The notes under the pieces were generated by a model that had not been told where the DNA came from, searched no databases, and saw nothing but the letters and a program-made list of their open reading frames with translations. This document shows positions 1 through 58,941 of a stretch of DNA of 58,941 nucleotides, in pieces. The translations under genes and the position numbers were made by a program. Origin of the DNA: a virus (Duplodnaviria; Caudoviricetes); the IMG/VR virus record IMGVR_UViG_3300025276_000037, positions 1 to 58,941 of that record; one strand, written 5' to 3'. Each line of letters opens with the position of its first letter. The stretch's first letter is position 1.

Positions 1-1
1 T

Positions 2-40
2 ATGGCCAACACACATCTATTCGCAGCAGACAAAGTATAG
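2..40 (+). CDS. 3' end of a truncated upstream gene, possibly a MoxR-type AAA+ ATPase
   Basis: Reads ...MANTHLFAADKV*, with the stop overlapping the GGGAG RBS of the next gene. Product inferred only from the usual pairing of AAA ATPases with metallopeptidase-VWA genes. Confidence 0.35.
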   Translation: MANTHLFAADKV

Positions 41-49
41 GGAGCTATC

Positions 50-1267
50 ATGTTATCAATAGGCAAAGAACTAACCGCAGACCAACGCTTGCCCAAGGCG
101 CTGGTATCAATTATGCGCAGCGACAGATACGTGGCACTGGCCAGTGTATTGATGTTGGGTGACCGCGTGATCGACAACGGCATGACTAACACCGCCGCTA
201 CTGACGGACGTGACGAGTGGTATAACTCTGACTTCGTTGACACACTGATTGACGCCGAGCTACGTGCGCTTATTATTCACGAGTGTAAGCACAAGATGTA
301 TCGGCACCTTACAACGTGGGCATGGGTGGCTTACAAGTACGGGCACAGTCTGACCAACCAAGCTATGGACTACGTTATCAACCTAGAGATCGTTGACGAG
401 AACCCCGACGATTTCTGCAAGCTACCCGCTTGCGCATTGCTCGACGTCAAGTACCGTGGCATGACTACCGCACAGGTGGCCAAGGCATTACACCAAGACC
501 AACAGCAACAGCCTAGTTCGAATCCCTCTGGTAGTGGTACACCTGACAACAAGTCTGGCGGTGGTATGGACGATCACGACTGGGACGGCGCCAAGGAAAT
601 GACAGCCGACGAGCAAGCCGAGCTAACCAAGGAGATTGACGAGGCTATCCGACAGGGTGCGCTTGCCGCAAGCAAGATGGGCAAGGGTGGTAACACTGAC
701 TTCGGTGACCTACTCAAGCCGCAGGTTGACTGGCGCGAGGCGTTGCGTGAGTTCATAAGTACAACGTGCGCGGGTAACGACTACCAAACGTGGAGAAGCC
801 CGAACCGCAAGTACCTAGGCCATGAGATATACATGCCAACGGGGTACAGTGAGACGGTTGACGAGTTGACTATCGCCATCGACACGTCTGGCTCTATAGG
901 CCGACGTGTTCTCACCAAGTTCATGTCTGAGGTCAAGGCCGTGTGCGATGTAGTCAAGCCCAATACTGTACGCATACTGTACTGGGGTAGTAGCGTAGTA
1001 GCTGACGAGGTATACGAGACACACGAGATACCCGACATACTCAACACGACCAAGCCCGTGGGTGGTGGTGGCACTGACGCAGCGTGTGTACCTGAGTATA
1101 TGCGGGCTACTGGTATCAAGAGTCAAGCTACTATCATGTTGACTGACGGTTACGTATTCGGTGACTGGGGTACGTGGGACAACCCACTACTGTGGTGCAT
1201 CATTGACAACAAACGAGCCGTGCCATCAACAGGCAAGGTATTACATATAAATGGAGGTGACGTATGA
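50..1267 (+). CDS. Metallopeptidase (DUF2201-like) + VWA domain protein
   Basis: TAATDG motif, HECKH (HExxH), NQAMDYVIN, Q/S/G-rich linker, MIDAS motif DTSGS, GGGT and LTDGY; RBS GGGAG. Confidence 0.85.
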   Translation: MLSIGKELTADQRLPKALVSIMRSDRYVALASVLMLGDRVIDNGMTNTAATDGRDEWYNSDFVDTLIDAELRALIIHECKHKMYRHLTTWAWVAYKYGHSLTNQAMDYVINLEIVDENPDDFCKLPACALLDVKYRGMTTAQVAKALHQDQQQQPSSNPSGSGTPDNKSGGGMDDHDWDGAKEMTADEQAELTKEIDEAIRQGALAASKMGKGGNTDFGDLLKPQVDWREALREFISTTCAGNDYQTWRSPNRKYLGHEIYMPTGYSETVDELTIAIDTSGSIGRRVLTKFMSEVKAVCDVVKPNTVRILYWGSSVVADEVYETHEIPDILNTTKPVGGGGTDAACVPEYMRATGIKSQATIMLTDGYVFGDWGTWDNPLLWCIIDNKRAVPSTGKVLHINGGDV

Positions 1268-1500
1268 GTAACTACCCGTATGACAACAGGGCGGTAGACC
1301 ACAAGTTTATCGTTGACGTGTTCGAGCTTGCATTCGGTAACGGTGCAATCGACAAGGAGTATAGCTACGCTGACGTGTTGACACAACTACGCGAGTTCAG
1401 TGACAAAGCACTGGTGACTGATGGTCATGGTCTGACGCAAGAAGAAGTTGACACGCTACTAGCTAACAAAACAGGAGGTATGTTCCATGAGTATAAATAA
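1264..1500 (+). CDS. Hypothetical protein
   Basis: 78 aa, GGAGG RBS, ATGA overlap with the previous stop. Confidence 0.7.
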   Translation: MSNYPYDNRAVDHKFIVDVFELAFGNGAIDKEYSYADVLTQLREFSDKALVTDGHGLTQEEVDTLLANKTGGMFHEYK

Positions 1501-2368
1501 ATTTACCCACCAACGAGTAGACGAGCTAGTAAGACTAGCCGCGAGTGAAAGGTTCGAATCAGGGTCATTAACGTTGCTTAACTTCATGGAGGAGATACAG
1601 AAAAAACTGCGGGGTATACAGTTTGGCCGCATATCGCAGAGAGTGTACGCGTACTACCCTGACGAGTTGTTTGCGCGGGGTTACATTAGCTACAGGGATA
1701 TACGGTATATCCGTGGAACACCAGAAAAGTATACGTACAACGTGTCATCACCGTATATCGAGAACAATAAGACCGATAAGTACAATGCTGACAGGTTCTT
1801 CCGAATGTCGTCTATTAATATAGATACGGCGGTACGTAATGCAGTCAAGTACCTACGTGCGTATACACCTACGGATATTGTACGGGTAACAGTAGGCTTG
1901 GCTAATGACGCACGCGACGAGGTGTCGCATGAGGAACGAACGGACATACGGCAGCTATCTAGCAAGATATGTGGTTTACGTGCAATGGAGAAAAACCTAC
2001 GTAACGAGCTGATGCACTTATACAACGCAGGCCACCAATTCGTTGACCCTGAGTACGGTAGTGCGGTTGCTGAGTACTTTACCAAACATGCTGCGCATAC
2101 CGAGAACGAGAAGACAGGCGTGGACTTTACGTTTGTATTAGTCAAGACAGTCGATGGTAGGCACAGGTTTACGTGTGTAGATATAAACAGGATTAGCTCG
2201 GTAGCGTATGGCGGGGAAGAAAAGCTGGACGCTAACACCCACGTGACGTATGAGTTACCTGATGACGTGTTGTCAAAGGTGTCTGTTCTTACCGTCGGTG
2301 AAGACAATACGTTCCTTGATGGTATTGGCTACAAGTATTGTGACGAGGTGTACTATGTCTATAAGTAG
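1487..2368 (+). CDS. Hypothetical protein
   Basis: 293 aa, AGGAGG RBS, packed in the operon. Confidence 0.8.
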   Translation: MSINKFTHQRVDELVRLAASERFESGSLTLLNFMEEIQKKLRGIQFGRISQRVYAYYPDELFARGYISYRDIRYIRGTPEKYTYNVSSPYIENNKTDKYNADRFFRMSSINIDTAVRNAVKYLRAYTPTDIVRVTVGLANDARDEVSHEERTDIRQLSSKICGLRAMEKNLRNELMHLYNAGHQFVDPEYGSAVAEYFTKHAAHTENEKTGVDFTFVLVKTVDGRHRFTCVDINRISSVAYGGEEKLDANTHVTYELPDDVLSKVSVLTVGEDNTFLDGIGYKYCDEVYYVYK

Positions 2369-2645
2369 ATTGTTCGACAACTGTGTCTACAGTGATGTTT
2401 TCCTGCGCACCGCTTCGTTTAATGGTGTCATGATTAATAAAGGACGAGTCGATGTAACGTGTATTGGTATGGGATGTGTTGATTCCACACTATATGACGT
2501 ATATGATACCGTCGATGACATGCCAGTATGGGCGCAAGAACGAATCGCTATGCTTATGGTATGTAAAGACGGGCAGACCATAAACCATATTGGTAGGCGC
2601 GTTGACGCTAGCACGTTTTGGTTATTCTCAATGGGGGGAGAATGA
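2355..2645 (+). CDS. Hypothetical protein
   Basis: Start moved to ATG 2355 (GAGGTG RBS); fills the gap between neighbours. Confidence 0.65.
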   Translation: MSISRLFDNCVYSDVFLRTASFNGVMINKGRVDVTCIGMGCVDSTLYDVYDTVDDMPVWAQERIAMLMVCKDGQTINHIGRRVDASTFWLFSMGGE

Positions 2646-2809
2646 ATAAAATAATAATACCTGATGCCGCTATACGCGAGTACAACAAAAAGTACGGCCA
2701 ATACCTACCCAAACCTGTTAGTACAATGCCGCCTCCGATTGATGAGGACGCTATGTACATGCAAGCTATGGGGCTAACACAATCAAACCAAGGAGAAGAA
2801 GATGTTTAA
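2642..2809 (+). CDS. Hypothetical small protein
   Basis: ATG 2642 in an ATGA overlap, preceded by GGGGGGAG. Confidence 0.6.
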   Translation: MNKIIIPDAAIREYNKKYGQYLPKPVSTMPPPIDEDAMYMQAMGLTQSNQGEEDV

Positions 2810-3149
2810 CAAACTAAACTCAGCAGCACTAATTATCACAGCAGGACTACTTGTGGGGACTGGTATCAGCAGCACCGCACACGCGCTTACCGCAGAACAA
2901 TTTAAAGAGTTAGCAGATGGGACTTACCGAAACGCTACTACCATGTACCTTGGTGGGGTGAACGATGCCGTGAGGATTTTTAATACGTGGTCGTCGGACG
3001 AAGACTGCGCAAAGTGGAAAGTGTTATCGCCAAACCAAATCATGGCAGCGTTTGAAGCCCACTATGATGATATGGAAGATAAACAGCAACTCATAGCTGT
3101 GTGGGCGTTTTCGTACTCACTTAAAAACGGTGGGTGCGCTGATGAATGA
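2802..3149 (+). CDS. Secreted protein, Rap1a/Tai4-immunity-like
   Basis: Sec signal peptide ending AHA, then YLGGVND...C...SPNQIM...A..C, similar to the Rap1a pattern (Y.xGv.D, C, t..Q, terminal C). Confidence 0.55.
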   Translation: MFNKLNSAALIITAGLLVGTGISSTAHALTAEQFKELADGTYRNATTMYLGGVNDAVRIFNTWSSDEDCAKWKVLSPNQIMAAFEAHYDDMEDKQQLIAVWAFSYSLKNGGCADE

Positions 3150-3234
3150 ACAATGGGATTGGGTGGACTTTGGATTGTTCGTGTTGATATTGGGTGCGGC
3201 GAGCCAAATAATGCGCCACATAATGGGGGTATAG
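3142..3234 (+). CDS. Small membrane peptide (30 aa), not in ORF track
   Basis: MNEQWDWVDFGLFVLILGAASQIMRHIMGV; one hydrophobic stretch; overlaps the previous stop. Confidence 0.5.
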   Translation: MNEQWDWVDFGLFVLILGAASQIMRHIMGV

Positions 3235-3235
3235 T

Positions 3236-3373
3236 ATGACAGACGTAATTGACGTGGCTGACCAGCTAGCCCGTGCAGCAACCGCCGCAGAACGTATAGC
3301 TGACGCTATAGAAGAATTACTTGAGATGATAAAGGAGGAACGTAATGGCGATGACCCCAGAGAAGAAAGTTAA
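3236..3373 (+). CDS. Small helical protein (45 aa), not in ORF track
   Basis: MTDVIDVADQLARAATAAERIADAIEELLEMIKEERNGDDPREES; starts 1 nt after the previous stop; GGGGG upstream. Confidence 0.55.
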   Translation: MTDVIDVADQLARAATAAERIADAIEELLEMIKEERNGDDPREES

Positions 3374-3668
3374 GGTGACTATAACTAAGCAGCTAGACTC
3401 GTTAGGGTGTTACTACTTTTTCCCAGCTACAGGTGGCTACGGTTCAAGTGGTGTGCCGGATATAGTCGGGTGCTACAAAGGCAAGTTCTTTGGCATAGAA
3501 TGTAAAGCGGGTAAGGGTAAGACAACCTTACTGCAAGACATGCACCTGAGTAGGATAGCTATTGCAGGTGGGATAGCTGAGGTCGTGAATGAGGAGAACA
3601 TGCACGACATTGTGAACATACTTAATGGGGCAGCTAGTGACCCAAGACAACTAGTTTTAGACTTATAA
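3345..3668 (+). CDS. VRR-NUC / PD-(D/E)xK nuclease (Holliday junction resolvase-like)
   Basis: TPE...GVPDI...FFGIECKA...LQ signature; AGGAGG RBS. Confidence 0.85.
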   Translation: MAMTPEKKVKVTITKQLDSLGCYYFFPATGGYGSSGVPDIVGCYKGKFFGIECKAGKGKTTLLQDMHLSRIAIAGGIAEVVNEENMHDIVNILNGAASDPRQLVLDL

Positions 3669-3686
3669 AATCCTGTGGAGGGAATT

Positions 3687-4016
3687 ATGGCTAAGAACAA
3701 GAAATCTCGTAAGCGAGTACCCACTTACTTGAAGTCACCACCACCCGTTGTGGTAGACCTAACAACATCGCTTCCCCCGGAATCCATAAAGGTCGGTGTG
3801 AGTGATGGCAGCACAGCGAGTTACTACGAGTTACCCGACAAGGCTACAGAGCTACAGCACCTTATCATGTACAAAGATATGAACTCGCAAATGGGTGAGA
3901 TATTCCGTTCGTGTTACAGGTACGGAGAAGCGTCACACAGTGGTAAGCTACGTGATGCAAAGAAGATTAAATTCTACATAGACGCGGAGATAGAGAGACT
4001 AGAAAAATGGACTTAA
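3687..4016 (+). CDS. DUF3310 / T7 gp1.7-like protein (possible nucleotide kinase)
   Basis: SYY...MGEIFRSCYRYG...RDAKKIKFYI resembles the G-N.xKY..R...DL.KA.WY pattern; start at ATG 3687 after GGAGGG. Confidence 0.5.
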   Translation: MAKNKKSRKRVPTYLKSPPPVVVDLTTSLPPESIKVGVSDGSTASYYELPDKATELQHLIMYKDMNSQMGEIFRSCYRYGEASHSGKLRDAKKIKFYIDAEIERLEKWT

Positions 4017-5842
4017 TAACTATAGATTTTGAGACGTATTACGATAAGGATTACTCACTACGTAAGATTACTACAGAAGAATACATTCGTGACGACAGGT
4101 TTGAGGTTATTGGACTTGCGGTCAAAGTTAATAACGATATTACAGAGTGGGCAAGCGGCTCACACGAGGAGATATATGAATACTTACATACGTTCGATTG
4201 GGCGAATAGTATGGTTGTTGGTCACAATAACCTGTTCGACGGTGCTATTCTCGGCTGGCATTTTGATATTCATCCCAAGTTGTTTGGCTGTACTTTGTGT
4301 ATCGCCCGTGCTCTTCACGGGGTTGAAGTTGGTGGGTCTCTCGCGGCGGTTGCTAAAAGGTATAGTGTTGGGGCCAAGGGAACCGAAGTTCTCGACGCAA
4401 TCGGAAAGAGACGTGAGGACTTTTCTGCGCAGGAGTTAGACGCTTACAGTGACTACTGTATCAATGACGTAGACTTGTGCTATGAGTTGTTCAAGTTGAT
4501 GGGTAAGTCGTTTCCCAAGAAAGAGATACACCTTATAGACCGTACGCTGCGCATGTTTATAGAGCCTATCTTAGAATTAGACAAGGAGTTGTTAGCAGAC
4601 CACCTTGTTGATGTCAAGAGACGCAAACAATCTTTGCTGGATGCCACTGGTGTAGATAAGAAAGACCTGATGAGTAACCCTAAGTTCGCCGCATTGCTTG
4701 AGGCAGAGGGGGTTGATGTACCCATGAAAGAAAGCCTCACCACTGGCAAGCAGACGTATGCGTTCGCCAAGACCGATGCAGGGTTTAAGGCGTTAGGGCA
4801 GCACGAAAACCTACACGTACAGGCACTTGTAGCTGCACGGCTAGGCACAAAATCTACGTTAGAGGAAACACGCACGCAGAGGTTTATAGACATAGCAGGG
4901 CGTGGCGCACTACCCGTACCTATCAGGTACTACGCAGCTCACACAGGTAGGTGGGGCGGTGATGACAAGATCAACATGCAGAACCTACCTAGCCGTGGTG
5001 TCGATGGTAAGAAGCTAAAGAAAAGTATCAGAGCACCGGCGGGCTACATGCTAGTCGATTGTGATTCGTCACAGATTGAGGCACGTGTACTTGCATGGTT
5101 AGCGAATCAGCAAGACCTAGTAGATGCGTTCGACAAGGGTGAAGATGTTTACAAACACATGGCGTCTGACATATACGGTGTAGCAGTAGAAGACGTTACC
5201 AAGGAACAACGGTTCGTCGGTAAGACAGCTATCCTAGGTGCAGGGTACGGTATGGGTGCGCAGCGTTTCAAAGAACAGCTCAAGGCACAGTCAGGTGTTG
5301 TCATATCACTTGATGAGTCGCGCCGTATCATAAACGTATACCGAGATAAGAATTGGAAGATCACACACTTCTGGCGAGCATGTCAGAACATGTTGGTAGA
5401 GATGTCTCGTAATTCACGCGGCTCCTTCGGGTTCTTGAACACAGTCAAATTTACTACCACAGGTTTAGATGGGCGGGTACACCTACCCAATGGGCTATAC
5501 ATGAGGTACGACAATTTGGATTACGAACAGGGTGAGCGTGGGCCAGAGTTTAACTACATGACACGTAAAGGCCGAAACCGTATCTATGGTGGAAAGGTAA
5601 CAGAGAACATATGCCAAGCCTTGGCACGTATAATTATAGGCGAGCAGTTGTTGCTTATATCTAAGAAGTATAAGGTGACCATGACAGTGCATGATAGTAT
5701 CGTGTGCGCTGTACCGAAGAAAGAAGTTAAGCAGGGACAAGCATACATAGAGCAGTGTATGCGGTACGTACCTACGTGGTGCAAAGGTATGCCACTTGAT
5801 TGCGAGAGTGGTTTTGATAAAACGTATGGAGGGTGTGAGTGA
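4007..5842 (+). CDS. polA: DNA polymerase family A with 3'-5' exonuclease domain
   Basis: Exo I DFET, Exo II HNNLFD, Exo III YCINDV; HTGRWGG, NMQNLP; motif A DSSQIEAR, motif B RFVGKTAILGAGYG, motif C TVHDS. Confidence 0.95.
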   Translation: MDLITIDFETYYDKDYSLRKITTEEYIRDDRFEVIGLAVKVNNDITEWASGSHEEIYEYLHTFDWANSMVVGHNNLFDGAILGWHFDIHPKLFGCTLCIARALHGVEVGGSLAAVAKRYSVGAKGTEVLDAIGKRREDFSAQELDAYSDYCINDVDLCYELFKLMGKSFPKKEIHLIDRTLRMFIEPILELDKELLADHLVDVKRRKQSLLDATGVDKKDLMSNPKFAALLEAEGVDVPMKESLTTGKQTYAFAKTDAGFKALGQHENLHVQALVAARLGTKSTLEETRTQRFIDIAGRGALPVPIRYYAAHTGRWGGDDKINMQNLPSRGVDGKKLKKSIRAPAGYMLVDCDSSQIEARVLAWLANQQDLVDAFDKGEDVYKHMASDIYGVAVEDVTKEQRFVGKTAILGAGYGMGAQRFKEQLKAQSGVVISLDESRRIINVYRDKNWKITHFWRACQNMLVEMSRNSRGSFGFLNTVKFTTTGLDGRVHLPNGLYMRYDNLDYEQGERGPEFNYMTRKGRNRIYGGKVTENICQALARIIIGEQLLLISKKYKVTMTVHDSIVCAVPKKEVKQGQAYIEQCMRYVPTWCKGMPLDCESGFDKTYGGCE

Positions 5843-5973
5843 TGGAAGATTATTTCAACTGCGGGTATTGTAAGGAGCTGGTATCAGATGAGCCGCTACC
5901 ATACGAACCAACGTGTAACATTTGCCAAAAAGAAATAGACGCAGACGACCAACAAGGAGAGCAGCAATGCTGA
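5842..5973 (+). CDS. Small zinc-ribbon protein (43 aa), not in ORF track
   Basis: MEDYFNCGYC...CNIC...; TGATG coupling to polA; GGAGGG RBS. Confidence 0.6.
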   Translation: MEDYFNCGYCKELVSDEPLPYEPTCNICQKEIDADDQQGEQQC

Positions 5974-6152
5974 TACTAACAAGAAAGAAAGACCAAGCAA
6001 TTATCATAGACGGTGACATCGAAGTACGGGTGTTAGAAATAAACAAGTATGGGCAGGTAAAGTTAGGCATCAACGCACCTAACGAGGTTACCGTACACCG
6101 CGAGGAAATCCACGAGAAGATAAAAGCTAGTGGGGTGGAACGTGAGAGATAA
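5967..6152 (+). CDS. csrA: Carbon storage regulator CsrA/RsmA homolog
   Basis: MLILTRK...IIIDGDIEVRVL...QVKLGINAPNEVTVHREEI matches the CsrA signature; AAGGAG RBS before ATG 5967. Confidence 0.93.
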   Translation: MLILTRKKDQAIIIDGDIEVRVLEINKYGQVKLGINAPNEVTVHREEIHEKIKASGVERER

Positions 6153-6444
6153 AGTGTTTAAGCCCGTAGACTTTACCGATAGAGGCACCGCTTACGTTAA
6201 GCATCATAATAAAATGATGGGCAACGCAGCGCGGTATATGACTAACACGCCATGCCCTAAATGTGGTGGGTATCAAAGACGTTACGCTAAAGGCAGAAAA
6301 GATACCGTTTCGTCTGCTTGCACTAGCTGCGCTTCCACTGATAGAACTGTAAAAAATTCAGGTAAATTTACTTCTATAAGTGTAGAGCAGCGGCGAGCAA
6401 TAGAAGACCACCAACACCGGAACGATGAGGATTACTTATTGTGA
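6142..6444 (+). CDS. Zinc-finger hypothetical protein
   Basis: CPKC...CTSC; start uncertain (GTG 6130 or 6142). Confidence 0.65.
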   Translation: MRDKVFKPVDFTDRGTAYVKHHNKMMGNAARYMTNTPCPKCGGYQRRYAKGRKDTVSSACTSCASTDRTVKNSGKFTSISVEQRRAIEDHQHRNDEDYLL

Positions 6445-7115
6445 GCATAGCACCGTGGTCGTTTAGTAAACTTAAAGCATTCGAGACATGCCCTAAGCAG
6501 TTTTACCATGTGAAGATATTGAAAGAATATCCGCAGAAAGAAACTGACGCCATGCGCTACGGCACTGACGTACACCTTGCATGTGAGGAGTATATACGTG
6601 ACAACAAGCCACTACCTAAGAAGTACGACTACTGCAAACCCTCACTCGATGCGCTTAACCGTATCCAAGGGGAGAAGCTGTGCGAGTATGAGCTAGGGCT
6701 AACAGCTAACCTAGAGCCATGTGGGTTCAGAGATGACGATGTATGGTTCAGAGGTATAGCCGATCTAATTATAGTAGACCATGATAAGAAGTTAGCGTGG
6801 GTTGTGGACTACAAGACAGGTAAGTCGGCACGGTACGCAGACAAGGGGCAGCTAGAACTTATGGCTTTAGCAGTGTGGAAACACTTTCCAGAAATAGAGG
6901 TAGTTAAGGGCGGCCTATTGTTTGTCGTGTCTAAAGACCTTATCAGGAGTAAGTACACCCGAGCTGACGACCAACGGGCTTTAACCGAGAAGTACATAGG
7001 TAAGTATAAACAAATGGTGATCGCATCTGATAACAACGTGTGGAACGCTAACCCAAGTGGGTTGTGCCGAGCATGGTGTGACGTATTAGAATGTCCACAT
7101 AACGGGAGAGGGTAA
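6441..7115 (+). CDS. Cas4/RecB-like PD-(D/E)xK exonuclease
   Basis: WSFSKL...CPK, G..VH, RGIADL...VVDYKTG, QLELMA, C-terminal C..WC....CP (split four-Cys Fe-S pattern). Confidence 0.88.
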   Translation: MSIAPWSFSKLKAFETCPKQFYHVKILKEYPQKETDAMRYGTDVHLACEEYIRDNKPLPKKYDYCKPSLDALNRIQGEKLCEYELGLTANLEPCGFRDDDVWFRGIADLIIVDHDKKLAWVVDYKTGKSARYADKGQLELMALAVWKHFPEIEVVKGGLLFVVSKDLIRSKYTRADDQRALTEKYIGKYKQMVIASDNNVWNANPSGLCRAWCDVLECPHNGRG

Positions 7116-7279
7116 TGGGAAAAGGTAGTAGAAGACGCCCAGCAGCAGATGAAAAGTTTGCAGCCTTAGAGTTCGACCGTATCTTTAACAAACCAAAAGA
7201 GGATAAGGCAGATGCCGTACAAGAACCCGAAAGACCGAAAGAAGCAAGTGAACGCCGCAGTAGGGACTGCGGAACATAA
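7115..7279 (+). CDS. Small phage protein MGKGSRRRP (54 aa), not in ORF track
   Basis: TAATG coupling; MGKGSxxRP...FDRIF is a pattern I recognise from small phage proteins. Confidence 0.55.
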   Translation: MGKGSRRRPAADEKFAALEFDRIFNKPKEDKADAVQEPERPKEASERRSRDCGT

Positions 7280-7460
7280 AGCGCGTATGGAACGACAACG
7301 TGCTAGACGTGAGTTCGATAAGAAGCACGGGTACAGTAAACGTGAAGGTAAAGACATATCGCACAACAAGTCGCTAGCCAATGGCGGGTCGAATGCTGAT
7401 GGGTACAAGGTAGAGAGTAGTAGTAAGAACCGAGCACGTAATGGCAAAAGCCCAAAGTAA
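7212..7460 (+). CDS. Small HNH endonuclease-like protein
   Basis: GKDISH.K.L..GGSN.......SKNRARN; basic N-terminus. Confidence 0.7.
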   Translation: MPYKNPKDRKKQVNAAVGTAEHKARMERQRARREFDKKHGYSKREGKDISHNKSLANGGSNADGYKVESSSKNRARNGKSPK

Positions 7461-7480
7461 TAACATCACCGGAGGGGTGA

Positions 7481-9016
7481 ATGAAGATTTTAGATAACAA
7501 AGCCATACTGCTTAAACTGCGTAACCCTAAGCAAGTTACAGAGGTTATACCTAGGAGCAAGGAAGTCGCGCCTAACACAGTGGCAGTTAGTTGGGGACTA
7601 GACGAGGCCAAGGCTTTGCGTAACATGAAGATCAACGCGCCGTCACCTATCGAGGGCAGGTACGAATGGACAGGTAAGTATGAGCCGTTCGAGCACCAGA
7701 AGAAGACGGCAGGGTTCTTGACTATGAACCGCCGTGCGTTCTGTTTCAATGAGCAGGGCACAGGTAAGACAGCCAGCGCAATATGGGCGGCTGACTACTT
7801 GATGAAGAAAGGCAAGATTAACCGCGTGTTAGTTATATGCCCACTGTCAATTATGGATAGTGCGTGGCGTGCTGACTTGTTTACCTTTGCTATGCACCGA
7901 ACCGTTGACGTAGCACATGGTGCGAAAGCAAAACGCCGAAAGATAATCGAGGGTGGGGCTGACTTCGTTATCATTAACTACGATGGCGTTAAGATAGTAC
8001 AAGACGTTATAGCTGAGGGCGGCTTCGACTGCATCATTATAGATGAGGCTACTCACTACAAGAACGTACAGACCAACCGTTGGAAAACTTTAAGTAAGAT
8101 AGTTAAGCCAGACACGTGGTTGTGGCTGATGACGGGTACGCCCGCCGCACAAAGCCCAGTAGATGCGTATGGCCTAGCTAAACTTGTTAACCCCAAAGCG
8201 GTACCTAAGTTCTTTAGTGCGTTCCGAGATCAAGTATTGGTTCGCGTTACGCAGTTCAAGTGGGCACCGAAAGAGTCAGCTACTGATACAGTATTCAACG
8301 CACTACAACCTGCGATACGGTTTACCAAGGAGGAATGCCTAGACCTACCGCCGATGGTATACGTTAAGCGTGAGGTAGAGTTAACAAGTCAGCAGAAGAA
8401 GTATTACAAAGCTTTGAAGGATCAGCTCGTTATGCGCGTGGCAGGCGAGCAAGTTACCGCAGTAAACGCAGCGGTTACCATGAACAAGCTACTACAGATA
8501 AGCGCAGGCGCAGTGTACACCGATGACAAAGAGACATTAGAGTTTGATATTAAGAACCGATACAAAGTACTGCGCGAAGTAATTGATGAGTCGAGTAAGA
8601 AGATACTCGTGTTCGTACCGTTCAAACATGTCATTGACATACTCACAGACAAGCTACGTGATGACGGTATAGCCACTGAGGTTATACGTGGGGATGTACC
8701 AGCTAGTAAACGTACTGAGATATTCAAACGGTTCCAAGAGACCGACGACCCCAAGGTGTTAGTCATACAACCGCAGTCCGCTGCACATGGTGTGACCCTT
8801 ACCGCTGCAAACACAGTGGTGTGGTGGGGGCCAACTTCTTCACTGGAAACATACGCCCAAGCCAACGCACGTGTACACAGAGCAGGACAAGACCACAAAT
8901 GTACCGTCGTCCAGTTACAAGGTTCTGCCGTAGAAAAACGTGTGTACTCACTATTAGATAATAGAATAGACGTACACACAAAAATGATTGATCTTTACAA
9001 CGAACTACTTGACTAG
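7481..9016 (+). CDS. SNF2-family (SF2) helicase
   Basis: Q motif FEHQ, Walker A EQGTGKT, DEAT, MTGTP, HGVTLT, QANARVHRAGQ. Confidence 0.92.
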   Translation: MKILDNKAILLKLRNPKQVTEVIPRSKEVAPNTVAVSWGLDEAKALRNMKINAPSPIEGRYEWTGKYEPFEHQKKTAGFLTMNRRAFCFNEQGTGKTASAIWAADYLMKKGKINRVLVICPLSIMDSAWRADLFTFAMHRTVDVAHGAKAKRRKIIEGGADFVIINYDGVKIVQDVIAEGGFDCIIIDEATHYKNVQTNRWKTLSKIVKPDTWLWLMTGTPAAQSPVDAYGLAKLVNPKAVPKFFSAFRDQVLVRVTQFKWAPKESATDTVFNALQPAIRFTKEECLDLPPMVYVKREVELTSQQKKYYKALKDQLVMRVAGEQVTAVNAAVTMNKLLQISAGAVYTDDKETLEFDIKNRYKVLREVIDESSKKILVFVPFKHVIDILTDKLRDDGIATEVIRGDVPASKRTEIFKRFQETDDPKVLVIQPQSAAHGVTLTAANTVVWWGPTSSLETYAQANARVHRAGQDHKCTVVQLQGSAVEKRVYSLLDNRIDVHTKMIDLYNELLD

Positions 9017-9037
9017 GGTATTATATGCCACTATATT
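9009..9037 (+). promoter_or_regulatory. Sigma70-type promoter
   Basis: TTGACT - 17 bp - TATATT, followed by AGGAGG RBS and ATG 9064. Confidence 0.75.
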
Positions 9038-9063
9038 ACTCGACCACTAACTAGGAGGTAGTT

Positions 9064-9459
9064 ATGACAGAAGAAATAGAAGTAGCAAAGATGGTGCGGG
9101 TGTATCAAAAGATACGTAGTAAACGCGCAGAACTATCGGCTAATTTTAAAGAAGAAGACAAAGCATTGTCTGAGAAGTTAGACGCAGTGAAAGCCGCGCT
9201 ACTTAAATACTGTGATGAGCAGGGTGTTGAAAGTGTACGTACCGCCGAGGGCTTGTTCTACCGTAGCACTAAGACACGGTACTGGACTAGCGATTGGGAA
9301 TCCATGCACAAGTTTATATTAGAAGAGGGAGTACCGGAGCTGTTAGACAAACGTGTTAACCAAACTAACATGCGCCAGTACTTAGAAGAGAATCCCGATG
9401 TAGTTCCTATGGGACTTAACGTAGATTCAGAATACACATTATCAGTGAGGAAGAAGTAA
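9064..9459 (+). CDS. Conserved phage replication-region protein (coiled coil, Gam/Gp157-like)
   Basis: N-terminal coiled coil then SVRT..G...DW...LL.KR; strong RBS. Confidence 0.6.
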   Translation: MTEEIEVAKMVRVYQKIRSKRAELSANFKEEDKALSEKLDAVKAALLKYCDEQGVESVRTAEGLFYRSTKTRYWTSDWESMHKFILEEGVPELLDKRVNQTNMRQYLEENPDVVPMGLNVDSEYTLSVRKK

Positions 9460-9689
9460 TGGAACAACTAGCAACGATAGAGGAGTTAGCCAAACACTTT
9501 AGGGTGTCTGTGTCTACTACTCGCGCATGGCTACGCAATGGCCATGTACCCCAAAATACCTATATCAAAGTAGGTAACACGTATAGATTTAAGGTGGCCG
9601 CAGTTGAAGCAGCTATGTTAAGTGGTGAGAGCGGCCCCGAGGGTAACACGCTTGTGGACTTAGGGCTTAGCGTGGACGAGGACGCTTAG
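9459..9689 (+). CDS. Excisionase-like HTH DNA-binding protein
   Basis: TIEELAKHFRVSVSTTRAW..NG..P...KVG..YRF; TAATG coupling. Confidence 0.85.
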   Translation: MEQLATIEELAKHFRVSVSTTRAWLRNGHVPQNTYIKVGNTYRFKVAAVEAAMLSGESGPEGNTLVDLGLSVDEDA

Positions 9690-10343
9690 ATGCGCCGAAT
9701 CAGCTTGCGGGGTGGGAACTTCATGGGGCAACCATTTGCTTATGACAACAGTATGGATGTCGTTATACTAGACGCAGCACCTGTATCACGTTCATACTAC
9801 GCCGCAGATTTTGACTCTAGTAAAACTGTAGCGCCAACGTGTTGGTCGGCTACAACACAAACACCTGATGCGGACGTGCCAGAAGAACAGGTACAGAGTC
9901 GTCGGTGTATGGACTGCAAGCAAAATGTACGCGGTTCATCTGGAAGTAACGGTAGGGCTTGCAGGTTTTCTCAACGATTAGCAGTAGCACCGGCTCAAAA
10001 GTTAGATGAAGTTTATCAAATTCAGTTGCCAGCCACTTCTATTTTTGGTAAAACTGTAAAAGGTAACATGCCAGTTAAAGAATACGCCAGTTTGCTATCA
10101 CAAAATAATACGCAAGCAGCGTCTATCGTTACAAGAATGTACTTCGATGAGTACAGCGCCGTACCAAAACTTTACTTCAAGCCAGTCCGTTCCTTAGACA
10201 AGCAAGAGGTAGCCATAGTAAGTCAGACTAAAGATCACCCTGACACTAAAGAAGCAATAACTTTGATCATTATTGATCAGAGCGTAGGATCGTCACCCTT
10301 TGGAATTACTGATGGGTACGAACATAAACCAAACCATTCTTAG
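9690..10343 (+). CDS. Cys-containing putative ssDNA-binding/annealing protein
   Basis: RRISLRGG, PTCWS, C..C.QN..GS...GRACRFSQRLAV, PKLYFKP; replication context. Confidence 0.55.
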   Translation: MRRISLRGGNFMGQPFAYDNSMDVVILDAAPVSRSYYAADFDSSKTVAPTCWSATTQTPDADVPEEQVQSRRCMDCKQNVRGSSGSNGRACRFSQRLAVAPAQKLDEVYQIQLPATSIFGKTVKGNMPVKEYASLLSQNNTQAASIVTRMYFDEYSAVPKLYFKPVRSLDKQEVAIVSQTKDHPDTKEAITLIIIDQSVGSSPFGITDGYEHKPNHS

Positions 10344-10353
10344 GAGAATGAGC

Positions 10354-11085
10354 ATGTACTTAGTAAACAATGTAGAAGCACTATACCCACGTATCAACCA
10401 GACGTATCGTTTTGACAATACCGAGAACCGTTCGGTATCTTGTGACGCAAGTGAAGACGGCGCATCTTACGAGATGTCATTTCGTATGACCAAAGACCAA
10501 GCCAAGGCGTTGTTCCTTGAGATGTCTAAAGCGTACCAAGAAAAGAAAGAAGCTAAGTGGCCCGCCAAGTTGGAGATGCCATTTACTAAAGACGAAGACG
10601 GTTCCTACGTAGGTAAAGCTAAACTGAAAGGCGCGTACGGCGCAGAGCTGACTAACAAGCCTATGCAATGTGACGCTAGAGGAACTGAACTGCCAGACGA
10701 CTTTAGGTTGACTACAGGCAGTACGGTTAACGTAGCAGTTATATTCGTACCGTATAACATGCGTGACCACGGTGTATCACTACGCTTGAAAGCTGTACAG
10801 GTTATCAAGTATGTAGAGATGCAGAAGTCTAACCCATTCGGTATAGTTGAGGGCTTCACACAAGGGGAAGACGACAACCCGTTTGTCCCTATTGTAGAGC
10901 CAGTTAGCCAAGAGTCTATGGAAGAAACAACCGCTGACGTGTTTGGTGATGACAATAGTGATGAGCCAGAAGATACTGAGCCAGAACCTACGCCAAAGAA
11001 AGTAGTTAAGAAGAAAGCCGCTCCAACTCCAAAGGCCAAAGACGAAGACCTTAGTTCTATCATTGACGACTGGGACGACGAATAA
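10354..11085 (+). CDS. Single-stranded DNA-binding protein (T7 gp2.5-like)
   Basis: YP.I, GSTVNV...PY...GVSLRLKAVQVI and acidic tail ending IIDDWDDE; AGGAG RBS favours ATG 10354 (or 10348). Confidence 0.78.
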   Translation: MYLVNNVEALYPRINQTYRFDNTENRSVSCDASEDGASYEMSFRMTKDQAKALFLEMSKAYQEKKEAKWPAKLEMPFTKDEDGSYVGKAKLKGAYGAELTNKPMQCDARGTELPDDFRLTTGSTVNVAVIFVPYNMRDHGVSLRLKAVQVIKYVEMQKSNPFGIVEGFTQGEDDNPFVPIVEPVSQESMEETTADVFGDDNSDEPEDTEPEPTPKKVVKKKAAPTPKAKDEDLSSIIDDWDDE

Positions 11086-11108
11086 CCTTTAACCGTTTGT
11101 TAACTTAG

Positions 11109-11147
11109 CTACAGGGCGGCTCACACTAGCGCCTTGTAGTATTTTTT
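11109..11147 (+). terminator. Rho-independent terminator
   Basis: CTACAGGGCG / CGCCTTGTAG stem (one G-U) followed by TATTTTTT. Confidence 0.7.
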
Positions 11148-11162
11148 CGGTTGGGGGGCTAT

Positions 11163-14003
11163 ATGAATGCGAGTGAATTTTTAGAAAAGGTATTAGCGGA
11201 GGGGAACTTCTACTGTCTATTGGCTTTACGCAATGGTGGCAAACAGTGGGAAGACCGCAAACAGATATTCTTCAAAGATAAAGAATCCTTGGTAGCCAGT
11301 GCTACCGACTACGATGCTGATGGGTGGGATACGTTCTACGCGCTAGGATCGTTTGCCGGTAAAGGCTCACGTAGTGCAGACCTAGTAGAGAATGTGCAAG
11401 CGTTCTTTCTTGATCTGGACATAGGGGATGACGTTAAGAAGTACGCTACTAGGCCAGAAGCTATGGCGGCGTTAAAGACTTTCTGTAAAGAAGTATCTCT
11501 ACCAAAACCTATTATAGTGGACTCTGGGTACGGCTTACATGTGTACTGGCCATTGTCTGCGCCTGTGCCTGTACGTAAGTGGCAAGTAGTTGCTGCCAAG
11601 TTCAAGGGACTGGTATCAAGTATGGGGCTACGCGCTGATTCAGCGGTAACCTCTGACGCAGCTAGAGTTTTACGTATACCATCAATGCACAATTGGAAAG
11701 GCGATTCCAAGGTACAGGTCAACGTGTTGTGCGATAGCGATCCTGTATCAGTAGAAGACTTCGCTAAAGTAATCGGTATGGCGAGCATTGTAGTGCCTGC
11801 CGAAGACGATGGGACAATCAGTTTGTTTACTGAGGCTATGAGACGTAACAACGAGAATAGCTTCAAAGATATAATGAAGAAGACCGGTGCTGGCAGAGGT
11901 TGCGAACAGTTAAAGATAATTGCTACCGACCAAGATAATACTAGCGAACCTATGTGGCGAGCGGGCTTGTCTATCGCTAAGTTCTGCAACGATGGCGAGA
12001 TAGCGGCACACAAAATATCTAAAGGGCACGAGGGGTATAGTCCAGACCTCACGCAAGCCAAGTTCGACCTTATCAAAGGGCCGTACACTTGTACTACGTT
12101 CGACGAGAACAACGCGGGCGTATGCCCTGACTGTCCCAACTGGGGCAAGATAAAATCACCAGTGACACTAGGTAAGAAGTTTAAAGAAGCCACAGAAGAA
12201 GAGGTGGTGTACGCACCAGCTACAGAATTGCCCAACGCACCTGTACTGGAATACGTTATACCGACATACCCAAAGCCTTACTTCCGTGGGGCGAACGGTG
12301 GCGTCTACATGCGCCTTAAAAATGCTGACGGTGACGTAGATGAGAAGACCATATACCACAACGACCTGTACGTTGTTCGCAGGCTAAAGGATGTAGAGTT
12401 AGGTGAGGCCATCGTAATGCGCTTACACCTACCTATGGATGGGGTATCAGAATTTACTGTGCCGCTCACTTCGGTGACGTCAAGAGAAGAGTTTAGAAAG
12501 CAAATGTCTATGCGAGGAGTCGCAGTTACTAAAGTGGAGGAACTCATGCAATACACAACAACTTGGATAAATGAACTACAGAATATAAGCGCAGCCGATG
12601 AAGCGCATCGACAGTTTGGTTGGACAAACAAGAAGATGGATAAGTTTATCTTGGGTAACCAAGAGATACACGCCGACAAGGTTAAGTTTAACCCGCCATC
12701 ATCACAGACCGCAGGTTTGTTCCCAGCGTTCGAGCCTAAAGGCGACCTACAGGGCTGGATAGATACGATCAACTTTTATAACCGTGATGGTATGGAGTTA
12801 CACCAATACATAGTAGGTACGGGGTTCGGCTCTGTACTCATGCCGTTCTCGTCGCTGCATTGTGCCGCCATGCACATACACAGTAAAGAGTCTGGGCTAG
12901 GTAAGACGACCGCTATGATTGCGGGGGCATCTATATGGGGTAACCCAGAAGAGTTGATAATCCAAGAGCGGGACACTTACGCCACCAAAATGAACAGAGG
13001 AGAGATGTACCATAACTTACCCTTGTACATGGATGAGCTAACTAACTCACACGGTGCGGAGTTGTCAGACCTAGCATATCAATTAACGTCGGGCAGGCAG
13101 CGTGGGCGTATGACTAGCGGGGCTAACCAAGAACGCCACAGAGGTGAGGCTTGGCAGTTACTCGCGGTTACTACGGGGAACACTAGCCTTATCGAGCGTA
13201 TCAGTATGATAAAGAATATGCCGAAAGCTGAGGCACAGAGGGTACTCGAATGCCACGTCAAGAAAGTACACTTTAGTACCAAGGAAGAAACGGATGTATT
13301 TAGTAAGTCATTAACGGAACACTACGGGTGGGCGGGCGTACCGTTTGTACAGTACGTAATGAACAACGTAGAAGAAGTTAAGCAGATATGCGCGGATATG
13401 CAGGCTCGTGTAGATAGGCTAGCAGGGCTAACAGCGGAAAACCGATTCTGGTCGGTACATGCCGCTATGACTCTAGCAGGGTTGCATATATCAAATAATT
13501 TAAAGCTGACTAGCTTCGATCTACCATCGGTGGAGAAGTGGATAATAAACCAGCTACGGGTAAACAAAGCAACGGTGGAAGATATGTCTGTATCTATAGA
13601 ACAAATGTTAAACGACTACATGAGTGAGCACTTTAACAGTATGATTTGGATTAAGAGTACCGCCAGATCAGGTGGGGAACAAAACAACGGATTAGATTCC
13701 CTAGTTATTCCTGACATGATGCCACGTGCTAACAAGTTGGTTGGTAGGTACGAGACTGACTTGAAGCGGGCGTACCTGTTACCTAAACCATTAAAGGAAT
13801 GGTGCGGTAAGCAACAAATAAATTACACGCAGTTAGTACAAGACTTGAAAGACAAGCTAGGCGCTAAGAAGAAAAAGGTACGCATCACGAAAGGTACGCA
13901 GATGCAGCTACCACCGGCGGATTGTATTGTTGTCGATTGTGACGCTAGTGTACCTGAAGAGGTTATGCTTAGTGAATTACATCCTGCGAACGTACGATCT
14001 TAA
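11163..14003 (+). CDS. Primase-helicase (AEP/RepB-like primase, Cys-rich PriCT-like region, DUF927-like helicase)
   Basis: FFLDLD, VDSGYGLHVYW, D.ARVLRIP; C...C..C cluster; Walker A ESGLGKTT; Walker B YMDE. Confidence 0.88.
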   Translation: MNASEFLEKVLAEGNFYCLLALRNGGKQWEDRKQIFFKDKESLVASATDYDADGWDTFYALGSFAGKGSRSADLVENVQAFFLDLDIGDDVKKYATRPEAMAALKTFCKEVSLPKPIIVDSGYGLHVYWPLSAPVPVRKWQVVAAKFKGLVSSMGLRADSAVTSDAARVLRIPSMHNWKGDSKVQVNVLCDSDPVSVEDFAKVIGMASIVVPAEDDGTISLFTEAMRRNNENSFKDIMKKTGAGRGCEQLKIIATDQDNTSEPMWRAGLSIAKFCNDGEIAAHKISKGHEGYSPDLTQAKFDLIKGPYTCTTFDENNAGVCPDCPNWGKIKSPVTLGKKFKEATEEEVVYAPATELPNAPVLEYVIPTYPKPYFRGANGGVYMRLKNADGDVDEKTIYHNDLYVVRRLKDVELGEAIVMRLHLPMDGVSEFTVPLTSVTSREEFRKQMSMRGVAVTKVEELMQYTTTWINELQNISAADEAHRQFGWTNKKMDKFILGNQEIHADKVKFNPPSSQTAGLFPAFEPKGDLQGWIDTINFYNRDGMELHQYIVGTGFGSVLMPFSSLHCAAMHIHSKESGLGKTTAMIAGASIWGNPEELIIQERDTYATKMNRGEMYHNLPLYMDELTNSHGAELSDLAYQLTSGRQRGRMTSGANQERHRGEAWQLLAVTTGNTSLIERISMIKNMPKAEAQRVLECHVKKVHFSTKEETDVFSKSLTEHYGWAGVPFVQYVMNNVEEVKQICADMQARVDRLAGLTAENRFWSVHAAMTLAGLHISNNLKLTSFDLPSVEKWIINQLRVNKATVEDMSVSIEQMLNDYMSEHFNSMIWIKSTARSGGEQNNGLDSLVIPDMMPRANKLVGRYETDLKRAYLLPKPLKEWCGKQQINYTQLVQDLKDKLGAKKKKVRITKGTQMQLPPADCIVVDCDASVPEEVMLSELHPANVRS

Positions 14004-14196
14004 CCCTGACGGGGTAAAGGTGGAGGTAAACTGGGGTGCCTTTGTAGTAGGGTCATCCTTGTTTATCCCCTGCATAAATACTGTACTAGCTAAGCGCCAA
14101 CTGGCTACATACACGCATAGTAAAGGGTGGGCTACTACCTCCAAAACCCGCGAGGAAAGCGGCCTTTTAGGGGTTCGCATTTGGCGGACTTTATGA
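13972..14196 (+). CDS. Hypothetical small protein, last gene of the early arm
   Basis: NW..F.VGSS.FIPC...GVRIWR; start uncertain (GTG 13972). Confidence 0.6.
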   Translation: MNYILRTYDLNPDGVKVEVNWGAFVVGSSLFIPCINTVLAKRQLATYTHSKGWATTSKTREESGLLGVRIWRTL

Positions 14197-14217
14197 TACA
14201 TTGGCGGTGATTTTGGT

Positions 14218-14247
14218 GTTCACTGGCGTTCACTAGCGTTCACTGGT
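14218..14247. repeat. 3 x 10-bp tandem repeat GTTCACTRGY
   Basis: GTTCACTGGC GTTCACTAGC GTTCACTGGT. Confidence 0.9.
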
Positions 14248-14274
14248 GTCCAGAATCATTCTCCTAGAAGTGTG

Positions 14275-14316
14275 CTACGTTACACTAGTCCCCCTCCACT
14301 GGTGTAACGTAGTTTT
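14275..14316 (+). terminator. Terminator hairpin at the convergence of the two arms
   Basis: 15-bp stem CTACGTTACACTAGT / ACTGGTGTAACGTAG (one G-U), loop CCCCCTCC, then TTTT. Confidence 0.8.
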
Positions 14317-17300
14317 AATACAACTGCCAACCTTTATCCCACTCTGCTCTTTGTGTCTCTAACCCATCACGCAATGCAGGGTTTAAAGATACGCCGTTGT
14401 TCATTCTAAGGGACTGCTCTTGGTGGCGCTTCATAGAATTCTTAATCGTTTTACCGCTTATGAATACCTTCTTGCCATACGTAGAGGCGTGACGGTTATT
14501 AAAGTCCGACATATCTTCGCCTATTTCTCGCACACGAGGCCAATCACCCTTACGAGCTGCGGTGTAATACTTACTTAGTAAGTCAGAACGTTTGTCGGCA
14601 ATACTCCGCTCAATGCCTTTACTCATCATATTCTGTTCTTGGTTAAACGCGTAATCTCTAGGGGCGAAGCCTAGCACCTGCCCTGCAAGCTCACCGACAC
14701 TAAAATCATCATATATAACGTCGCCTCTACGGGTTAACGCACCCTCACGGTTGTATCTAACAAGACCTCTCCAACCATTACGGAATGCCGCAGGTAACAT
14801 ACCCTCCATACCACGCTCTAAATTACCTCGACCTAAGTCAGTAACACCACGAGCAAAACCTGCGAACGTGCTCCATGCAGGGCCACCAAGATAGAAGAAT
14901 ATCTCTTCCTCTGGCGAAGCCTCTGGGTTGTATCGGTTAGTTTGTATTAATAACTGCCCAAGAGAAACACGTTTAGACACGTCCGCACCTGAGTACTTAG
15001 TGATCGCACCTTTGTACCAACCTTCGCCTATGTTCCTACGTACGTACGAGTCCCAATCTTCCTCTTCGTCATCCATAAACATGTTAGCTACTAGCTTAAC
15101 TGCGCCGTACAGCGGTATGCCTTGGACACCTGCAAAAAACAACGAGGTAAGATGCACGCCAGCCAACTGCTTAATTGCTACTTTACGTTGTGCCGGGTCA
15201 GAGTACGCTACGTAGGCGGACTTAAACATGTTGTAGTACATAGTTAAACCGAAGTTTTTATACATCAACGCAACACTACCAAGGTCAGTCTGCGCTAGTC
15301 TAGCGCCTGTTTCCTTAACTGAGCCACCATTAAGTTCCTGTGTCTTGGTTAGTGCTTTATCCGATAAGGCTTGCTTTTCCTCTATCGTAGCTGATCTTCC
15401 TTTATCCGTCTCTAACTTACGTAGCGCCAGTAAGTAGGTGGTAGCTAACGTAACTTGTCGGTTGTAGTTCTCCATGTTATGGAAGCCCCATGCACCCATC
15501 CGAGTAGCTCTGTCTGAAAGGCTACGCTGCTGCCCCGACTGATCAACGTTAATCTCTGAGCCTATAACAGACTGATCTAGTTGGTTAGCGTCTGCCGCAG
15601 CCTGTACTAACGGCTGTATTGATTCCACCATCGCTTTAACTTCGGCATTGGGGAACTCTATGTCGTCACGAAGGTCGTACACATGCGAGTTAGTAGCCTT
15701 ATCGTACCTAGCAATAAAGTAGTTCTCTAAGCTAGCTTTACCTTCAAACTCTACATCTTCTGTAACGTCATCTTTACGGTTGATTTTACGCTTTAGAGAC
15801 TTACCTAACTTCTTACCGTCTTTTGTTAGTACCGAACTACTCGCAGTAATAAGTTTACCTGAGTCTTTTATAGCCCTGCCTGTGTTACCTATACCATACT
15901 CTGCACTTAGGTAAGGCATAACAAATAAAGGTATCTGTGACCCGTTGACTATCGCGGACGAGGCGTTAAACCCTATTGTGTACATAAATGCAAAACGGTT
16001 AGCTGCTTGCGCTTGCGTTTGGTACTCAGTCTTAGGATTTCTAGCGTAGTTAGCGCGCATGTTAAGTTGGTTTACGATGTCAGAAAAAGCATTTACCTTA
16101 CCCTTACGTTTAGGGTCTTCCTGCATAGCCGACTCTTCTAACTTAGCAAACTCGTTCATCTCACTTTGTAAGGCTATTAAGTTAGAGGTGTTACTTAGAC
16201 GGGCGATTTGCCTGCCCATGTCGTATGCCTTCCTATTAAACGTATATAGGGCATCAGGGATATACCCTTCGCGGTTCTTACGTTTCCGGATAGACTTGGC
16301 GAAAGCTGATTCTGGTAGCGAATCTATGTACAGCTCAAGTATGTTCGCGGATACTTCTTTGTCTACCCCAGCCGCATCTAACTGCGTAAGTATAGTGTTG
16401 ACAAAAGCTGTAGGGGGCACGACTCCCGTGGCACTTATAGACCCCTTACCAGTTTCGTATGTAAACACTTTTTCCTGTACTACTTCAGGGTCGTTTTCTA
16501 ACTCTTTAATCCTACGCTGCATGTGGGCATTAGTAGTGAACATCTCTACTTGCGCCTGATCTCGCTCGCTCTTACGGTCAGCCTTTAACTCATACACTAG
16601 CTTAAAGTTACCCTCACGTAATAGTGGGAAGTAAACCCCTAGCTCAGTTTTCTCAAACAGTCGTTTGGTCAGCAAGTTCTTCACTTGACCCGCCGATTTC
16701 GCATCGGTGCTAGCTTTATCTATGTCGCCAAAGATAGCTTCTTTTAGTCTAACAAATTGGTTTCTGTAAGCCTGACGCATATCGTTGTAGACTTTCTGTC
16801 CGTCTGGGCCAAGAGCGTCCCACTCTTTCTTTAGCCTGTTGAACTCGATAAGGTCGTCACCTGTATAGTCACTCGCTTTCTTTTCAGCAACATCAATCTG
16901 CTTAGTCGTGGAGCTAAACACAACGTCATTAAAGCGCGTTATCACCTCTTCACTTTGTTTGTCCGCCCACTTAGCGAACTCACCTTTAATTGCGTTAAGA
17001 TCGTTATCTGATTCTCGTATGGCTGCACGCTGCTTCAAGAAAGCGTCATGTAGCCCTTTAGCCATTTTACCTAGCTTAGCGTTAGCACTGGTGGCTATAT
17101 CTACCATAGCCAGCATAGGAGCAAGTTCTAATAAGTACGAACCCATCTTACGAGGAGAGCCTGTAATAAAATCTACGGCACTGTCGCCAAACCTAGAACC
17201 ATCAGCCTTAGTCATGGGCTTAAAGGCTTTCTGTATCTTATCCATGTTGCTCATTGTTTCTTGCACGCCTTCCTTAGTAGACATGTGTGCGAGAGTTACA

Positions 17301-20300
17301 CCGTCCCCTCTACCATCTACTGGTGGCCGTAGTATTTTCACTATAAGGGCATCGGCTTGGGTTAGCGCGTTATTGCCGTATACAGCGCTAGTAGATCGCC
17401 CAAGAATACTGTCTAAAAGTCTTTTTACTGCGTTAGCAAAACGTTGCCACGCGCTAAGCGTTAAGTCTTTCTTAGTGTATATCTTAGCCAAGTCACTTTG
17501 AAAACTAGGGTTACTAAACGCCTCGGCTACAAACTCAAGTAAATTCTCGCTACCATAAGCTGTGGGTAACTGATCTTTAACTTGTTCGTACAACGCAGTT
17601 AACTGTTTAGTAACTGGGTGGCCTTTGTTCTTTAGAGTAGCAACTGTTACGGCATGTGACATTTCATGGAGCAACGTGTGTACAGTAAGCCCTTCTGGGT
17701 CAAGAATAATGGTGTTGTCTATACCATCTTTGTTTACAAACAACCCTAAAACTTTATCTCCATCATATTTTTCAGCGGCTACTTTTTGCATAGCCTTAAA
17801 GTATTTATATGTAGGGTTCCTAACGCGACCATCGGCAACGAATACTTTAGCGTCCCCTACTTTATTAGAAAATTCACGGGCAATAGATTTTGCTCTAGGT
17901 GACATGTTAGGTAGTTCTACTACTCTTTCCAATGCTTCTTTTAACTTGCCCGACCTAAGTAGCGTAAGTATTTCAGGACTCAAGTCTATACCAAGTGCTT
18001 CGATGTCTTTACCTATATAAGGAAGGCCGTCTATGTTTAGGTCTAAACCTATTTCTTCCTCAGTAAAGGAGTTCATTTCGTCGTAGACTTCTATCTCTTC
18101 TAGTGTGGCTACTACTTCATCTACTTCTTTCTGCACCTTATTTTTCTTAGGTTTAGGAGGTAGGGTAGCAAACTTTTTAAAGCGGTCAGTCATCTGCATA
18201 TACTTCACGACTTCTCTAGCCGCTACAGTCTTCTGACCTTTACCTTTTTCTGCGCCTTCGTTTAGTTGCTTGAGTAATTCTTTCTCTGCCTTCCCAAACT
18301 GCGCTTGATCAAGTACGTCTTCTAGGGCTTCTTTTTTGGCTACCGTACGTTGACGACTTCTGCGCCGTTCTTCTGTAAGGTCATCTGCCTTATCCTTAGT
18401 GGTAGGAGGCTTTTCTTTAATCTCTTTTCGTTTCTCCGCCAGCTTCTTGTCGATAAACTTACCGACTTCTGGGGACACGATTTTCTTAACCTCTGCTAAC
18501 GCCTCAGTAGCGTTACCTGCATTTCGGTTTTTTAGTTGTGCTCTAACATCGGGGTCTAAACTGTCACTTTTATCCACTTGTGTAGCTACGGTTCCCAACA
18601 CAATGTCGCTAACGGCATTTAGAATCCCATCAACTGGGTCAGGCGCGTTACCAAAGTAGGTGGCTACCTTTTTATTTTCGCTGGCTTTAACCGCTTTCCT
18701 GTCTGCATCTGTTACAGGGTTTTTACTGTCAGGAACTTCGTCAACGTAGCCAGTCGTACGAATTTCTTCCATCCGCGCTCCGGCACTACTTAGAGGAGCT
18801 ACTTCCTTAGCTTTGCGTTTAGCCTTAGCTTTGGGTTTAGCTTTAGCCTTAGCTTTTGTAGTAGCAGGTTTAGGTGTGGTAGTAGTTGTAGCTGGCCCCG
18901 GGGCGACCACGTTTGTACCTACAGGAGAAGTTATTTCCACAGGATTACCAAGTTCCACAGCTTTAGGCGCGCCTTTAAACCTTGCTTTAGCCTTAGCTAC
19001 TGCGTTAGCTAGTGTAGGCTGCTTTGTTTCCGCTCCCACTGTAGTTCCGTCAGGGCCAATACCAGCACTTTCCAATCGTCCAGTTCTAGGTGTTGCAGTT
19101 CCGGCGGGCGCTTGAATGTTTTGTTTTTTGCCACCCACGCCTGCTGTATCACTCTGAACGCTAGCTCTATCTCTTGTTGTTCCAGTTGCATTAGTTGCTC
19201 CACGTTTCGTGCCTCCTGTTGCCAGTGGGTCACCCGAAGTTTGCTGTAGTTTTTGTAGAGTGCTAACCTCTCGCTGTATAGCGCTAGTTTCGGCTTGCGT
19301 AGGCTCAACGGCAGTTATTCCTTTTGCCTTTGCCGCACGTGTAAACTTAGCTGTAAGCCCTTTTACTGGGTCAGCGTAGTCGTTTATTTTTACATCACTT
19401 AAAGTTTCGTCAAGTATACCCTTACGTGTTTCGGCGGCTTTCTTCTCTCGCCCTTCTTGCACTCGTCTGTCGGTTGCGGGTAATTCTTTAAGTGCTTCTT
19501 CGGCGGTGGCCTCGGCTGCTACACCTGCATCTTCCGCCAATAACGCTTCAACTTCTTTTGTTTCTGTGGCATCTTTTTCTACATCTTCTGCCAATAACGC
19601 TTCAATTTCTTTTGTTTGTGCTTCGTCTTTCTTATCCTTGTCTATGACTTCGTCTATATCTACTTGTTTCTTAGCCCGCTCATCCTCTGCGAACATGCCT
19701 TCAATTTCTCTTGTCTCTGCCTCGTCCTTTAGCCTAGCGTCAGTCGATGTAATTTTTCCACTAGCTTCGTCTTCTCTTCTCGCGGCAGCGTTGCGCCTGT
19801 CTAAACTGGTTTGTGGGAACAACTCTCCTTGCCCGTCTTCGCCAAACAGATCGCCTTGCTCTCGTTCGATGTCTGCTTCACTAATTTCTTCTTGGACATC
19901 TTGTACATCCGCCTCTGACTCTGGGCCTGTCTCATCACGTTGTGGCGTAGCACCTCTTCGTCTCCCCGGAAGTACATCTATAAGTAGTTGGTAGATAGCA
20001 CCCGTTGCACCGCCATATCCGGCAGACGCAGCAGCACCTTCAGTGAGTTCTCTGTCTGGGTTGTAACCTTGCTCGACTAAGTTTTGTGCAGTGTTCTGGG
20101 CAAGTTCTTGGAGGGCTTCCACACCACCAGTAGTTCCGGCGCTTCTAGCTCGGTCAAGTAGACCTTTGAGTTCTTTGTCACCACCAAGCATTTTGCTTAG
20201 TTTCTCAGCAGTGGGGGCACTAAATTTGCCGACAGCTTTTAGGTAGGGGATGGTTTCTAGTAAACCCGCACCAATAATCATCGGGTTAGTTATTGCGCGG

Positions 20301-20827
20301 TTACGTTCTGCTTCTGATACACCTGCTTCGCGGGCACGTTCACTCGCTTCGCCGACTTGCGTAGCTACACCAGCGGCGCTACCTGCGGCAATTGCACCTG
20401 CGGGGCCAGCGACTGCACCACCTACTAACGTAGCTGCACCTGTACCAAGAATAGAGCCAAGCCCTGAACCTACGTTGTAGGTAATAGAATCTTTGTCTCC
20501 ACCTTCGGGGGTAAACTTATCTGCTACGGACTGTATCTTCTCACGTGCTTTAAGCTCGGCCTCTTCTTCAAGGACAGTAGATAAGCCTAGGGCAGCAGAC
20601 TCAATAGTCCCAACAGCACCTGCGCCAAAACCTTTAGCTAAGTTGCTTAAAGCCCCAGATTCTTCTGGCCCCGCCCCCATACCTAAGCGAATCTTATACT
20701 CTTCAACAGAGGTTCTAGGCGCTCCGTCTAGCTCAAACAATGCTACTCGTAACATGTCTGAAGAGCGTTTATCCCCTTGTCGGTCTGATACTTCTAAGGC
20801 CGCTTCAATATCCGCTCTACTTGCCAT
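14315..20827 (-). CDS. Large polyvalent internal virion/ejection protein with zincin metallopeptidase and PLxRFG-like regions
   Basis: 2170 aa; G/A-rich hydrophobic N-terminal region, LLHEMSHA + EFVAEAFSNP, YFPLLREGNF, helical C-terminus; last gene of the late arm. Confidence 0.75.
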   Translation of the reverse strand: MASRADIEAALEVSDRQGDKRSSDMLRVALFELDGAPRTSVEEYKIRLGMGAGPEESGALSNLAKGFGAGAVGTIESAALGLSTVLEEEAELKAREKIQSVADKFTPEGGDKDSITYNVGSGLGSILGTGAATLVGGAVAGPAGAIAAGSAAGVATQVGEASERAREAGVSEAERNRAITNPMIIGAGLLETIPYLKAVGKFSAPTAEKLSKMLGGDKELKGLLDRARSAGTTGGVEALQELAQNTAQNLVEQGYNPDRELTEGAAASAGYGGATGAIYQLLIDVLPGRRRGATPQRDETGPESEADVQDVQEEISEADIEREQGDLFGEDGQGELFPQTSLDRRNAAARREDEASGKITSTDARLKDEAETREIEGMFAEDERAKKQVDIDEVIDKDKKDEAQTKEIEALLAEDVEKDATETKEVEALLAEDAGVAAEATAEEALKELPATDRRVQEGREKKAAETRKGILDETLSDVKINDYADPVKGLTAKFTRAAKAKGITAVEPTQAETSAIQREVSTLQKLQQTSGDPLATGGTKRGATNATGTTRDRASVQSDTAGVGGKKQNIQAPAGTATPRTGRLESAGIGPDGTTVGAETKQPTLANAVAKAKARFKGAPKAVELGNPVEITSPVGTNVVAPGPATTTTTPKPATTKAKAKAKPKAKAKRKAKEVAPLSSAGARMEEIRTTGYVDEVPDSKNPVTDADRKAVKASENKKVATYFGNAPDPVDGILNAVSDIVLGTVATQVDKSDSLDPDVRAQLKNRNAGNATEALAEVKKIVSPEVGKFIDKKLAEKRKEIKEKPPTTKDKADDLTEERRRSRQRTVAKKEALEDVLDQAQFGKAEKELLKQLNEGAEKGKGQKTVAAREVVKYMQMTDRFKKFATLPPKPKKNKVQKEVDEVVATLEEIEVYDEMNSFTEEEIGLDLNIDGLPYIGKDIEALGIDLSPEILTLLRSGKLKEALERVVELPNMSPRAKSIAREFSNKVGDAKVFVADGRVRNPTYKYFKAMQKVAAEKYDGDKVLGLFVNKDGIDNTIILDPEGLTVHTLLHEMSHAVTVATLKNKGHPVTKQLTALYEQVKDQLPTAYGSENLLEFVAEAFSNPSFQSDLAKIYTKKDLTLSAWQRFANAVKRLLDSILGRSTSAVYGNNALTQADALIVKILRPPVDGRGDGVTLAHMSTKEGVQETMSNMDKIQKAFKPMTKADGSRFGDSAVDFITGSPRKMGSYLLELAPMLAMVDIATSANAKLGKMAKGLHDAFLKQRAAIRESDNDLNAIKGEFAKWADKQSEEVITRFNDVVFSSTTKQIDVAEKKASDYTGDDLIEFNRLKKEWDALGPDGQKVYNDMRQAYRNQFVRLKEAIFGDIDKASTDAKSAGQVKNLLTKRLFEKTELGVYFPLLREGNFKLVYELKADRKSERDQAQVEMFTTNAHMQRRIKELENDPEVVQEKVFTYETGKGSISATGVVPPTAFVNTILTQLDAAGVDKEVSANILELYIDSLPESAFAKSIRKRKNREGYIPDALYTFNRKAYDMGRQIARLSNTSNLIALQSEMNEFAKLEESAMQEDPKRKGKVNAFSDIVNQLNMRANYARNPKTEYQTQAQAANRFAFMYTIGFNASSAIVNGSQIPLFVMPYLSAEYGIGNTGRAIKDSGKLITASSSVLTKDGKKLGKSLKRKINRKDDVTEDVEFEGKASLENYFIARYDKATNSHVYDLRDDIEFPNAEVKAMVESIQPLVQAAADANQLDQSVIGSEINVDQSGQQRSLSDRATRMGAWGFHNMENYNRQVTLATTYLLALRKLETDKGRSATIEEKQALSDKALTKTQELNGGSVKETGARLAQTDLGSVALMYKNFGLTMYYNMFKSAYVAYSDPAQRKVAIKQLAGVHLTSLFFAGVQGIPLYGAVKLVANMFMDDEEEDWDSYVRRNIGEGWYKGAITKYSGADVSKRVSLGQLLIQTNRYNPEASPEEEIFFYLGGPAWSTFAGFARGVTDLGRGNLERGMEGMLPAAFRNGWRGLVRYNREGALTRRGDVIYDDFSVGELAGQVLGFAPRDYAFNQEQNMMSKGIERSIADKRSDLLSKYYTAARKGDWPRVREIGEDMSDFNNRHASTYGKKVFISGKTIKNSMKRHQEQSLRMNNGVSLNPALRDGLETQRAEWDKGWQLY

Positions 20828-20836
20828 AAATACTCT

Positions 20837-22909
20837 CTACTGTTTTGTTTGATTTTTATCGGCGACTATGCCGTTCACAACCGGACTGTCACTGTAGGGG
20901 CCGCCGCTAAGGTTTGTTGGGTTTACTCCCCCTAACTCGTTTAATTTAGCAAGTATACCTGCATACCCAGCTATAACACCATCTGCCGCTGCATCTCTTA
21001 AAGCTATCATTGCTGACGTATCCTTCCCTTGCTGCTGCAACATCATTATCGAATCCTCGTAGGCGGCAAATACTGCTTCCTTAGCTTTAAGAATGTTTGC
21101 TTGAGCGGTAACGATAAGGGATAACACGTCTTTTCTTTGGGTGGCACTAGCCTTGCCTGCCACAGTTAGTTTATCCATTTCCGCTTGGGCTTCCGCTAGG
21201 TTGGCCTCCATCTTTCTAGCTATGGTCTTATCTTTTCGGTCAAGGTCTTCTCGTGCTGCTAACATGTCTTGTTGTGATGCATTACTAAAGCCCGCCACAG
21301 CCGCATTTAGTATTGAAGTTCCATTCTTACCTACGTTATCGTACATGCTCATACCTTTATCAGCTATTAGGCGATCCTGCTCTCTACCTTTCTGGCCTAA
21401 CGATTCAAGCCCAAGCATCTGTCCTTCTCTAGCTTTGGATTGCGCGTTTCTTACTTGCATTTGGGCTTGTATTCCCGAAGCAGCGCCGCCTTTACCCCTA
21501 CCTACATACGCAGCGAAGGCTTCGTCTTGCCTCGCTTTATCTGCTTTCGGGTCGTATTCCCCGTAAAAGTCCTGACGTGTTTGCCTATCGCGTGCGAAGG
21601 CCGCTTCTGTCGCATCTCTTTTATAGTACTTATCAGAGTCTGCACGCGCAGCTTCTTGTTCGGTTTTAAATGGTTGAGGGTTAACTTTACCATCTTCTTT
21701 AAGGGCACCAAGCCCTTGTAAGTTTTCCTGTGTTTGGTCTTGTGCTACCGAACCTAGGGCTAGCGGCCCAGCAGATTCACTTGCGTTAGCTTTTGCGGCA
21801 CCTAAAGCTGCATCGACCTTAGCGTAAGGGTCAACAGGGGGTTGTTGTTGAGCGGCAATACCAGCGGCATCGTCAGCGGCAGCGGCGTCGTCAGCGGCAA
21901 ACTGAGCATCCTCTAAGCCAAACTGAACGTCTTCATCAGCCATTGCCTTTTCTAATCTAGCATCGTTTTCCTGGTTTTCCTGTTTAGCGACACGTTCTTC
22001 TTGTGTCATGTACCGCTTACCGCCACCTTCCTTATCGACTAGTGGCCCAGAACCGTAGTTTGTAAACGCATCAATGGCAGTACCCGCAGTACGAGCATTT
22101 GGGTCTACATTTTTAGCGCGGAGTTTTTCGTTTATTGCCGCGTTATCTGCCGAGGGTATTCGGGGTCTGCCATATAGGTCTTCTGCCCCAGCGGCAAAAC
22201 CATCAAAACCATACTTAGTCTTTAAGAAGTCTACTATTACGCTATTGTTCTTAGAAGCCGCCGCCATAGCTTGCATAACTTGTTGGCTTAACTTACCACC
22301 CTGTGATTCCGCATACTTTTCTATTTGAGCGATATTACCTTTCGCAGAGAACCTATCCGCAGCTACATCACCACCTTTAGCAAACTGCGCACGCATAAGT
22401 CCACCGGCAGCCGCAGCTACCCCACCCTGCATAGGATTACCTTGTGGCATACCTTGTGGCATACCTTGTGGCATTGGTCGGCCTTGTGGCGTTGGTCGGC
22501 CTTGTGGTGCTCCGCCTAGCAGATTACCGATACCAGCTCCTTGTGGCTTAGTAGCCTGAGCAAGCATTTTCTGTTGGGCTTTCTGTTGCTTCTGTTGCTT
22601 CTGTTGTAGCACATCCCCAACTTGGCCAGTAACCTCGTTCTTAGTAAGAGCAGTTGCTTTCTCTTCTAGCTGGTCAACAATAGTCTTAGGGTTCTGCTGC
22701 TGCGCCAGCATCATCTGGTTCTTAGCAGCTTCTTTTTCACTAGTGATTTTTTGTAACGCTAGAGCGTCAATTAAGTCACTAGGGATATTTCCCATGCTAG
22801 GTTGTTTACCCATAGCCTGTTGGAGTTTGCCGGGATTACCCGCGTAAACACCTGCGGTTTTATCCACTGTGTCTAACATTCCTGCTATGCCGTTACCTGT
22901 GTATGCCAT
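20837..22909 (-). CDS. Internal virion/ejection protein
   Basis: 690 aa, Q/A-rich and helical, PQG repeats, AAAGGLM and FAKGGDV motifs; ejection-module position. Confidence 0.65.
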   Translation of the reverse strand: MAYTGNGIAGMLDTVDKTAGVYAGNPGKLQQAMGKQPSMGNIPSDLIDALALQKITSEKEAAKNQMMLAQQQNPKTIVDQLEEKATALTKNEVTGQVGDVLQQKQQKQQKAQQKMLAQATKPQGAGIGNLLGGAPQGRPTPQGRPMPQGMPQGMPQGNPMQGGVAAAAGGLMRAQFAKGGDVAADRFSAKGNIAQIEKYAESQGGKLSQQVMQAMAAASKNNSVIVDFLKTKYGFDGFAAGAEDLYGRPRIPSADNAAINEKLRAKNVDPNARTAGTAIDAFTNYGSGPLVDKEGGGKRYMTQEERVAKQENQENDARLEKAMADEDVQFGLEDAQFAADDAAAADDAAGIAAQQQPPVDPYAKVDAALGAAKANASESAGPLALGSVAQDQTQENLQGLGALKEDGKVNPQPFKTEQEAARADSDKYYKRDATEAAFARDRQTRQDFYGEYDPKADKARQDEAFAAYVGRGKGGAASGIQAQMQVRNAQSKAREGQMLGLESLGQKGREQDRLIADKGMSMYDNVGKNGTSILNAAVAGFSNASQQDMLAAREDLDRKDKTIARKMEANLAEAQAEMDKLTVAGKASATQRKDVLSLIVTAQANILKAKEAVFAAYEDSIMMLQQQGKDTSAMIALRDAAADGVIAGYAGILAKLNELGGVNPTNLSGGPYSDSPVVNGIVADKNQTKQ
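22436..22510. repeat. PQG-coding short tandem repeats (12- and 18-bp units)
   Basis: CCTTGTGG recurs 5 times; encodes APQGRPTPQGRPMPQGMPQGMPQG. Confidence 0.85.
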
Positions 22910-22935
22910 TGGGCTGCCCTATGTATTAGTTGTAT

Positions 22936-25029
22936 TTACGCTACGTTATCGAGATTAGTGTTTTGGTTAGCCGATGTATCACCTGCATCCGGCTCTGTTT
23001 GGTCATCGGGGGCAAATTGATTTTTCCAGAAATCCGTGATTTTATCCGCCCCGTATGTAGTACCAGCGTCAATCAGTCCGGTAAGCACATCAGCGGGGCC
23101 ACCTGTACCACCAAGTTTTTGGTACATACTGACAATATCCGCGTAGTCACTAGGCTGAGAATAATTATAATTCTGTGCTTCCACAGGTAAGCCTTGTAGT
23201 AACGAGCTAATATACTGGTTAGCGTTCCAATCAAAGTCACGCTCTTCTTCAAACTGATCTTTCGCCGCAGCTACAGACTCGGAGTAAATGTCACGCTCTG
23301 TCGCACCTAGGTCAGACTGTCGCTGTAAGGCATCTAAACCGAACTGGCGATCTTCCCCGAAAGACTTCTGTGCGTTACCAAACGCTGTGTTGTACCCTTG
23401 TGCAGTAATATCAGCCTGCTGCCGCGCCGAATCTCGTTGGAGCATAGCATTCATAATAGCGTTTCGAGAGCCGCCGAATGACCCCGACTGCGCTGCACGT
23501 ACGTTCTGTTCAGCCATCTGCCTATCAGCTTCTTCTTGTGCTACACGTAGCTGTGGGTCAAGAGAGCCTTGGAGGTAAGGATTCATATAGGCGTCTCTAC
23601 CTGCTTGGTCTAAAGCCCCAAACGAGCCTAGCCCTGAGCCAGAGGTATCTATGTTAGCGCCAGCGTCAAACGCGGCTTGTTGGTTGCCGGCAATACCGGC
23701 GGTTAACGGGCCGGTATAGGCTTGGTAGCCATCATCTACTAGGGCTTCGCCTCTACCAATCATGCCAGTAACAGTATCACCTACCCAGTTGGATAGAGAT
23801 GATTCCGCGCCTGTCTGCTTACCTAGCCCAGAATTATCGGTAACATTGATTTTTGGATCAACCCCCTGAGTAGCGTTACCCGTATCAACAACAGGATCGT
23901 CAGAATTAGCAGGAGCAGGATCAGCAGGAGCAGGATCAGCAGTGTTTCCATCACCGGTATTCATCTGCTGGACGTTAATAGGCTCGGCAGTTAAACCACC
24001 CTCTACAAACTTTTTGACTGCGCCGCCATGCGCATATGCGTTAGCTATACCACCTTGGGCCAGAACTTTCTTAGCGTCAATTTGTTCGCCTTGTTTTGGG
24101 TTACCCGTGCGTGTTTCGCGTACATTAGACATCATATCGTCTAACACCTTAGCACCTGCGTTAGAGCTACCGTTACCTAAGTGGCTTACAACATCCGCAG
24201 GAATAACAAACTCACCGTCACTCAAGGCAGCGGGTTGTACTCCATCTATATTAGAAGGTACTTTGTCAGCCATACCGTCTGTCATACCGTTTAGATAACG
24301 ACCACCAGCTAACTGCTGTACTCCGCCGCCCATGTTAAAGTTGGCGGAATCTTCTTCTTTTTTAGCATAAGGGGAAGCAGCTATACCGCCCATGTTGTAC
24401 TTGCTAACCTTACCACCGGCAGCCATATAGGGGCTGTAGCCCTCAGAAAACCCTCTAGCTTGGTTTGCTGCGATACCCGAAGCTACGTCTTGGTTAGAGT
24501 AGTCTTGAGCCATATTTTCTATAGCCCGACCCTCGTCCGTGTAGTTATTACCGTACACTTGGGGGTTTTCACCGGCGGTAGATAAGTACCCTTCTTCGGT
24601 GTAAGTCAGATTCTCGTCTTGGTCTTCTTTAGCTATTTGCCCACCTTCATAGTCTATGGTGGGTTTCGTGTATATGGTTGTATCGTCTTCGTACAATGTT
24701 TGGGGAGTAGACTCAATACCACTATCCCCACCTGCGTCTCTAAGATACCGAGTGTCAGAAAAGTAGCGTCTACCCATTGCGCCGGGCCTAACAGCACCAC
24801 GATTTTGCGCATCGGTATAGTTAACCCGCTCCATAATTTTTTTATAGTCGGGCACAGACCCTTGGTATCCTGAACGCTTAATCTCTTCGTCAGTAAACCC
24901 AGACTTGTTTATAAAGTACGAAGCGGCCAGAGCTTTAGCGTCTGAGCCTTGTTCTGACTTTAACCAGCCCCCTACTTTTTCTTTCGTAGTATCCCACCAA
25001 CTTACGTCAGTTGTATCTGTTTCGGCCAT
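22936..25029 (-). CDS. Internal virion / DNA transfer protein with GG motifs and LSDGEFV domain
   Basis: 697 aa; DGMAD.VP...AALSDGEFVIPADVV domain; C-terminal half with AYTGPLTA, YMNPY, FGGSR as in phage DNA-transfer proteins. Confidence 0.7.
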   Translation of the reverse strand: MAETDTTDVSWWDTTKEKVGGWLKSEQGSDAKALAASYFINKSGFTDEEIKRSGYQGSVPDYKKIMERVNYTDAQNRGAVRPGAMGRRYFSDTRYLRDAGGDSGIESTPQTLYEDDTTIYTKPTIDYEGGQIAKEDQDENLTYTEEGYLSTAGENPQVYGNNYTDEGRAIENMAQDYSNQDVASGIAANQARGFSEGYSPYMAAGGKVSKYNMGGIAASPYAKKEEDSANFNMGGGVQQLAGGRYLNGMTDGMADKVPSNIDGVQPAALSDGEFVIPADVVSHLGNGSSNAGAKVLDDMMSNVRETRTGNPKQGEQIDAKKVLAQGGIANAYAHGGAVKKFVEGGLTAEPINVQQMNTGDGNTADPAPADPAPANSDDPVVDTGNATQGVDPKINVTDNSGLGKQTGAESSLSNWVGDTVTGMIGRGEALVDDGYQAYTGPLTAGIAGNQQAAFDAGANIDTSGSGLGSFGALDQAGRDAYMNPYLQGSLDPQLRVAQEEADRQMAEQNVRAAQSGSFGGSRNAIMNAMLQRDSARQQADITAQGYNTAFGNAQKSFGEDRQFGLDALQRQSDLGATERDIYSESVAAAKDQFEEERDFDWNANQYISSLLQGLPVEAQNYNYSQPSDYADIVSMYQKLGGTGGPADVLTGLIDAGTTYGADKITDFWKNQFAPDDQTEPDAGDTSANQNTNLDNVA

Positions 25030-25031
25030 GG

Positions 25032-28000
25032 TTATATACCTAGTAGTTTCATTAATTCGTCGGTTTCATCCTCAATCAGACCGCCTTCGGCAGCGGCTCT
25101 AAGAGGAAGTTGTTGTGTTGCTGCCATTTCATCCTGTTTCGCTCTAGCGTAAGGACTTTGGTACAGCCCCCGTTGCTTATCAGTAGCAAAAGGACTATCG
25201 CCATATACATCGTACATATACTCAATGTTCGCAAGCTCTTGAGGAGTTTCTACACTAACTTGGCTCATAGCCTGCACTTGCTGCATTAGGTCACCGTATT
25301 CCTCTTTTTCAGCGTTTGCTCTATCGAGGGCTATCTGGGTATTTATGTCCGTTTGTATCTGGGTATTTATGTCGTTCTGCGTATCAAGGTCTTGTTGTCG
25401 CTTACGTTCCGCTTCTATGGCAGCTTGTTCTTGTGTGTAAGTATTTTGGTCGAATATATCATAAAAACCAGTGGTAGCAAACAGTGAATCCGTAGCTAAT
25501 TCACCTCCGTAAGTACCATAGTCCCCAGTTTGCACCGCAGTCAATAGGTCTATATCTGTCTGGTCTATAACCCCATCTGCGTTTACATCGTACTTTATCT
25601 CATTCTCAGCGTAGTTAGGGGCGTCTTCCCAAGGAACTGCATTGTAATTATCAATTATGCCGGTAACGGCGATAATATCATCCTCGGTAACTTCTGTACC
25701 TCTTTTACCTACTACAGCGCCGATTGCGTCCAACTCTGTCGAATCTACTGTGTCCATGTCCCCTATGTAGCCATAGATCGCATCGATAGCGAGCGTCACC
25801 TCGTCATTGATACCTTCTCCTGACTGAGCGTATAAGCCTGTCGCAGGGGAGGACTCATCAATATCTGGTGTAGATAGGTCGTCTTCTACCGCAGCGTTAC
25901 CTATTATTTCTTGGAGCGCAGTTATGGCTTCATCTGAAGACCCACCATTAGCAGCTAAGTCGTCTATTAAATCGTATAAGTCAGCTAGCTTACCTTCGTT
26001 TGTACTAACACGAGTGGTTAGCGCGTCTAAACTTGATCCAAGGCCAGATAAATCGTCAGCGTTAGTGTCAATCTGATCTTGTAAAGCCTCTACACTTATA
26101 CCCAGTGCATCCGCTGCTGCTAGCATAGCATCGGATTTAGCCTGCGCTGTATCTACACCAAACGCATCTATAGCATCGGCTAGTGCTTGTTGTAGAGCTG
26201 CTATCTCATCTTCGTTAAGCCCTACACGAGAGGTTAACCCATCTACATTTAGGCCAAGGCTAGATAAATTGTCAGCGTTAGTGTCAATCTGATCTTGTAA
26301 AGCCTCTACACTTATACCCAGTGTATTCGCCGCTGATTGTATAGCATCGGCTTTAGCCTGCGCTGTATCTACACCAAACGCATCTATAGCATCGGCTAGT
26401 GCTTGTTGTAGAGCTGCTATCTCATCTTCGTTAAGCCCTACACGAGAGGTTAACCCATCTACATTTAGGCCAAGGCTAGATAAATTGTCAGCGTTAGTGT
26501 CAATCTGATCTTGTAAAGCCTCTACACTTATACCCAGTGTATTCGCCGCTGATTGTATAGCATCGGCTTTAGCCTGCGCTGTATCTACACCAAACGCATC
26601 TATAGCATCGGCTAGTGCTTGTTGTAGAGCTGCTATCTCATCTTCGTTAAGCCCTACACGAGAGGTTAACCCATCTACATTTAGGCCAAGGCTAGACAAG
26701 GCATCGCTGTTGTCCCCAATTAACTTCTCTAATGCCTCTTTAGTAAGCCCTAACGCAGTGGCAGCGTCTTCCTTAGCCTGAGCTATGTCTCCAGCGTTCT
26801 CCCCTATGGCAAGGTCTAACGCAGCCTTTAAGTTGGAGATTTGCGTATCCGTATAGAGGTTAGCTGTGGTAAGCGTAGTCTGTAGGTCGGCAGTAAACTT
26901 ACTAGTATTAGCGGTAATTAAGCCTCGGAGCGTGCTGTCTGTAAGCCCTAAATCGCTAGCAACTTTGCTTATAGCTTGGTCTATAGACCCGCCACCAGCT
27001 AACGCACCTGTTAACTTAGCCTCTAAAGAAGTTACAGTCTCTGCAAGCCCTGAAACTTCCCCAACTAAAGTGTCGTAGTTAGCCTGTTGAGCCGCATCTA
27101 CTGCGCCTTGCAAGTCACCTTGAGGGTTGAGCCCCATAAACTGATCTATTTCAGCTTGGGTAGGAGTGTACCCACCATACGCAGCTTTTACCTCGGCCTC
27201 TGTGACAGTAGCAGCGTCTACTCTGCTGGCTAAATCGGCGGGGGTGTACTGGCCCGCTAATCCAAGACCTAATAGCTGGTCGTCAGTTATTACGTACTCA
27301 CCATTATTGTCTACTTCGTATGCGTCTACCCCTGCTATTTTATCTAGCTCAACCCGGGCATCTTCCGCTACTACGTAGTTGTTCCCTACGTGAGTTTGTA
27401 CTAGACCCGCTAACGTGCTGTCGTCTATAACTCCTGTAGGTATGCCCGCATTAGCAGGGTCAAAATAGGCGTACTTACCAAACTCAGCGTTTACCTCCTC
27501 CTGCGTGGTTATGTATTGGTCTATTAACGGGTCTTCTACGTTATCGACTAACGCACCCTGCATGGCGGGAGTGCCTGCCGCGCCTTTGTTTACCGTTAAA
27601 GCAGTGACTAGTGACGCGTACGCTGTCGTGTTAGATGGGGTTATACCCTGAGCTGCTAAAGCATCTTTTGCTTGTTGCGTAGTAAACTGCCTGTCAGCTA
27701 TCCACGCGTCACGTCCGGCGGAGTCTAAATTCTCAACTGCGGCTATATCGGCGTTGCTAGCTGCCGTCCACCCTTTGCCAAGTAAGTCTGTAGCAACTTG
27801 TTTCTGTGCGGTAGTCCTAGTAGCGTTCTGGAACGAGGAGGTTATAGTGTTTAGCCCCGTCCTGTCGTTCCAATCAATAGAGCTAGAGTCAAAGTTATTT
27901 ATATCCGATTGGTCATACCCTTTGCTAAGTAGGTGGGCCTCAATGTCAGCTCTAGTAAGTACGTTATCCGTTATCTCTTTAGACAGCCCAGACTGGGCAA

Positions 28001-31000
28001 CATTCTTACCTTGAGTAAACCCTGCGGCGAGTAATTCACTATCTGTATACCCTGTTTTTGGGTCACCATTTGCGTTGTAAAGAGTGCTTTCATTTACGCC
28101 TAACTCCGCCGCTAACCTAGCGCGAATCTCGTTGTAAGTAACTTCATTCTCGTTACGGTACGTCGCCGTTATGGACTCTGTGGTGTCTGCGTTAAACCCT
28201 AGCGACCCACCAAAAATATCCGAAGTGTTAGGAACCGCAAAGCCTTCGCCTTGTAAATAAGCATTTATTTCAGCTTCACTTACAGTAGCGTCATCTAAAC
28301 GGTCAGTTAGGCTGGGAGTAGTTGCTCCATTAGTATACGTGAAGCCATCTTGCCAATAGTTACCTGTGTACGCACTGAGGTCTAACCCCTCAGAAATTGC
28401 CTGCCCTACTGCCGCTGCATCTGCAAACCCGAAGTCCGTTGGGTTAGTAATCATAGCTGCCATTACTTCGTCTTGAGTAACAGTAGTCTCGTTGTAGAGG
28501 TCTAGTGCATCACCAGTTAAGTTGGCTATATCTTCGGGTAGTACTGTAGCTTCGTTACCCACACCAACTAGTCGGCTAGCTATATTACCACTAGGTATCC
28601 ACCCCTCGCCGTACCCAAGAACATCTCTAAAGTAAGCGTTAGCTTCGTCTCCAGTAACAGTGCCTTCTTCAAACGCAGTTCTTTGCTCACCGTCTGTGGC
28701 GTACGCGCCTGTTTTTACTAGGTCAAATGCTCCAGCGTATTTAGCTTCTAAGTCTTCTATAGACAAGCCTACATCTGCTGGGAACGCAGCGCGTAGATCG
28801 TCAGCTACTTCACTTCTGGTGTAGCGCCTAGCGTCTATGTCGCGTTGTATTGCTTGTTTTCTTTGGTCGGCGTTTAGCCCTTCAAACCCTGCTCTACCTC
28901 GTCCAGTGGAGAACCACGATATAAGTCCCGCACGCGCTGCTTCGGTATACGCTCCACCGTCTTGGGTAGCATCGTCCATTGCAGCTTCTATGTCGGCTCG
29001 CATTGACGCTACTGCTTCTGCTTCTACACGCTCTGCTTCTACACGTGCATCTCGTTGTGTTATGGTTTCATTAGCTGTTTGGTAACCAGATGTAGTTGTA
29101 CCTAGGTCAATGTCTAAACCTGTACCTGCAAACGCAAGTAATTCTTCGTTGGTCAAACCCGTAGTATCGTAGTCTAGTCCGTCTAAATACGACTTAACAT
29201 CGGCGGCGTTAGTTATATCGCCTTGTAGCTTAGTTTTACCCGCTGAATCAGCGTTTGCATCACCGTTTAACTGTACTATCTGGTCTAGGTAAGCACCGTA
29301 AATCTCTTCGTCTATATTGTTAGAACTTATACCTAATTCACGACCTAGGTCAGCTTTAGCCTCTGCACGTGTGTACTGCCTAGGGGCTAAGTATGTGTCT
29401 ACTCCACCTTTTATTCCTGTGTCAGGTTTGTTTTTCCCAGTAAACGCATCGTAGTTAAAGTCCTCTGGTACGGTAAACCCTTTAGCTTCTAAGGCAAGTT
29501 TAACCTCAGCTTCAGTAACGGTATTAGCGTCACGCCATGCTTTAGTAGCTGTATCTAAGTTTGCTTGCGGTTTCTTACCCGTATACTGTGAGTAATCAAA
29601 GCCTTCTGGTACAACAAAATCCTGATCTTCTAACGACTTCTTAACTTCAGCTTGAGTAACAGTATTGTCGTCTACGTATTGAGTTATACCTGTATTGTTG
29701 TTTAGGTAAGCGGTAATCTCTGCTTCGCTAGGGTTATAGTCACCAAACGCAGTTATAGTATCTTGTCGTTTTTTGGCCGCCGCTGCTTCTGCTTCTACAC
29801 GTGCATCTCGTTGCGTTATGGTTTCATTAGCTGCTTGGTAACCGGCTGTATCTGCATCAAGGTCAATGTCTAAACCTGTACCTGCAAACGCAAGTAAATC
29901 TTCGTTGGTCAAACCCGAAGTATCGTAGTCTAGTCCGTCTAGGTACGACTTAACATCGGCGGCGTTAGTTATTTGCTCCTGTACTTGTAAATCACCTTGC
30001 GTGTTAGTCCTAGCGCCGGTCATGTCTACCATACCGTCTAGGTAATTTTCGTACGTTACTAAGTCATCGGCAGTAAGTGCTCTACCTAACTCGGTAGCCA
30101 AAGCTGCTTCCGCATCACCACGTGTGTACTGTAGGGGAGATAGGTATTGATAAACTTCGGTAGCTAAATCAGTACTATCTTTATTCTTACCTGTGAACTG
30201 GGTAACGTCAAAGCCTTCAGGTATAACGTACCCTTGACCTTGTAAAGACGCTATAGCTTCAGCTTCGGTAGTGGTGTTGTCGCCGCGCCAACTTTGGGTA
30301 GCAGCGTCCAAACCCGATTCAGGTTTTTTGCCCGTAAACGCCGAGTAGTCAAAGTCAGCAGGTACGTTAAACCCTTGAATTGCTAACCTAGCCTTAACCT
30401 CAGCTTCGGTAATAGTGTTAGCCTCACGCCAATTCGCAGTTTTTGCGGGTAAGCCCGTCTGGTCATACTTACCAATAAACGGCGTGTAGTCAAAGTCAGC
30501 AGGTACAGTAAACCCTTCAGCTTCTAAAGCACTTTTAACCTCAGCTTCAGTAACAGTGTTAGCGTCGCGCCAACTCTTAGTGGCGTTGTTTAGCCCTGAT
30601 TCAGGCTTCTGCCCAATAAACGGCGTGTAGTCAAAGTTAGTAGGTACAGTAAACCCTTGATCTGTTAATGACTTCCTAACCTCAGCTTCGGTAATAGTGT
30701 TAGCGCCTGCGTAAGTTTTTGCAGTGGCCTCTAATCCTGAGTCAGCTTTGTTTTTACCAATAAACGGCGTGTAGTCAAAGTCAGCAGGTACAGTAAACCC
30801 TTCAGCTTCTAAAGCACTTTTAACCTCAGCTTCAGTAACAGTGTTAGCGTTGCGCCAACTCTTAGTGGCGTTGTTTATTCCTGAGTCAGCTTTGTTTTTA
30901 CCAATAAACGGCGTGTAGTCAAAGTTAGCAGGTACAGTAAACCCGGCAGCCTGTAACGCACTTTCAACCTCAGCTTCAGTAACAGTGTTAGCGTCGCGCC

Positions 31001-34000
31001 AACTCTTAGTGGCGTTGTTTAGCCCTGATTCAAGCTTCTGCCCAACAAACGGCGTGTAGTCAAAGTTAGTAGGTACAGTAAACCCTTCAGCTTCTAAAGC
31101 ACTTTTAACCTCAGCCTCGGTAACAGTGTTAGCGTCTACGTAATTGTCTATGCCAGCAGGGTTGTTTAAGAAGTCGGTAATCTCCTGCTCGCTAGGGTTA
31201 TAGTCCCCAAACGCGCTTTCTGTATCGGCACGTTTTACTCCAGTTGTGTAATCTCCAAGTAAACCGTCTTTAGCAGTTGAGTTAGTACCTACAGTAATGC
31301 CACTTGCTAGTGCCGCTGCTACGGCGGCATCCATACCGTTATCTACTGTCCTAAACTTAAGTTTACCACGTAGCCAGTACGCCTCTTGCGTGTCTCTGGC
31401 TATCCCCAACTGGTCGTGCAGTGCGTCCTCAAGCTCTTGCTGGGTAAGCTCAAACCTACCCGCGTCGTTTCTCAAGCTCGCAAGGTTTAGTAAAGAGTCC
31501 CCAGAGGAAGCATTGTTAATGTCATTAACATACTGTTTGTATATGTCAGAATTTTTGTCTGACAGTATGCCGTCTAACTCTGCTAAAGATGCCGTTTTTT
31601 GGTTTGCGAGTACTGCTGCCGCACGCGCTTGCGTATTGGCTGGTGAGTTGTATTCTTGGTCTTTTATAGTGCGTATAGCACTGGCTTCTCCAGCCGAGCC
31701 GTCCCATGTAACATTTGATCCAGTGACTATCGCATCAATGTCTTCAGTAGTAAATGCGTACCCCGGGTAGTGCTCGGCGTAAAACGCTTCCGCTTCTTCC
31801 CTAGTAACTACCTCGGCGTTTATCGCGCTACCGTAAAGATTTTGTACTTCTGATTCAGTCAGGCCCACTACAGCCGCAGCTACGTTAGGGTTAGCCGCCA
31901 CATAGTTGTCGGCTTGTTCTTTAGTCCAACCGTTAGCTTGAAACAACTCAGACACTTCATCCGCGTCTAATACCGCTAGGTCGGCAACTGGCTCTGCACG
32001 AGCGGTTATAGCCGTAGCTTTATCGTCTTCTACATACTGCCCCAGATACTGATTCATCTCGCTTGCTTGGTCTAAAGTAAGCGTTATCCCTTTCCCAGCG
32101 GCGGCGTCTACTAGGTCTTGTGCTGTTATTACAAGAGGTTCTACGTACGTAGTTATGTCGTCACTAAATGATGTATTAGGGTCGTTGGCTGCGGTGAACT
32201 GTGTTATCTCATCAAAACTTGGGGTGTACCCAGATTTTGCGAACTCCTCCACTACTTCGGCGCTGCTGTTATAATTTGCATCGTCTACTTCGTTGAGTAG
32301 GTTTACCGCTGTGGTACCTGTTACTCCTACATCGTCTAGGAAAAGCTCAAGCTGCTGTGCGCCTGCTGGGGTCTTTGGTGTATTGTTAAACGCGTAGTTT
32401 ACTTGGGGGCTACTATTTAATAGTAAGTGGGTGTTTGGGTCTACCGATTCATTGGTAGTCGTGCCGTTAAAGCTATCGCGCATTGAAAACCCGTCACCTT
32501 GGGTAACGCCGTCAGGATCGTAACTAACTTTAGTGTTATAGTTGGCTAACGGCCCTTGCCCAAGCGTGTATATAGTACCTACAGTACCAGTAGATATTAT
32601 TGGGCTTAGGAACGCCGCCATCCATACATCCGGCGCTACGTCGTATTCTTTGTTTACATTAGCTACTATAAGCGAACCTAAGTGCGCCGTTGTCAGTGTC
32701 TCTTCAACAGTTTCCGACACTGCTTCCCCAACTATTACGTCAACCCCGTTGTCCACTCTGTCCATAAGTTCTTCTGTGGCGCTAGTAAACGAAGCGTTAC
32801 CCTTGTCTCCAAACAAAAACTTTTCCAACTTCGCCCCGCCAAAACCCATACTAAAAGCGGTTAGTACCCCTGCGGTAATAGAGTTCTTAAACGCTAAATC
32901 ATCCGCCATCATCTTAGACATGGCTTTTATTTCATCAGGTTGGTATAAAGGTACCTCTACTGGCTCGTCGTTTACGTACGTCGTGTACGTCTGCTTTGAT
33001 AATTCTTTAAAAGACTCGTTGTAAACTTGGTCGTAAGCCCCATCAAACGTTTCAGACATAGCCACTAACACTTCAGAACCTAGCGCTGCCGTCAGTCCTA
33101 CCCCTGCAATTATGGCCGCACCGGCAGCGGCGGATAAGCCAGCAACACCAACAACAGGGGCGGCAATAGTAGTGGCTCCAGCACCCACTAACCAAGGTAG
33201 CCCTTCTTGAAATATCTCTCCCCCTACCATATCCATTAAGAATACAGACGGGCGGTTTTCTAATGTGCCAAGTATCTTACGTGCAGTACCTTCCGCATTA
33301 CCCATACCCTCTGGTATAGGGGCGCCCATAAGAGCGTCGTTCTCGGCTCTAGCGTCTTTGTAGCCCTGCGTGTGCATCTCTGCACCTAGCCCTTGCCACT
33401 TCTTAGCCCACTCAGTTACTTCTGGGTTTACGTCCATACCAATAAATCTTTGTACACCATTTACGGTGTTTACTACCCCTGCGCCCCATTCGACGAGGTT
33501 AGCGATGTCATCTTCAAACGCATCTTTTCGCTCTTGTGACCCCGGGATGGCATCGAGTACATCCTGCTTTAACTCTTCCCGCTTTGTACTCATCCACACG
33601 GCCATGTCTATATAGCCAGCCATGCCGTTTCTTTGTAGGTCATCTACTATGGCGGCCCTTTCAGCCGTTACTATGACTTCATTCATTTCCATTAGGTTAT
33701 TTACAAAGTCTATTGGGTCTTCTGAACGTAGGGTGACGAAGTCAGTGGCACCCGTGTTAATAGGAACGATACCTTTGTTGGCATCCCATATAGTTACTGG
33801 GGCGGCGTCTCCAGCTTTTTTAACCCACTCAAACTCGTTGGTTACTACATTAAATCTTTTATCCGCGTTGCCCGCTATAACATCCGACCAAGAGGTATCC
33901 CCACCTAGAACTGTTGTCGATACGCTAAGGTCTTCGTTAGCTGCTCGGTCTAAGTTTGTAAAATCGACGTTGGGGTTATCGGCAGCTATAGTATCGGAGT

Positions 34001-36521
34001 ATTCATACACCTCGCCATCTCTATGAAGAGCCTCATACCTGCCAAACCCGCCCGCCGCAGCTATACTACCTTCGTCATTAACCCCGTCTGAATACTGCGC
34101 TGCTAAATCCCAAGCCGCGTTGTCGTTGCTGTCAGGTATTGTATAGGTGCGATAAAAGTTCTCCCCTATGAATGCACTACGATTTGCTTCAAACAAGCCA
34201 TCATAAAGTTCATTCCTTGTCATCCGTGCGTGCTGTTCTTCGGTTAGCGGGCCTTCATAATCACGCCACCCATTATTCGCACTTTGTTTAATTATACTGT
34301 CTGCTCTTTCCTTGGCGTAAGCATCAGCATAATAGTTAGCTATTGCGTTCCTATCCCCCGTAGCTAGTACATCGTCTAGCTCGCTTATTTTTGGTGCCCT
34401 TACATACGTATCTACCACCTCTTTCGGTACGGCGGGCTGTCCTGCTTTACCTTTTATAAGGTCTGAATACGTCTGTGAAAACATTGTAGTATTGTTACTA
34501 GAAGGTTTATCCGCGTATACAATTACCTCTCCCAATATCTGCGATGCTGTGTCGAGCACTTCTTTTTCTTCCATGACTGCGGCAGCGGCGTTGTTAGTGG
34601 CAAGCCCCGCTTTAGACCCCATAGATAAGTAATGGTCGTAACCATCTTCTAGGGGTATATTGTTTATTTCAGCGTACTCTCCAAGAACAAAATTTGAATC
34701 CATTGCTGTAACGAATACCTTAGATATTTCGTCGTTTATAGGGTTAAAGTTGTTGTTTACTTCCTCCGAGGACGTTTCTAAATCACCCAAGTAGTCAGTT
34801 AAGTCTAGGTTTAGTTGATCCCACTGCTCGTATAGTGGAGCTAACTGTGTGTTTAAATTTTCTAGTGTTGTTCTGTTATCCTCTAAATAACCGTTGTAGT
34901 CGCCATATGTATCGTTTAAGTCCTCAGACAACGCACTAATAGCCCTATTATCGTAAAAATCTTGCTGCCGTTCCCACTGAGCTACGTCCAAGGCACGGCG
35001 CTCGTCGCCTTGCTTGCCGTTGGTCATTTCTAAACCCACATCGCCGTCGTGAAGTTGCCACCAACTTCTATCTTGGCCAGTAATATACCACTCAATTGCG
35101 AGTGGTACATTATACTCAGCGACGTCTCGTCTCGCTCTATAATCGCCATCACTGCCGCTGTAATAACCATTACCGCTATCTTTTAGATTTTGTACCTCAG
35201 AATCAAAAAGAGCCTCTGTAAAAGTCTGTCCCCCTCCATCTGGGTTAAACACCATTTCGTTTCGCTTGGACATGAGGTCATCCCCTTGCCTGTACCCACT
35301 GGTACCACGTTTGAACGACCAACCCGGCTCGTTGGCATTTTGCGCTAGTTCAGCGAAACTGTATCCCGTTACGTTATCCCCAGAGCCAGTCGTAAACGCA
35401 GGCGCCTGAAAGTTTTCTAAGCTAATGTTATACTTTCTTCCATACTCATCTAGGGTATCAGCTATGGCTTTAGCTTGGTTTTGTAGCCCTTCTATAGACC
35501 CTGTCCACAAGTTCCCCAAAGAGTCTATAGTGTCACTTACTGCACCAAAGTCTCCCGTTAATACGTCGAGAGCGTTGTCTAATACGTCCCCTAGGAGAGA
35601 GTCTCCTATAGCTTTGTTTAATTCTTGTGCGCCAAAACCTTTTATTGTTTCTAACAATACGCGAGCGGCGTCGTCCCCAGTGCCTCCGGCAAGAGCTACG
35701 GTAGCTGTTCGCTGTATACTAGTGGTTAAGAAAGATAATTGTCTGTCTGATATGTCCCCAGTTATAAACTCGGGTACTTTGCCCAACACGCTACTAACTG
35801 CTTCAGTGGTTATAAGCGCCTTGCTAACAGCTTCGGCGTAGAGTGCAGGGGTAATCTCTTCCCCTTGTAATTCGGCGGTAAGCCCTGCGCTTATTACATT
35901 AAGAGCCGCTTGGGGTAGAGGGTAGTTTTTACCTTCTAAATCTTTAAATGCAAGCCCTATACGCTCGTCTATCTCTCCTAGAGCAATACTAGCTAACTCT
36001 TCAGTGCTAACAGACAGGACGCCACCAACGAACGCATCAGCGCCACTTTCCCCTAGTACAAGTGCGTTAACTCCACGCTCCGTGCCTTCTACTAACGACG
36101 CAGCTACAACATCATTATAGTATTGGTCTGGGACATACTCGGCGTATTTCGCATCTACAAACCCAGCGGTTTTCGTGCCAAGATATTGAGCCGAATATCC
36201 TACCGCTACACTCTTTAATACATCTTCCCAGTCCCCCCCGGCGTCAATTACAGCAGCACCGTTCATTAGAGGTATAAGCCACCCCTGACCTGTAGATATT
36301 AGTACAGCTTCGGCCACGAATTTTATGGGGTCTTGAAGAATACCGTTAACTACGTCTTTTTGAAACTCATACACAGGTTCCCAAACTTCGTCGTCAAACC
36401 ATCTACCGACCTCTTCTAGGTCATCTTCAAACCCGCCGTGGAACACGAAGTCTTCCAGATCTTTACCCCAATCAGATACATTGTCCCAAGTGTCTTCCCA
36501 TATGCTCGTTAGTCCGCCCAT
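25032..36521 (-). CDS. Giant acidic repeat-containing protein, probably internal virion
   Basis: Uninterrupted 3829-aa ORF, TAATG-coupled to the upstream gene; several repeat arrays, EF-hand/dockerin-like DVNADGVIDQTD, C-terminal AAEGGLI. Confidence 0.8.
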   Translation of the reverse strand: MGGLTSIWEDTWDNVSDWGKDLEDFVFHGGFEDDLEEVGRWFDDEVWEPVYEFQKDVVNGILQDPIKFVAEAVLISTGQGWLIPLMNGAAVIDAGGDWEDVLKSVAVGYSAQYLGTKTAGFVDAKYAEYVPDQYYNDVVAASLVEGTERGVNALVLGESGADAFVGGVLSVSTEELASIALGEIDERIGLAFKDLEGKNYPLPQAALNVISAGLTAELQGEEITPALYAEAVSKALITTEAVSSVLGKVPEFITGDISDRQLSFLTTSIQRTATVALAGGTGDDAARVLLETIKGFGAQELNKAIGDSLLGDVLDNALDVLTGDFGAVSDTIDSLGNLWTGSIEGLQNQAKAIADTLDEYGRKYNISLENFQAPAFTTGSGDNVTGYSFAELAQNANEPGWSFKRGTSGYRQGDDLMSKRNEMVFNPDGGGQTFTEALFDSEVQNLKDSGNGYYSGSDGDYRARRDVAEYNVPLAIEWYITGQDRSWWQLHDGDVGLEMTNGKQGDERRALDVAQWERQQDFYDNRAISALSEDLNDTYGDYNGYLEDNRTTLENLNTQLAPLYEQWDQLNLDLTDYLGDLETSSEEVNNNFNPINDEISKVFVTAMDSNFVLGEYAEINNIPLEDGYDHYLSMGSKAGLATNNAAAAVMEEKEVLDTASQILGEVIVYADKPSSNNTTMFSQTYSDLIKGKAGQPAVPKEVVDTYVRAPKISELDDVLATGDRNAIANYYADAYAKERADSIIKQSANNGWRDYEGPLTEEQHARMTRNELYDGLFEANRSAFIGENFYRTYTIPDSNDNAAWDLAAQYSDGVNDEGSIAAAGGFGRYEALHRDGEVYEYSDTIAADNPNVDFTNLDRAANEDLSVSTTVLGGDTSWSDVIAGNADKRFNVVTNEFEWVKKAGDAAPVTIWDANKGIVPINTGATDFVTLRSEDPIDFVNNLMEMNEVIVTAERAAIVDDLQRNGMAGYIDMAVWMSTKREELKQDVLDAIPGSQERKDAFEDDIANLVEWGAGVVNTVNGVQRFIGMDVNPEVTEWAKKWQGLGAEMHTQGYKDARAENDALMGAPIPEGMGNAEGTARKILGTLENRPSVFLMDMVGGEIFQEGLPWLVGAGATTIAAPVVGVAGLSAAAGAAIIAGVGLTAALGSEVLVAMSETFDGAYDQVYNESFKELSKQTYTTYVNDEPVEVPLYQPDEIKAMSKMMADDLAFKNSITAGVLTAFSMGFGGAKLEKFLFGDKGNASFTSATEELMDRVDNGVDVIVGEAVSETVEETLTTAHLGSLIVANVNKEYDVAPDVWMAAFLSPIISTGTVGTIYTLGQGPLANYNTKVSYDPDGVTQGDGFSMRDSFNGTTTNESVDPNTHLLLNSSPQVNYAFNNTPKTPAGAQQLELFLDDVGVTGTTAVNLLNEVDDANYNSSAEVVEEFAKSGYTPSFDEITQFTAANDPNTSFSDDITTYVEPLVITAQDLVDAAAGKGITLTLDQASEMNQYLGQYVEDDKATAITARAEPVADLAVLDADEVSELFQANGWTKEQADNYVAANPNVAAAVVGLTESEVQNLYGSAINAEVVTREEAEAFYAEHYPGYAFTTEDIDAIVTGSNVTWDGSAGEASAIRTIKDQEYNSPANTQARAAAVLANQKTASLAELDGILSDKNSDIYKQYVNDINNASSGDSLLNLASLRNDAGRFELTQQELEDALHDQLGIARDTQEAYWLRGKLKFRTVDNGMDAAVAAALASGITVGTNSTAKDGLLGDYTTGVKRADTESAFGDYNPSEQEITDFLNNPAGIDNYVDANTVTEAEVKSALEAEGFTVPTNFDYTPFVGQKLESGLNNATKSWRDANTVTEAEVESALQAAGFTVPANFDYTPFIGKNKADSGINNATKSWRNANTVTEAEVKSALEAEGFTVPADFDYTPFIGKNKADSGLEATAKTYAGANTITEAEVRKSLTDQGFTVPTNFDYTPFIGQKPESGLNNATKSWRDANTVTEAEVKSALEAEGFTVPADFDYTPFIGKYDQTGLPAKTANWREANTITEAEVKARLAIQGFNVPADFDYSAFTGKKPESGLDAATQSWRGDNTTTEAEAIASLQGQGYVIPEGFDVTQFTGKNKDSTDLATEVYQYLSPLQYTRGDAEAALATELGRALTADDLVTYENYLDGMVDMTGARTNTQGDLQVQEQITNAADVKSYLDGLDYDTSGLTNEDLLAFAGTGLDIDLDADTAGYQAANETITQRDARVEAEAAAAKKRQDTITAFGDYNPSEAEITAYLNNNTGITQYVDDNTVTQAEVKKSLEDQDFVVPEGFDYSQYTGKKPQANLDTATKAWRDANTVTEAEVKLALEAKGFTVPEDFNYDAFTGKNKPDTGIKGGVDTYLAPRQYTRAEAKADLGRELGISSNNIDEEIYGAYLDQIVQLNGDANADSAGKTKLQGDITNAADVKSYLDGLDYDTTGLTNEELLAFAGTGLDIDLGTTTSGYQTANETITQRDARVEAERVEAEAVASMRADIEAAMDDATQDGGAYTEAARAGLISWFSTGRGRAGFEGLNADQRKQAIQRDIDARRYTRSEVADDLRAAFPADVGLSIEDLEAKYAGAFDLVKTGAYATDGEQRTAFEEGTVTGDEANAYFRDVLGYGEGWIPSGNIASRLVGVGNEATVLPEDIANLTGDALDLYNETTVTQDEVMAAMITNPTDFGFADAAAVGQAISEGLDLSAYTGNYWQDGFTYTNGATTPSLTDRLDDATVSEAEINAYLQGEGFAVPNTSDIFGGSLGFNADTTESITATYRNENEVTYNEIRARLAAELGVNESTLYNANGDPKTGYTDSELLAAGFTQGKNVAQSGLSKEITDNVLTRADIEAHLLSKGYDQSDINNFDSSSIDWNDRTGLNTITSSFQNATRTTAQKQVATDLLGKGWTAASNADIAAVENLDSAGRDAWIADRQFTTQQAKDALAAQGITPSNTTAYASLVTALTVNKGAAGTPAMQGALVDNVEDPLIDQYITTQEEVNAEFGKYAYFDPANAGIPTGVIDDSTLAGLVQTHVGNNYVVAEDARVELDKIAGVDAYEVDNNGEYVITDDQLLGLGLAGQYTPADLASRVDAATVTEAEVKAAYGGYTPTQAEIDQFMGLNPQGDLQGAVDAAQQANYDTLVGEVSGLAETVTSLEAKLTGALAGGGSIDQAISKVASDLGLTDSTLRGLITANTSKFTADLQTTLTTANLYTDTQISNLKAALDLAIGENAGDIAQAKEDAATALGLTKEALEKLIGDNSDALSSLGLNVDGLTSRVGLNEDEIAALQQALADAIDAFGVDTAQAKADAIQSAANTLGISVEALQDQIDTNADNLSSLGLNVDGLTSRVGLNEDEIAALQQALADAIDAFGVDTAQAKADAIQSAANTLGISVEALQDQIDTNADNLSSLGLNVDGLTSRVGLNEDEIAALQQALADAIDAFGVDTAQAKSDAMLAAADALGISVEALQDQIDTNADDLSGLGSSLDALTTRVSTNEGKLADLYDLIDDLAANGGSSDEAITALQEIIGNAAVEDDLSTPDIDESSPATGLYAQSGEGINDEVTLAIDAIYGYIGDMDTVDSTELDAIGAVVGKRGTEVTEDDIIAVTGIIDNYNAVPWEDAPNYAENEIKYDVNADGVIDQTDIDLLTAVQTGDYGTYGGELATDSLFATTGFYDIFDQNTYTQEQAAIEAERKRQQDLDTQNDINTQIQTDINTQIALDRANAEKEEYGDLMQQVQAMSQVSVETPQELANIEYMYDVYGDSPFATDKQRGLYQSPYARAKQDEMAATQQLPLRAAAEGGLIEDETDELMKLLGI
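26046..26696. repeat. 3 x 216-bp (72 aa) near-perfect tandem repeat
   Basis: AGATAAAT recurs at 26046, 26262 and 26478; two copies look identical, the third has a few substitutions. Confidence 0.95.
29030..31220. repeat. Nested array of 47-48 aa NTVTEAEV units within a larger duplicated block
   Basis: 7 + 2 units like ANTVTEAEVKSALEAEGFTVPxxFDYTPFIG; the ITNAADVKSYLDGLDYD...QRDARVEAE block occurs twice, 756 bp apart. Confidence 0.92.
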
Positions 36522-36976
36522 TATACTTTCTTACCTTTATTTTTTATGGGGGCATCGGATAACGCCACTAGAGCTACGTATTGTGTTTTTCCGTTGTCTC
36601 CAACGTTAATACCTACACCCTTGGGTTTTAATTGGTTATATACTTTACGAAACGCATTTTCGTAGTTTGGGTCACTAAAACGTACTTCGTAATACCTAAC
36701 TCCAATCTTTTGTATATGGGCTAGGTAGTCTGTTATGTTTTTAGGTAAGTTAGTAGAGGTGTCTATGCTATACATAGTACCTTTCATCTTATCTTGGTGT
36801 TTGCCTTCCGCTCTTGTAGATATAAACGCGGTGTTCCCCGACTGGACTATTTCTGTATTTGGGGCAGCAGCTAACGACGCTATGTAAGCTAGATATTTTG
36901 GGTCTTGTCCTTCCAACACCGATGCAATAATCTCGGGGCCAGACAATAACTTTTCTTGCCTACTTATCTGTTGCAT
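36521..36976 (-). CDS. Hypothetical protein, possibly GNAT-fold / T7 gp13-like
   Basis: 151 aa, directly before the ejection genes where such proteins often sit; fold is a guess. Confidence 0.55.
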   Translation of the reverse strand: MQQISRQEKLLSGPEIIASVLEGQDPKYLAYIASLAAAPNTEIVQSGNTAFISTRAEGKHQDKMKGTMYSIDTSTNLPKNITDYLAHIQKIGVRYYEVRFSDPNYENAFRKVYNQLKPKGVGINVGDNGKTQYVALVALSDAPIKNKGKKV

Positions 36977-36985
36977 ACTGCGCTC

Positions 36986-38545
36986 CTAGTTAAGGTCAAC
37001 AAAACTGCCATTGGCATATAGTTTTAGCTTATGGTCATCGGTGTCGTAGTATACCTGCCCATTTGCTGGAGAGCTAGGAGCAGCACTCTGCGCTGGGAAC
37101 TGAACTCCGCCGTTAAGTGGCTGTGTCACTAGATCACCAAGTTGCTGTGCGCCAGCTACAACTTTACTATACCTTAAATTACCGTCTTCAGAGCCGTCAG
37201 ACGCATCGCCTATTTCTGTATATACACTGGCGTACAAGATTTTCTCTGGGCCACCCGATGAGAAGCCACGGTCGTTACTACCGTAAAACTCTATTTTCCC
37301 TAAGTCTTCTCCATCTGCTCCGTTAGATTGAGAACGATAGAGTTCAATAATAGGACTAGCGTCAGCACTATTTTCATTATTTCTTATAACAAGGTCAGCA
37401 CTTGTACTATTGCTAGTAATAGTTAAAGGGGCAGTTTTTACTTGCACGCCCGTATTATCTATTATTACTGCCTGTGCAGTTGAACCTGCTTGTGTAGTCT
37501 CAACTATAAACCTACCATCTTCTGAACCGGCAGTTGAATCTACGATTTCTCCGTAAATAGTAGCATACTGGATTTGCTGAGGGCCACCACTAGACAAACC
37601 ACGGTCATTAGCACCGAAGAACTGTATTTCCCCTATCTCGTCACCATCATTACCGCCACTAGAACCGTGTGCCCGGTTTAACTTGATAATAGGGCTAGCA
37701 TCGGCACTACTTGCTTCATTATTGGTTATTACTAAGTCAGCGTTTGTATCGCTACTTGTTATAGTTAAAGGGGCAGCAGCAGTAACGTCACCTGTAACAG
37801 TAAGGTCACCATTAACAGTAGTGTCGCCAGCGGTGAATGCTACGGAAGAATTTGTAACCGCTAAAGTACCGCTTGTAAGGTCTGGGAGATATATATCGTA
37901 AGCACCATTAGCTACAGTAGCATTTGGAGTGGCGTTTAACTTAAATGATTTTTGAGCCGCATTGGGACTGAAAAACTGCATATACCCATTACTGTATGAC
38001 ATTAAGATAGGATTGCCATAACCCATTTGCAGACCGTAAGAGAATAGGCTCATCGCTGGGTCTTCTTGACCACCACCATGGCCTAACTTAAATTTAAGAG
38101 CACCTTGTTCGTTACCATCAACGGGGTACTCTGTTTCGGCGTAAATTCCAGCGTATTCAAATTTTTCTGGCGTACTAGCGTTATTATTGGTACCAAAGAA
38201 TTTTACCGCCCCTATTTCAGAACCACTTGCCGCAGGTGTAGGACTATCTCGAAATAGTTCTATACTTGGATTTTCAGTAGTGCTGTTTGGGTCTATGCTT
38301 GTGAGTTTTAATGTATTGGAATTGACGTTAAGTTCGCCATTAATTGTAGTAGCGCCAGCAGTAACCCCACCAGTAACAGTAAGGTCACCATTGATAGTAG
38401 TGTCGCCTAGGTCTTGACGCAAGTGCTCATCTAGCTGGTTAAAGTACAAACGCAGGACGCTAAACGTGCGTTGGTACAGGCTCTGATTGTACTGTGCAGG
38501 CGGTATCGGCAGGGCTGGGGACTTAAACTTGACGTTATTAGCCAT
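36986..38545 (-). CDS. Tail fibre / receptor-binding protein
   Basis: N-terminal P.LP..P..Y...LRLYFNQLD anchor, GDLTVTG beta repeats, triplicated module, C-terminal APSSPANGQVYYDT. Confidence 0.75.
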   Translation of the reverse strand: MANNVKFKSPALPIPPAQYNQSLYQRTFSVLRLYFNQLDEHLRQDLGDTTINGDLTVTGGVTAGATTINGELNVNSNTLKLTSIDPNSTTENPSIELFRDSPTPAASGSEIGAVKFFGTNNNASTPEKFEYAGIYAETEYPVDGNEQGALKFKLGHGGGQEDPAMSLFSYGLQMGYGNPILMSYSNGYMQFFSPNAAQKSFKLNATPNATVANGAYDIYLPDLTSGTLAVTNSSVAFTAGDTTVNGDLTVTGDVTAAAPLTITSSDTNADLVITNNEASSADASPIIKLNRAHGSSGGNDGDEIGEIQFFGANDRGLSSGGPQQIQYATIYGEIVDSTAGSEDGRFIVETTQAGSTAQAVIIDNTGVQVKTAPLTITSNSTSADLVIRNNENSADASPIIELYRSQSNGADGEDLGKIEFYGSNDRGFSSGGPEKILYASVYTEIGDASDGSEDGNLRYSKVVAGAQQLGDLVTQPLNGGVQFPAQSAAPSSPANGQVYYDTDDHKLKLYANGSFVDLN

Positions 38546-40872
38546 TATCGTCTTCCGTCTGGGCGCATATCAATTCGGGGATACCCGAGCTGCCACTTAA
38601 CACCAAGGTCAGTAGACTCGACTTTTAGCGACATTTGTCTGCCACGTAGGCGCATGTTTAGGTGTGTGGTGTAAGGTTCTACAGTAATTGTAGCCCCCTG
38701 TACTACTGTGCCTGTATTACTGCCACCTTCTGACGTTGGAGTGTTATATCCAGAACCTGAGCTATCTAACGGGTTTAACGTCATATCTACGCTAGGAGCG
38801 CCGGATGTAGACCCTTGGAAGGTAATATCGGGCAGCATACGCCATACAAACGCGAATTGGTGCCCGTCTTGTAGATCAAACTCAGAAGACGTAATAGAGG
38901 CAGTTATGGCCGTTGTAGTGGTAGTTTCGCTATCATCCACGCCAATTTCGTGGTCTACGAGGTTTTTAGTGTATGTAGCAGCTAATGGTAAGCTACGTAT
39001 GCCCGAGTTCTCCCACGCAGTACGCGCCATAGTGCCGTGATACCACAGGTTTTCTAAGTAGTTATAGGTTACGTATAGGTCGTTGGTTGTACTGCCCGCG
39101 CTAGGGTAAAACCACCAAATTTCGTTAAACTCTTCGTTGGTGCCAGAAACTATTTGTTGGGCTTGTGTAGTCTCAAAGCTCTCAAATACGTGCCTATGTA
39201 GCGTGCAGGGTAGTGGTTTTACGTTACCATCATAGGTATAAAACTTGTCTTTACCCATCCAAAACGCTATACCGTTAGCATATGATACGGCGTTTGGACT
39301 AGCTATAGACACGTTTTCACCTACTATTTGCGCACCCCAGCCCTCTAAACCAAGCAATTGTAGTGCGTATAAAGCGGCATCTGTCCAAATAAGTATCTCT
39401 TGGCGGGCTTGTATACCCGTTATAATCTCACCACCCCTAGATAGTTTTAGGCTGCCAGCTACGTTCGTAGTAGTAGGCGCCCAGTCCCCAGCGTCTTCTT
39501 GGTCTGACCAACGTACTAGTAGTGGGTCTAATGTGTTTGTAGTGTCTAAATACGCTGTCGTACCTAAACAGAACACGAACCGGCTAATGTCTGATACCAG
39601 TACCCTGTTAGCCTTAGCGGGCACACTAAGTGAGTTTACTCTACTAGACAACAAGACAGCACGTGTAGTTAAGGTATTTGCGCCGTCCCAATAGAATAGT
39701 GGCCCACCCCTAAAGTTAGTAATTATGTCTTCACCAAAGTTAGCTTGGCTCCACAAACGTATAGTAGCTTCGGTGGTAAGGCCAGTGCTCCATAACCCGC
39801 CTCCGTAGTATCCTGCGCCCCAACCAGCCTGAGCAGTTTGTATTTCAGCGCCTGAGTTTATCTGGTAAGTAGCTACTACAGAACTACCCCCGCCGAAGCC
39901 GTCACCTGTTGCGGGGTCATTACTAGCCGTAGTGTCAATTGTATAAGAATCAACAAAGGAAAAGGTTAGAACAGCCCCGGTAGATATGGTCTTAGATGTA
40001 CCTATTGTAACAATAGTGTCATCTTCGCTACCCGCTACGCCAGTTACACGCTCACTAATAGCTGTACCATCAGTTTCCGCGCCAGTCATTAGCATACCTA
40101 TTGATATGGCAGAAGCAGCGCCGGTAATAGTATTTATTTCTACAGTAGCATCGCTGGAGCCATCTGCCACAGCTTTAGTTTCGGCTAGGTTGTAGGATAT
40201 TTGGTATTCTTTGTTTATTACACCGGCTGCTATACCGTTAGTAGCACCTGCACCAGAAAATGTAACGAAATCGTTGTTTTTATACCCAAGGTTGGCGTCT
40301 ATAACTCGAATAATAAAGTGAGTAGCCGCGCTAGTATCGTCGGTAAGTAGTGGGTTTGCCCCTAGAGTTATAACTGCATTGAAGTGTAATATCGCGTTTA
40401 TGGCTATGCTTTTAGAGGCGCCTATGGTTATGCTACCTTGACTAGCTACGGCGGCAACAGTGACACTTATGGCAGAACCACTAGCATCTGTGCCAGTCAT
40501 AATCATACCTGTACGTACGGTGCCTACATTGTTCTCTAGGGTTACTGTGGTAGAGCTAGAAGTAGCGGCTTTTACTGTCGCAGAGGCTTGGTCAAGTGGA
40601 GTAACGTCATTGTACTCCCCACCAGACTCTACATAGAACTTAGTGTTCGTACCAACACCTACATATAATTTGCTCGCTAAAGTACGCCAGCTATGAATAG
40701 AGCGGGAGATACCGTCAAACACGTTGTTAGATAGGCGCGCCCACCCACCGATCTTTTCCGGCAGACCTTTACGGAACCGTACTTTATCGGAGTCGTTCCA
40801 GCCACCTTCAGTGCTGTAGCGCGTACCTTCTTTGTTTACGCCGGGTTTTAGTTCTAACTTGCTTAATGGCAT
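38545..40872 (-). CDS. Tail hub / head closure protein (P22 gp10-like)
   Basis: KPG.NK..T.Y..EGGW..SDKVRFR.G.PEKIGGW; WSQANFGED; RWSDQE; RLRGRQ...RIDMRPDGRR. Confidence 0.8.
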   Translation of the reverse strand: MPLSKLELKPGVNKEGTRYSTEGGWNDSDKVRFRKGLPEKIGGWARLSNNVFDGISRSIHSWRTLASKLYVGVGTNTKFYVESGGEYNDVTPLDQASATVKAATSSSTTVTLENNVGTVRTGMIMTGTDASGSAISVTVAAVASQGSITIGASKSIAINAILHFNAVITLGANPLLTDDTSAATHFIIRVIDANLGYKNNDFVTFSGAGATNGIAAGVINKEYQISYNLAETKAVADGSSDATVEINTITGAASAISIGMLMTGAETDGTAISERVTGVAGSEDDTIVTIGTSKTISTGAVLTFSFVDSYTIDTTASNDPATGDGFGGGSSVVATYQINSGAEIQTAQAGWGAGYYGGGLWSTGLTTEATIRLWSQANFGEDIITNFRGGPLFYWDGANTLTTRAVLLSSRVNSLSVPAKANRVLVSDISRFVFCLGTTAYLDTTNTLDPLLVRWSDQEDAGDWAPTTTNVAGSLKLSRGGEIITGIQARQEILIWTDAALYALQLLGLEGWGAQIVGENVSIASPNAVSYANGIAFWMGKDKFYTYDGNVKPLPCTLHRHVFESFETTQAQQIVSGTNEEFNEIWWFYPSAGSTTNDLYVTYNYLENLWYHGTMARTAWENSGIRSLPLAATYTKNLVDHEIGVDDSETTTTTAITASITSSEFDLQDGHQFAFVWRMLPDITFQGSTSGAPSVDMTLNPLDSSGSGYNTPTSEGGSNTGTVVQGATITVEPYTTHLNMRLRGRQMSLKVESTDLGVKWQLGYPRIDMRPDGRR

Positions 40873-40881
40873 TGTTACCTC

Positions 40882-41232
40882 TTAATAAATCCACAGCACA
40901 GGTACAGTATTGCGTGTGTCTACGTGAACAAAAGTCTTAGCAACACCAATACCACTAAACCCTAACTCGAATGCTTTTTTAGCTAACAAGAATCTTTGTG
41001 CCCCGCCGCTAACACGTATATCTGCGGCAATGCCTTTACTGTGCATCCCCGGTGCGGCTTTCTTAGCCTCAATAGAATGCTTAGGGCTTCTGTACCCAGA
41101 GGTAATCGTAAACGAAAACCCACACGCTTCGCGTAACGAATCTAGCGCATGAATAAATTCATCCTGCATATCGTTCTCACCAGTCTCTTGGCAGTCAAAT
41201 TCTTCGATTTTAAAGTATTTAAAGTTACTCAT
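40882..41232 (-). CDS. Endolysin, peptidase M15A family
   Basis: YFK.EEF.C, ITSGYRS, SKGIAADI preceded by H, FVHVDTR; start at ATG 41232. Confidence 0.9.
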   Translation of the reverse strand: MSNFKYFKIEEFDCQETGENDMQDEFIHALDSLREACGFSFTITSGYRSPKHSIEAKKAAPGMHSKGIAADIRVSGGAQRFLLAKKAFELGFSGIGVAKTFVHVDTRNTVPVLWIY

Positions 41233-41701
41233 CTGGCTTATGACTCGCACCGAAGTAAAAAGAAGTTATAGCTGATACTACACCCCCCATGTAACCTAGG
41301 ATTAGGCTTACTATAGTGTCGCTATTAGCATCAGGTGGCTGGATAGTAACAAGAAAAATATACCCAACAAAACCCACCAGAGCGACAAGAGCAACGACTC
41401 TCGGCGTCCAATCACCTTTGTGTGCCTGTCTCGCATCTTTGACATCTTGAGCCTCCAGAGCAAATACATCGACTTCTAGCTCTGCCATCTTCTTCTCGAA
41501 GTCTAGCTCGGCTTTTTTAATCTCAACAAGTTGCTCAGGTGTGGCAGATTGCATCGCTGTCTCGATAGACTTAGCGTCTGACTTACAGCCTAGCACAGAG
41601 GCAATTGCTTGTGCAGCAGTGCCCCCAAGAGGGCCAGCTAGTGCCGTACCAAGTGTAGGGGCAACCGCCCCAATTAAGCCTTTAATAGCTTTAAAATTCA
41701 T
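41225..41701 (-). CDS. Holin (3TM, gene-transfer-release type)
   Basis: APTLGTAL.GPLGG, D..DAR, two TM segments, FYFGAS; adjacent to the endolysin. Confidence 0.75.
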   Translation of the reverse strand: MNFKAIKGLIGAVAPTLGTALAGPLGGTAAQAIASVLGCKSDAKSIETAMQSATPEQLVEIKKAELDFEKKMAELEVDVFALEAQDVKDARQAHKGDWTPRVVALVALVGFVGYIFLVTIQPPDANSDTIVSLILGYMGGVVSAITSFYFGASHKPDE

Positions 41702-41702
41702 T

Positions 41703-41867
41703 TTACTTACCTACTTTCTGCATAGCTGCTTTATGTGAAGCTGAAAAGCTCTTACCGTTCTTCATTTCTTTGCGCATAAAAGCCATATGCTTCGCTGTAT
41801 GGTGCTCTTTATGCTTTTCTAGCGTTGTTTTCTGCCGCTTGGTTAGCCCTGAAGTACGTTTATGCAT
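41703..41867 (-). CDS. Small His/Met/Lys-rich protein (54 aa), not in ORF track
   Basis: MHKRTSGLTKRQKTTLEKHKEHHTAKHMAFMRKEMKNGKSFSASHKAAMQKVGK; fills the gap exactly. Confidence 0.7.
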   Translation of the reverse strand: MHKRTSGLTKRQKTTLEKHKEHHTAKHMAFMRKEMKNGKSFSASHKAAMQKVGK

Positions 41868-41872
41868 AGCCC

Positions 41873-42310
41873 TTATCCTAGTGGGTTGTTGTTTAAGTTA
41901 CTTAATCTCGAACTAAGGCGCGCAATTTGCCCTTCAAGCCTTTCAATCGTGCTTTGAAGATTGCTAATTCGGCTTTTATTAACGCTAACGCCGCTTTCGA
42001 TTTTGCTTGTATCTTGGCTTTGAAGCCCGCTAATAGTGCTTTCAAGTCGTTTAATAGTTTGGTCAGCATTGGTTATCTCCGCTTGTATTGTAGCAATAGT
42101 AGCCGATATATGGCCTATATCACTGTTTGATTGTGTGACTTCAAGTGTAGTCAATCTACGCTCCATAACGCGAATTTCTTCGACATTATATAGTTCTGAC
42201 ATAGAACCTTCTAGTTGAGCTACTTTCTCTTCCATTGTGGCGAAAGTCATAGCAACACCGCCTAGAGCGCCTGCTATACCAACCCAAGTACTAATTTGTT
42301 CTGCATTCAT
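41873..42310 (-). CDS. Membrane-anchored coiled-coil protein (i-spanin-like topology)
   Basis: N-terminal TM followed by a long heptad pattern; ends NNPLG. Confidence 0.6.
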   Translation of the reverse strand: MNAEQISTWVGIAGALGGVAMTFATMEEKVAQLEGSMSELYNVEEIRVMERRLTTLEVTQSNSDIGHISATIATIQAEITNADQTIKRLESTISGLQSQDTSKIESGVSVNKSRISNLQSTIERLEGQIARLSSRLSNLNNNPLG

Positions 42311-43092
42311 CGTGGTGTTACCTCGTATCCGCTATCGGGAAAAAAGCCTTGCCCATTAGTCGAATTAACTGACCAAAACTCACTTTCAACACCTACTACT
42401 GTACCGTTCCAAGATATGTTTATTTGGTCTAGGTATACGTCATCAATGTTTACTATAGCGCTATCGTAGAATGCCTGAACAGTATCGGATGCCTGTGTGC
42501 TAAAAGTAGTCGCTTCAATTATCGCACCTTCATACTGTTCAAGCATGTTCTTTGTTCTTGATGCTACTACCATCCCCTCAATGCTGGCTGCATATTTGTC
42601 TCTTGTATCTTGTTTAATATCGCGTAGGTCGTTATCAGTAGCGTATTTCTCCATACCGATTTTAGTCGATTCATCAGCTACTTCAATCTCAGCCGCTATA
42701 GCTGTAACCGCCGCAATCTGCTGCGCTTCTTCTATCATAGCGTTTTTCTGGTCTTCAAACTCAACCTGCTGGCCGATAATCTGATCTTGTATTAGCAGAC
42801 TAGTGAGGTGCTCTTGAGTGGATTCGGAGAGTGCCAGAGCATAGGCAGCATTGAATGCGTCCAACTGACCCTGTGTGAGATGATACTCTTGTCCTGTATC
42901 AGGATGCACGATAGTAGTAGAGCCATTGACCATGTTAGCAGCCATTTGCGATATGAAATTGTTTGCCTCCTCACCTATTAGGGAATTTATGGCGGCTGTA
43001 TGGTTTTGGAGGTCTGTTTGACTTCTCACGGTAGATGAGAGGCTGATCAGGAACCCTATCAGGGCGATGTTTATAAAACGTGTACGCATCAT
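42307..43092 (-). CDS. Exported acidic helical protein
   Basis: Signal peptide MMRTRFINIALIGFLISLSSTVRS; ATG 43092 or 43089. Confidence 0.7.
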   Translation of the reverse strand: MMRTRFINIALIGFLISLSSTVRSQTDLQNHTAAINSLIGEEANNFISQMAANMVNGSTTIVHPDTGQEYHLTQGQLDAFNAAYALALSESTQEHLTSLLIQDQIIGQQVEFEDQKNAMIEEAQQIAAVTAIAAEIEVADESTKIGMEKYATDNDLRDIKQDTRDKYAASIEGMVVASRTKNMLEQYEGAIIEATTFSTQASDTVQAFYDSAIVNIDDVYLDQINISWNGTVVGVESEFWSVNSTNGQGFFPDSGYEVTPR

Positions 43093-43525
43093 TTCCAATT
43101 AATCCTTGGTTAGTAGGACACGGAGTCCCAGATTCAAATAAAGCCCACCACACCCTATGATCTTGGCACATAACGCTAACGGCAGCAACCTTTAGACCTA
43201 GAGCTTGTAGCTGCTTAGACAGCTTTAATCGCTCACAATTTTGATCTACAACAGGCTTACCGATGGCTATACCAAACATCTGTGTTTGGACACCAGCACT
43301 ACCAGAAAACACACATACGTCCTGATTGTAGCTTGAGCCGCTCGGAGCTACCGCAGTGCTAACTACTGCACCTTCTTGTGTAACTGTGGTGGTCGTTCTG
43401 TTATCAATACTCTCGGCGCTTTGTTGGTTGTTAGACCCAAAGTCACCTACTGAAGCATCTTGTGCTTCTTGAGCGTTAGAGGAGTTTGCTAATAATAGCG
43501 CCACCACCAGAGATAATAACCGCAT
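42971..43525 (-). CDS. Exported Cys-containing protein of unknown function
   Basis: Signal peptide; TAVAPS...C...GVQT...D.NCERLKLSK.L...GLKVAAVS.MCQD.RV...GTPCP. Confidence 0.75.
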   Translation of the reverse strand: MRLLSLVVALLLANSSNAQEAQDASVGDFGSNNQQSAESIDNRTTTTVTQEGAVVSTAVAPSGSSYNQDVCVFSGSAGVQTQMFGIAIGKPVVDQNCERLKLSKQLQALGLKVAAVSVMCQDHRVWWALFESGTPCPTNQGLIGNDAYTFYKHRPDRVPDQPLIYREKSNRPPKPYSRHKFPNR

Positions 43526-43676
43526 ACAGCCCCCATATCATGTTTTCTAGGCGGATAAACTTCTTTGACCCAGAAGAAAGTTGTTCTTTGATATATGCGT
43601 ATTTTAAATTGCACTCTGCCTCGTGCTTCTCAATACCTGCGACTGCTTCTGCTAGCATTTCCTTCTGCGTTGCCAT
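43476..43676 (-). CDS. XhlA-like / small holin-like membrane protein
   Basis: HEAEC..Y..I...L.......RLE then a C-terminal TM; GAGG RBS. Confidence 0.65.
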   Translation of the reverse strand: MATQKEMLAEAVAGIEKHEAECNLKYAYIKEQLSSGSKKFIRLENMIWGLYAVIISGGGAIISKLL

Positions 43677-43684
43677 TACTACCT

Positions 43685-44134
43685 CTACAATATGTTTAAA
43701 GTTATGATAATACCGTCATGCCCTTCGATAGGAAGGCCCACTTCGGCGGTAAATAAGTCTTCTCTGCCAAAACTCGCAAGTAAGAAATCATACATTGGAG
43801 TGTTTGTTTTTACATGCCCTTTTATGGCTGTAATGTCTAAATCCCGTAATACCTTACAAAAGGAATCACCAGACAGTATAAATGCTTTGTTGTCGCCCAC
43901 TATCACGTTTGTGCAGTGGTATGCTTTGTTCTTTATTCTACCAGTTGTGTAGCCCACAACTTCGCCGTCTTTAGTTATCTCTGCGGTAAGTTTACCGTCT
44001 ATTGCATGAGTAAATGCACTCTTCGTAATTGCGAAGTCTTGGCCGGTATTAATATCTATAACGTCTTTGTTTTCGGCGTATAGCTGCTCTAACTTCACTA
44101 GGTCAACTGTATTAACTATTGCCGTGCTAAACAT
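43685..44134 (-). CDS. Hypothetical protein, possibly GNAT-like
   Basis: 149 aa; KDGEVVGY strand and N.PM..F helix are GNAT-like; GGAGG RBS. Confidence 0.55.
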   Translation of the reverse strand: MFSTAIVNTVDLVKLEQLYAENKDVIDINTGQDFAITKSAFTHAIDGKLTAEITKDGEVVGYTTGRIKNKAYHCTNVIVGDNKAFILSGDSFCKVLRDLDITAIKGHVKTNTPMYDFLLASFGREDLFTAEVGLPIEGHDGIIITLNIL

Positions 44135-44576
44135 TAAACGTCACCTCCACTTGCGCGTCTTCTGTCGTACCAAATATATCGCCTTGCCCGTTACCTGACC
44201 ACGCTGCGTATTTAACTCCCTCGGCTGTTACTCTTGTAAAGGTAAGCGCACTCATAGTAGCTGTACCTAGACTTGTTACCACAGACGTAACTGACGTGGC
44301 TGATAGGTTTTCGTCTGGGTCGGCTACTGTAAATATGAATTCGTCTGCAACGTTTGACGTGTTGAGGCGGTGTATAGTGTAGTTAGCGCCACCCACTGTC
44401 ACGTGATTAGGGGATAATGAGCCGAATTGGGGGGTGCTTTCATCAGATGGCACAGAAAACGGTAGTGCTATAAACCCATGGAATAAAACACCCTTTGTGT
44501 TAGTAACACCCACAGTCATAGTGGAGACATTAGTCCCACTCCCTGCACCTAGCATTGCTATAACGCCCGAAGACAT
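44127..44576 (-). CDS. Tail-fibre-associated beta-rich protein
   Basis: MSSGVIAMLGAG N-terminus, FGSLSP; TAATG-coupled to the fibre gene. Confidence 0.6.
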   Translation of the reverse strand: MSSGVIAMLGAGSGTNVSTMTVGVTNTKGVLFHGFIALPFSVPSDESTPQFGSLSPNHVTVGGANYTIHRLNTSNVADEFIFTVADPDENLSATSVTSVVTSLGTATMSALTFTRVTAEGVKYAAWSGNGQGDIFGTTEDAQVEVTFNV

Positions 44577-45523
44577 TAACTAACACCCCCGCCAAAGATA
44601 ACGTATAGGTTAGCTGCTACGCATACGATCTCGGCTACGCCGCCCTGCACAATGGTTCTGTCGGTATTTACGTCGCCCGGAGTGTATGCTGTACCTGAGC
44701 ACAGGGCTATAACATCGTCAGTACCGCCGGATTCGATAGTAATATCAGCCGTTGCATGGGCGTTAACAATAACCCAAGTAGAACCAACAGGGATGGCCGT
44801 TGTAGCTGCGTCAGGTAGGGTGTACTTAGTGTCTCCACTAGCTATGGATATAATTCTTTGCCCGACAAGTGCTGTCATTGCTGCGGCGTCTTTGTCGGCG
44901 GTTGGGCTAAGTACAGTAGCCGTAGGTGATCCTGAGATACTCAAGCCTTTTACTATACCCGCGCATGTAGTGTTACCCGTCACACCTAGCGTAGTACCTA
45001 CAGTAGCGGCAGCAGCCATAGTAACCGCGCCAGTAACACCTAGTGTGCCACCCACTGTGGTATTACCAGTAACACCTAGCGTGCCACCCATTGTGGCGTT
45101 ACCAGTAATGTTATTTACCCCGTCTATTACATCAGTGCCGTTGCAGTGTAGGAGAGATGTTTTACCCGCTGGTACAGCTACGCCTGTCTCGCCGCTAACC
45201 TTTACGGTTACAATTTGGTTAGAGTTGTTAAGCACAACAAACACTTTGCTTTTATCCGGGACATTGAGAGTGCCCGCAGCGGTAAGGGCGGAACCGCCTG
45301 CACCAGTATTTAGCTGTAATATTGCCGCACGCCCGTCCCCAACCGCGCCATCACCTGCCGTTACACTAGCGACGTTACTAGACCATGAGCTAATTACTGA
45401 CCGTCCAGCAATGGCTTGCTCTAACAGGTCGGTAAGGGACGCGTTTATAGTTGTGCCCCAAGTGCCCGCAGCGTCGCCTACGGCTGGCTTTACAAGTCCT
45501 AAACTATCTGTGAATGTGGCCAT
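44576..45523 (-). CDS. Tail fibre-like structural protein
   Basis: GTWGTTIN..L..LLEQAIAG anchor; GGTLGVTG repeats; ends IFGGGVS. Confidence 0.75.
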   Translation of the reverse strand: MATFTDSLGLVKPAVGDAAGTWGTTINASLTDLLEQAIAGRSVISSWSSNVASVTAGDGAVGDGRAAILQLNTGAGGSALTAAGTLNVPDKSKVFVVLNNSNQIVTVKVSGETGVAVPAGKTSLLHCNGTDVIDGVNNITGNATMGGTLGVTGNTTVGGTLGVTGAVTMAAAATVGTTLGVTGNTTCAGIVKGLSISGSPTATVLSPTADKDAAAMTALVGQRIISIASGDTKYTLPDAATTAIPVGSTWVIVNAHATADITIESGGTDDVIALCSGTAYTPGDVNTDRTIVQGGVAEIVCVAANLYVIFGGGVS

Positions 45524-45951
45524 TATTCAATCCTAATTATTGCTGTAGTCGCGCTCGCGGCAGGGAAAGTAACCGCAAACGTACTATTAGATGATGTTTT
45601 GTCTGAGCCGAAGTCTAGCACAGCTATAGATGAGTTAGCTCCACCACTTTGGTATATGAGTGCCCCGCGAGCTGTAAACGTAGAGCTTGTCCACTCACTA
45701 TCAGCGAAATCGACAAAGGCTACATTATCCGAAACAGTAATAGCCGCCCCTGATAACGTGTTGCCACCTGTTGAGTATCCGCCTACACCGTCAGCTAATT
45801 CACCAGCAACCCCAGCGAACGCCGCTGTGGAAGCGTCTAGTGTCGCAGTACTATCGTACAAAGCTATCTTGAACGTATCCGAATCGAAGTGAATATCGCC
45901 TTTTAACAGGTTTTCTTTACACTTGTCTGTCATTATTTGTGTAATAGCCAT
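45523..45951 (-). CDS. Conserved virion/tail protein
   Basis: MAITQ...FKIALY...GYSTGG.TL...FTARGALIY...VLDFGSDK...AIIRI. Confidence 0.75.
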   Translation of the reverse strand: MAITQIMTDKCKENLLKGDIHFDSDTFKIALYDSTATLDASTAAFAGVAGELADGVGGYSTGGNTLSGAAITVSDNVAFVDFADSEWTSSTFTARGALIYQSGGANSSIAVLDFGSDKTSSNSTFAVTFPAASATTAIIRIE

Positions 45952-45952
45952 C

Positions 45953-46630
45953 TTATGCTACTCCTACCGGTGCGCGTGCGGGTGCAGCACGGTACGCGTC
46001 TGTAGATAACCTACCTCCTAGGGAGCCTAACAGCTTTAAAGCTGTTACGAACTGTTGATTGTACATGGCTACTATATCTGCCTCAGCTTTCATAAATCTA
46101 GCTGCTTCTACTAGCGCGCCGTTAAGTAGCACACTCTCAAAATTACTAGACAGCCACGTAGTGCCACTATCCGCACCTGCCGTAAGTGAGGCTGGGTAGG
46201 CTTTGTAGGTGTGTATTAGAGATAGTGCGTCACTTGGAGTAGGTGCTACAGCAATAAACAAAGTTTCAGCACTGCCACTTATCCCGCTCTCGCCGAACTG
46301 CGCGTAGTACACAGGGTCGCCTGTAGTATCTTGGTCTGGGTATGCTTCTAATAAGAAGCTGTTGTCTTTCTCTATCAGGTACGTAACAACGTTGGCCGCA
46401 TCTTTTGTAGCAAGGGTAAGGGTACTTAGATAGCCACTAGGCGTTGCTGTTAGGGGGTTTCCTACGGATAAGCTAGCTGAAGTCTCTGTATACGTGTTAG
46501 CAGGTAAATCAATAGCTGTGTATATAGCTTGCTCCGCTTGCGTTATAAACAAATTAAGCTGGAAATCTGAAAACGTGTTCTCAGTAACGCCAGCTATATT
46601 AGTCTTCATGTCTGCGTATGTCATGCTCAT
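45953..46630 (-). CDS. Head-tail adaptor / tail tubular protein
   Basis: MTY..., FI..AE..I, G.P.YYA, APTP, TWLS.N...LL.G.LVEA..FMK. Confidence 0.72.
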   Translation of the reverse strand: MSMTYADMKTNIAGVTENTFSDFQLNLFITQAEQAIYTAIDLPANTYTETSASLSVGNPLTATPSGYLSTLTLATKDAANVVTYLIEKDNSFLLEAYPDQDTTGDPVYYAQFGESGISGSAETLFIAVAPTPSDALSLIHTYKAYPASLTAGADSGTTWLSSNFESVLLNGALVEAARFMKAEADIVAMYNQQFVTALKLLGSLGGRLSTDAYRAAPARAPVGVA

Positions 46631-46971
46631 TATGTCGTCACCGTTACTGTGCCTATCTTGGCATTACCTACTAATGTATTGGGTATGTCTATGTTGTTGC
46701 CACCACCTACAGGCCGAAAACCATACTGAGTAACCCTACTCTCAGCTAGGGCGTTGTCTGGGCGTGGGTTACGTATCGCCTGTGGGTCAGTTACTACAAC
46801 TTCCCCTAACTTGTTCTGTGGGTGGTCTTTCTCCCAACAATATGGGCATACCATTAAATGTGTGTTCTTGCTCTTAATAACCAGAGCTTTGAGCTTCTTT
46901 AACTTGTACTGAAACCCACAACGGTCGCATATAGCGATAGCTCGTTTGGCGGAGGCGAATTTATTAGCCAT
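46630..46971 (-). CDS. Zinc-binding late protein
   Basis: AICDRCGF, VCPYCWE.DHPQ, DPQA.RNPRPD; TAATG coupling on both sides. Confidence 0.75.
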   Translation of the reverse strand: MANKFASAKRAIAICDRCGFQYKLKKLKALVIKSKNTHLMVCPYCWEKDHPQNKLGEVVVTDPQAIRNPRPDNALAESRVTQYGFRPVGGGNNIDIPNTLVGNAKIGTVTVTT

Positions 46972-47729
46972 TAGCAACGACCTATACTAGGCACGAAACG
47001 CGCTGAAGTTTTCTCCCTGTCTTCTTGCGAAGCGAGTGCAAATTGCTCTTCATATTCTTGCTTTAGCATAGGTATTCTAGGGGCTAGTTCAGGTACTTTC
47101 ATAGCTATATAGTATGCCAGTCCTGCTACCGCGCATGGGAGGAACCTGAAAGGCATGTCTGCTGTCTGCGCTCCCGTACCCGCGTCTTGTATACGGCGCA
47201 TACGGTAGTAATATATTTGGTAAGTACTGCTTTTGTCCGGCACCGGCCATACGGTTAAGAACTGTACGTTTGCGCCTATAGTGGTAGGAGTCGGTGTAGC
47301 GCCACCGGTGTGGTCGCCGCTTTGGTACGTGCCTGCTTGCCCTAGTCTATGGACTAATGCTTGTAGTGGTCTACCTATAGATAGTTTGTTGGGTATAGCT
47401 GCGTACGTAGGTAAGCTAATTCTGTTTAGCGACAGGTCAGATTGCGATGACGCGTTACCTGCGTTTGTACGTATGTTCATCTCACATACGTCTATCGTGT
47501 CAGCGGGTAAAGAATACGTAGCGTCGTCTTTAGTAAGGTTGATAAAACCTTCGTCTATCGTCCACAGGTTAATCCCACGATTAGCCCACTCAATGGTAAG
47601 CATGTTCATGGAACGTCTAGCCGTACGTAGGTCGTAACCCGTGCGCAACTCGCGCCCAGCGCGTTCCCACGCCTCTTCCGCTATCTCTGTAAATTGCGGG
47701 TTAAATGTAGCAGTGCCTGAAGTAGCCAT
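46971..47729 (-). CDS. Head-tail adaptor/connector protein
   Basis: MATSGT..F, EEAWER.G, ARRS.N.L..EWANRG.NLW, WPVPD, PFRFLPC..AGLAYY. Confidence 0.72.
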   Translation of the reverse strand: MATSGTATFNPQFTEIAEEAWERAGRELRTGYDLRTARRSMNMLTIEWANRGINLWTIDEGFINLTKDDATYSLPADTIDVCEMNIRTNAGNASSQSDLSLNRISLPTYAAIPNKLSIGRPLQALVHRLGQAGTYQSGDHTGGATPTPTTIGANVQFLTVWPVPDKSSTYQIYYYRMRRIQDAGTGAQTADMPFRFLPCAVAGLAYYIAMKVPELAPRIPMLKQEYEEQFALASQEDREKTSARFVPSIGRC

Positions 47730-48022
47730 TATTTAGTTCCACATCCGCATTTGTGTCGTCGTTTACGAGCTAAGCCACCGCCCCCAAACTTTACTGTCGC
47801 GGGTTTAGTGTTCTTAACTACCGTTTTGCCCTTTGCGCCTTCCCGCTTCTTTTTCTTAGCAGTGGCTGCACGTTGGCCTTTAGTTAGCGAGTTCGCTTTG
47901 TTGCGCGGTAAGCAACGGTCTGGGTTCTTCTTGTCTTTTGATGTGCCACACTTACCTTTGACTTTACCATCAGTACCGACACGAACCCAGTCTTGGTCAA
48001 CCCATTTCTTTAGATCGCCCAT
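47729..48022 (-). CDS. Small basic protein (DUF5872-associated type)
   Basis: LKKW....WV...CG.....CLP; Lys/Arg-rich; FGGGGLA near the C-terminus. Confidence 0.7.
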   Translation of the reverse strand: MGDLKKWVDQDWVRVGTDGKVKGKCGTSKDKKNPDRCLPRNKANSLTKGQRAATAKKKKREGAKGKTVVKNTKPATVKFGGGGLARKRRHKCGCGTK

Positions 48023-48183
48023 TATTTCTTCTTACCTTTAGAGCCTTTAGCGTAATTAGGGTCTTTGCAGTACTTAGAAGCTGCCATATTAGCATATGCA
48101 CTAGGGTAAGTATCGAAGGTACGTTTCGCCCACGACTTACCCTTAGAGCATATTTTGCCACCAGATTTATAGTAGCGGCGCAT
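48022..48183 (-). CDS. Small basic protein (53 aa, YPSAYAN, DUF5872-like), not in ORF track
   Basis: MRRYYKSGGKICSKGKSWAKRTFDTYPSAYANMAASKYCKDPNYAKGSKGKKK; TAATG-coupled to the next gene. Confidence 0.75.
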   Translation of the reverse strand: MRRYYKSGGKICSKGKSWAKRTFDTYPSAYANMAASKYCKDPNYAKGSKGKKK

Positions 48184-48185
48184 GG

Positions 48186-48752
48186 TTAGCGCATCTTACA
48201 CTTACGAACGCCTTGCTTAGCAATGCCCGCACCGCGAACCTTACCACCAGACTTGTACGTCTTAGCCATACCGCCGTCCATCATTTTCTTCTTAGCTTTA
48301 GGTACTTTACCGCCTTTCTTCATAGCGGGAGCGCCAGCAGGAGCAGGAGCACCACCCATAGGGGCACCACCGCCACCAGCCATAGCCTTCTTCTTCATCA
48401 TTTCTTCCATCATTTTCTTTTTCTTCTGCTCTTCCGTCATAGGCATAGCAGGGGCACCACCACCCATAGCAGGGGCAGCACCAGCGCCGGGCATAGCCAT
48501 TCCGCCAGCCATATATTTTTTAGTTTTCACTTTACCACCTTTTTTATAGTCAGATTTTTTCATGCCTACCATCTTTCCTGTCTTAGGATCAGTACCCATG
48601 TCTAAATCTTGTTTACGTTTAGTTTCCGCAGAGCCAGCTTTTTTGCTGAACTTAGGGTTAGGAAGGCCCGGATTACTTGTCGTGCCAAATTCTTTTAGTT
48701 TCTTTGCGTAGTCTTTCGAGTCTTTTTTACCCTTACCACTTACTTCTGGCAT
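48186..48752 (-). CDS. Lys/Met/Gly-rich low-complexity protein with five GG motifs
   Basis: AGGAG RBS; ends RGAGIAKQGVRKCKMR. Confidence 0.75.
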   Translation of the reverse strand: MPEVSGKGKKDSKDYAKKLKEFGTTSNPGLPNPKFSKKAGSAETKRKQDLDMGTDPKTGKMVGMKKSDYKKGGKVKTKKYMAGGMAMPGAGAAPAMGGGAPAMPMTEEQKKKKMMEEMMKKKAMAGGGGAPMGGAPAPAGAPAMKKGGKVPKAKKKMMDGGMAKTYKSGGKVRGAGIAKQGVRKCKMR

Positions 48753-48761
48753 GTTAATCTC

Positions 48762-49070
48762 CTAACATTTCCAACGTTTGCGCGCTTGGCGAAGCCTTGA
48801 ATTGGGGTCTTTCGCTGCCTTCGGAAACTGTTTCATTTGTCCGGCAGAACGCGCACAGTACGACTTTCGACGTGATGCGCGCTTGCCAGTTGGTTTGTCT
48901 TCAGTTACTGCTGTCTTTAATTTACTACCGGGATTATCTTTACGATACTTAGCTACACCTTTGGCGGTCATGCCAGCACCAGATTTGGTAGGGCGTTTCT
49001 GCCCGCCGCCTATGGTGTGGCCCTTCATAGAGCCTTTGACCTTACCGCCTTTTTTGTAGTAAGCGCGCAT
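48762..49070 (-). CDS. Small basic protein (DUF6321-like)
   Basis: GMTAKG...YR..NPGSKLK...RRKSYCARS...PNSR...ARKRWKC. Confidence 0.75.
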   Translation of the reverse strand: MRAYYKKGGKVKGSMKGHTIGGGQKRPTKSGAGMTAKGVAKYRKDNPGSKLKTAVTEDKPTGKRASRRKSYCARSAGQMKQFPKAAKDPNSRLRQARKRWKC

Positions 49071-49558
49071 TAGAACCTCTTAATACATTCTATAGTCAGC
49101 ATAATTGCGTCCCCTGCGGCTCCCATACCAAGCATATTAATCTCTAAGTCTCCGTCATAACCGGTAGCTCTAGGGTTTTTTAGCCCGCTAACTGGCGTAA
49201 AATCCAAAGTACTTTGGACTGAGGAATCATAACCAGTGCCTATGAATGTTATAGGTAGCGGGGTGTTGGAATGCCAGTCTAAAGAACCGCTAAACTGGCC
49301 CGTAGCGATAGCGGAAGCCGAGTTTTTTATAGACATTATAATTAAGTCTGTAAGTGGAGCGCCATTACTGTTTGCAAAGCCATCGGCTGCTAAAGCTACG
49401 CCGTCTTGTGTGTAATCAGAAGCGTCATCTAGGTCAATGATAGTAACTACAGTAGCGTCGTCCCCACCACTAGCGTAAACACCAGTAAAGTGGACAGTTA
49501 ACTTACGGTCAGTATTCTCGACTATTGTTTTGCCTTGGGTTAGCGTTACGCCAGCCAT
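49070..49558 (-). CDS. Hypothetical structural protein
   Basis: 162 aa, beta-rich; GGGAG RBS; post-capsid position. Confidence 0.65.
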   Translation of the reverse strand: MAGVTLTQGKTIVENTDRKLTVHFTGVYASGGDDATVVTIIDLDDASDYTQDGVALAADGFANSNGAPLTDLIIMSIKNSASAIATGQFSGSLDWHSNTPLPITFIGTGYDSSVQSTLDFTPVSGLKNPRATGYDGDLEINMLGMGAAGDAIMLTIECIKRF

Positions 49559-49577
49559 AATCTATACTCCCGAGTTA

Positions 49578-50120
49578 TTAAGCGAATAAAAACGCGCCAG
49601 TTGTGCCCGCACCTAAGTGTTGTAAGTCCATAGTCACAGTCCATTTGCCTTCTGCGTAGCAGACAAAGTAGATGTAAGAACCAATACTCATTAGGTTAGT
49701 CGCAGCGCCTGCTGGAGTAAATTTAAGTGTGGTATCGGCAGCAACAGAAGTATCAAAAGTAACCGCGTTAGTTGCGCGACTTTCTACTACTTGGCCTACT
49801 TCAAACGTGTCAGTGCCATCGCAATCAAAACGCAAGAACGCTGTACCGCCAGTAGTGTCTACGCTTTGTACGTGTGTGCAAATAGTGCCCACAGTAGCTA
49901 AAGGAAGAGTAGTTATTTGTTGTGCGCCACCTGTAAAGTTATTGACGTTAACGCCAGCTTCGTAGTTGTTAGTCGCGCCTTTAGCTACCGCAGCAACTGC
50001 TTGGCCTGCTAAAGAAGGTTTGTTTGGTCGGATAGTGATAGCGCCAGTAGTGCTATCTTTTGTAATGCTTGTGAAACCGTTTTCTGAACGGACTGGGCCG
50101 CTAAAAGTTGTATTCGCCAT
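49578..50120 (-). CDS. Virion structural protein (MANTTFSGPVRS type)
   Basis: N-terminus typical of the gene that follows Mu-gpT-like capsid genes; CAGGAG RBS. Confidence 0.72.
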   Translation of the reverse strand: MANTTFSGPVRSENGFTSITKDSTTGAITIRPNKPSLAGQAVAAVAKGATNNYEAGVNVNNFTGGAQQITTLPLATVGTICTHVQSVDTTGGTAFLRFDCDGTDTFEVGQVVESRATNAVTFDTSVAADTTLKFTPAGAATNLMSIGSYIYFVCYAEGKWTVTMDLQHLGAGTTGAFLFA

Positions 50121-50123
50121 GAG

Positions 50124-50178
50124 AATCTCCTGTCGTGGCTAATGTCTACCTACGATATTGCGGGTAGTCAGGGATTAG
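50124..50178 (-). ncRNA. Candidate structured cis-element downstream of the capsid gene (Mu-gpT-DE-like)
   Basis: AATCCCTG pairs with CAGGAGATT; inner stem CTACC/GGTAG; three GAC triplets at the junctions. Family assignment rests on position and memory, not a covariance search. Confidence 0.55.
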
Positions 50179-50195
50179 AATCTTTAATGTATACC

Positions 50196-50225
50196 AAAAA
50201 GAAAGGGAGCGCAAGGCTCCCTCTC
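50196..50225 (-). terminator. Rho-independent terminator after the major capsid gene
   Basis: Minus strand GAGAGGGAGC-CTTGC-GCTCCCTTTC then TTTTT. Confidence 0.85.
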
Positions 50226-50246
50226 AGTCTTACTTTACTTGGTCGA

Positions 50247-51149
50247 TTAAGCACCACAGCCAAAGATGGCTAATGGGTCAGAAACACCAAAAGAGTAACG
50301 CTCACGAGCTTTATAACGACTGTTACCAGTGTCAAAATCCGCGTCCATAGACGTAGACATTTTTGAACGAGTAAAGTGCTTTAAGCCATTAGGGATGTCA
50401 GTGGTTAGAAACCAGTTCCCTGTGTCAGTTAAGTAATGGTTAACTGCGTATCCGCCGGGAACCACACCGTTGCTAACGATAGCATTGATGTCGTTATCAG
50501 CAGTACCCACTCGACCCTCAGTCTCCAACAAACGAGTTGCAACGAATTGCAAGTCAGATGGGATAATGAGTTTCTTAGGACGTGCAGAGATTTTTAAGCC
50601 ACGCTCGTCAGTCCACTTACCAATCTGAATAACTGCATTCTCAAGTGAAGTTTCGTTAAGGTCAACGTCACCACCAGTGTTTGAGTTAGCACCACCACTT
50701 ACTAAGTTATGGGCATTGCCTACTAGAGACTCGCCATCACCATAAGTAACAGTAGATACAAACGCGTTATTCAAAATAGAAGCAGCTTTAACTTGCTTCG
50801 TGTACGCCATAGCGCGAGCTAATGCTTTAGTGTAACGACCCGATAAAGAATCGTACAGGTTATCTTCAATCGCTTCTTCAGTGATTGCGAAACCCATAGC
50901 AACAGTTTCGTGCGTGTAGCGTGCAGTGAATGCTTCTTGCGCTGTATCGTATTCGATAGCCGCGCCTTCAGTCTTAGTGCCTGCTGCGCCGAAGCCAGAC
51001 AATTTAGTTTCTTCCTCAAACGAACGGTCAGAAGTCTCTGTTTCAAAGATTTCTTTATGCTCTTCACCGTACTTGGCATACTCTAAACCAAATAAGGCGT
51101 TAAGGCCGGGTAATAGCTCCTTGAGGAGCTGGGATCTTGAAATAGCCAT
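50247..51149 (-). CDS. Major capsid protein (Mu gpT-like, HK97 fold)
   Basis: MAISRSQL.KEL.PGLNALFG, S.RSFEEE, ITEEAIEDNLY, P.KLIIP..L.F.A.RLL, YKARERYSFG.SDP. Confidence 0.9.
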   Translation of the reverse strand: MAISRSQLLKELLPGLNALFGLEYAKYGEEHKEIFETETSDRSFEEETKLSGFGAAGTKTEGAAIEYDTAQEAFTARYTHETVAMGFAITEEAIEDNLYDSLSGRYTKALARAMAYTKQVKAASILNNAFVSTVTYGDGESLVGNAHNLVSGGANSNTGGDVDLNETSLENAVIQIGKWTDERGLKISARPKKLIIPSDLQFVATRLLETEGRVGTADNDINAIVSNGVVPGGYAVNHYLTDTGNWFLTTDIPNGLKHFTRSKMSTSMDADFDTGNSRYKARERYSFGVSDPLAIFGCGA

Positions 51150-51167
51150 AATTTAAAACTCCGCTTA

Positions 51168-51815
51168 TTAAGCTAGACCTAGTGAATTGTTATATGAATG
51201 GACACCAACGTTGTACTTAACCAAAAACTCTGGGTAAGTGTCAGTTTCAGTTCCGGGGACAACACCAATAACTCTAAATGCAAGAGTTGCTGTAGCCGCA
51301 AGAGAACCACCGTTAGAGCCTACGGCCAAAGCCATGGCAGATTTACCAGTAGAAGTACTACCTGTGAAAGTAGAAACTGCACCGTTAGTGCCAACGCAAG
51401 CCGCTGCGCCGCCAGTAAGAGAGCCAATCGCTGCTGCACCTTGGATTTTAAACACAGAGTTCGGGTCGTCATTTACCAAAAGTTTAACTTCTTTAGCACC
51501 ACCACTAACGAGGTTTGCTGGAAGAAAGTTTTTGAATAAAAGTTGGCCTTCGGCACTGATGTAGCTACACCCTTGACAAACACCTACGATGCCCGCTGTA
51601 GGTTGTGAAGATGTTGCTGCAAGGTTTTGGGCTACTGGAGAAGCTGTAACACCGGCAGGTAAACCCGCTGTGCTTAAAGCTACTAGTTGGCCGTTAAAAA
51701 TAGCAGTGGCTACGTTTGCATTTACTGCAAACTCACGTAGCGTGCCGCCTTGGTATGGCCCGCCGCCGATCAAATTGACCGGAAGAAGCCCGTATGGAGA
51801 AGCTGTAGAAGCCAT
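51168..51815 (-). CDS. Capsid decoration / cement protein
   Basis: PYGL.P, IFNG.LV, GV..GC.Y, DDP...F.IQ; directly upstream of the capsid gene. Confidence 0.7.
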   Translation of the reverse strand: MASTASPYGLLPVNLIGGGPYQGGTLREFAVNANVATAIFNGQLVALSTAGLPAGVTASPVAQNLAATSSQPTAGIVGVCQGCSYISAEGQLLFKNFLPANLVSGGAKEVKLLVNDDPNSVFKIQGAAAIGSLTGGAAACVGTNGAVSTFTGSTSTGKSAMALAVGSNGGSLAATATLAFRVIGVVPGTETDTYPEFLVKYNVGVHSYNNSLGLA

Positions 51816-51850
51816 TTTAGAATTCCTCTAAAAAATTAAGTTAAGTCTGT

Positions 51851-52297
51851 TTAGCCTTTGCCAAACGAGACTGACGTTTTCCTATCATTAAAGATAGGCA
51901 TTCGTGGATCATTTTCACGCATCAAGTTGTTATCCACTGCATTCATCTGATTTTTAGTTTCCTGAGCATAGTATTCTCTACGCTGCTGTAACATCTCATC
52001 AGGCATCTTGCATAGCATTAGACCGCCAATAACAATGTTGTCTTTGAACTTATCGCTCTCAGTAACAACCATTGTGATCTCGGGGTGGTCTTCTGCGCGT
52101 ACGGGTACCCAACCTTCGCGTAATTTTGAGTTAATGTTACCGGCATCGGTAGCGCCTAACGTACTAATACGAACCCATTTGAACGCATACCCCGGTTCTG
52201 GAGTTGGTTCAGGTAAGATGCTTGGGGCTTCCCATTGTCTAGGTGCCGCAGTTTTCTCACGGGTTTCTTGGTCGCGTTTGATTCTATTATCAGCCAT
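51851..52297 (-). CDS. Conserved head-module protein
   Basis: W..PS.LP.P...PG...KWVR, LREGW.PV, IGGL.LCK.P; start at ATG 52297. Confidence 0.75.
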   Translation of the reverse strand: MADNRIKRDQETREKTAAPRQWEAPSILPEPTPEPGYAFKWVRISTLGATDAGNINSKLREGWVPVRAEDHPEITMVVTESDKFKDNIVIGGLMLCKMPDEMLQQRREYYAQETKNQMNAVDNNLMRENDPRMPIFNDRKTSVSFGKG

Positions 52298-52298
52298 G

Positions 52299-53297
52299 TT
52301 ACACATTCCTCATTGATTCTTTCGCAATTTGACTTGCGTATTGCTCTAGGGATAGACCTAAGCGGCCTGCGAGTTTTATTTGTGTTGCATTTAACCGCAC
52401 CTTTTTAGGCGCAGTACTCCGCGATGCGGACGCAACTACATTGGCTCGTTTTTTGGATTTCTTAGCATCCTCGAAGTTATCGGGGAAGAGTTGCCTGACG
52501 CGAGAGTTTATTCTCTCGTAGTACTTGTCGCTGGTAGGGTCGAGACCCTCTTTGACTAATTTAGTATGCAGCCCGAGTGCATAGCTGGTCATTTCGTCGT
52601 CGTTACCGAACCAAGCGTTGGCTTCCTGCCACTTCGCTGCACGTTCGTCAACCACGGTTGCGGGACTATTGTCTACAGAATTTACACTAGCTTCTGGGGA
52701 TTGTAAAGGCTCAGGCTTAAAGTTTTTTACTTTATCGGCCTTTATCTTTGCAGATGTTAACTTTTCCTGCGCTTCCATGACTTTTTCTGAGTCTCCCGAC
52801 TCATACGCGTCTTTATACATCCTTTTAGCTTGTAACACCTCAATGGCTGTGTTCCGCTTAGCCTGCTCTAGTAAAGCTCCTTGTTTTTTGTCGTTGTCCT
52901 CTCGCAGGGTTTGGTTTTCAGCGGCCATACGTTGTGCTACGGCTTGTAATTCCTTTCGCTCACGCTCGGACGTTTCTTTAGCCCGGCGTTCAGCGTGTAC
53001 TTTTTTCTGGATTTTATTAATCCGTTTTTGTACTTTGTTGCCATAGCTTTCAAGTTCTTCTTCCGTAATGTCATCGTCGCTTGATACTTCAATAGGGTCG
53101 TCTTCGACTTCCTCTACTTCAATTTCGTCGTCATCATCTTCGACTTCGACTTTGACTTCTGGCTCTTGCTCCTTTTTATAGTCGTCCTCGGTTTTCTTAC
53201 CACTAAGGTCAATTTCTACGGAACCCGAGTCTTCGATTTCTATTTCTTTATCCTCACCTTCGTGGGGGAATTCGTACTTAACTTCTTCAAATGGCAT
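52299..53297 (-). CDS. Capsid scaffolding protein
   Basis: Acidic N-terminus, long coiled coil, W...N.WFG, C-terminal VRL...Q..LA.RLG...EQYA; AAGGAG RBS before ATG 53297. Confidence 0.78.
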   Translation of the reverse strand: MPFEEVKYEFPHEGEDKEIEIEDSGSVEIDLSGKKTEDDYKKEQEPEVKVEVEDDDDEIEVEEVEDDPIEVSSDDDITEEELESYGNKVQKRINKIQKKVHAERRAKETSERERKELQAVAQRMAAENQTLREDNDKKQGALLEQAKRNTAIEVLQAKRMYKDAYESGDSEKVMEAQEKLTSAKIKADKVKNFKPEPLQSPEASVNSVDNSPATVVDERAAKWQEANAWFGNDDEMTSYALGLHTKLVKEGLDPTSDKYYERINSRVRQLFPDNFEDAKKSKKRANVVASASRSTAPKKVRLNATQIKLAGRLGLSLEQYASQIAKESMRNV

Positions 53298-53307
53298 GAT
53301 GTTCTCC

Positions 53308-53706
53308 TTACGCGTGCGTGATGCCACGAGGGTCGCCAATAACGGCCTCAATGGAATCATCGTTCATTAAACGGTACTCTTTACCAGATACAGTAAAGCG
53401 CGTTCCAGTGTTCATACGAAACATTACGTAGTCCCCGACTTTGCACCATGGTTCACCACCAAATCGGTCTTTGTCGGTATAGGCTTGTTCGCCCATATCT
53501 ATCACAATGCCCATAATAGACATGATGTACTCACGTTTAAGTACAGAGTCAGTCTTGATAAGACCACCTTCATACTCAGTTTCTACTTCAGGTAGTGCTA
53601 CCAGCACGCGGTAGCCTACAGGTTTAGGGAGTTGCGCCTCGAAAAGCGCTTCTTCCTGTTCTTTCCGTATGTGCGGAGGCACAGCGAGGATTGAATCAGT
53701 CATCAT
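53308..53706 (-). CDS. groES: GroES-like co-chaperonin
   Basis: PVGYRVLV, GGLI mobile loop, G.V...G, KVGD.V.F, G.EYRLMNDDSI.AVI. Confidence 0.85.
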   Translation of the reverse strand: MMTDSILAVPPHIRKEQEEALFEAQLPKPVGYRVLVALPEVETEYEGGLIKTDSVLKREYIMSIMGIVIDMGEQAYTDKDRFGGEPWCKVGDYVMFRMNTGTRFTVSGKEYRLMNDDSIEAVIGDPRGITHA

Positions 53707-53893
53707 CTTCTTCCAAATAGTTTTTAGCGAGGTCTTCGATATGGTTTAGACAGGCATCGTATCCTCGGGTTTTACCTGTTAGTTCCCTGTATTCAGCGAA
53801 GTCTTTAGCCCCGCCTCCACAGAGAAATTCTTGCAGAGAGGTTTTATCCTCTAAGATTTTGTCGCGCAGTACGTCAAATACTGTTTTAGCCAT
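53696..53893 (-). CDS. Conserved hypothetical protein between portal and GroES
   Basis: L..G.AKDF.EY....G...G; TAATG-coupled to the portal gene. Confidence 0.75.
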   Translation of the reverse strand: MAKTVFDVLRDKILEDKTSLQEFLCGGGAKDFAEYRELTGKTRGYDACLNHIEDLAKNYLEEDDD

Positions 53894-56451
53894 TACTTGT
53901 TACCTTTTGGTTTGTTAAAGAACCTGTCCATAGTTTCTCTACGTTTAATATCTGCGGCTTGTTCTTGTTTGTCCGCTCGCTCGTTGGTAGCTTTCATCAC
54001 ATCTAGGTCTACCTTGGTAGTGTCGCGGCGACGGTCTGCGGACATCTTAGCTCCCGCTTTACGCTCGTCTAACTCCAACTCAGCTTGTTCTATCTGCATC
54101 TTCATCTCAGCTAACTTGGCGTCTAACGTTAGTTTCTGCTGTGCGAGTTGTGCGTCAGTCTGATCTTTCATAGCCTTACGCTGAGCTTCCGCTTGCGCTG
54201 CTTGGGCGTCTGTCTGATCTTTCTGCATCTTACGCTGGCCATCTTGCTGTTTGATCTGCATCTCTTGCTGCTGTAGCTGGAACACAGGGTCTTTGGCTTG
54301 CTCTTGCGATTTCTTCTGTGCTTGCTCTTGCTTATTAGCTGCTGTTACCTGTCTTCCTGCCTCAGATACTAAGCGAGCCAAGTTGACTTCAATGTCTTCT
54401 GGCAACTCAGAATCAGGTGCGGGTAATGGAACACCAAGTTTTTCTTCAATCTTCTCTCTATATAAGAAGGCTGTGTGTTCAGCGATATGGGCTTGGATAG
54501 AAGCCGTAATCTGCTTAGCTTGCGGGTTTTGCCCTATAGCTGCGGCAATGAAGGGGTCTTCAAGGAACGCTTGGTGTGCTGCGATGTGTGCTTTATGGTC
54601 TTGGTAGATAAACGCCTTAGCAGGGGTTCCGACCAACATAGCCATGTTTTCACTAACTGGGTCTTTCGGTGTGGCTTTGTCCGAAGACGGTACTAGCTTT
54701 TCAGCGTTCTTTACGCCTAACACATCTATCATCTGACGATGTAGTTCCGGTAGGTCGTATATCTGTGGCGCTTGCGTAGACATCTGGAGGACTGTCTGAT
54801 ACTGAACAACACGTTGTGCCATGGTTGTGTTGTTAGGATCACTTACAGGTATAACCTCAGTCATCTCGTAGTCCGAGCGTTTAGCTGATACTTCCCCACG
54901 GTGCGGCTGGTATTCATACTCGGCGGGTGCGTGTTCCGCCATAAGCTCTTTAATCAGCTTAAACTCTTGCTTCATGGAGTAATGCACACGCGCTTGCACC
55001 GCAGCCATAGGCTTGAGCGTACGCTCTAGGATTGCAAGAGTCGTGCCAACTGGGGCATTAGCGGACATATCTGAGATGTCCATATCTGCGATAGCGCCTA
55101 GACGGCGACCTTCAGTCGTAATCTTGTCCAGTAACGCAAGCAATGTTTGGCTTGGTTCTTTGTACGGTAGCGGCATGATGTTGTCGCGAATCGCACCAGA
55201 CGGCACATCGACATCCTTCCACTCCCCCGGCTCAATCGGCGTATCATCGCCTTTGATACGTAACCCACGGGATTTTAAACCACCCGGCAAATTAGCCAAC
55301 GTACCAGCGTCAACCAACTGACGGATAAGTGACGTACCTGCGCGTGCGTAGCCGCCAATGATATGGATTAGACCCATACCGTAGAAACCAAAGCCCGGAA
55401 CGTAGTTGTAGTGTACGAAGTGGTTACGCTTAGTATATAAGTCGTCTTCCGCTTCCTCGTCCCAGTTGCGGCGTATAGCTAGTACTTTGCCTGTACCCTG
55501 CTCTATGGTAACTACGTACGGTTTAGCAATCTCGTCTTTATCGTCGTCTAACTCTTCTATAAACAAGTCAGCGTGTACTTCAAACAAAGCGAAGCGGTTG
55601 TCGTCATTGACTGAGTAACCACCTTCTTCTGCCTTACGCTCTTCAATGTCTGTATGGAACGCTTCTGGCTCACCTAACTCGATGTCCGCGTAGAAGCCTA
55701 TAGACTGTAGCTTTTTAACTTCGTTAACGGTCTTACGCATGATATGGGTCACACGCTCAGCAGTTTCTATAGTAGAAGCACCATAAGGTACGATAACGTC
55801 TTCTGCTGGGATGTAGTTCGCGCATACGCGACCCATGTTCGGTTCGTAGTAAACCTTCTTAAAAGCAGAGCCTGATAGACCTAAAGAGTATAAGAGGCGC
55901 TCGTGCTCTGGACGATACTCAACCATGTTCTCGGTAAGTTCGTAGTTCATGTCAGCGCGCACGCGTTCTGCGGCCTCCATCTTGTCGTCGTCTTCTTTAC
56001 CTAGCACTTTAGTTTTCACAGGGCCAGCGGCAGGAAACGTCTCAGACATAGCTTCTGCTTGGAACCGAATAGCTGCTTCAGCGAGTACCGTAGAGTACAC
56101 CCCACAGGCGTTTTCCCATGGCTCTGTACGTTCTTCGTACTTAAAGCCCAGCACATCAAGCCCATCAATATAGGTATCTGCCCACTCTTTACGGCCTTGG
56201 ATGTCTGACTCGACTAGCTCCATAAGATCGCTGGACAACTGAGTTAACTCGTTCTCGTCTAACTCTTCCGCTAGGTTATCGTCGAACTCATTTTCTCCAC
56301 GCTCGTTTTCTGGCATAAGTGTGATTTCAACACTGCCATCGCTTAGCGTGACTTGCTCAGGATCGATAATCTCAATCTCAAGTGCCTCTATGTCTTCTGC
56401 TGCTTCTTCTATACCTTGTGGTGCCTGATATAAACCTTTTTCAATTGCCAT
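53893..56451 (-). CDS. Portal protein
   Basis: 852 aa after TerL; PW..ACGV, FQAEA..E.FP..GPVK, GSAFKK.YY, PGFGFYG.GL, RQL.DAGTL.NLP; long Q-rich helical C-terminus. Confidence 0.9.
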   Translation of the reverse strand: MAIEKGLYQAPQGIEEAAEDIEALEIEIIDPEQVTLSDGSVEITLMPENERGENEFDDNLAEELDENELTQLSSDLMELVESDIQGRKEWADTYIDGLDVLGFKYEERTEPWENACGVYSTVLAEAAIRFQAEAMSETFPAAGPVKTKVLGKEDDDKMEAAERVRADMNYELTENMVEYRPEHERLLYSLGLSGSAFKKVYYEPNMGRVCANYIPAEDVIVPYGASTIETAERVTHIMRKTVNEVKKLQSIGFYADIELGEPEAFHTDIEERKAEEGGYSVNDDNRFALFEVHADLFIEELDDDKDEIAKPYVVTIEQGTGKVLAIRRNWDEEAEDDLYTKRNHFVHYNYVPGFGFYGMGLIHIIGGYARAGTSLIRQLVDAGTLANLPGGLKSRGLRIKGDDTPIEPGEWKDVDVPSGAIRDNIMPLPYKEPSQTLLALLDKITTEGRRLGAIADMDISDMSANAPVGTTLAILERTLKPMAAVQARVHYSMKQEFKLIKELMAEHAPAEYEYQPHRGEVSAKRSDYEMTEVIPVSDPNNTTMAQRVVQYQTVLQMSTQAPQIYDLPELHRQMIDVLGVKNAEKLVPSSDKATPKDPVSENMAMLVGTPAKAFIYQDHKAHIAAHQAFLEDPFIAAAIGQNPQAKQITASIQAHIAEHTAFLYREKIEEKLGVPLPAPDSELPEDIEVNLARLVSEAGRQVTAANKQEQAQKKSQEQAKDPVFQLQQQEMQIKQQDGQRKMQKDQTDAQAAQAEAQRKAMKDQTDAQLAQQKLTLDAKLAEMKMQIEQAELELDERKAGAKMSADRRRDTTKVDLDVMKATNERADKQEQAADIKRRETMDRFFNKPKGNK

Positions 56452-56462
56452 TATTTTTACCC

Positions 56463-58013
56463 TTAGTAGTATCCGCCCCTACGCGAAGATTTGAATTGTT
56501 GTATCTCGTCTTGTTCATCTGTGGGTAGTCGTATAAACCCACCTTGTCTAAATCGCATTAGCGCCATTACCATGGAGTCAACTAAGTCATCGTTACTAGC
56601 GAACGGGAAGCCCGCTACTTCATCTACAAGCTCTTCAGCCCAGCGCGTAGCTGGAACCCAGCACAGCCCTGAAGCCACAATATCTGTTACAGAATTCAAA
56701 CGTGCTAGCTTATCGCCTGAACCCCTGTGTGGAGTAAACTCCGATACGGGTAGTCCCATACGGCGCATCTCTTGGTATATAGCTACACCGGAACTCTTCT
56801 TCTCCACGATAAACGCATCGGGGTTCCAAGCCCCGTACTCTTCCATGCACATATCTTTCAGCTCTGGAAACTCCATCCTTCTCTTTATACTATTTAAGAG
56901 CATGATGTTGTACGCGTCAGTCTCTTCATTCATAAAGACGCCCCACGTGGTCAGTGCCGTGTAATCCGCACGGTTGTGCTTCTCTGCCGCCGAATCCAAC
57001 GACATGATTATAAACTCACACGCGGGAGGGCTTTCTCCGCCCCACATCTGCCACCACTCACGTTTTACAAGTGCTGCTTCTTGCGATGTGGGCTGCTGCT
57101 GGTACTGAGCGTTCCACTGGAAGTTAGGCATCGACGCTTTGGTACGTAACAACGCTTCTAAGTCAAAGAACTCCGGCCATAGCGGTTTTTCCACTATTTG
57201 CCCAGTCTCTTTATCTTCTATTTCTAGTATTGCGGGAAATTCGATCACTTCGTACTGGTCAGACCGCTCATTATTGACCATATCCTTAATTACACGGCCA
57301 GTCAGGTCATCCATATGCCATCTGGTCTGTATAATAGCCACTCGACCCCCCGGCATAAGCCGAGTTCGGGCACCAAACGTGTACCATTCGTACGCTTTCT
57401 CAAAAACAGAGAAGTTACCGTTGATAACGTCCTGCTCCGAGTGCGGATCATCAATTAATAGTAAGTCAGCACCCCGTCCCGCTAGTGCTGATCCCACACC
57501 ACAGGCGTAATACTCGCCTCCGACGCTAGTGTTCCACCGTCCGGCTGATTTAGAGTCTTTAGACAGGCCAACTGTAGGGAAGATGGCTGCAAATGCCTCA
57601 CTAGAGATCAAATTTCGCACTTTACGCCCAAAATCTACTGCTAAATCGGTGGTGTGGGATACCATCATGACTTTTTTGTCGGGATTTCGCCCTAAAAACC
57701 ACGCTGGGTAGAAAATAGACACTAGTTGGGACTTACCATGACGTGGTGGTATGTTTACACACACCCTATCACGTGTCCCGGCTTCAATAGCCATAAGTTC
57801 GTCGGCCAAAATCCTGTGGTGCTTACCCACTAGGAAGTCAGGCATCATTAACTTAGCAAATTCTATAAGGTCATCGTACGCAGCAGCGTTAGCTTCGCGC
57901 CCATCAAGCTCATCCACAATAGTATTAATCTCAGTGACTTCATCATCTGAGTAATTATCGAGGTTGTCCAACATTACTTGGACTTCTGCTCTTGTGAAGT
58001 TAGTCGTCGTCAT
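56463..58013 (-). CDS. terL: Terminase large subunit
   Basis: Walker A PPRHGKS, GRGADLLLIDDP, TRWH.DDL, nuclease SLDSA, VEKKSSG, DDLVDS; start at ATG 58013. Confidence 0.95.
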   Translation of the reverse strand: MTTTNFTRAEVQVMLDNLDNYSDDEVTEINTIVDELDGREANAAAYDDLIEFAKLMMPDFLVGKHHRILADELMAIEAGTRDRVCVNIPPRHGKSQLVSIFYPAWFLGRNPDKKVMMVSHTTDLAVDFGRKVRNLISSEAFAAIFPTVGLSKDSKSAGRWNTSVGGEYYACGVGSALAGRGADLLLIDDPHSEQDVINGNFSVFEKAYEWYTFGARTRLMPGGRVAIIQTRWHMDDLTGRVIKDMVNNERSDQYEVIEFPAILEIEDKETGQIVEKPLWPEFFDLEALLRTKASMPNFQWNAQYQQQPTSQEAALVKREWWQMWGGESPPACEFIIMSLDSAAEKHNRADYTALTTWGVFMNEETDAYNIMLLNSIKRRMEFPELKDMCMEEYGAWNPDAFIVEKKSSGVAIYQEMRRMGLPVSEFTPHRGSGDKLARLNSVTDIVASGLCWVPATRWAEELVDEVAGFPFASNDDLVDSMVMALMRFRQGGFIRLPTDEQDEIQQFKSSRRGGYY

Positions 58014-58608
58014 AGATTGTGTCGTCTTCTTCACCAAATGCTTCAGTTATACTGAGAGGTTTGCTTTCAACAACTACTGCGTCTTCTATTTCTTCGGGGT
58101 TTACGAGTTTTTCTAACTTACCACGCAGTTTCTCGCGTAGGTCGTCACTTGATTGGTGGGTAATCGTCACTTCTGACTTCTCTGCGAATAGTCCTACGTC
58201 CGATACCTTGCCTAGTAGCTCTAAAGCACGTAGCCGTATCTTGGCATCAGGGTTCTCCGTCTCTAGCACTAGCTTGTTGGTTACTAGGTGCCTTATATGC
58301 ACAGAGTTTGTAACCACGGATTGGCCGAATTCAGTAAGTATACTGTCAGTTATTATAAGAGAAGCTGGGCGTAGTTTCGCCATGTTTGTAGGGGTAGCCT
58401 TCTTGGAAGTGTGTACAGGGTTACCTGCATAGGCAGTGGCTAATGCTGCGGCTGTGTCTTTATCTTCCTTAGTAGGTTCTATGTCCAACCCATGCTCCGC
58501 TAGGAATAGCGCCGTATTAGCAGCCGCACTCGCCGAAAGCGTGAGGTCGGTAAAAGGATTGTCATCCGAAATAGGCACGCCTAGTTCAGGTTCAATAGAT
58601 AAAGTCAT
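58000..58608 (-). CDS. Terminase small subunit (putative)
   Basis: Overlaps the terL start; VTNKL..E......RLRALELLGK.SDVGLF. Confidence 0.7.
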   Translation of the reverse strand: MTLSIEPELGVPISDDNPFTDLTLSASAAANTALFLAEHGLDIEPTKEDKDTAAALATAYAGNPVHTSKKATPTNMAKLRPASLIITDSILTEFGQSVVTNSVHIRHLVTNKLVLETENPDAKIRLRALELLGKVSDVGLFAEKSEVTITHQSSDDLREKLRGKLEKLVNPEEIEDAVVVESKPLSITEAFGEEDDTIYDDD

Positions 58609-58639
58609 AATGTTTCGCAGGTGTTAACCAGTTTCCACA

Positions 58640-58667
58640 AATATACTACAAAAATTTTTTTTGTCCA
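58640..58667 (-). promoter_or_regulatory. Putative sigma70-type promoter of the late arm
   Basis: TGGACA - 16 bp A/T-rich spacer - TATATT, about 30 bp upstream of terS; same -10 hexamer as the 9009 promoter. Confidence 0.55.
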
Positions 58668-58692
58668 GCGAATTACAACGCAGGGGGGCTTC

Positions 58693-58851
58693 GTACCACA
58701 AATTAAAAAGTGGTACTCCAAATAGGGCATTTAAAGGGCTAGCTTTTGTAAAGAGACCTCTGCTAGCAGCGGTCTTACAGAATTCAAACAAGCACGTTAC
58801 TCGGGTAAAAAGGGGTACTTACGTGCTTATGGGGTGGTTAAAAAGTAACCA
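58693..58851. repeat. Array of four inverted repeats with recurring TAAAAAG
   Basis: GTACCAC/GTGGTAC (58693-58716), AGACC.CTGCTAGCAG.GGTCT (58754-58775), AAGCACGT/ACGTGCTT (58790-58828), TGGTTA/TAACCA (58835-58851). Confidence 0.75.
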
Positions 58852-58941
58852 GAAACGTATGGATTTGAGAAAAAAACGATTTATTCGTGTAAATTAGGAT
58901 TATACAGACACGCGGGACTCCGCACTGTGAGGCGGGGGGAG

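Follow-up and report, generated by a model that had tools for sequence, protein, structure and literature searches.

What does a short double-glycine peptide do in seven late proteins of one phage that otherwise seem to have nothing in common? The question is raised by a stretch of 58,941 nucleotides (hereafter the window), positions 1 to 58,941 of IMG/VR record IMGVR_UViG_3300025276_000037, which represents a 95%-complete HTVC023P-like podophage. An earlier note on this DNA had taken the peptide for a tag that marks cargo for loading into the procapsid, for a maturation cleavage site, or for both. To our knowledge, there are very few tailed phages for which one understands how the proteins inside the head are chosen, and the main case is the targeting sequence of T4. 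A short, sequence-defined motif in an abundant marine phage lineage would turn cargo selection into a checkable hypothesis.

A seven-residue motif in two classes of late protein

Every copy listed in the earlier note was found in the translations, with its coordinates. The motif spans seven residues: a hydrophobic residue, two further residues, Gly-Gly, one residue and a small hydrophobic residue. The pattern originally proposed, [FYMLA]-x-x-G-G-x-[VIAML], is loose; we scored a separate strict pattern as well, and the refined form of this short linear motif reads [M/Y/F]-[A/K]-x-G-G-x-[V/I/A]. A profile of 391 unique Gly-Gly contexts, drawn up without a prior pattern, has M, Y or F at position -3 in 50% and V, A or M at the second position after the pair in 47%. 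Copies also come as an ordered pair in which M-A-x-G-G-[I/L]-[A/V] is followed 8-9 residues later by [Y/F]-x-x-G-G-x-V.

In this marine phage, and in many uncultured relatives, the motif is genuinely common to head-module and internal proteins that are not otherwise related. Its carriers fall into two classes, small basic proteins and a run of large acidic internal or ejection-like proteins, and it occurs at pI 10.1-11.2 and at pI 4.1-5.5 alike, independently of protein composition in this respect. That the carriers are unrelated proved essentially right, as an all-against-all BLASTP comparison returned only short local matches centred on the motif segments. The absence of clustering in capsid, portal and replication proteins was likewise borne out: the major capsid protein and the portal have no copies and the large terminase has two matches.

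Four small basic proteins (53-188 aa, pI 10.1-11.2), fast-changing and very rich in Lys, Gly and Met, are encoded between the capsid and decoration genes and the head-tail adaptor; these genes and those of the other carriers lie on the minus strand. The 102-aa protein (gene 48762-49070) carries YKKGGKV at residues 5-11 (49038..49058), outside the DUF6321 domain that covers residues 32-100 (PF19846, E=4.4e-13; score 50.1 bits, curated cut-off 28.5). Its C-terminal residue is Cys, and many fast-changing lysine-rich head-module proteins also end in cysteine. Its HTVC023P homologue, gp43, has FKRGGDV at residue 12, and HTVC023P itself has few copies of the motif. Within the DUF6321 family, many genes of which belong to T4-like cyanophages, the motif is optional, the strict form being present in 10 of the best 150 representatives. 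The 53-aa protein (gene 48022-48183) has YKSGGKI at residues 5-11 (48151..48171) and matches phrog_27331 from residue 9 on; in relatives the motif directly precedes a small Cys-containing domain of this type. These are the only two copies in the window that begin at residue 5 of a small protein. The 102-aa and 53-aa proteins are alike only in their first 11 residues, and their family profiles start after that stretch, which shows that use of the motif is modular.

The 188-aa protein (gene 48186-48752) holds six copies (48237..48548), namely YKKGGKV at residue 69, YMAGGMA at 80, MAGGGGA at 124, MKKGGKV at 144, MMDGGMA at 157 and YKSGGKV at 166, the last followed by the C-terminal sequence RGAGIAKQGVRKCKMR, and the same C-terminal unit recurs in relatives. 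In the 97-aa protein (gene 47729-48022; phrog_23735) FGGGGLA occupies residues 79-85 (47768..47788), where relatives have FGSGGLA, MREGGLA or FDNGGLA. At E<=0.01, Pfam gave no match for the 188-, 53- and 97-aa proteins, the KGG stress-protein repeat (PF10685) included, and neither PF10685 nor any other Pfam family matched ten multi-copy carriers from other contigs.

The large carriers, of 3829, 697 and 690 aa, form a syntenic late-gene run beside the tail genes. The largest (gene 25032-36521), an acidic and variable protein of 3829 aa, has a conserved C-terminal tail (25035..25214): AAEGGLI, at residue 3810 (25074-25094), leads into an acidic segment, and the protein closes with ...ELMKLLGI. 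A pair of copies (22364..22414), AAAGGLM at residue 166 and FAKGGDV at 176, lies behind a Pro/Gln/Gly-rich stretch in the 690-aa protein (gene 20837-22909). The 697-aa protein (gene 22936-25029) carries three upstream copies (24319..24426), MAAGGKV at residue 202, YNMGGIA at 211 and FNMGGGV at 231, and three downstream copies spaced 9 residues apart (23989..24063), LAQGGIA at 323, YAHGGAV at 332 and the looser FVEGGLT at 341.

Enrichment, position and conservation

Copy numbers were compared with whole-protein and 30-residue local shuffles, 2000 of each. The four small proteins together have 9 copies against shuffle means of 0.18-0.81, a count that none of the 2000 shuffles reached. The 697- and 690-aa proteins also stand clearly above the shuffles, with 5 copies of the strict pattern (means 0.37-0.45, reached by 0-1 of 2000) and 7 of the loose one (means 1.5-1.9, reached by 3 of 2000). 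The 3829-aa protein (3 copies of the loose pattern against 2.7-3.1) and the remaining 48 ORFs of the window (8 against 7.3-8.1) showed no enrichment; over the whole proteome the loose pattern has 27 matches where about 12 are expected. Since the count in the 3829-aa protein matches that in its shuffles, the excess is confined to six of the seven proteins said to be tagged, and the C-terminal copy of the seventh is upheld by conservation, not by count.

Among relatives, 80 capsid-related loci yielded 267 unique small proteins rich in Lys; these contain 149 copies against 6.4 +/- 2.5 in shuffled sequences, a 23-fold enrichment, and the 880 other ORFs contain 84 against 28.9 expected; the compared loci are mutually related, so that these counts are not independent events. 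The exact YKKGGKV coding pattern is present in at least 120 viral stretches, and among 84 of the ORFs concerned the Lys content is 10% or higher in 77, and 42 have more than one copy. A Microviridae origin was considered for the 4-6 kb contigs with YKKGGKV and set aside, as their ORF sizes do not look it.

Position is biased toward the termini: of the 149 copies in relatives, 25 fall within 12 residues of the N-terminus and 97 within 40 residues of the C-terminus, and many natural C-termini of carriers come 1-5 residues past the Gly pair. Consecutive copies are 8 or 9 residues apart in 73 of 169 cases (46 and 27, respectively), mostly as pairs. Copy number shifts quickly between close relatives, and one 60-aa carrier is made of 11-residue repeats throughout. 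The same peptides are written with differing synonymous codons, which indicates that selection acts on the protein. A Shine-Dalgarno-like RNA signal (Lys-Gly-Gly as AAGGAGG) was rejected for the same reason and because the Gly pairs are encoded by GGT or GGC codons, never as GGAGG.

The motif is kept in the 697 family, in the 690 family, in upstream-protein tails and in small Lys-rich proteins. The loose form lies within the first 260 residues of 50 of 51 690-family homologues whose genes adjoin a 697-family gene, usually as a pair, and many of these copies have GGIV or GGII with an aromatic residue behind it. Tails of the upstream protein have it in their last 40 residues in 46 of 70 unique sequences, compared with 62 of 1360 internal control 40-mers (4.6%); this copy is single, sits about 20 residues from the protein end, and in an alignment of 43 rows its Gly pair shows conservation of at least 90%. 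Carriers were always found in the head-assembly cluster, both in the window and in distant loci. In one such locus (L164) a 628-aa protein with 7 copies is encoded between the capsid/decoration and adaptor genes, and in another (L217) the carrier adjoins a scaffold-like gene.

In the 697-aa protein the copies flank a module of about 80 residues that we name after its LSDGEFV string (core residues 240-318, 24076..24312; LAGGRYL...TDGMAD...LSDGEFVIPADVVSHLGNG...helix...). Across 74 sequences, with homologues compared at 36-50% identity, 39 positions between residues 243 and 317 are invariant, and the Gly pairs on either side of the LSDGEFV segment are invariant or nearly so. Of the 74 rows, 72 retain G235 and 71 retain G236 in the copy at 231, and 67 have M, Y or F at its position -3; downstream, G327, G335 and G336 are kept in all 74, and position -3 of the copies at 323, 332 and 341 is M/L in 71, Y/F in 74 and F in 65 of the 74 rows. 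Nor is the motif a simple tag; in the 697 family it is built firmly into a highly conserved module that seems to be disordered.

The motif lies in predicted disorder in both the LSDGEFV module and the 188-aa protein, the Atlas model of which is disordered (pLDDT 0.46). AlphaFold2 gave a mean pLDDT of 53 for residues 190-360 (40 sequences) and of 57 for the whole 697-aa protein (74 sequences), with residues 199-282 and 313-405 below 50; values in the module are mostly below 50 except for one helix at residues 289-308. Such predicted disorder fits peptides that are expected to fold on a partner. A complex prediction pairing the 697-aa protein with the C-terminal 110 residues of the 3829-aa protein, run without controls, scored 0.00 against a mark of 0.32 and so bears on binding in neither direction.

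The module is widespread: 7218 of 8000 scored candidates matched at E<=1e-3, and it is present in more than 7000 protein clusters; bacterial genomes contributed 16 loci only, mostly on short contigs of metagenome bins, and gave no pointer to a host. No family model in Pfam, PHROG or NCBIfam covers the module, and NCBIfam gave nothing relevant for seven proteins searched. Searches for solved structures returned nothing usable, whether by single sequence (best E=0.029, a lectin), by sequence profile (best E=1.1) or with Foldseek and the low-confidence model (best E=3.5), and no fold was assigned. It is thus an unannotated segment with 39 invariant positions that is nevertheless predicted to be disordered. 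The C-terminal half of the 697-aa protein weakly matches phrog_4287, 'DNA ejection protein' (E=4.5e-4, residues 472-593).

Possible functions of the motif

The existence of the motif, its enrichment, its protein-level conservation, the predicted disorder and its place in head and internal gene blocks are established. Carriers encoded in the head cluster and in a block of large internal or ejection-like proteins fit the idea of cargo, and our leading, if tentative, reading of the motif is that of a peptide which docks or anchors head-internal cargo in a multivalent way; the sequences make this plausible rather than probable. Each copy would be a weak docking peptide, a short hydrophobic strand with glycine hinges that adds itself to one conserved site which all copies share, in the procapsid or the internal core; candidate sites are the inner face of the capsid, the scaffold, the portal or another internal protein. 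Several copies together would provide avidity, so that the motif might both load cargo into the head and keep it there. In the small proteins, the lysine-rich body would rest on the packaged DNA, and docked proteins would be freed at ejection. We infer the virion location, the receptor and the binding mode. The flanks of the motif differ by carrier class, being basic, neutral or acidic, which makes a single common receptor an assumption.

Three other functions, and none at all, have to be weighed against docking. It is rather unlikely, in our view, that the motif is a sticker repeat with no specific receptor, its Gly pair making a tight turn between short hydrophobic strands and its copies driving self-association, compaction or DNA condensation in the capsid, with the basic proteins acting like protamines or like protein J of phiX174, a DNA-binding protein packaged with the genome as reported in PMC13386984. 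The regular 8-9-residue spacing, the protein built wholly of 11-residue repeats, the Lys/Gly/Met-rich composition with its predicted disorder and the fast change in copy number would all suit such a role. Against it, the motif is invariant in acidic, non-repetitive proteins, single copies stand at exact positions, as in the upstream tail or directly before small domains, and the two-copy unit is ordered and directional, which points to a defined binding geometry over generic stickiness. The thought that Gly-rich, low-complexity proteins simply produce the pattern by chance draws on the modest whole-proteome excess of the loose pattern and on the background counts in the 3829-aa protein and the 48 other ORFs; it is contradicted by the local shuffles, by position-specific conservation at 36-50% identity and by the enrichment in relatives, and has next to nothing to recommend it. 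We give scarcely more credit to mimicry of the co-chaperonin mobile loop, by which the Gly-Gly-hydrophobic copies would bind host GroEL and couple the phage-encoded GroES to the way head cargo folds or assembles. A phage Cpn10 gene does adjoin the portal gene, GroES is described as a core gene of HTVC023P-type phages (PMC9599517), the Cpn10 loop ...YEGGLIK... is close to the tail copy AAEGGLI, and the GGIV or GGII of many 690-family copies comes with an aromatic residue. The best-conserved feature of the motif, its -3 hydrophobic residue, is however off by one in the phage's own Cpn10 loop, and the basic copies (GGKV) have no hydrophobic run behind the pair.

Maturation cleavage, in which an unrecognised phage or host protease would cut at or after the Gly pair, trimming the tags and freeing the LSDGEFV module and small basic peptides within the head, is the half of the original proposal that we disfavour and regard as improbable; the half that stands is that of a selected, protein-level element encoded in the head cluster and internal block. 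Adenain, C39 and ubiquitin-type sites have their hydrophobic residue two positions before the first Gly, as against three here. In line with the earlier note, which could identify no canonical prohead protease, none was found among the late proteins scanned: 32 were searched against Pfam and 32 against PHROGs, and the only protease family matched was that of an M15 cell-wall peptidase. Within the same scans, to which the 19 early plus-strand genes did not belong, there was no C39 peptidase or ABC exporter, and in Pfam no clan CE cysteine protease. The capsid protein, of 300 aa, lacks a long N-terminal extension, and a scaffold-like protein is encoded separately beside it. Carriers that end 1-5 residues past the Gly pair would lose almost nothing on cutting, and the close pairs and the 11-residue repeats of the 60-aa protein would become tiny peptides. 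In favour of cleavage, the two copies at residues 5-11 of small proteins have the size of a removable N-terminal signal, and the 697-type gene is split at the downstream motif site in two cultured phages, the protein ending two residues past the Gly pair in Caulobacter phage GB2A and where the pair would begin in Planktothrix phage Pag-Yong1, so that cutting the fused form there would yield the same two products. Basic, DNA-bound core proteins are moreover described as Gly-Gly substrates in adenovirus (PMC4246237).

If the docking reading holds, the motif could be part of an 'address and clip' code that runs through a very large clade of uncultured aquatic podophages, in which any carrier, whether basic or acidic, small or as large as 3800 residues, would enter the procapsid and be retained at a single conserved site. 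As the hub of this code, the LSDGEFV module, ultra-conserved and disordered, would read or organise the clips in the internal core. This extension, again drawn from sequence, we consider doubtful. Were it true, the sequence alone would be enough to predict head cargo, and a tag of 7-16 residues could serve to package foreign proteins. The head module also holds a rapidly evolving class of lysine-rich proteins, of possible relevance to the organisation of packaged DNA or to early infection. Our literature search returned no paper on the motif, on an LSDGEFV-type string or on DUF6321, and keyword searches of the HTVC023P-type pan-genome paper (PMC9599517) and the CRP-901 paper gave neither proteomics nor the motif.

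Comparison with known systems

A Gly pair about every nine residues with hydrophobic residues between recalls the RTX nonapeptide of beta-rolls. The RTX unit has a further Gly and Asp after the Gly pair and forms long tandem runs; the profiles here lack the further Gly and Asp, and the arrays are mostly pairs. With the Gly-Gly processing sites of adenovirus, C39 leaders and ubiquitin-like ends the motif shares a Gly pair preceded by a hydrophobic residue. Adenain, a clan CE cysteine protease, has the hydrophobic residue of its sites at P4. Here that residue is one position further off, so that a cut after the pair would put it at P5, and unlike C39 double-glycine leaders, which are N-terminal and end in Gly-Gly, the copies are internal, C-terminal, even at extreme C-termini, and tightly paired.

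The large carriers resemble the ejection proteins of podophages (T7 gp14-16, P22 gp7/16/20) in being syntenic large late proteins beside tail genes, and the 697 module resembles tape-measure C-termini in that a GB2A protein annotated 'tail length tape measure protein' ends with it. Neither sequence nor fold searches gave a significant match to a solved ejection protein, however, and the literature searched holds no description of the motif or the module in ejection or tape-measure systems. The crAss-like cargo proteins are stored in the head and then ejected. By Atlas language-model features their family, PF25725, is the nearest named cluster to the 697 module (score 0.79, below 0.9 and so a lead only), and the 697-aa protein has no such Pfam domain. 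DUF6496, also among the nearest named Atlas clusters at 0.76, is likewise a lead only.

The internal proteins of T4 carry an N-terminal capsid-targeting sequence that is removed by the prohead protease. Like it, the present motif is a short modular peptide common to otherwise unrelated proteins, with two copies at residue 5. It differs in sequence, its copies are mostly internal or C-terminal and often paired whereas the T4 signal is N-terminal only, and the T4 signal is cut by its protease at a different site; here no such protease was found in the head module among the late proteins scanned, and the presumed head location is read from gene position.

The best analogy for the four small proteins is J, which is likewise small and very basic. 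The hydrophobic end of J holds the inner face of the coat protein. In phiX174-like Microviridae, J is described as a DNA-binding protein that enters the capsid with the genome (PMC13386984). J belongs to ssDNA T=1 viruses, and the present motif, unlike J, also occurs in large acidic proteins; the size and charge of the small proteins (53-188 aa, pI 10.1-11.2) fit a J-like protein, with the motif as its putative anchor.

Distribution of the motif in the window

The 58,941 bases of the window are a whole IMG/VR virus record (CheckV completeness 95%). By DNA comparison its closest cultured relatives are HTVC023P-type pelagiphages, and its capsid gene also has weaker matches in Roseobacter phages CRP-901/902 and Planktothrix phage Pag-Yong1. 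The late genes all lie on the minus strand. They encode the large terminase (56463-58037), portal (53893-56451), Cpn10/GroES (53308-53706), a scaffold-like protein of 353 aa (52299-53360), the major capsid protein (50247-51149), two unassigned proteins of 180 aa (49578-50120) and 162 aa (49070-49558), four small basic proteins of 102, 188, 53 and 97 aa (47729-49070), tandem SU10-type adaptor paralogues (46971-47729 and 45953-46630) with a 115-aa ORF in between, an M15 endolysin (40882-41250), a 775-aa virion structural protein (38545-40872) and a run of 3829-, 697-, 690- and 2170-aa proteins (14315-36521).

An earlier note had proposed that a seven-residue tag, hydrophobic-x-x-Gly-Gly-x-small hydrophobic, is shared by the four small basic proteins and the 3829-, 697- and 690-aa proteins. 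Every copy it listed is present in the protein named, and the seven carriers are indeed otherwise unrelated, as BLASTP between them aligns nothing beyond short stretches with a motif segment at their centre, such as the first 11 residues of the 102- and 53-aa proteins. Its expectation of enrichment over shuffled sequence held for the four small proteins and for the 697- and 690-aa proteins together; by count it failed for the 3829-aa protein. The loose pattern of that note matches 27 times in the whole proteome versus 11.9 +/- 3.4 in per-protein shuffles. The small proteins hold nine copies versus 0.18-0.81 in controls that include shuffles confined to 30-residue windows, a number reached in 0/2000 shuffles. 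The 697- and 690-aa proteins hold five copies of our strict pattern versus 0.37-0.45 and seven of the loose pattern versus 1.5-1.9, while there is no excess in the 3829-aa protein (three versus about three) or in the remaining 48 ORFs (eight versus about eight). A chance origin of the motif is excluded.

The carriers occupy both charge extremes: the four small proteins have a pI of 10.1-11.2, the three large ones a pI of 4.1-5.5. An RNA signal, in which Lys-Gly-Gly would be read as a ribosome-binding-like AAGGAGG, was rejected: the Gly pairs of the motif are coded GGT/GGC instead. The same motif peptide is written with differing synonymous codons, and the signal sits in the protein, not the RNA.

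The 2170-aa protein (14315-20827, minus strand) contains an LPD39 domain, and its PHROG matches are to DarB-like antirestriction and further giant 'polyvalent' families. Its one motif-like string, FYLGGPA, is kept in relatives and is probably unrelated to the motif because it falls inside the LPD39/DarB-like matched region. Within the 3829-aa protein (25032-36521, minus strand), three successive segments at about residues 3290-3515 (3292-3351, 3364-3423 and 3436-3513) each show weak alignment to one stretch of the 690-aa protein (residues 312-384), suggesting a possible internal repeat of ~70 residues common to both; because the E-values come from a seven-sequence database, this evidence is weak.

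Small basic proteins of related phages

In all of 80 loci chosen for a capsid protein 75-95% identical to that of the window, the interval from the capsid/decoration genes to the adaptor encodes small lysine-rich proteins, the set of which varies. Among 267 unique proteins of this kind there are 149 strict motifs (116 carriers) versus 6.4 +/- 2.5 after shuffling; the corresponding values for 880 other ORFs of those loci are 84 and 28.9. When every Gly-Gly is collected with no pattern set beforehand, the 391 unique contexts give the motif back, with M/Y/F at position -3, the third residue before the first Gly, in 50% and V/A/M at the second position past the pair in 47%. Copies fall in the first 12 residues in 25/149 cases and in the last 40 in 97/149; a basic unit (...ADGIAxKGKTKG... 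or ...RGAGIAKQGVRKCKMR) often follows, and other copies directly precede small domains. Spacing between consecutive copies (n=169) peaks at 8 residues (46), then 9 (27). Pairs have a direction: the first copy mostly has M at -3 and I/L after the Gly pair, and the second has Y/F at -3 in 109/133 unique pairs.

The exact YKKGGKV coding pattern is found in at least 120 viral stretches. Among 84 ORFs read from 80 such loci, 77 contain at least 10% Lys and 42 have two or more copies, the extremes being a 60-aa protein of 11-residue repeats and Lys/His/Met-rich proteins of 400-630 aa with 5-7 copies. Proteins of 60 and 97 aa at two of these loci (L170, 4276-4455; L234, 481-771; both minus strand) consist of nothing but 11-residue basic-motif repeats. 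A Pfam scan of ten multi-copy carriers found no family in any, and at two distant YKKGGKV loci the carrier again lies inside the head-assembly cluster. The motif is an optional feature of DUF6321 proteins, present in 10 of the 150 best representatives and then mostly just ahead of the domain. Protein P0139 (571 aa) fuses DUF6321 to the Cys-containing small domain (…PSAYA…) of the 53-aa protein, and another DUF6321 relative, P0241 (201 aa), starts MRxYYKKGG like the 102- and 53-aa proteins of the window.

A C-terminal Cys is present in 61/267 small lysine-rich head-module proteins (loci L082-L161) versus 3/880 other ORFs, against an overall Cys frequency of 1.1%; in the window the 102-aa protein (48762-49070, minus strand) ends ...RWKC and the 188-aa protein ...RKCKMR. 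The terminal Cys suggests a possible disulfide, metal or covalent link.

The 697-aa family and its neighbours

A search with residues 190-350 of the 697-aa protein scored 8000 candidates, of which 7218 had E<=1e-3. An alignment of 74 sequences, most with 36-50% identity to the query, has 39 invariant positions within residues 243-317, and the motifs flanking this conserved module stay in register. The upstream copy has M/Y/F at -3 in 67/74 rows, then Ala or Asn, with G235 in 72/74 and G236 in 71/74. Downstream, the first copy has M/L in 71/74 and G327 in 74/74, the second Y/F, G335 and G336 in 74/74 and V/I in 71/74, and the third F in 65/74 and G344 in 69/74. Disorder is predicted throughout the module and its flanking motifs, bar one helix; the N-terminal part (about residues 52-195) and the helical C-terminal part (about 405-620) are predicted with moderate confidence. 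No model in Pfam, PHROG or NCBIfam covers the module, which has no match among solved structures. Invariant Ser, His, Asp and Lys residues of its LSDGEFV segment (24076-24312, minus strand) raise the idea of a putative catalytic or self-processing role. Some module homologues longer than 1220 aa (P0277, P0281-P0283, P0285, P0327 and P0329) have precomputed Pfam matches to helix-turn-helix families, sigma-70 region 3/4 among them, a hint that some internal proteins with the module may interact with DNA or with the RNA polymerase of the host.

A common gene order is seen at 80 viral loci that contain a 697 homologue: a variable large upstream protein (a few hundred to 3829 residues), the 697 family, the 690 family and a protein of about 2100-2600 aa. 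In 50/51 members of the 690 family a Pro/Gln-rich stretch and then the motif, usually as a pair, occur within the first 260 residues. The last 40 residues of the upstream protein contain the motif in 46/70 unique tails versus 62/1360 control 40-mers taken from inside the same proteins. Across 43 aligned tails no column pair other than the Gly pair reaches 90% conservation; beyond it lie a terminal run of acidic residues and the amphipathic end ...LLxLLG. Because of this conservation, the AAEGGLI copy of the 3829-aa protein is a real conserved element despite its ordinary count. The mobile-loop region of Cpn10 (53308-53706, minus strand) reads ...EVETEYEGGLIKTD..., and EGGLI is common to it and the 3829-aa C-terminal tail.

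Readings of the motif and nearest known systems

Together these observations establish that head-module and internal-type proteins make modular use of a short linear motif under selection. The motif sits in predicted disorder, frequently near a terminus and frequently as an ordered pair. Such traits typify peptides that fold onto a partner, and we therefore favour, tentatively, a multivalent peptide that would dock or anchor putative head cargo. That the motif is instead a receptor-free turn or 'sticker' repeat condensing with DNA would suit the basic proteins but leaves the invariant copies in acidic proteins unexplained, and we consider it unlikely.

Cleavage at the Gly pair has its best single argument in genes that are split in nature. 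The module in Caulobacter phage GB2A (L162, 2459-5202) forms the end of an annotated tape measure protein that terminates two residues past a Gly pair, and the following gene is the counterpart of the 697-aa C-terminal half; in Pag-Yong1 (L163, 8410-10254) the 697-type gene is also two genes, broken at the same place, the downstream motif site. The downstream motifs therefore mark a domain boundary, which a flexible docking linker fits equally well. We rank cleavage below docking, as rather improbable, because scans of 32 late proteins with Pfam and of 32 with PHROGs detected no protease apart from the M15 cell-wall peptidase, many carriers stop just past the pair (Gly-Gly within the last seven residues in 35/267), tight pairs would yield tiny fragments, and known Gly-Gly protease sites have their hydrophobic residue in another register. 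That the motif is a GroEL-binding mimic is a reading to which we give very little credence.

We found no paper mentioning DUF6321 or the module string, and the main text of the HTVC023P-type pan-genome and CRP-901 papers, searched by keyword, does not treat the motif genes. The T4 targeting sequence, phiX174 protein J and adenovirus core-protein processing are the closest known systems and work by a similar logic, but the defining features tested for the T4 and adenovirus systems are absent here; the four small proteins fit protein J in size and charge, the motif being a putative capsid anchor.
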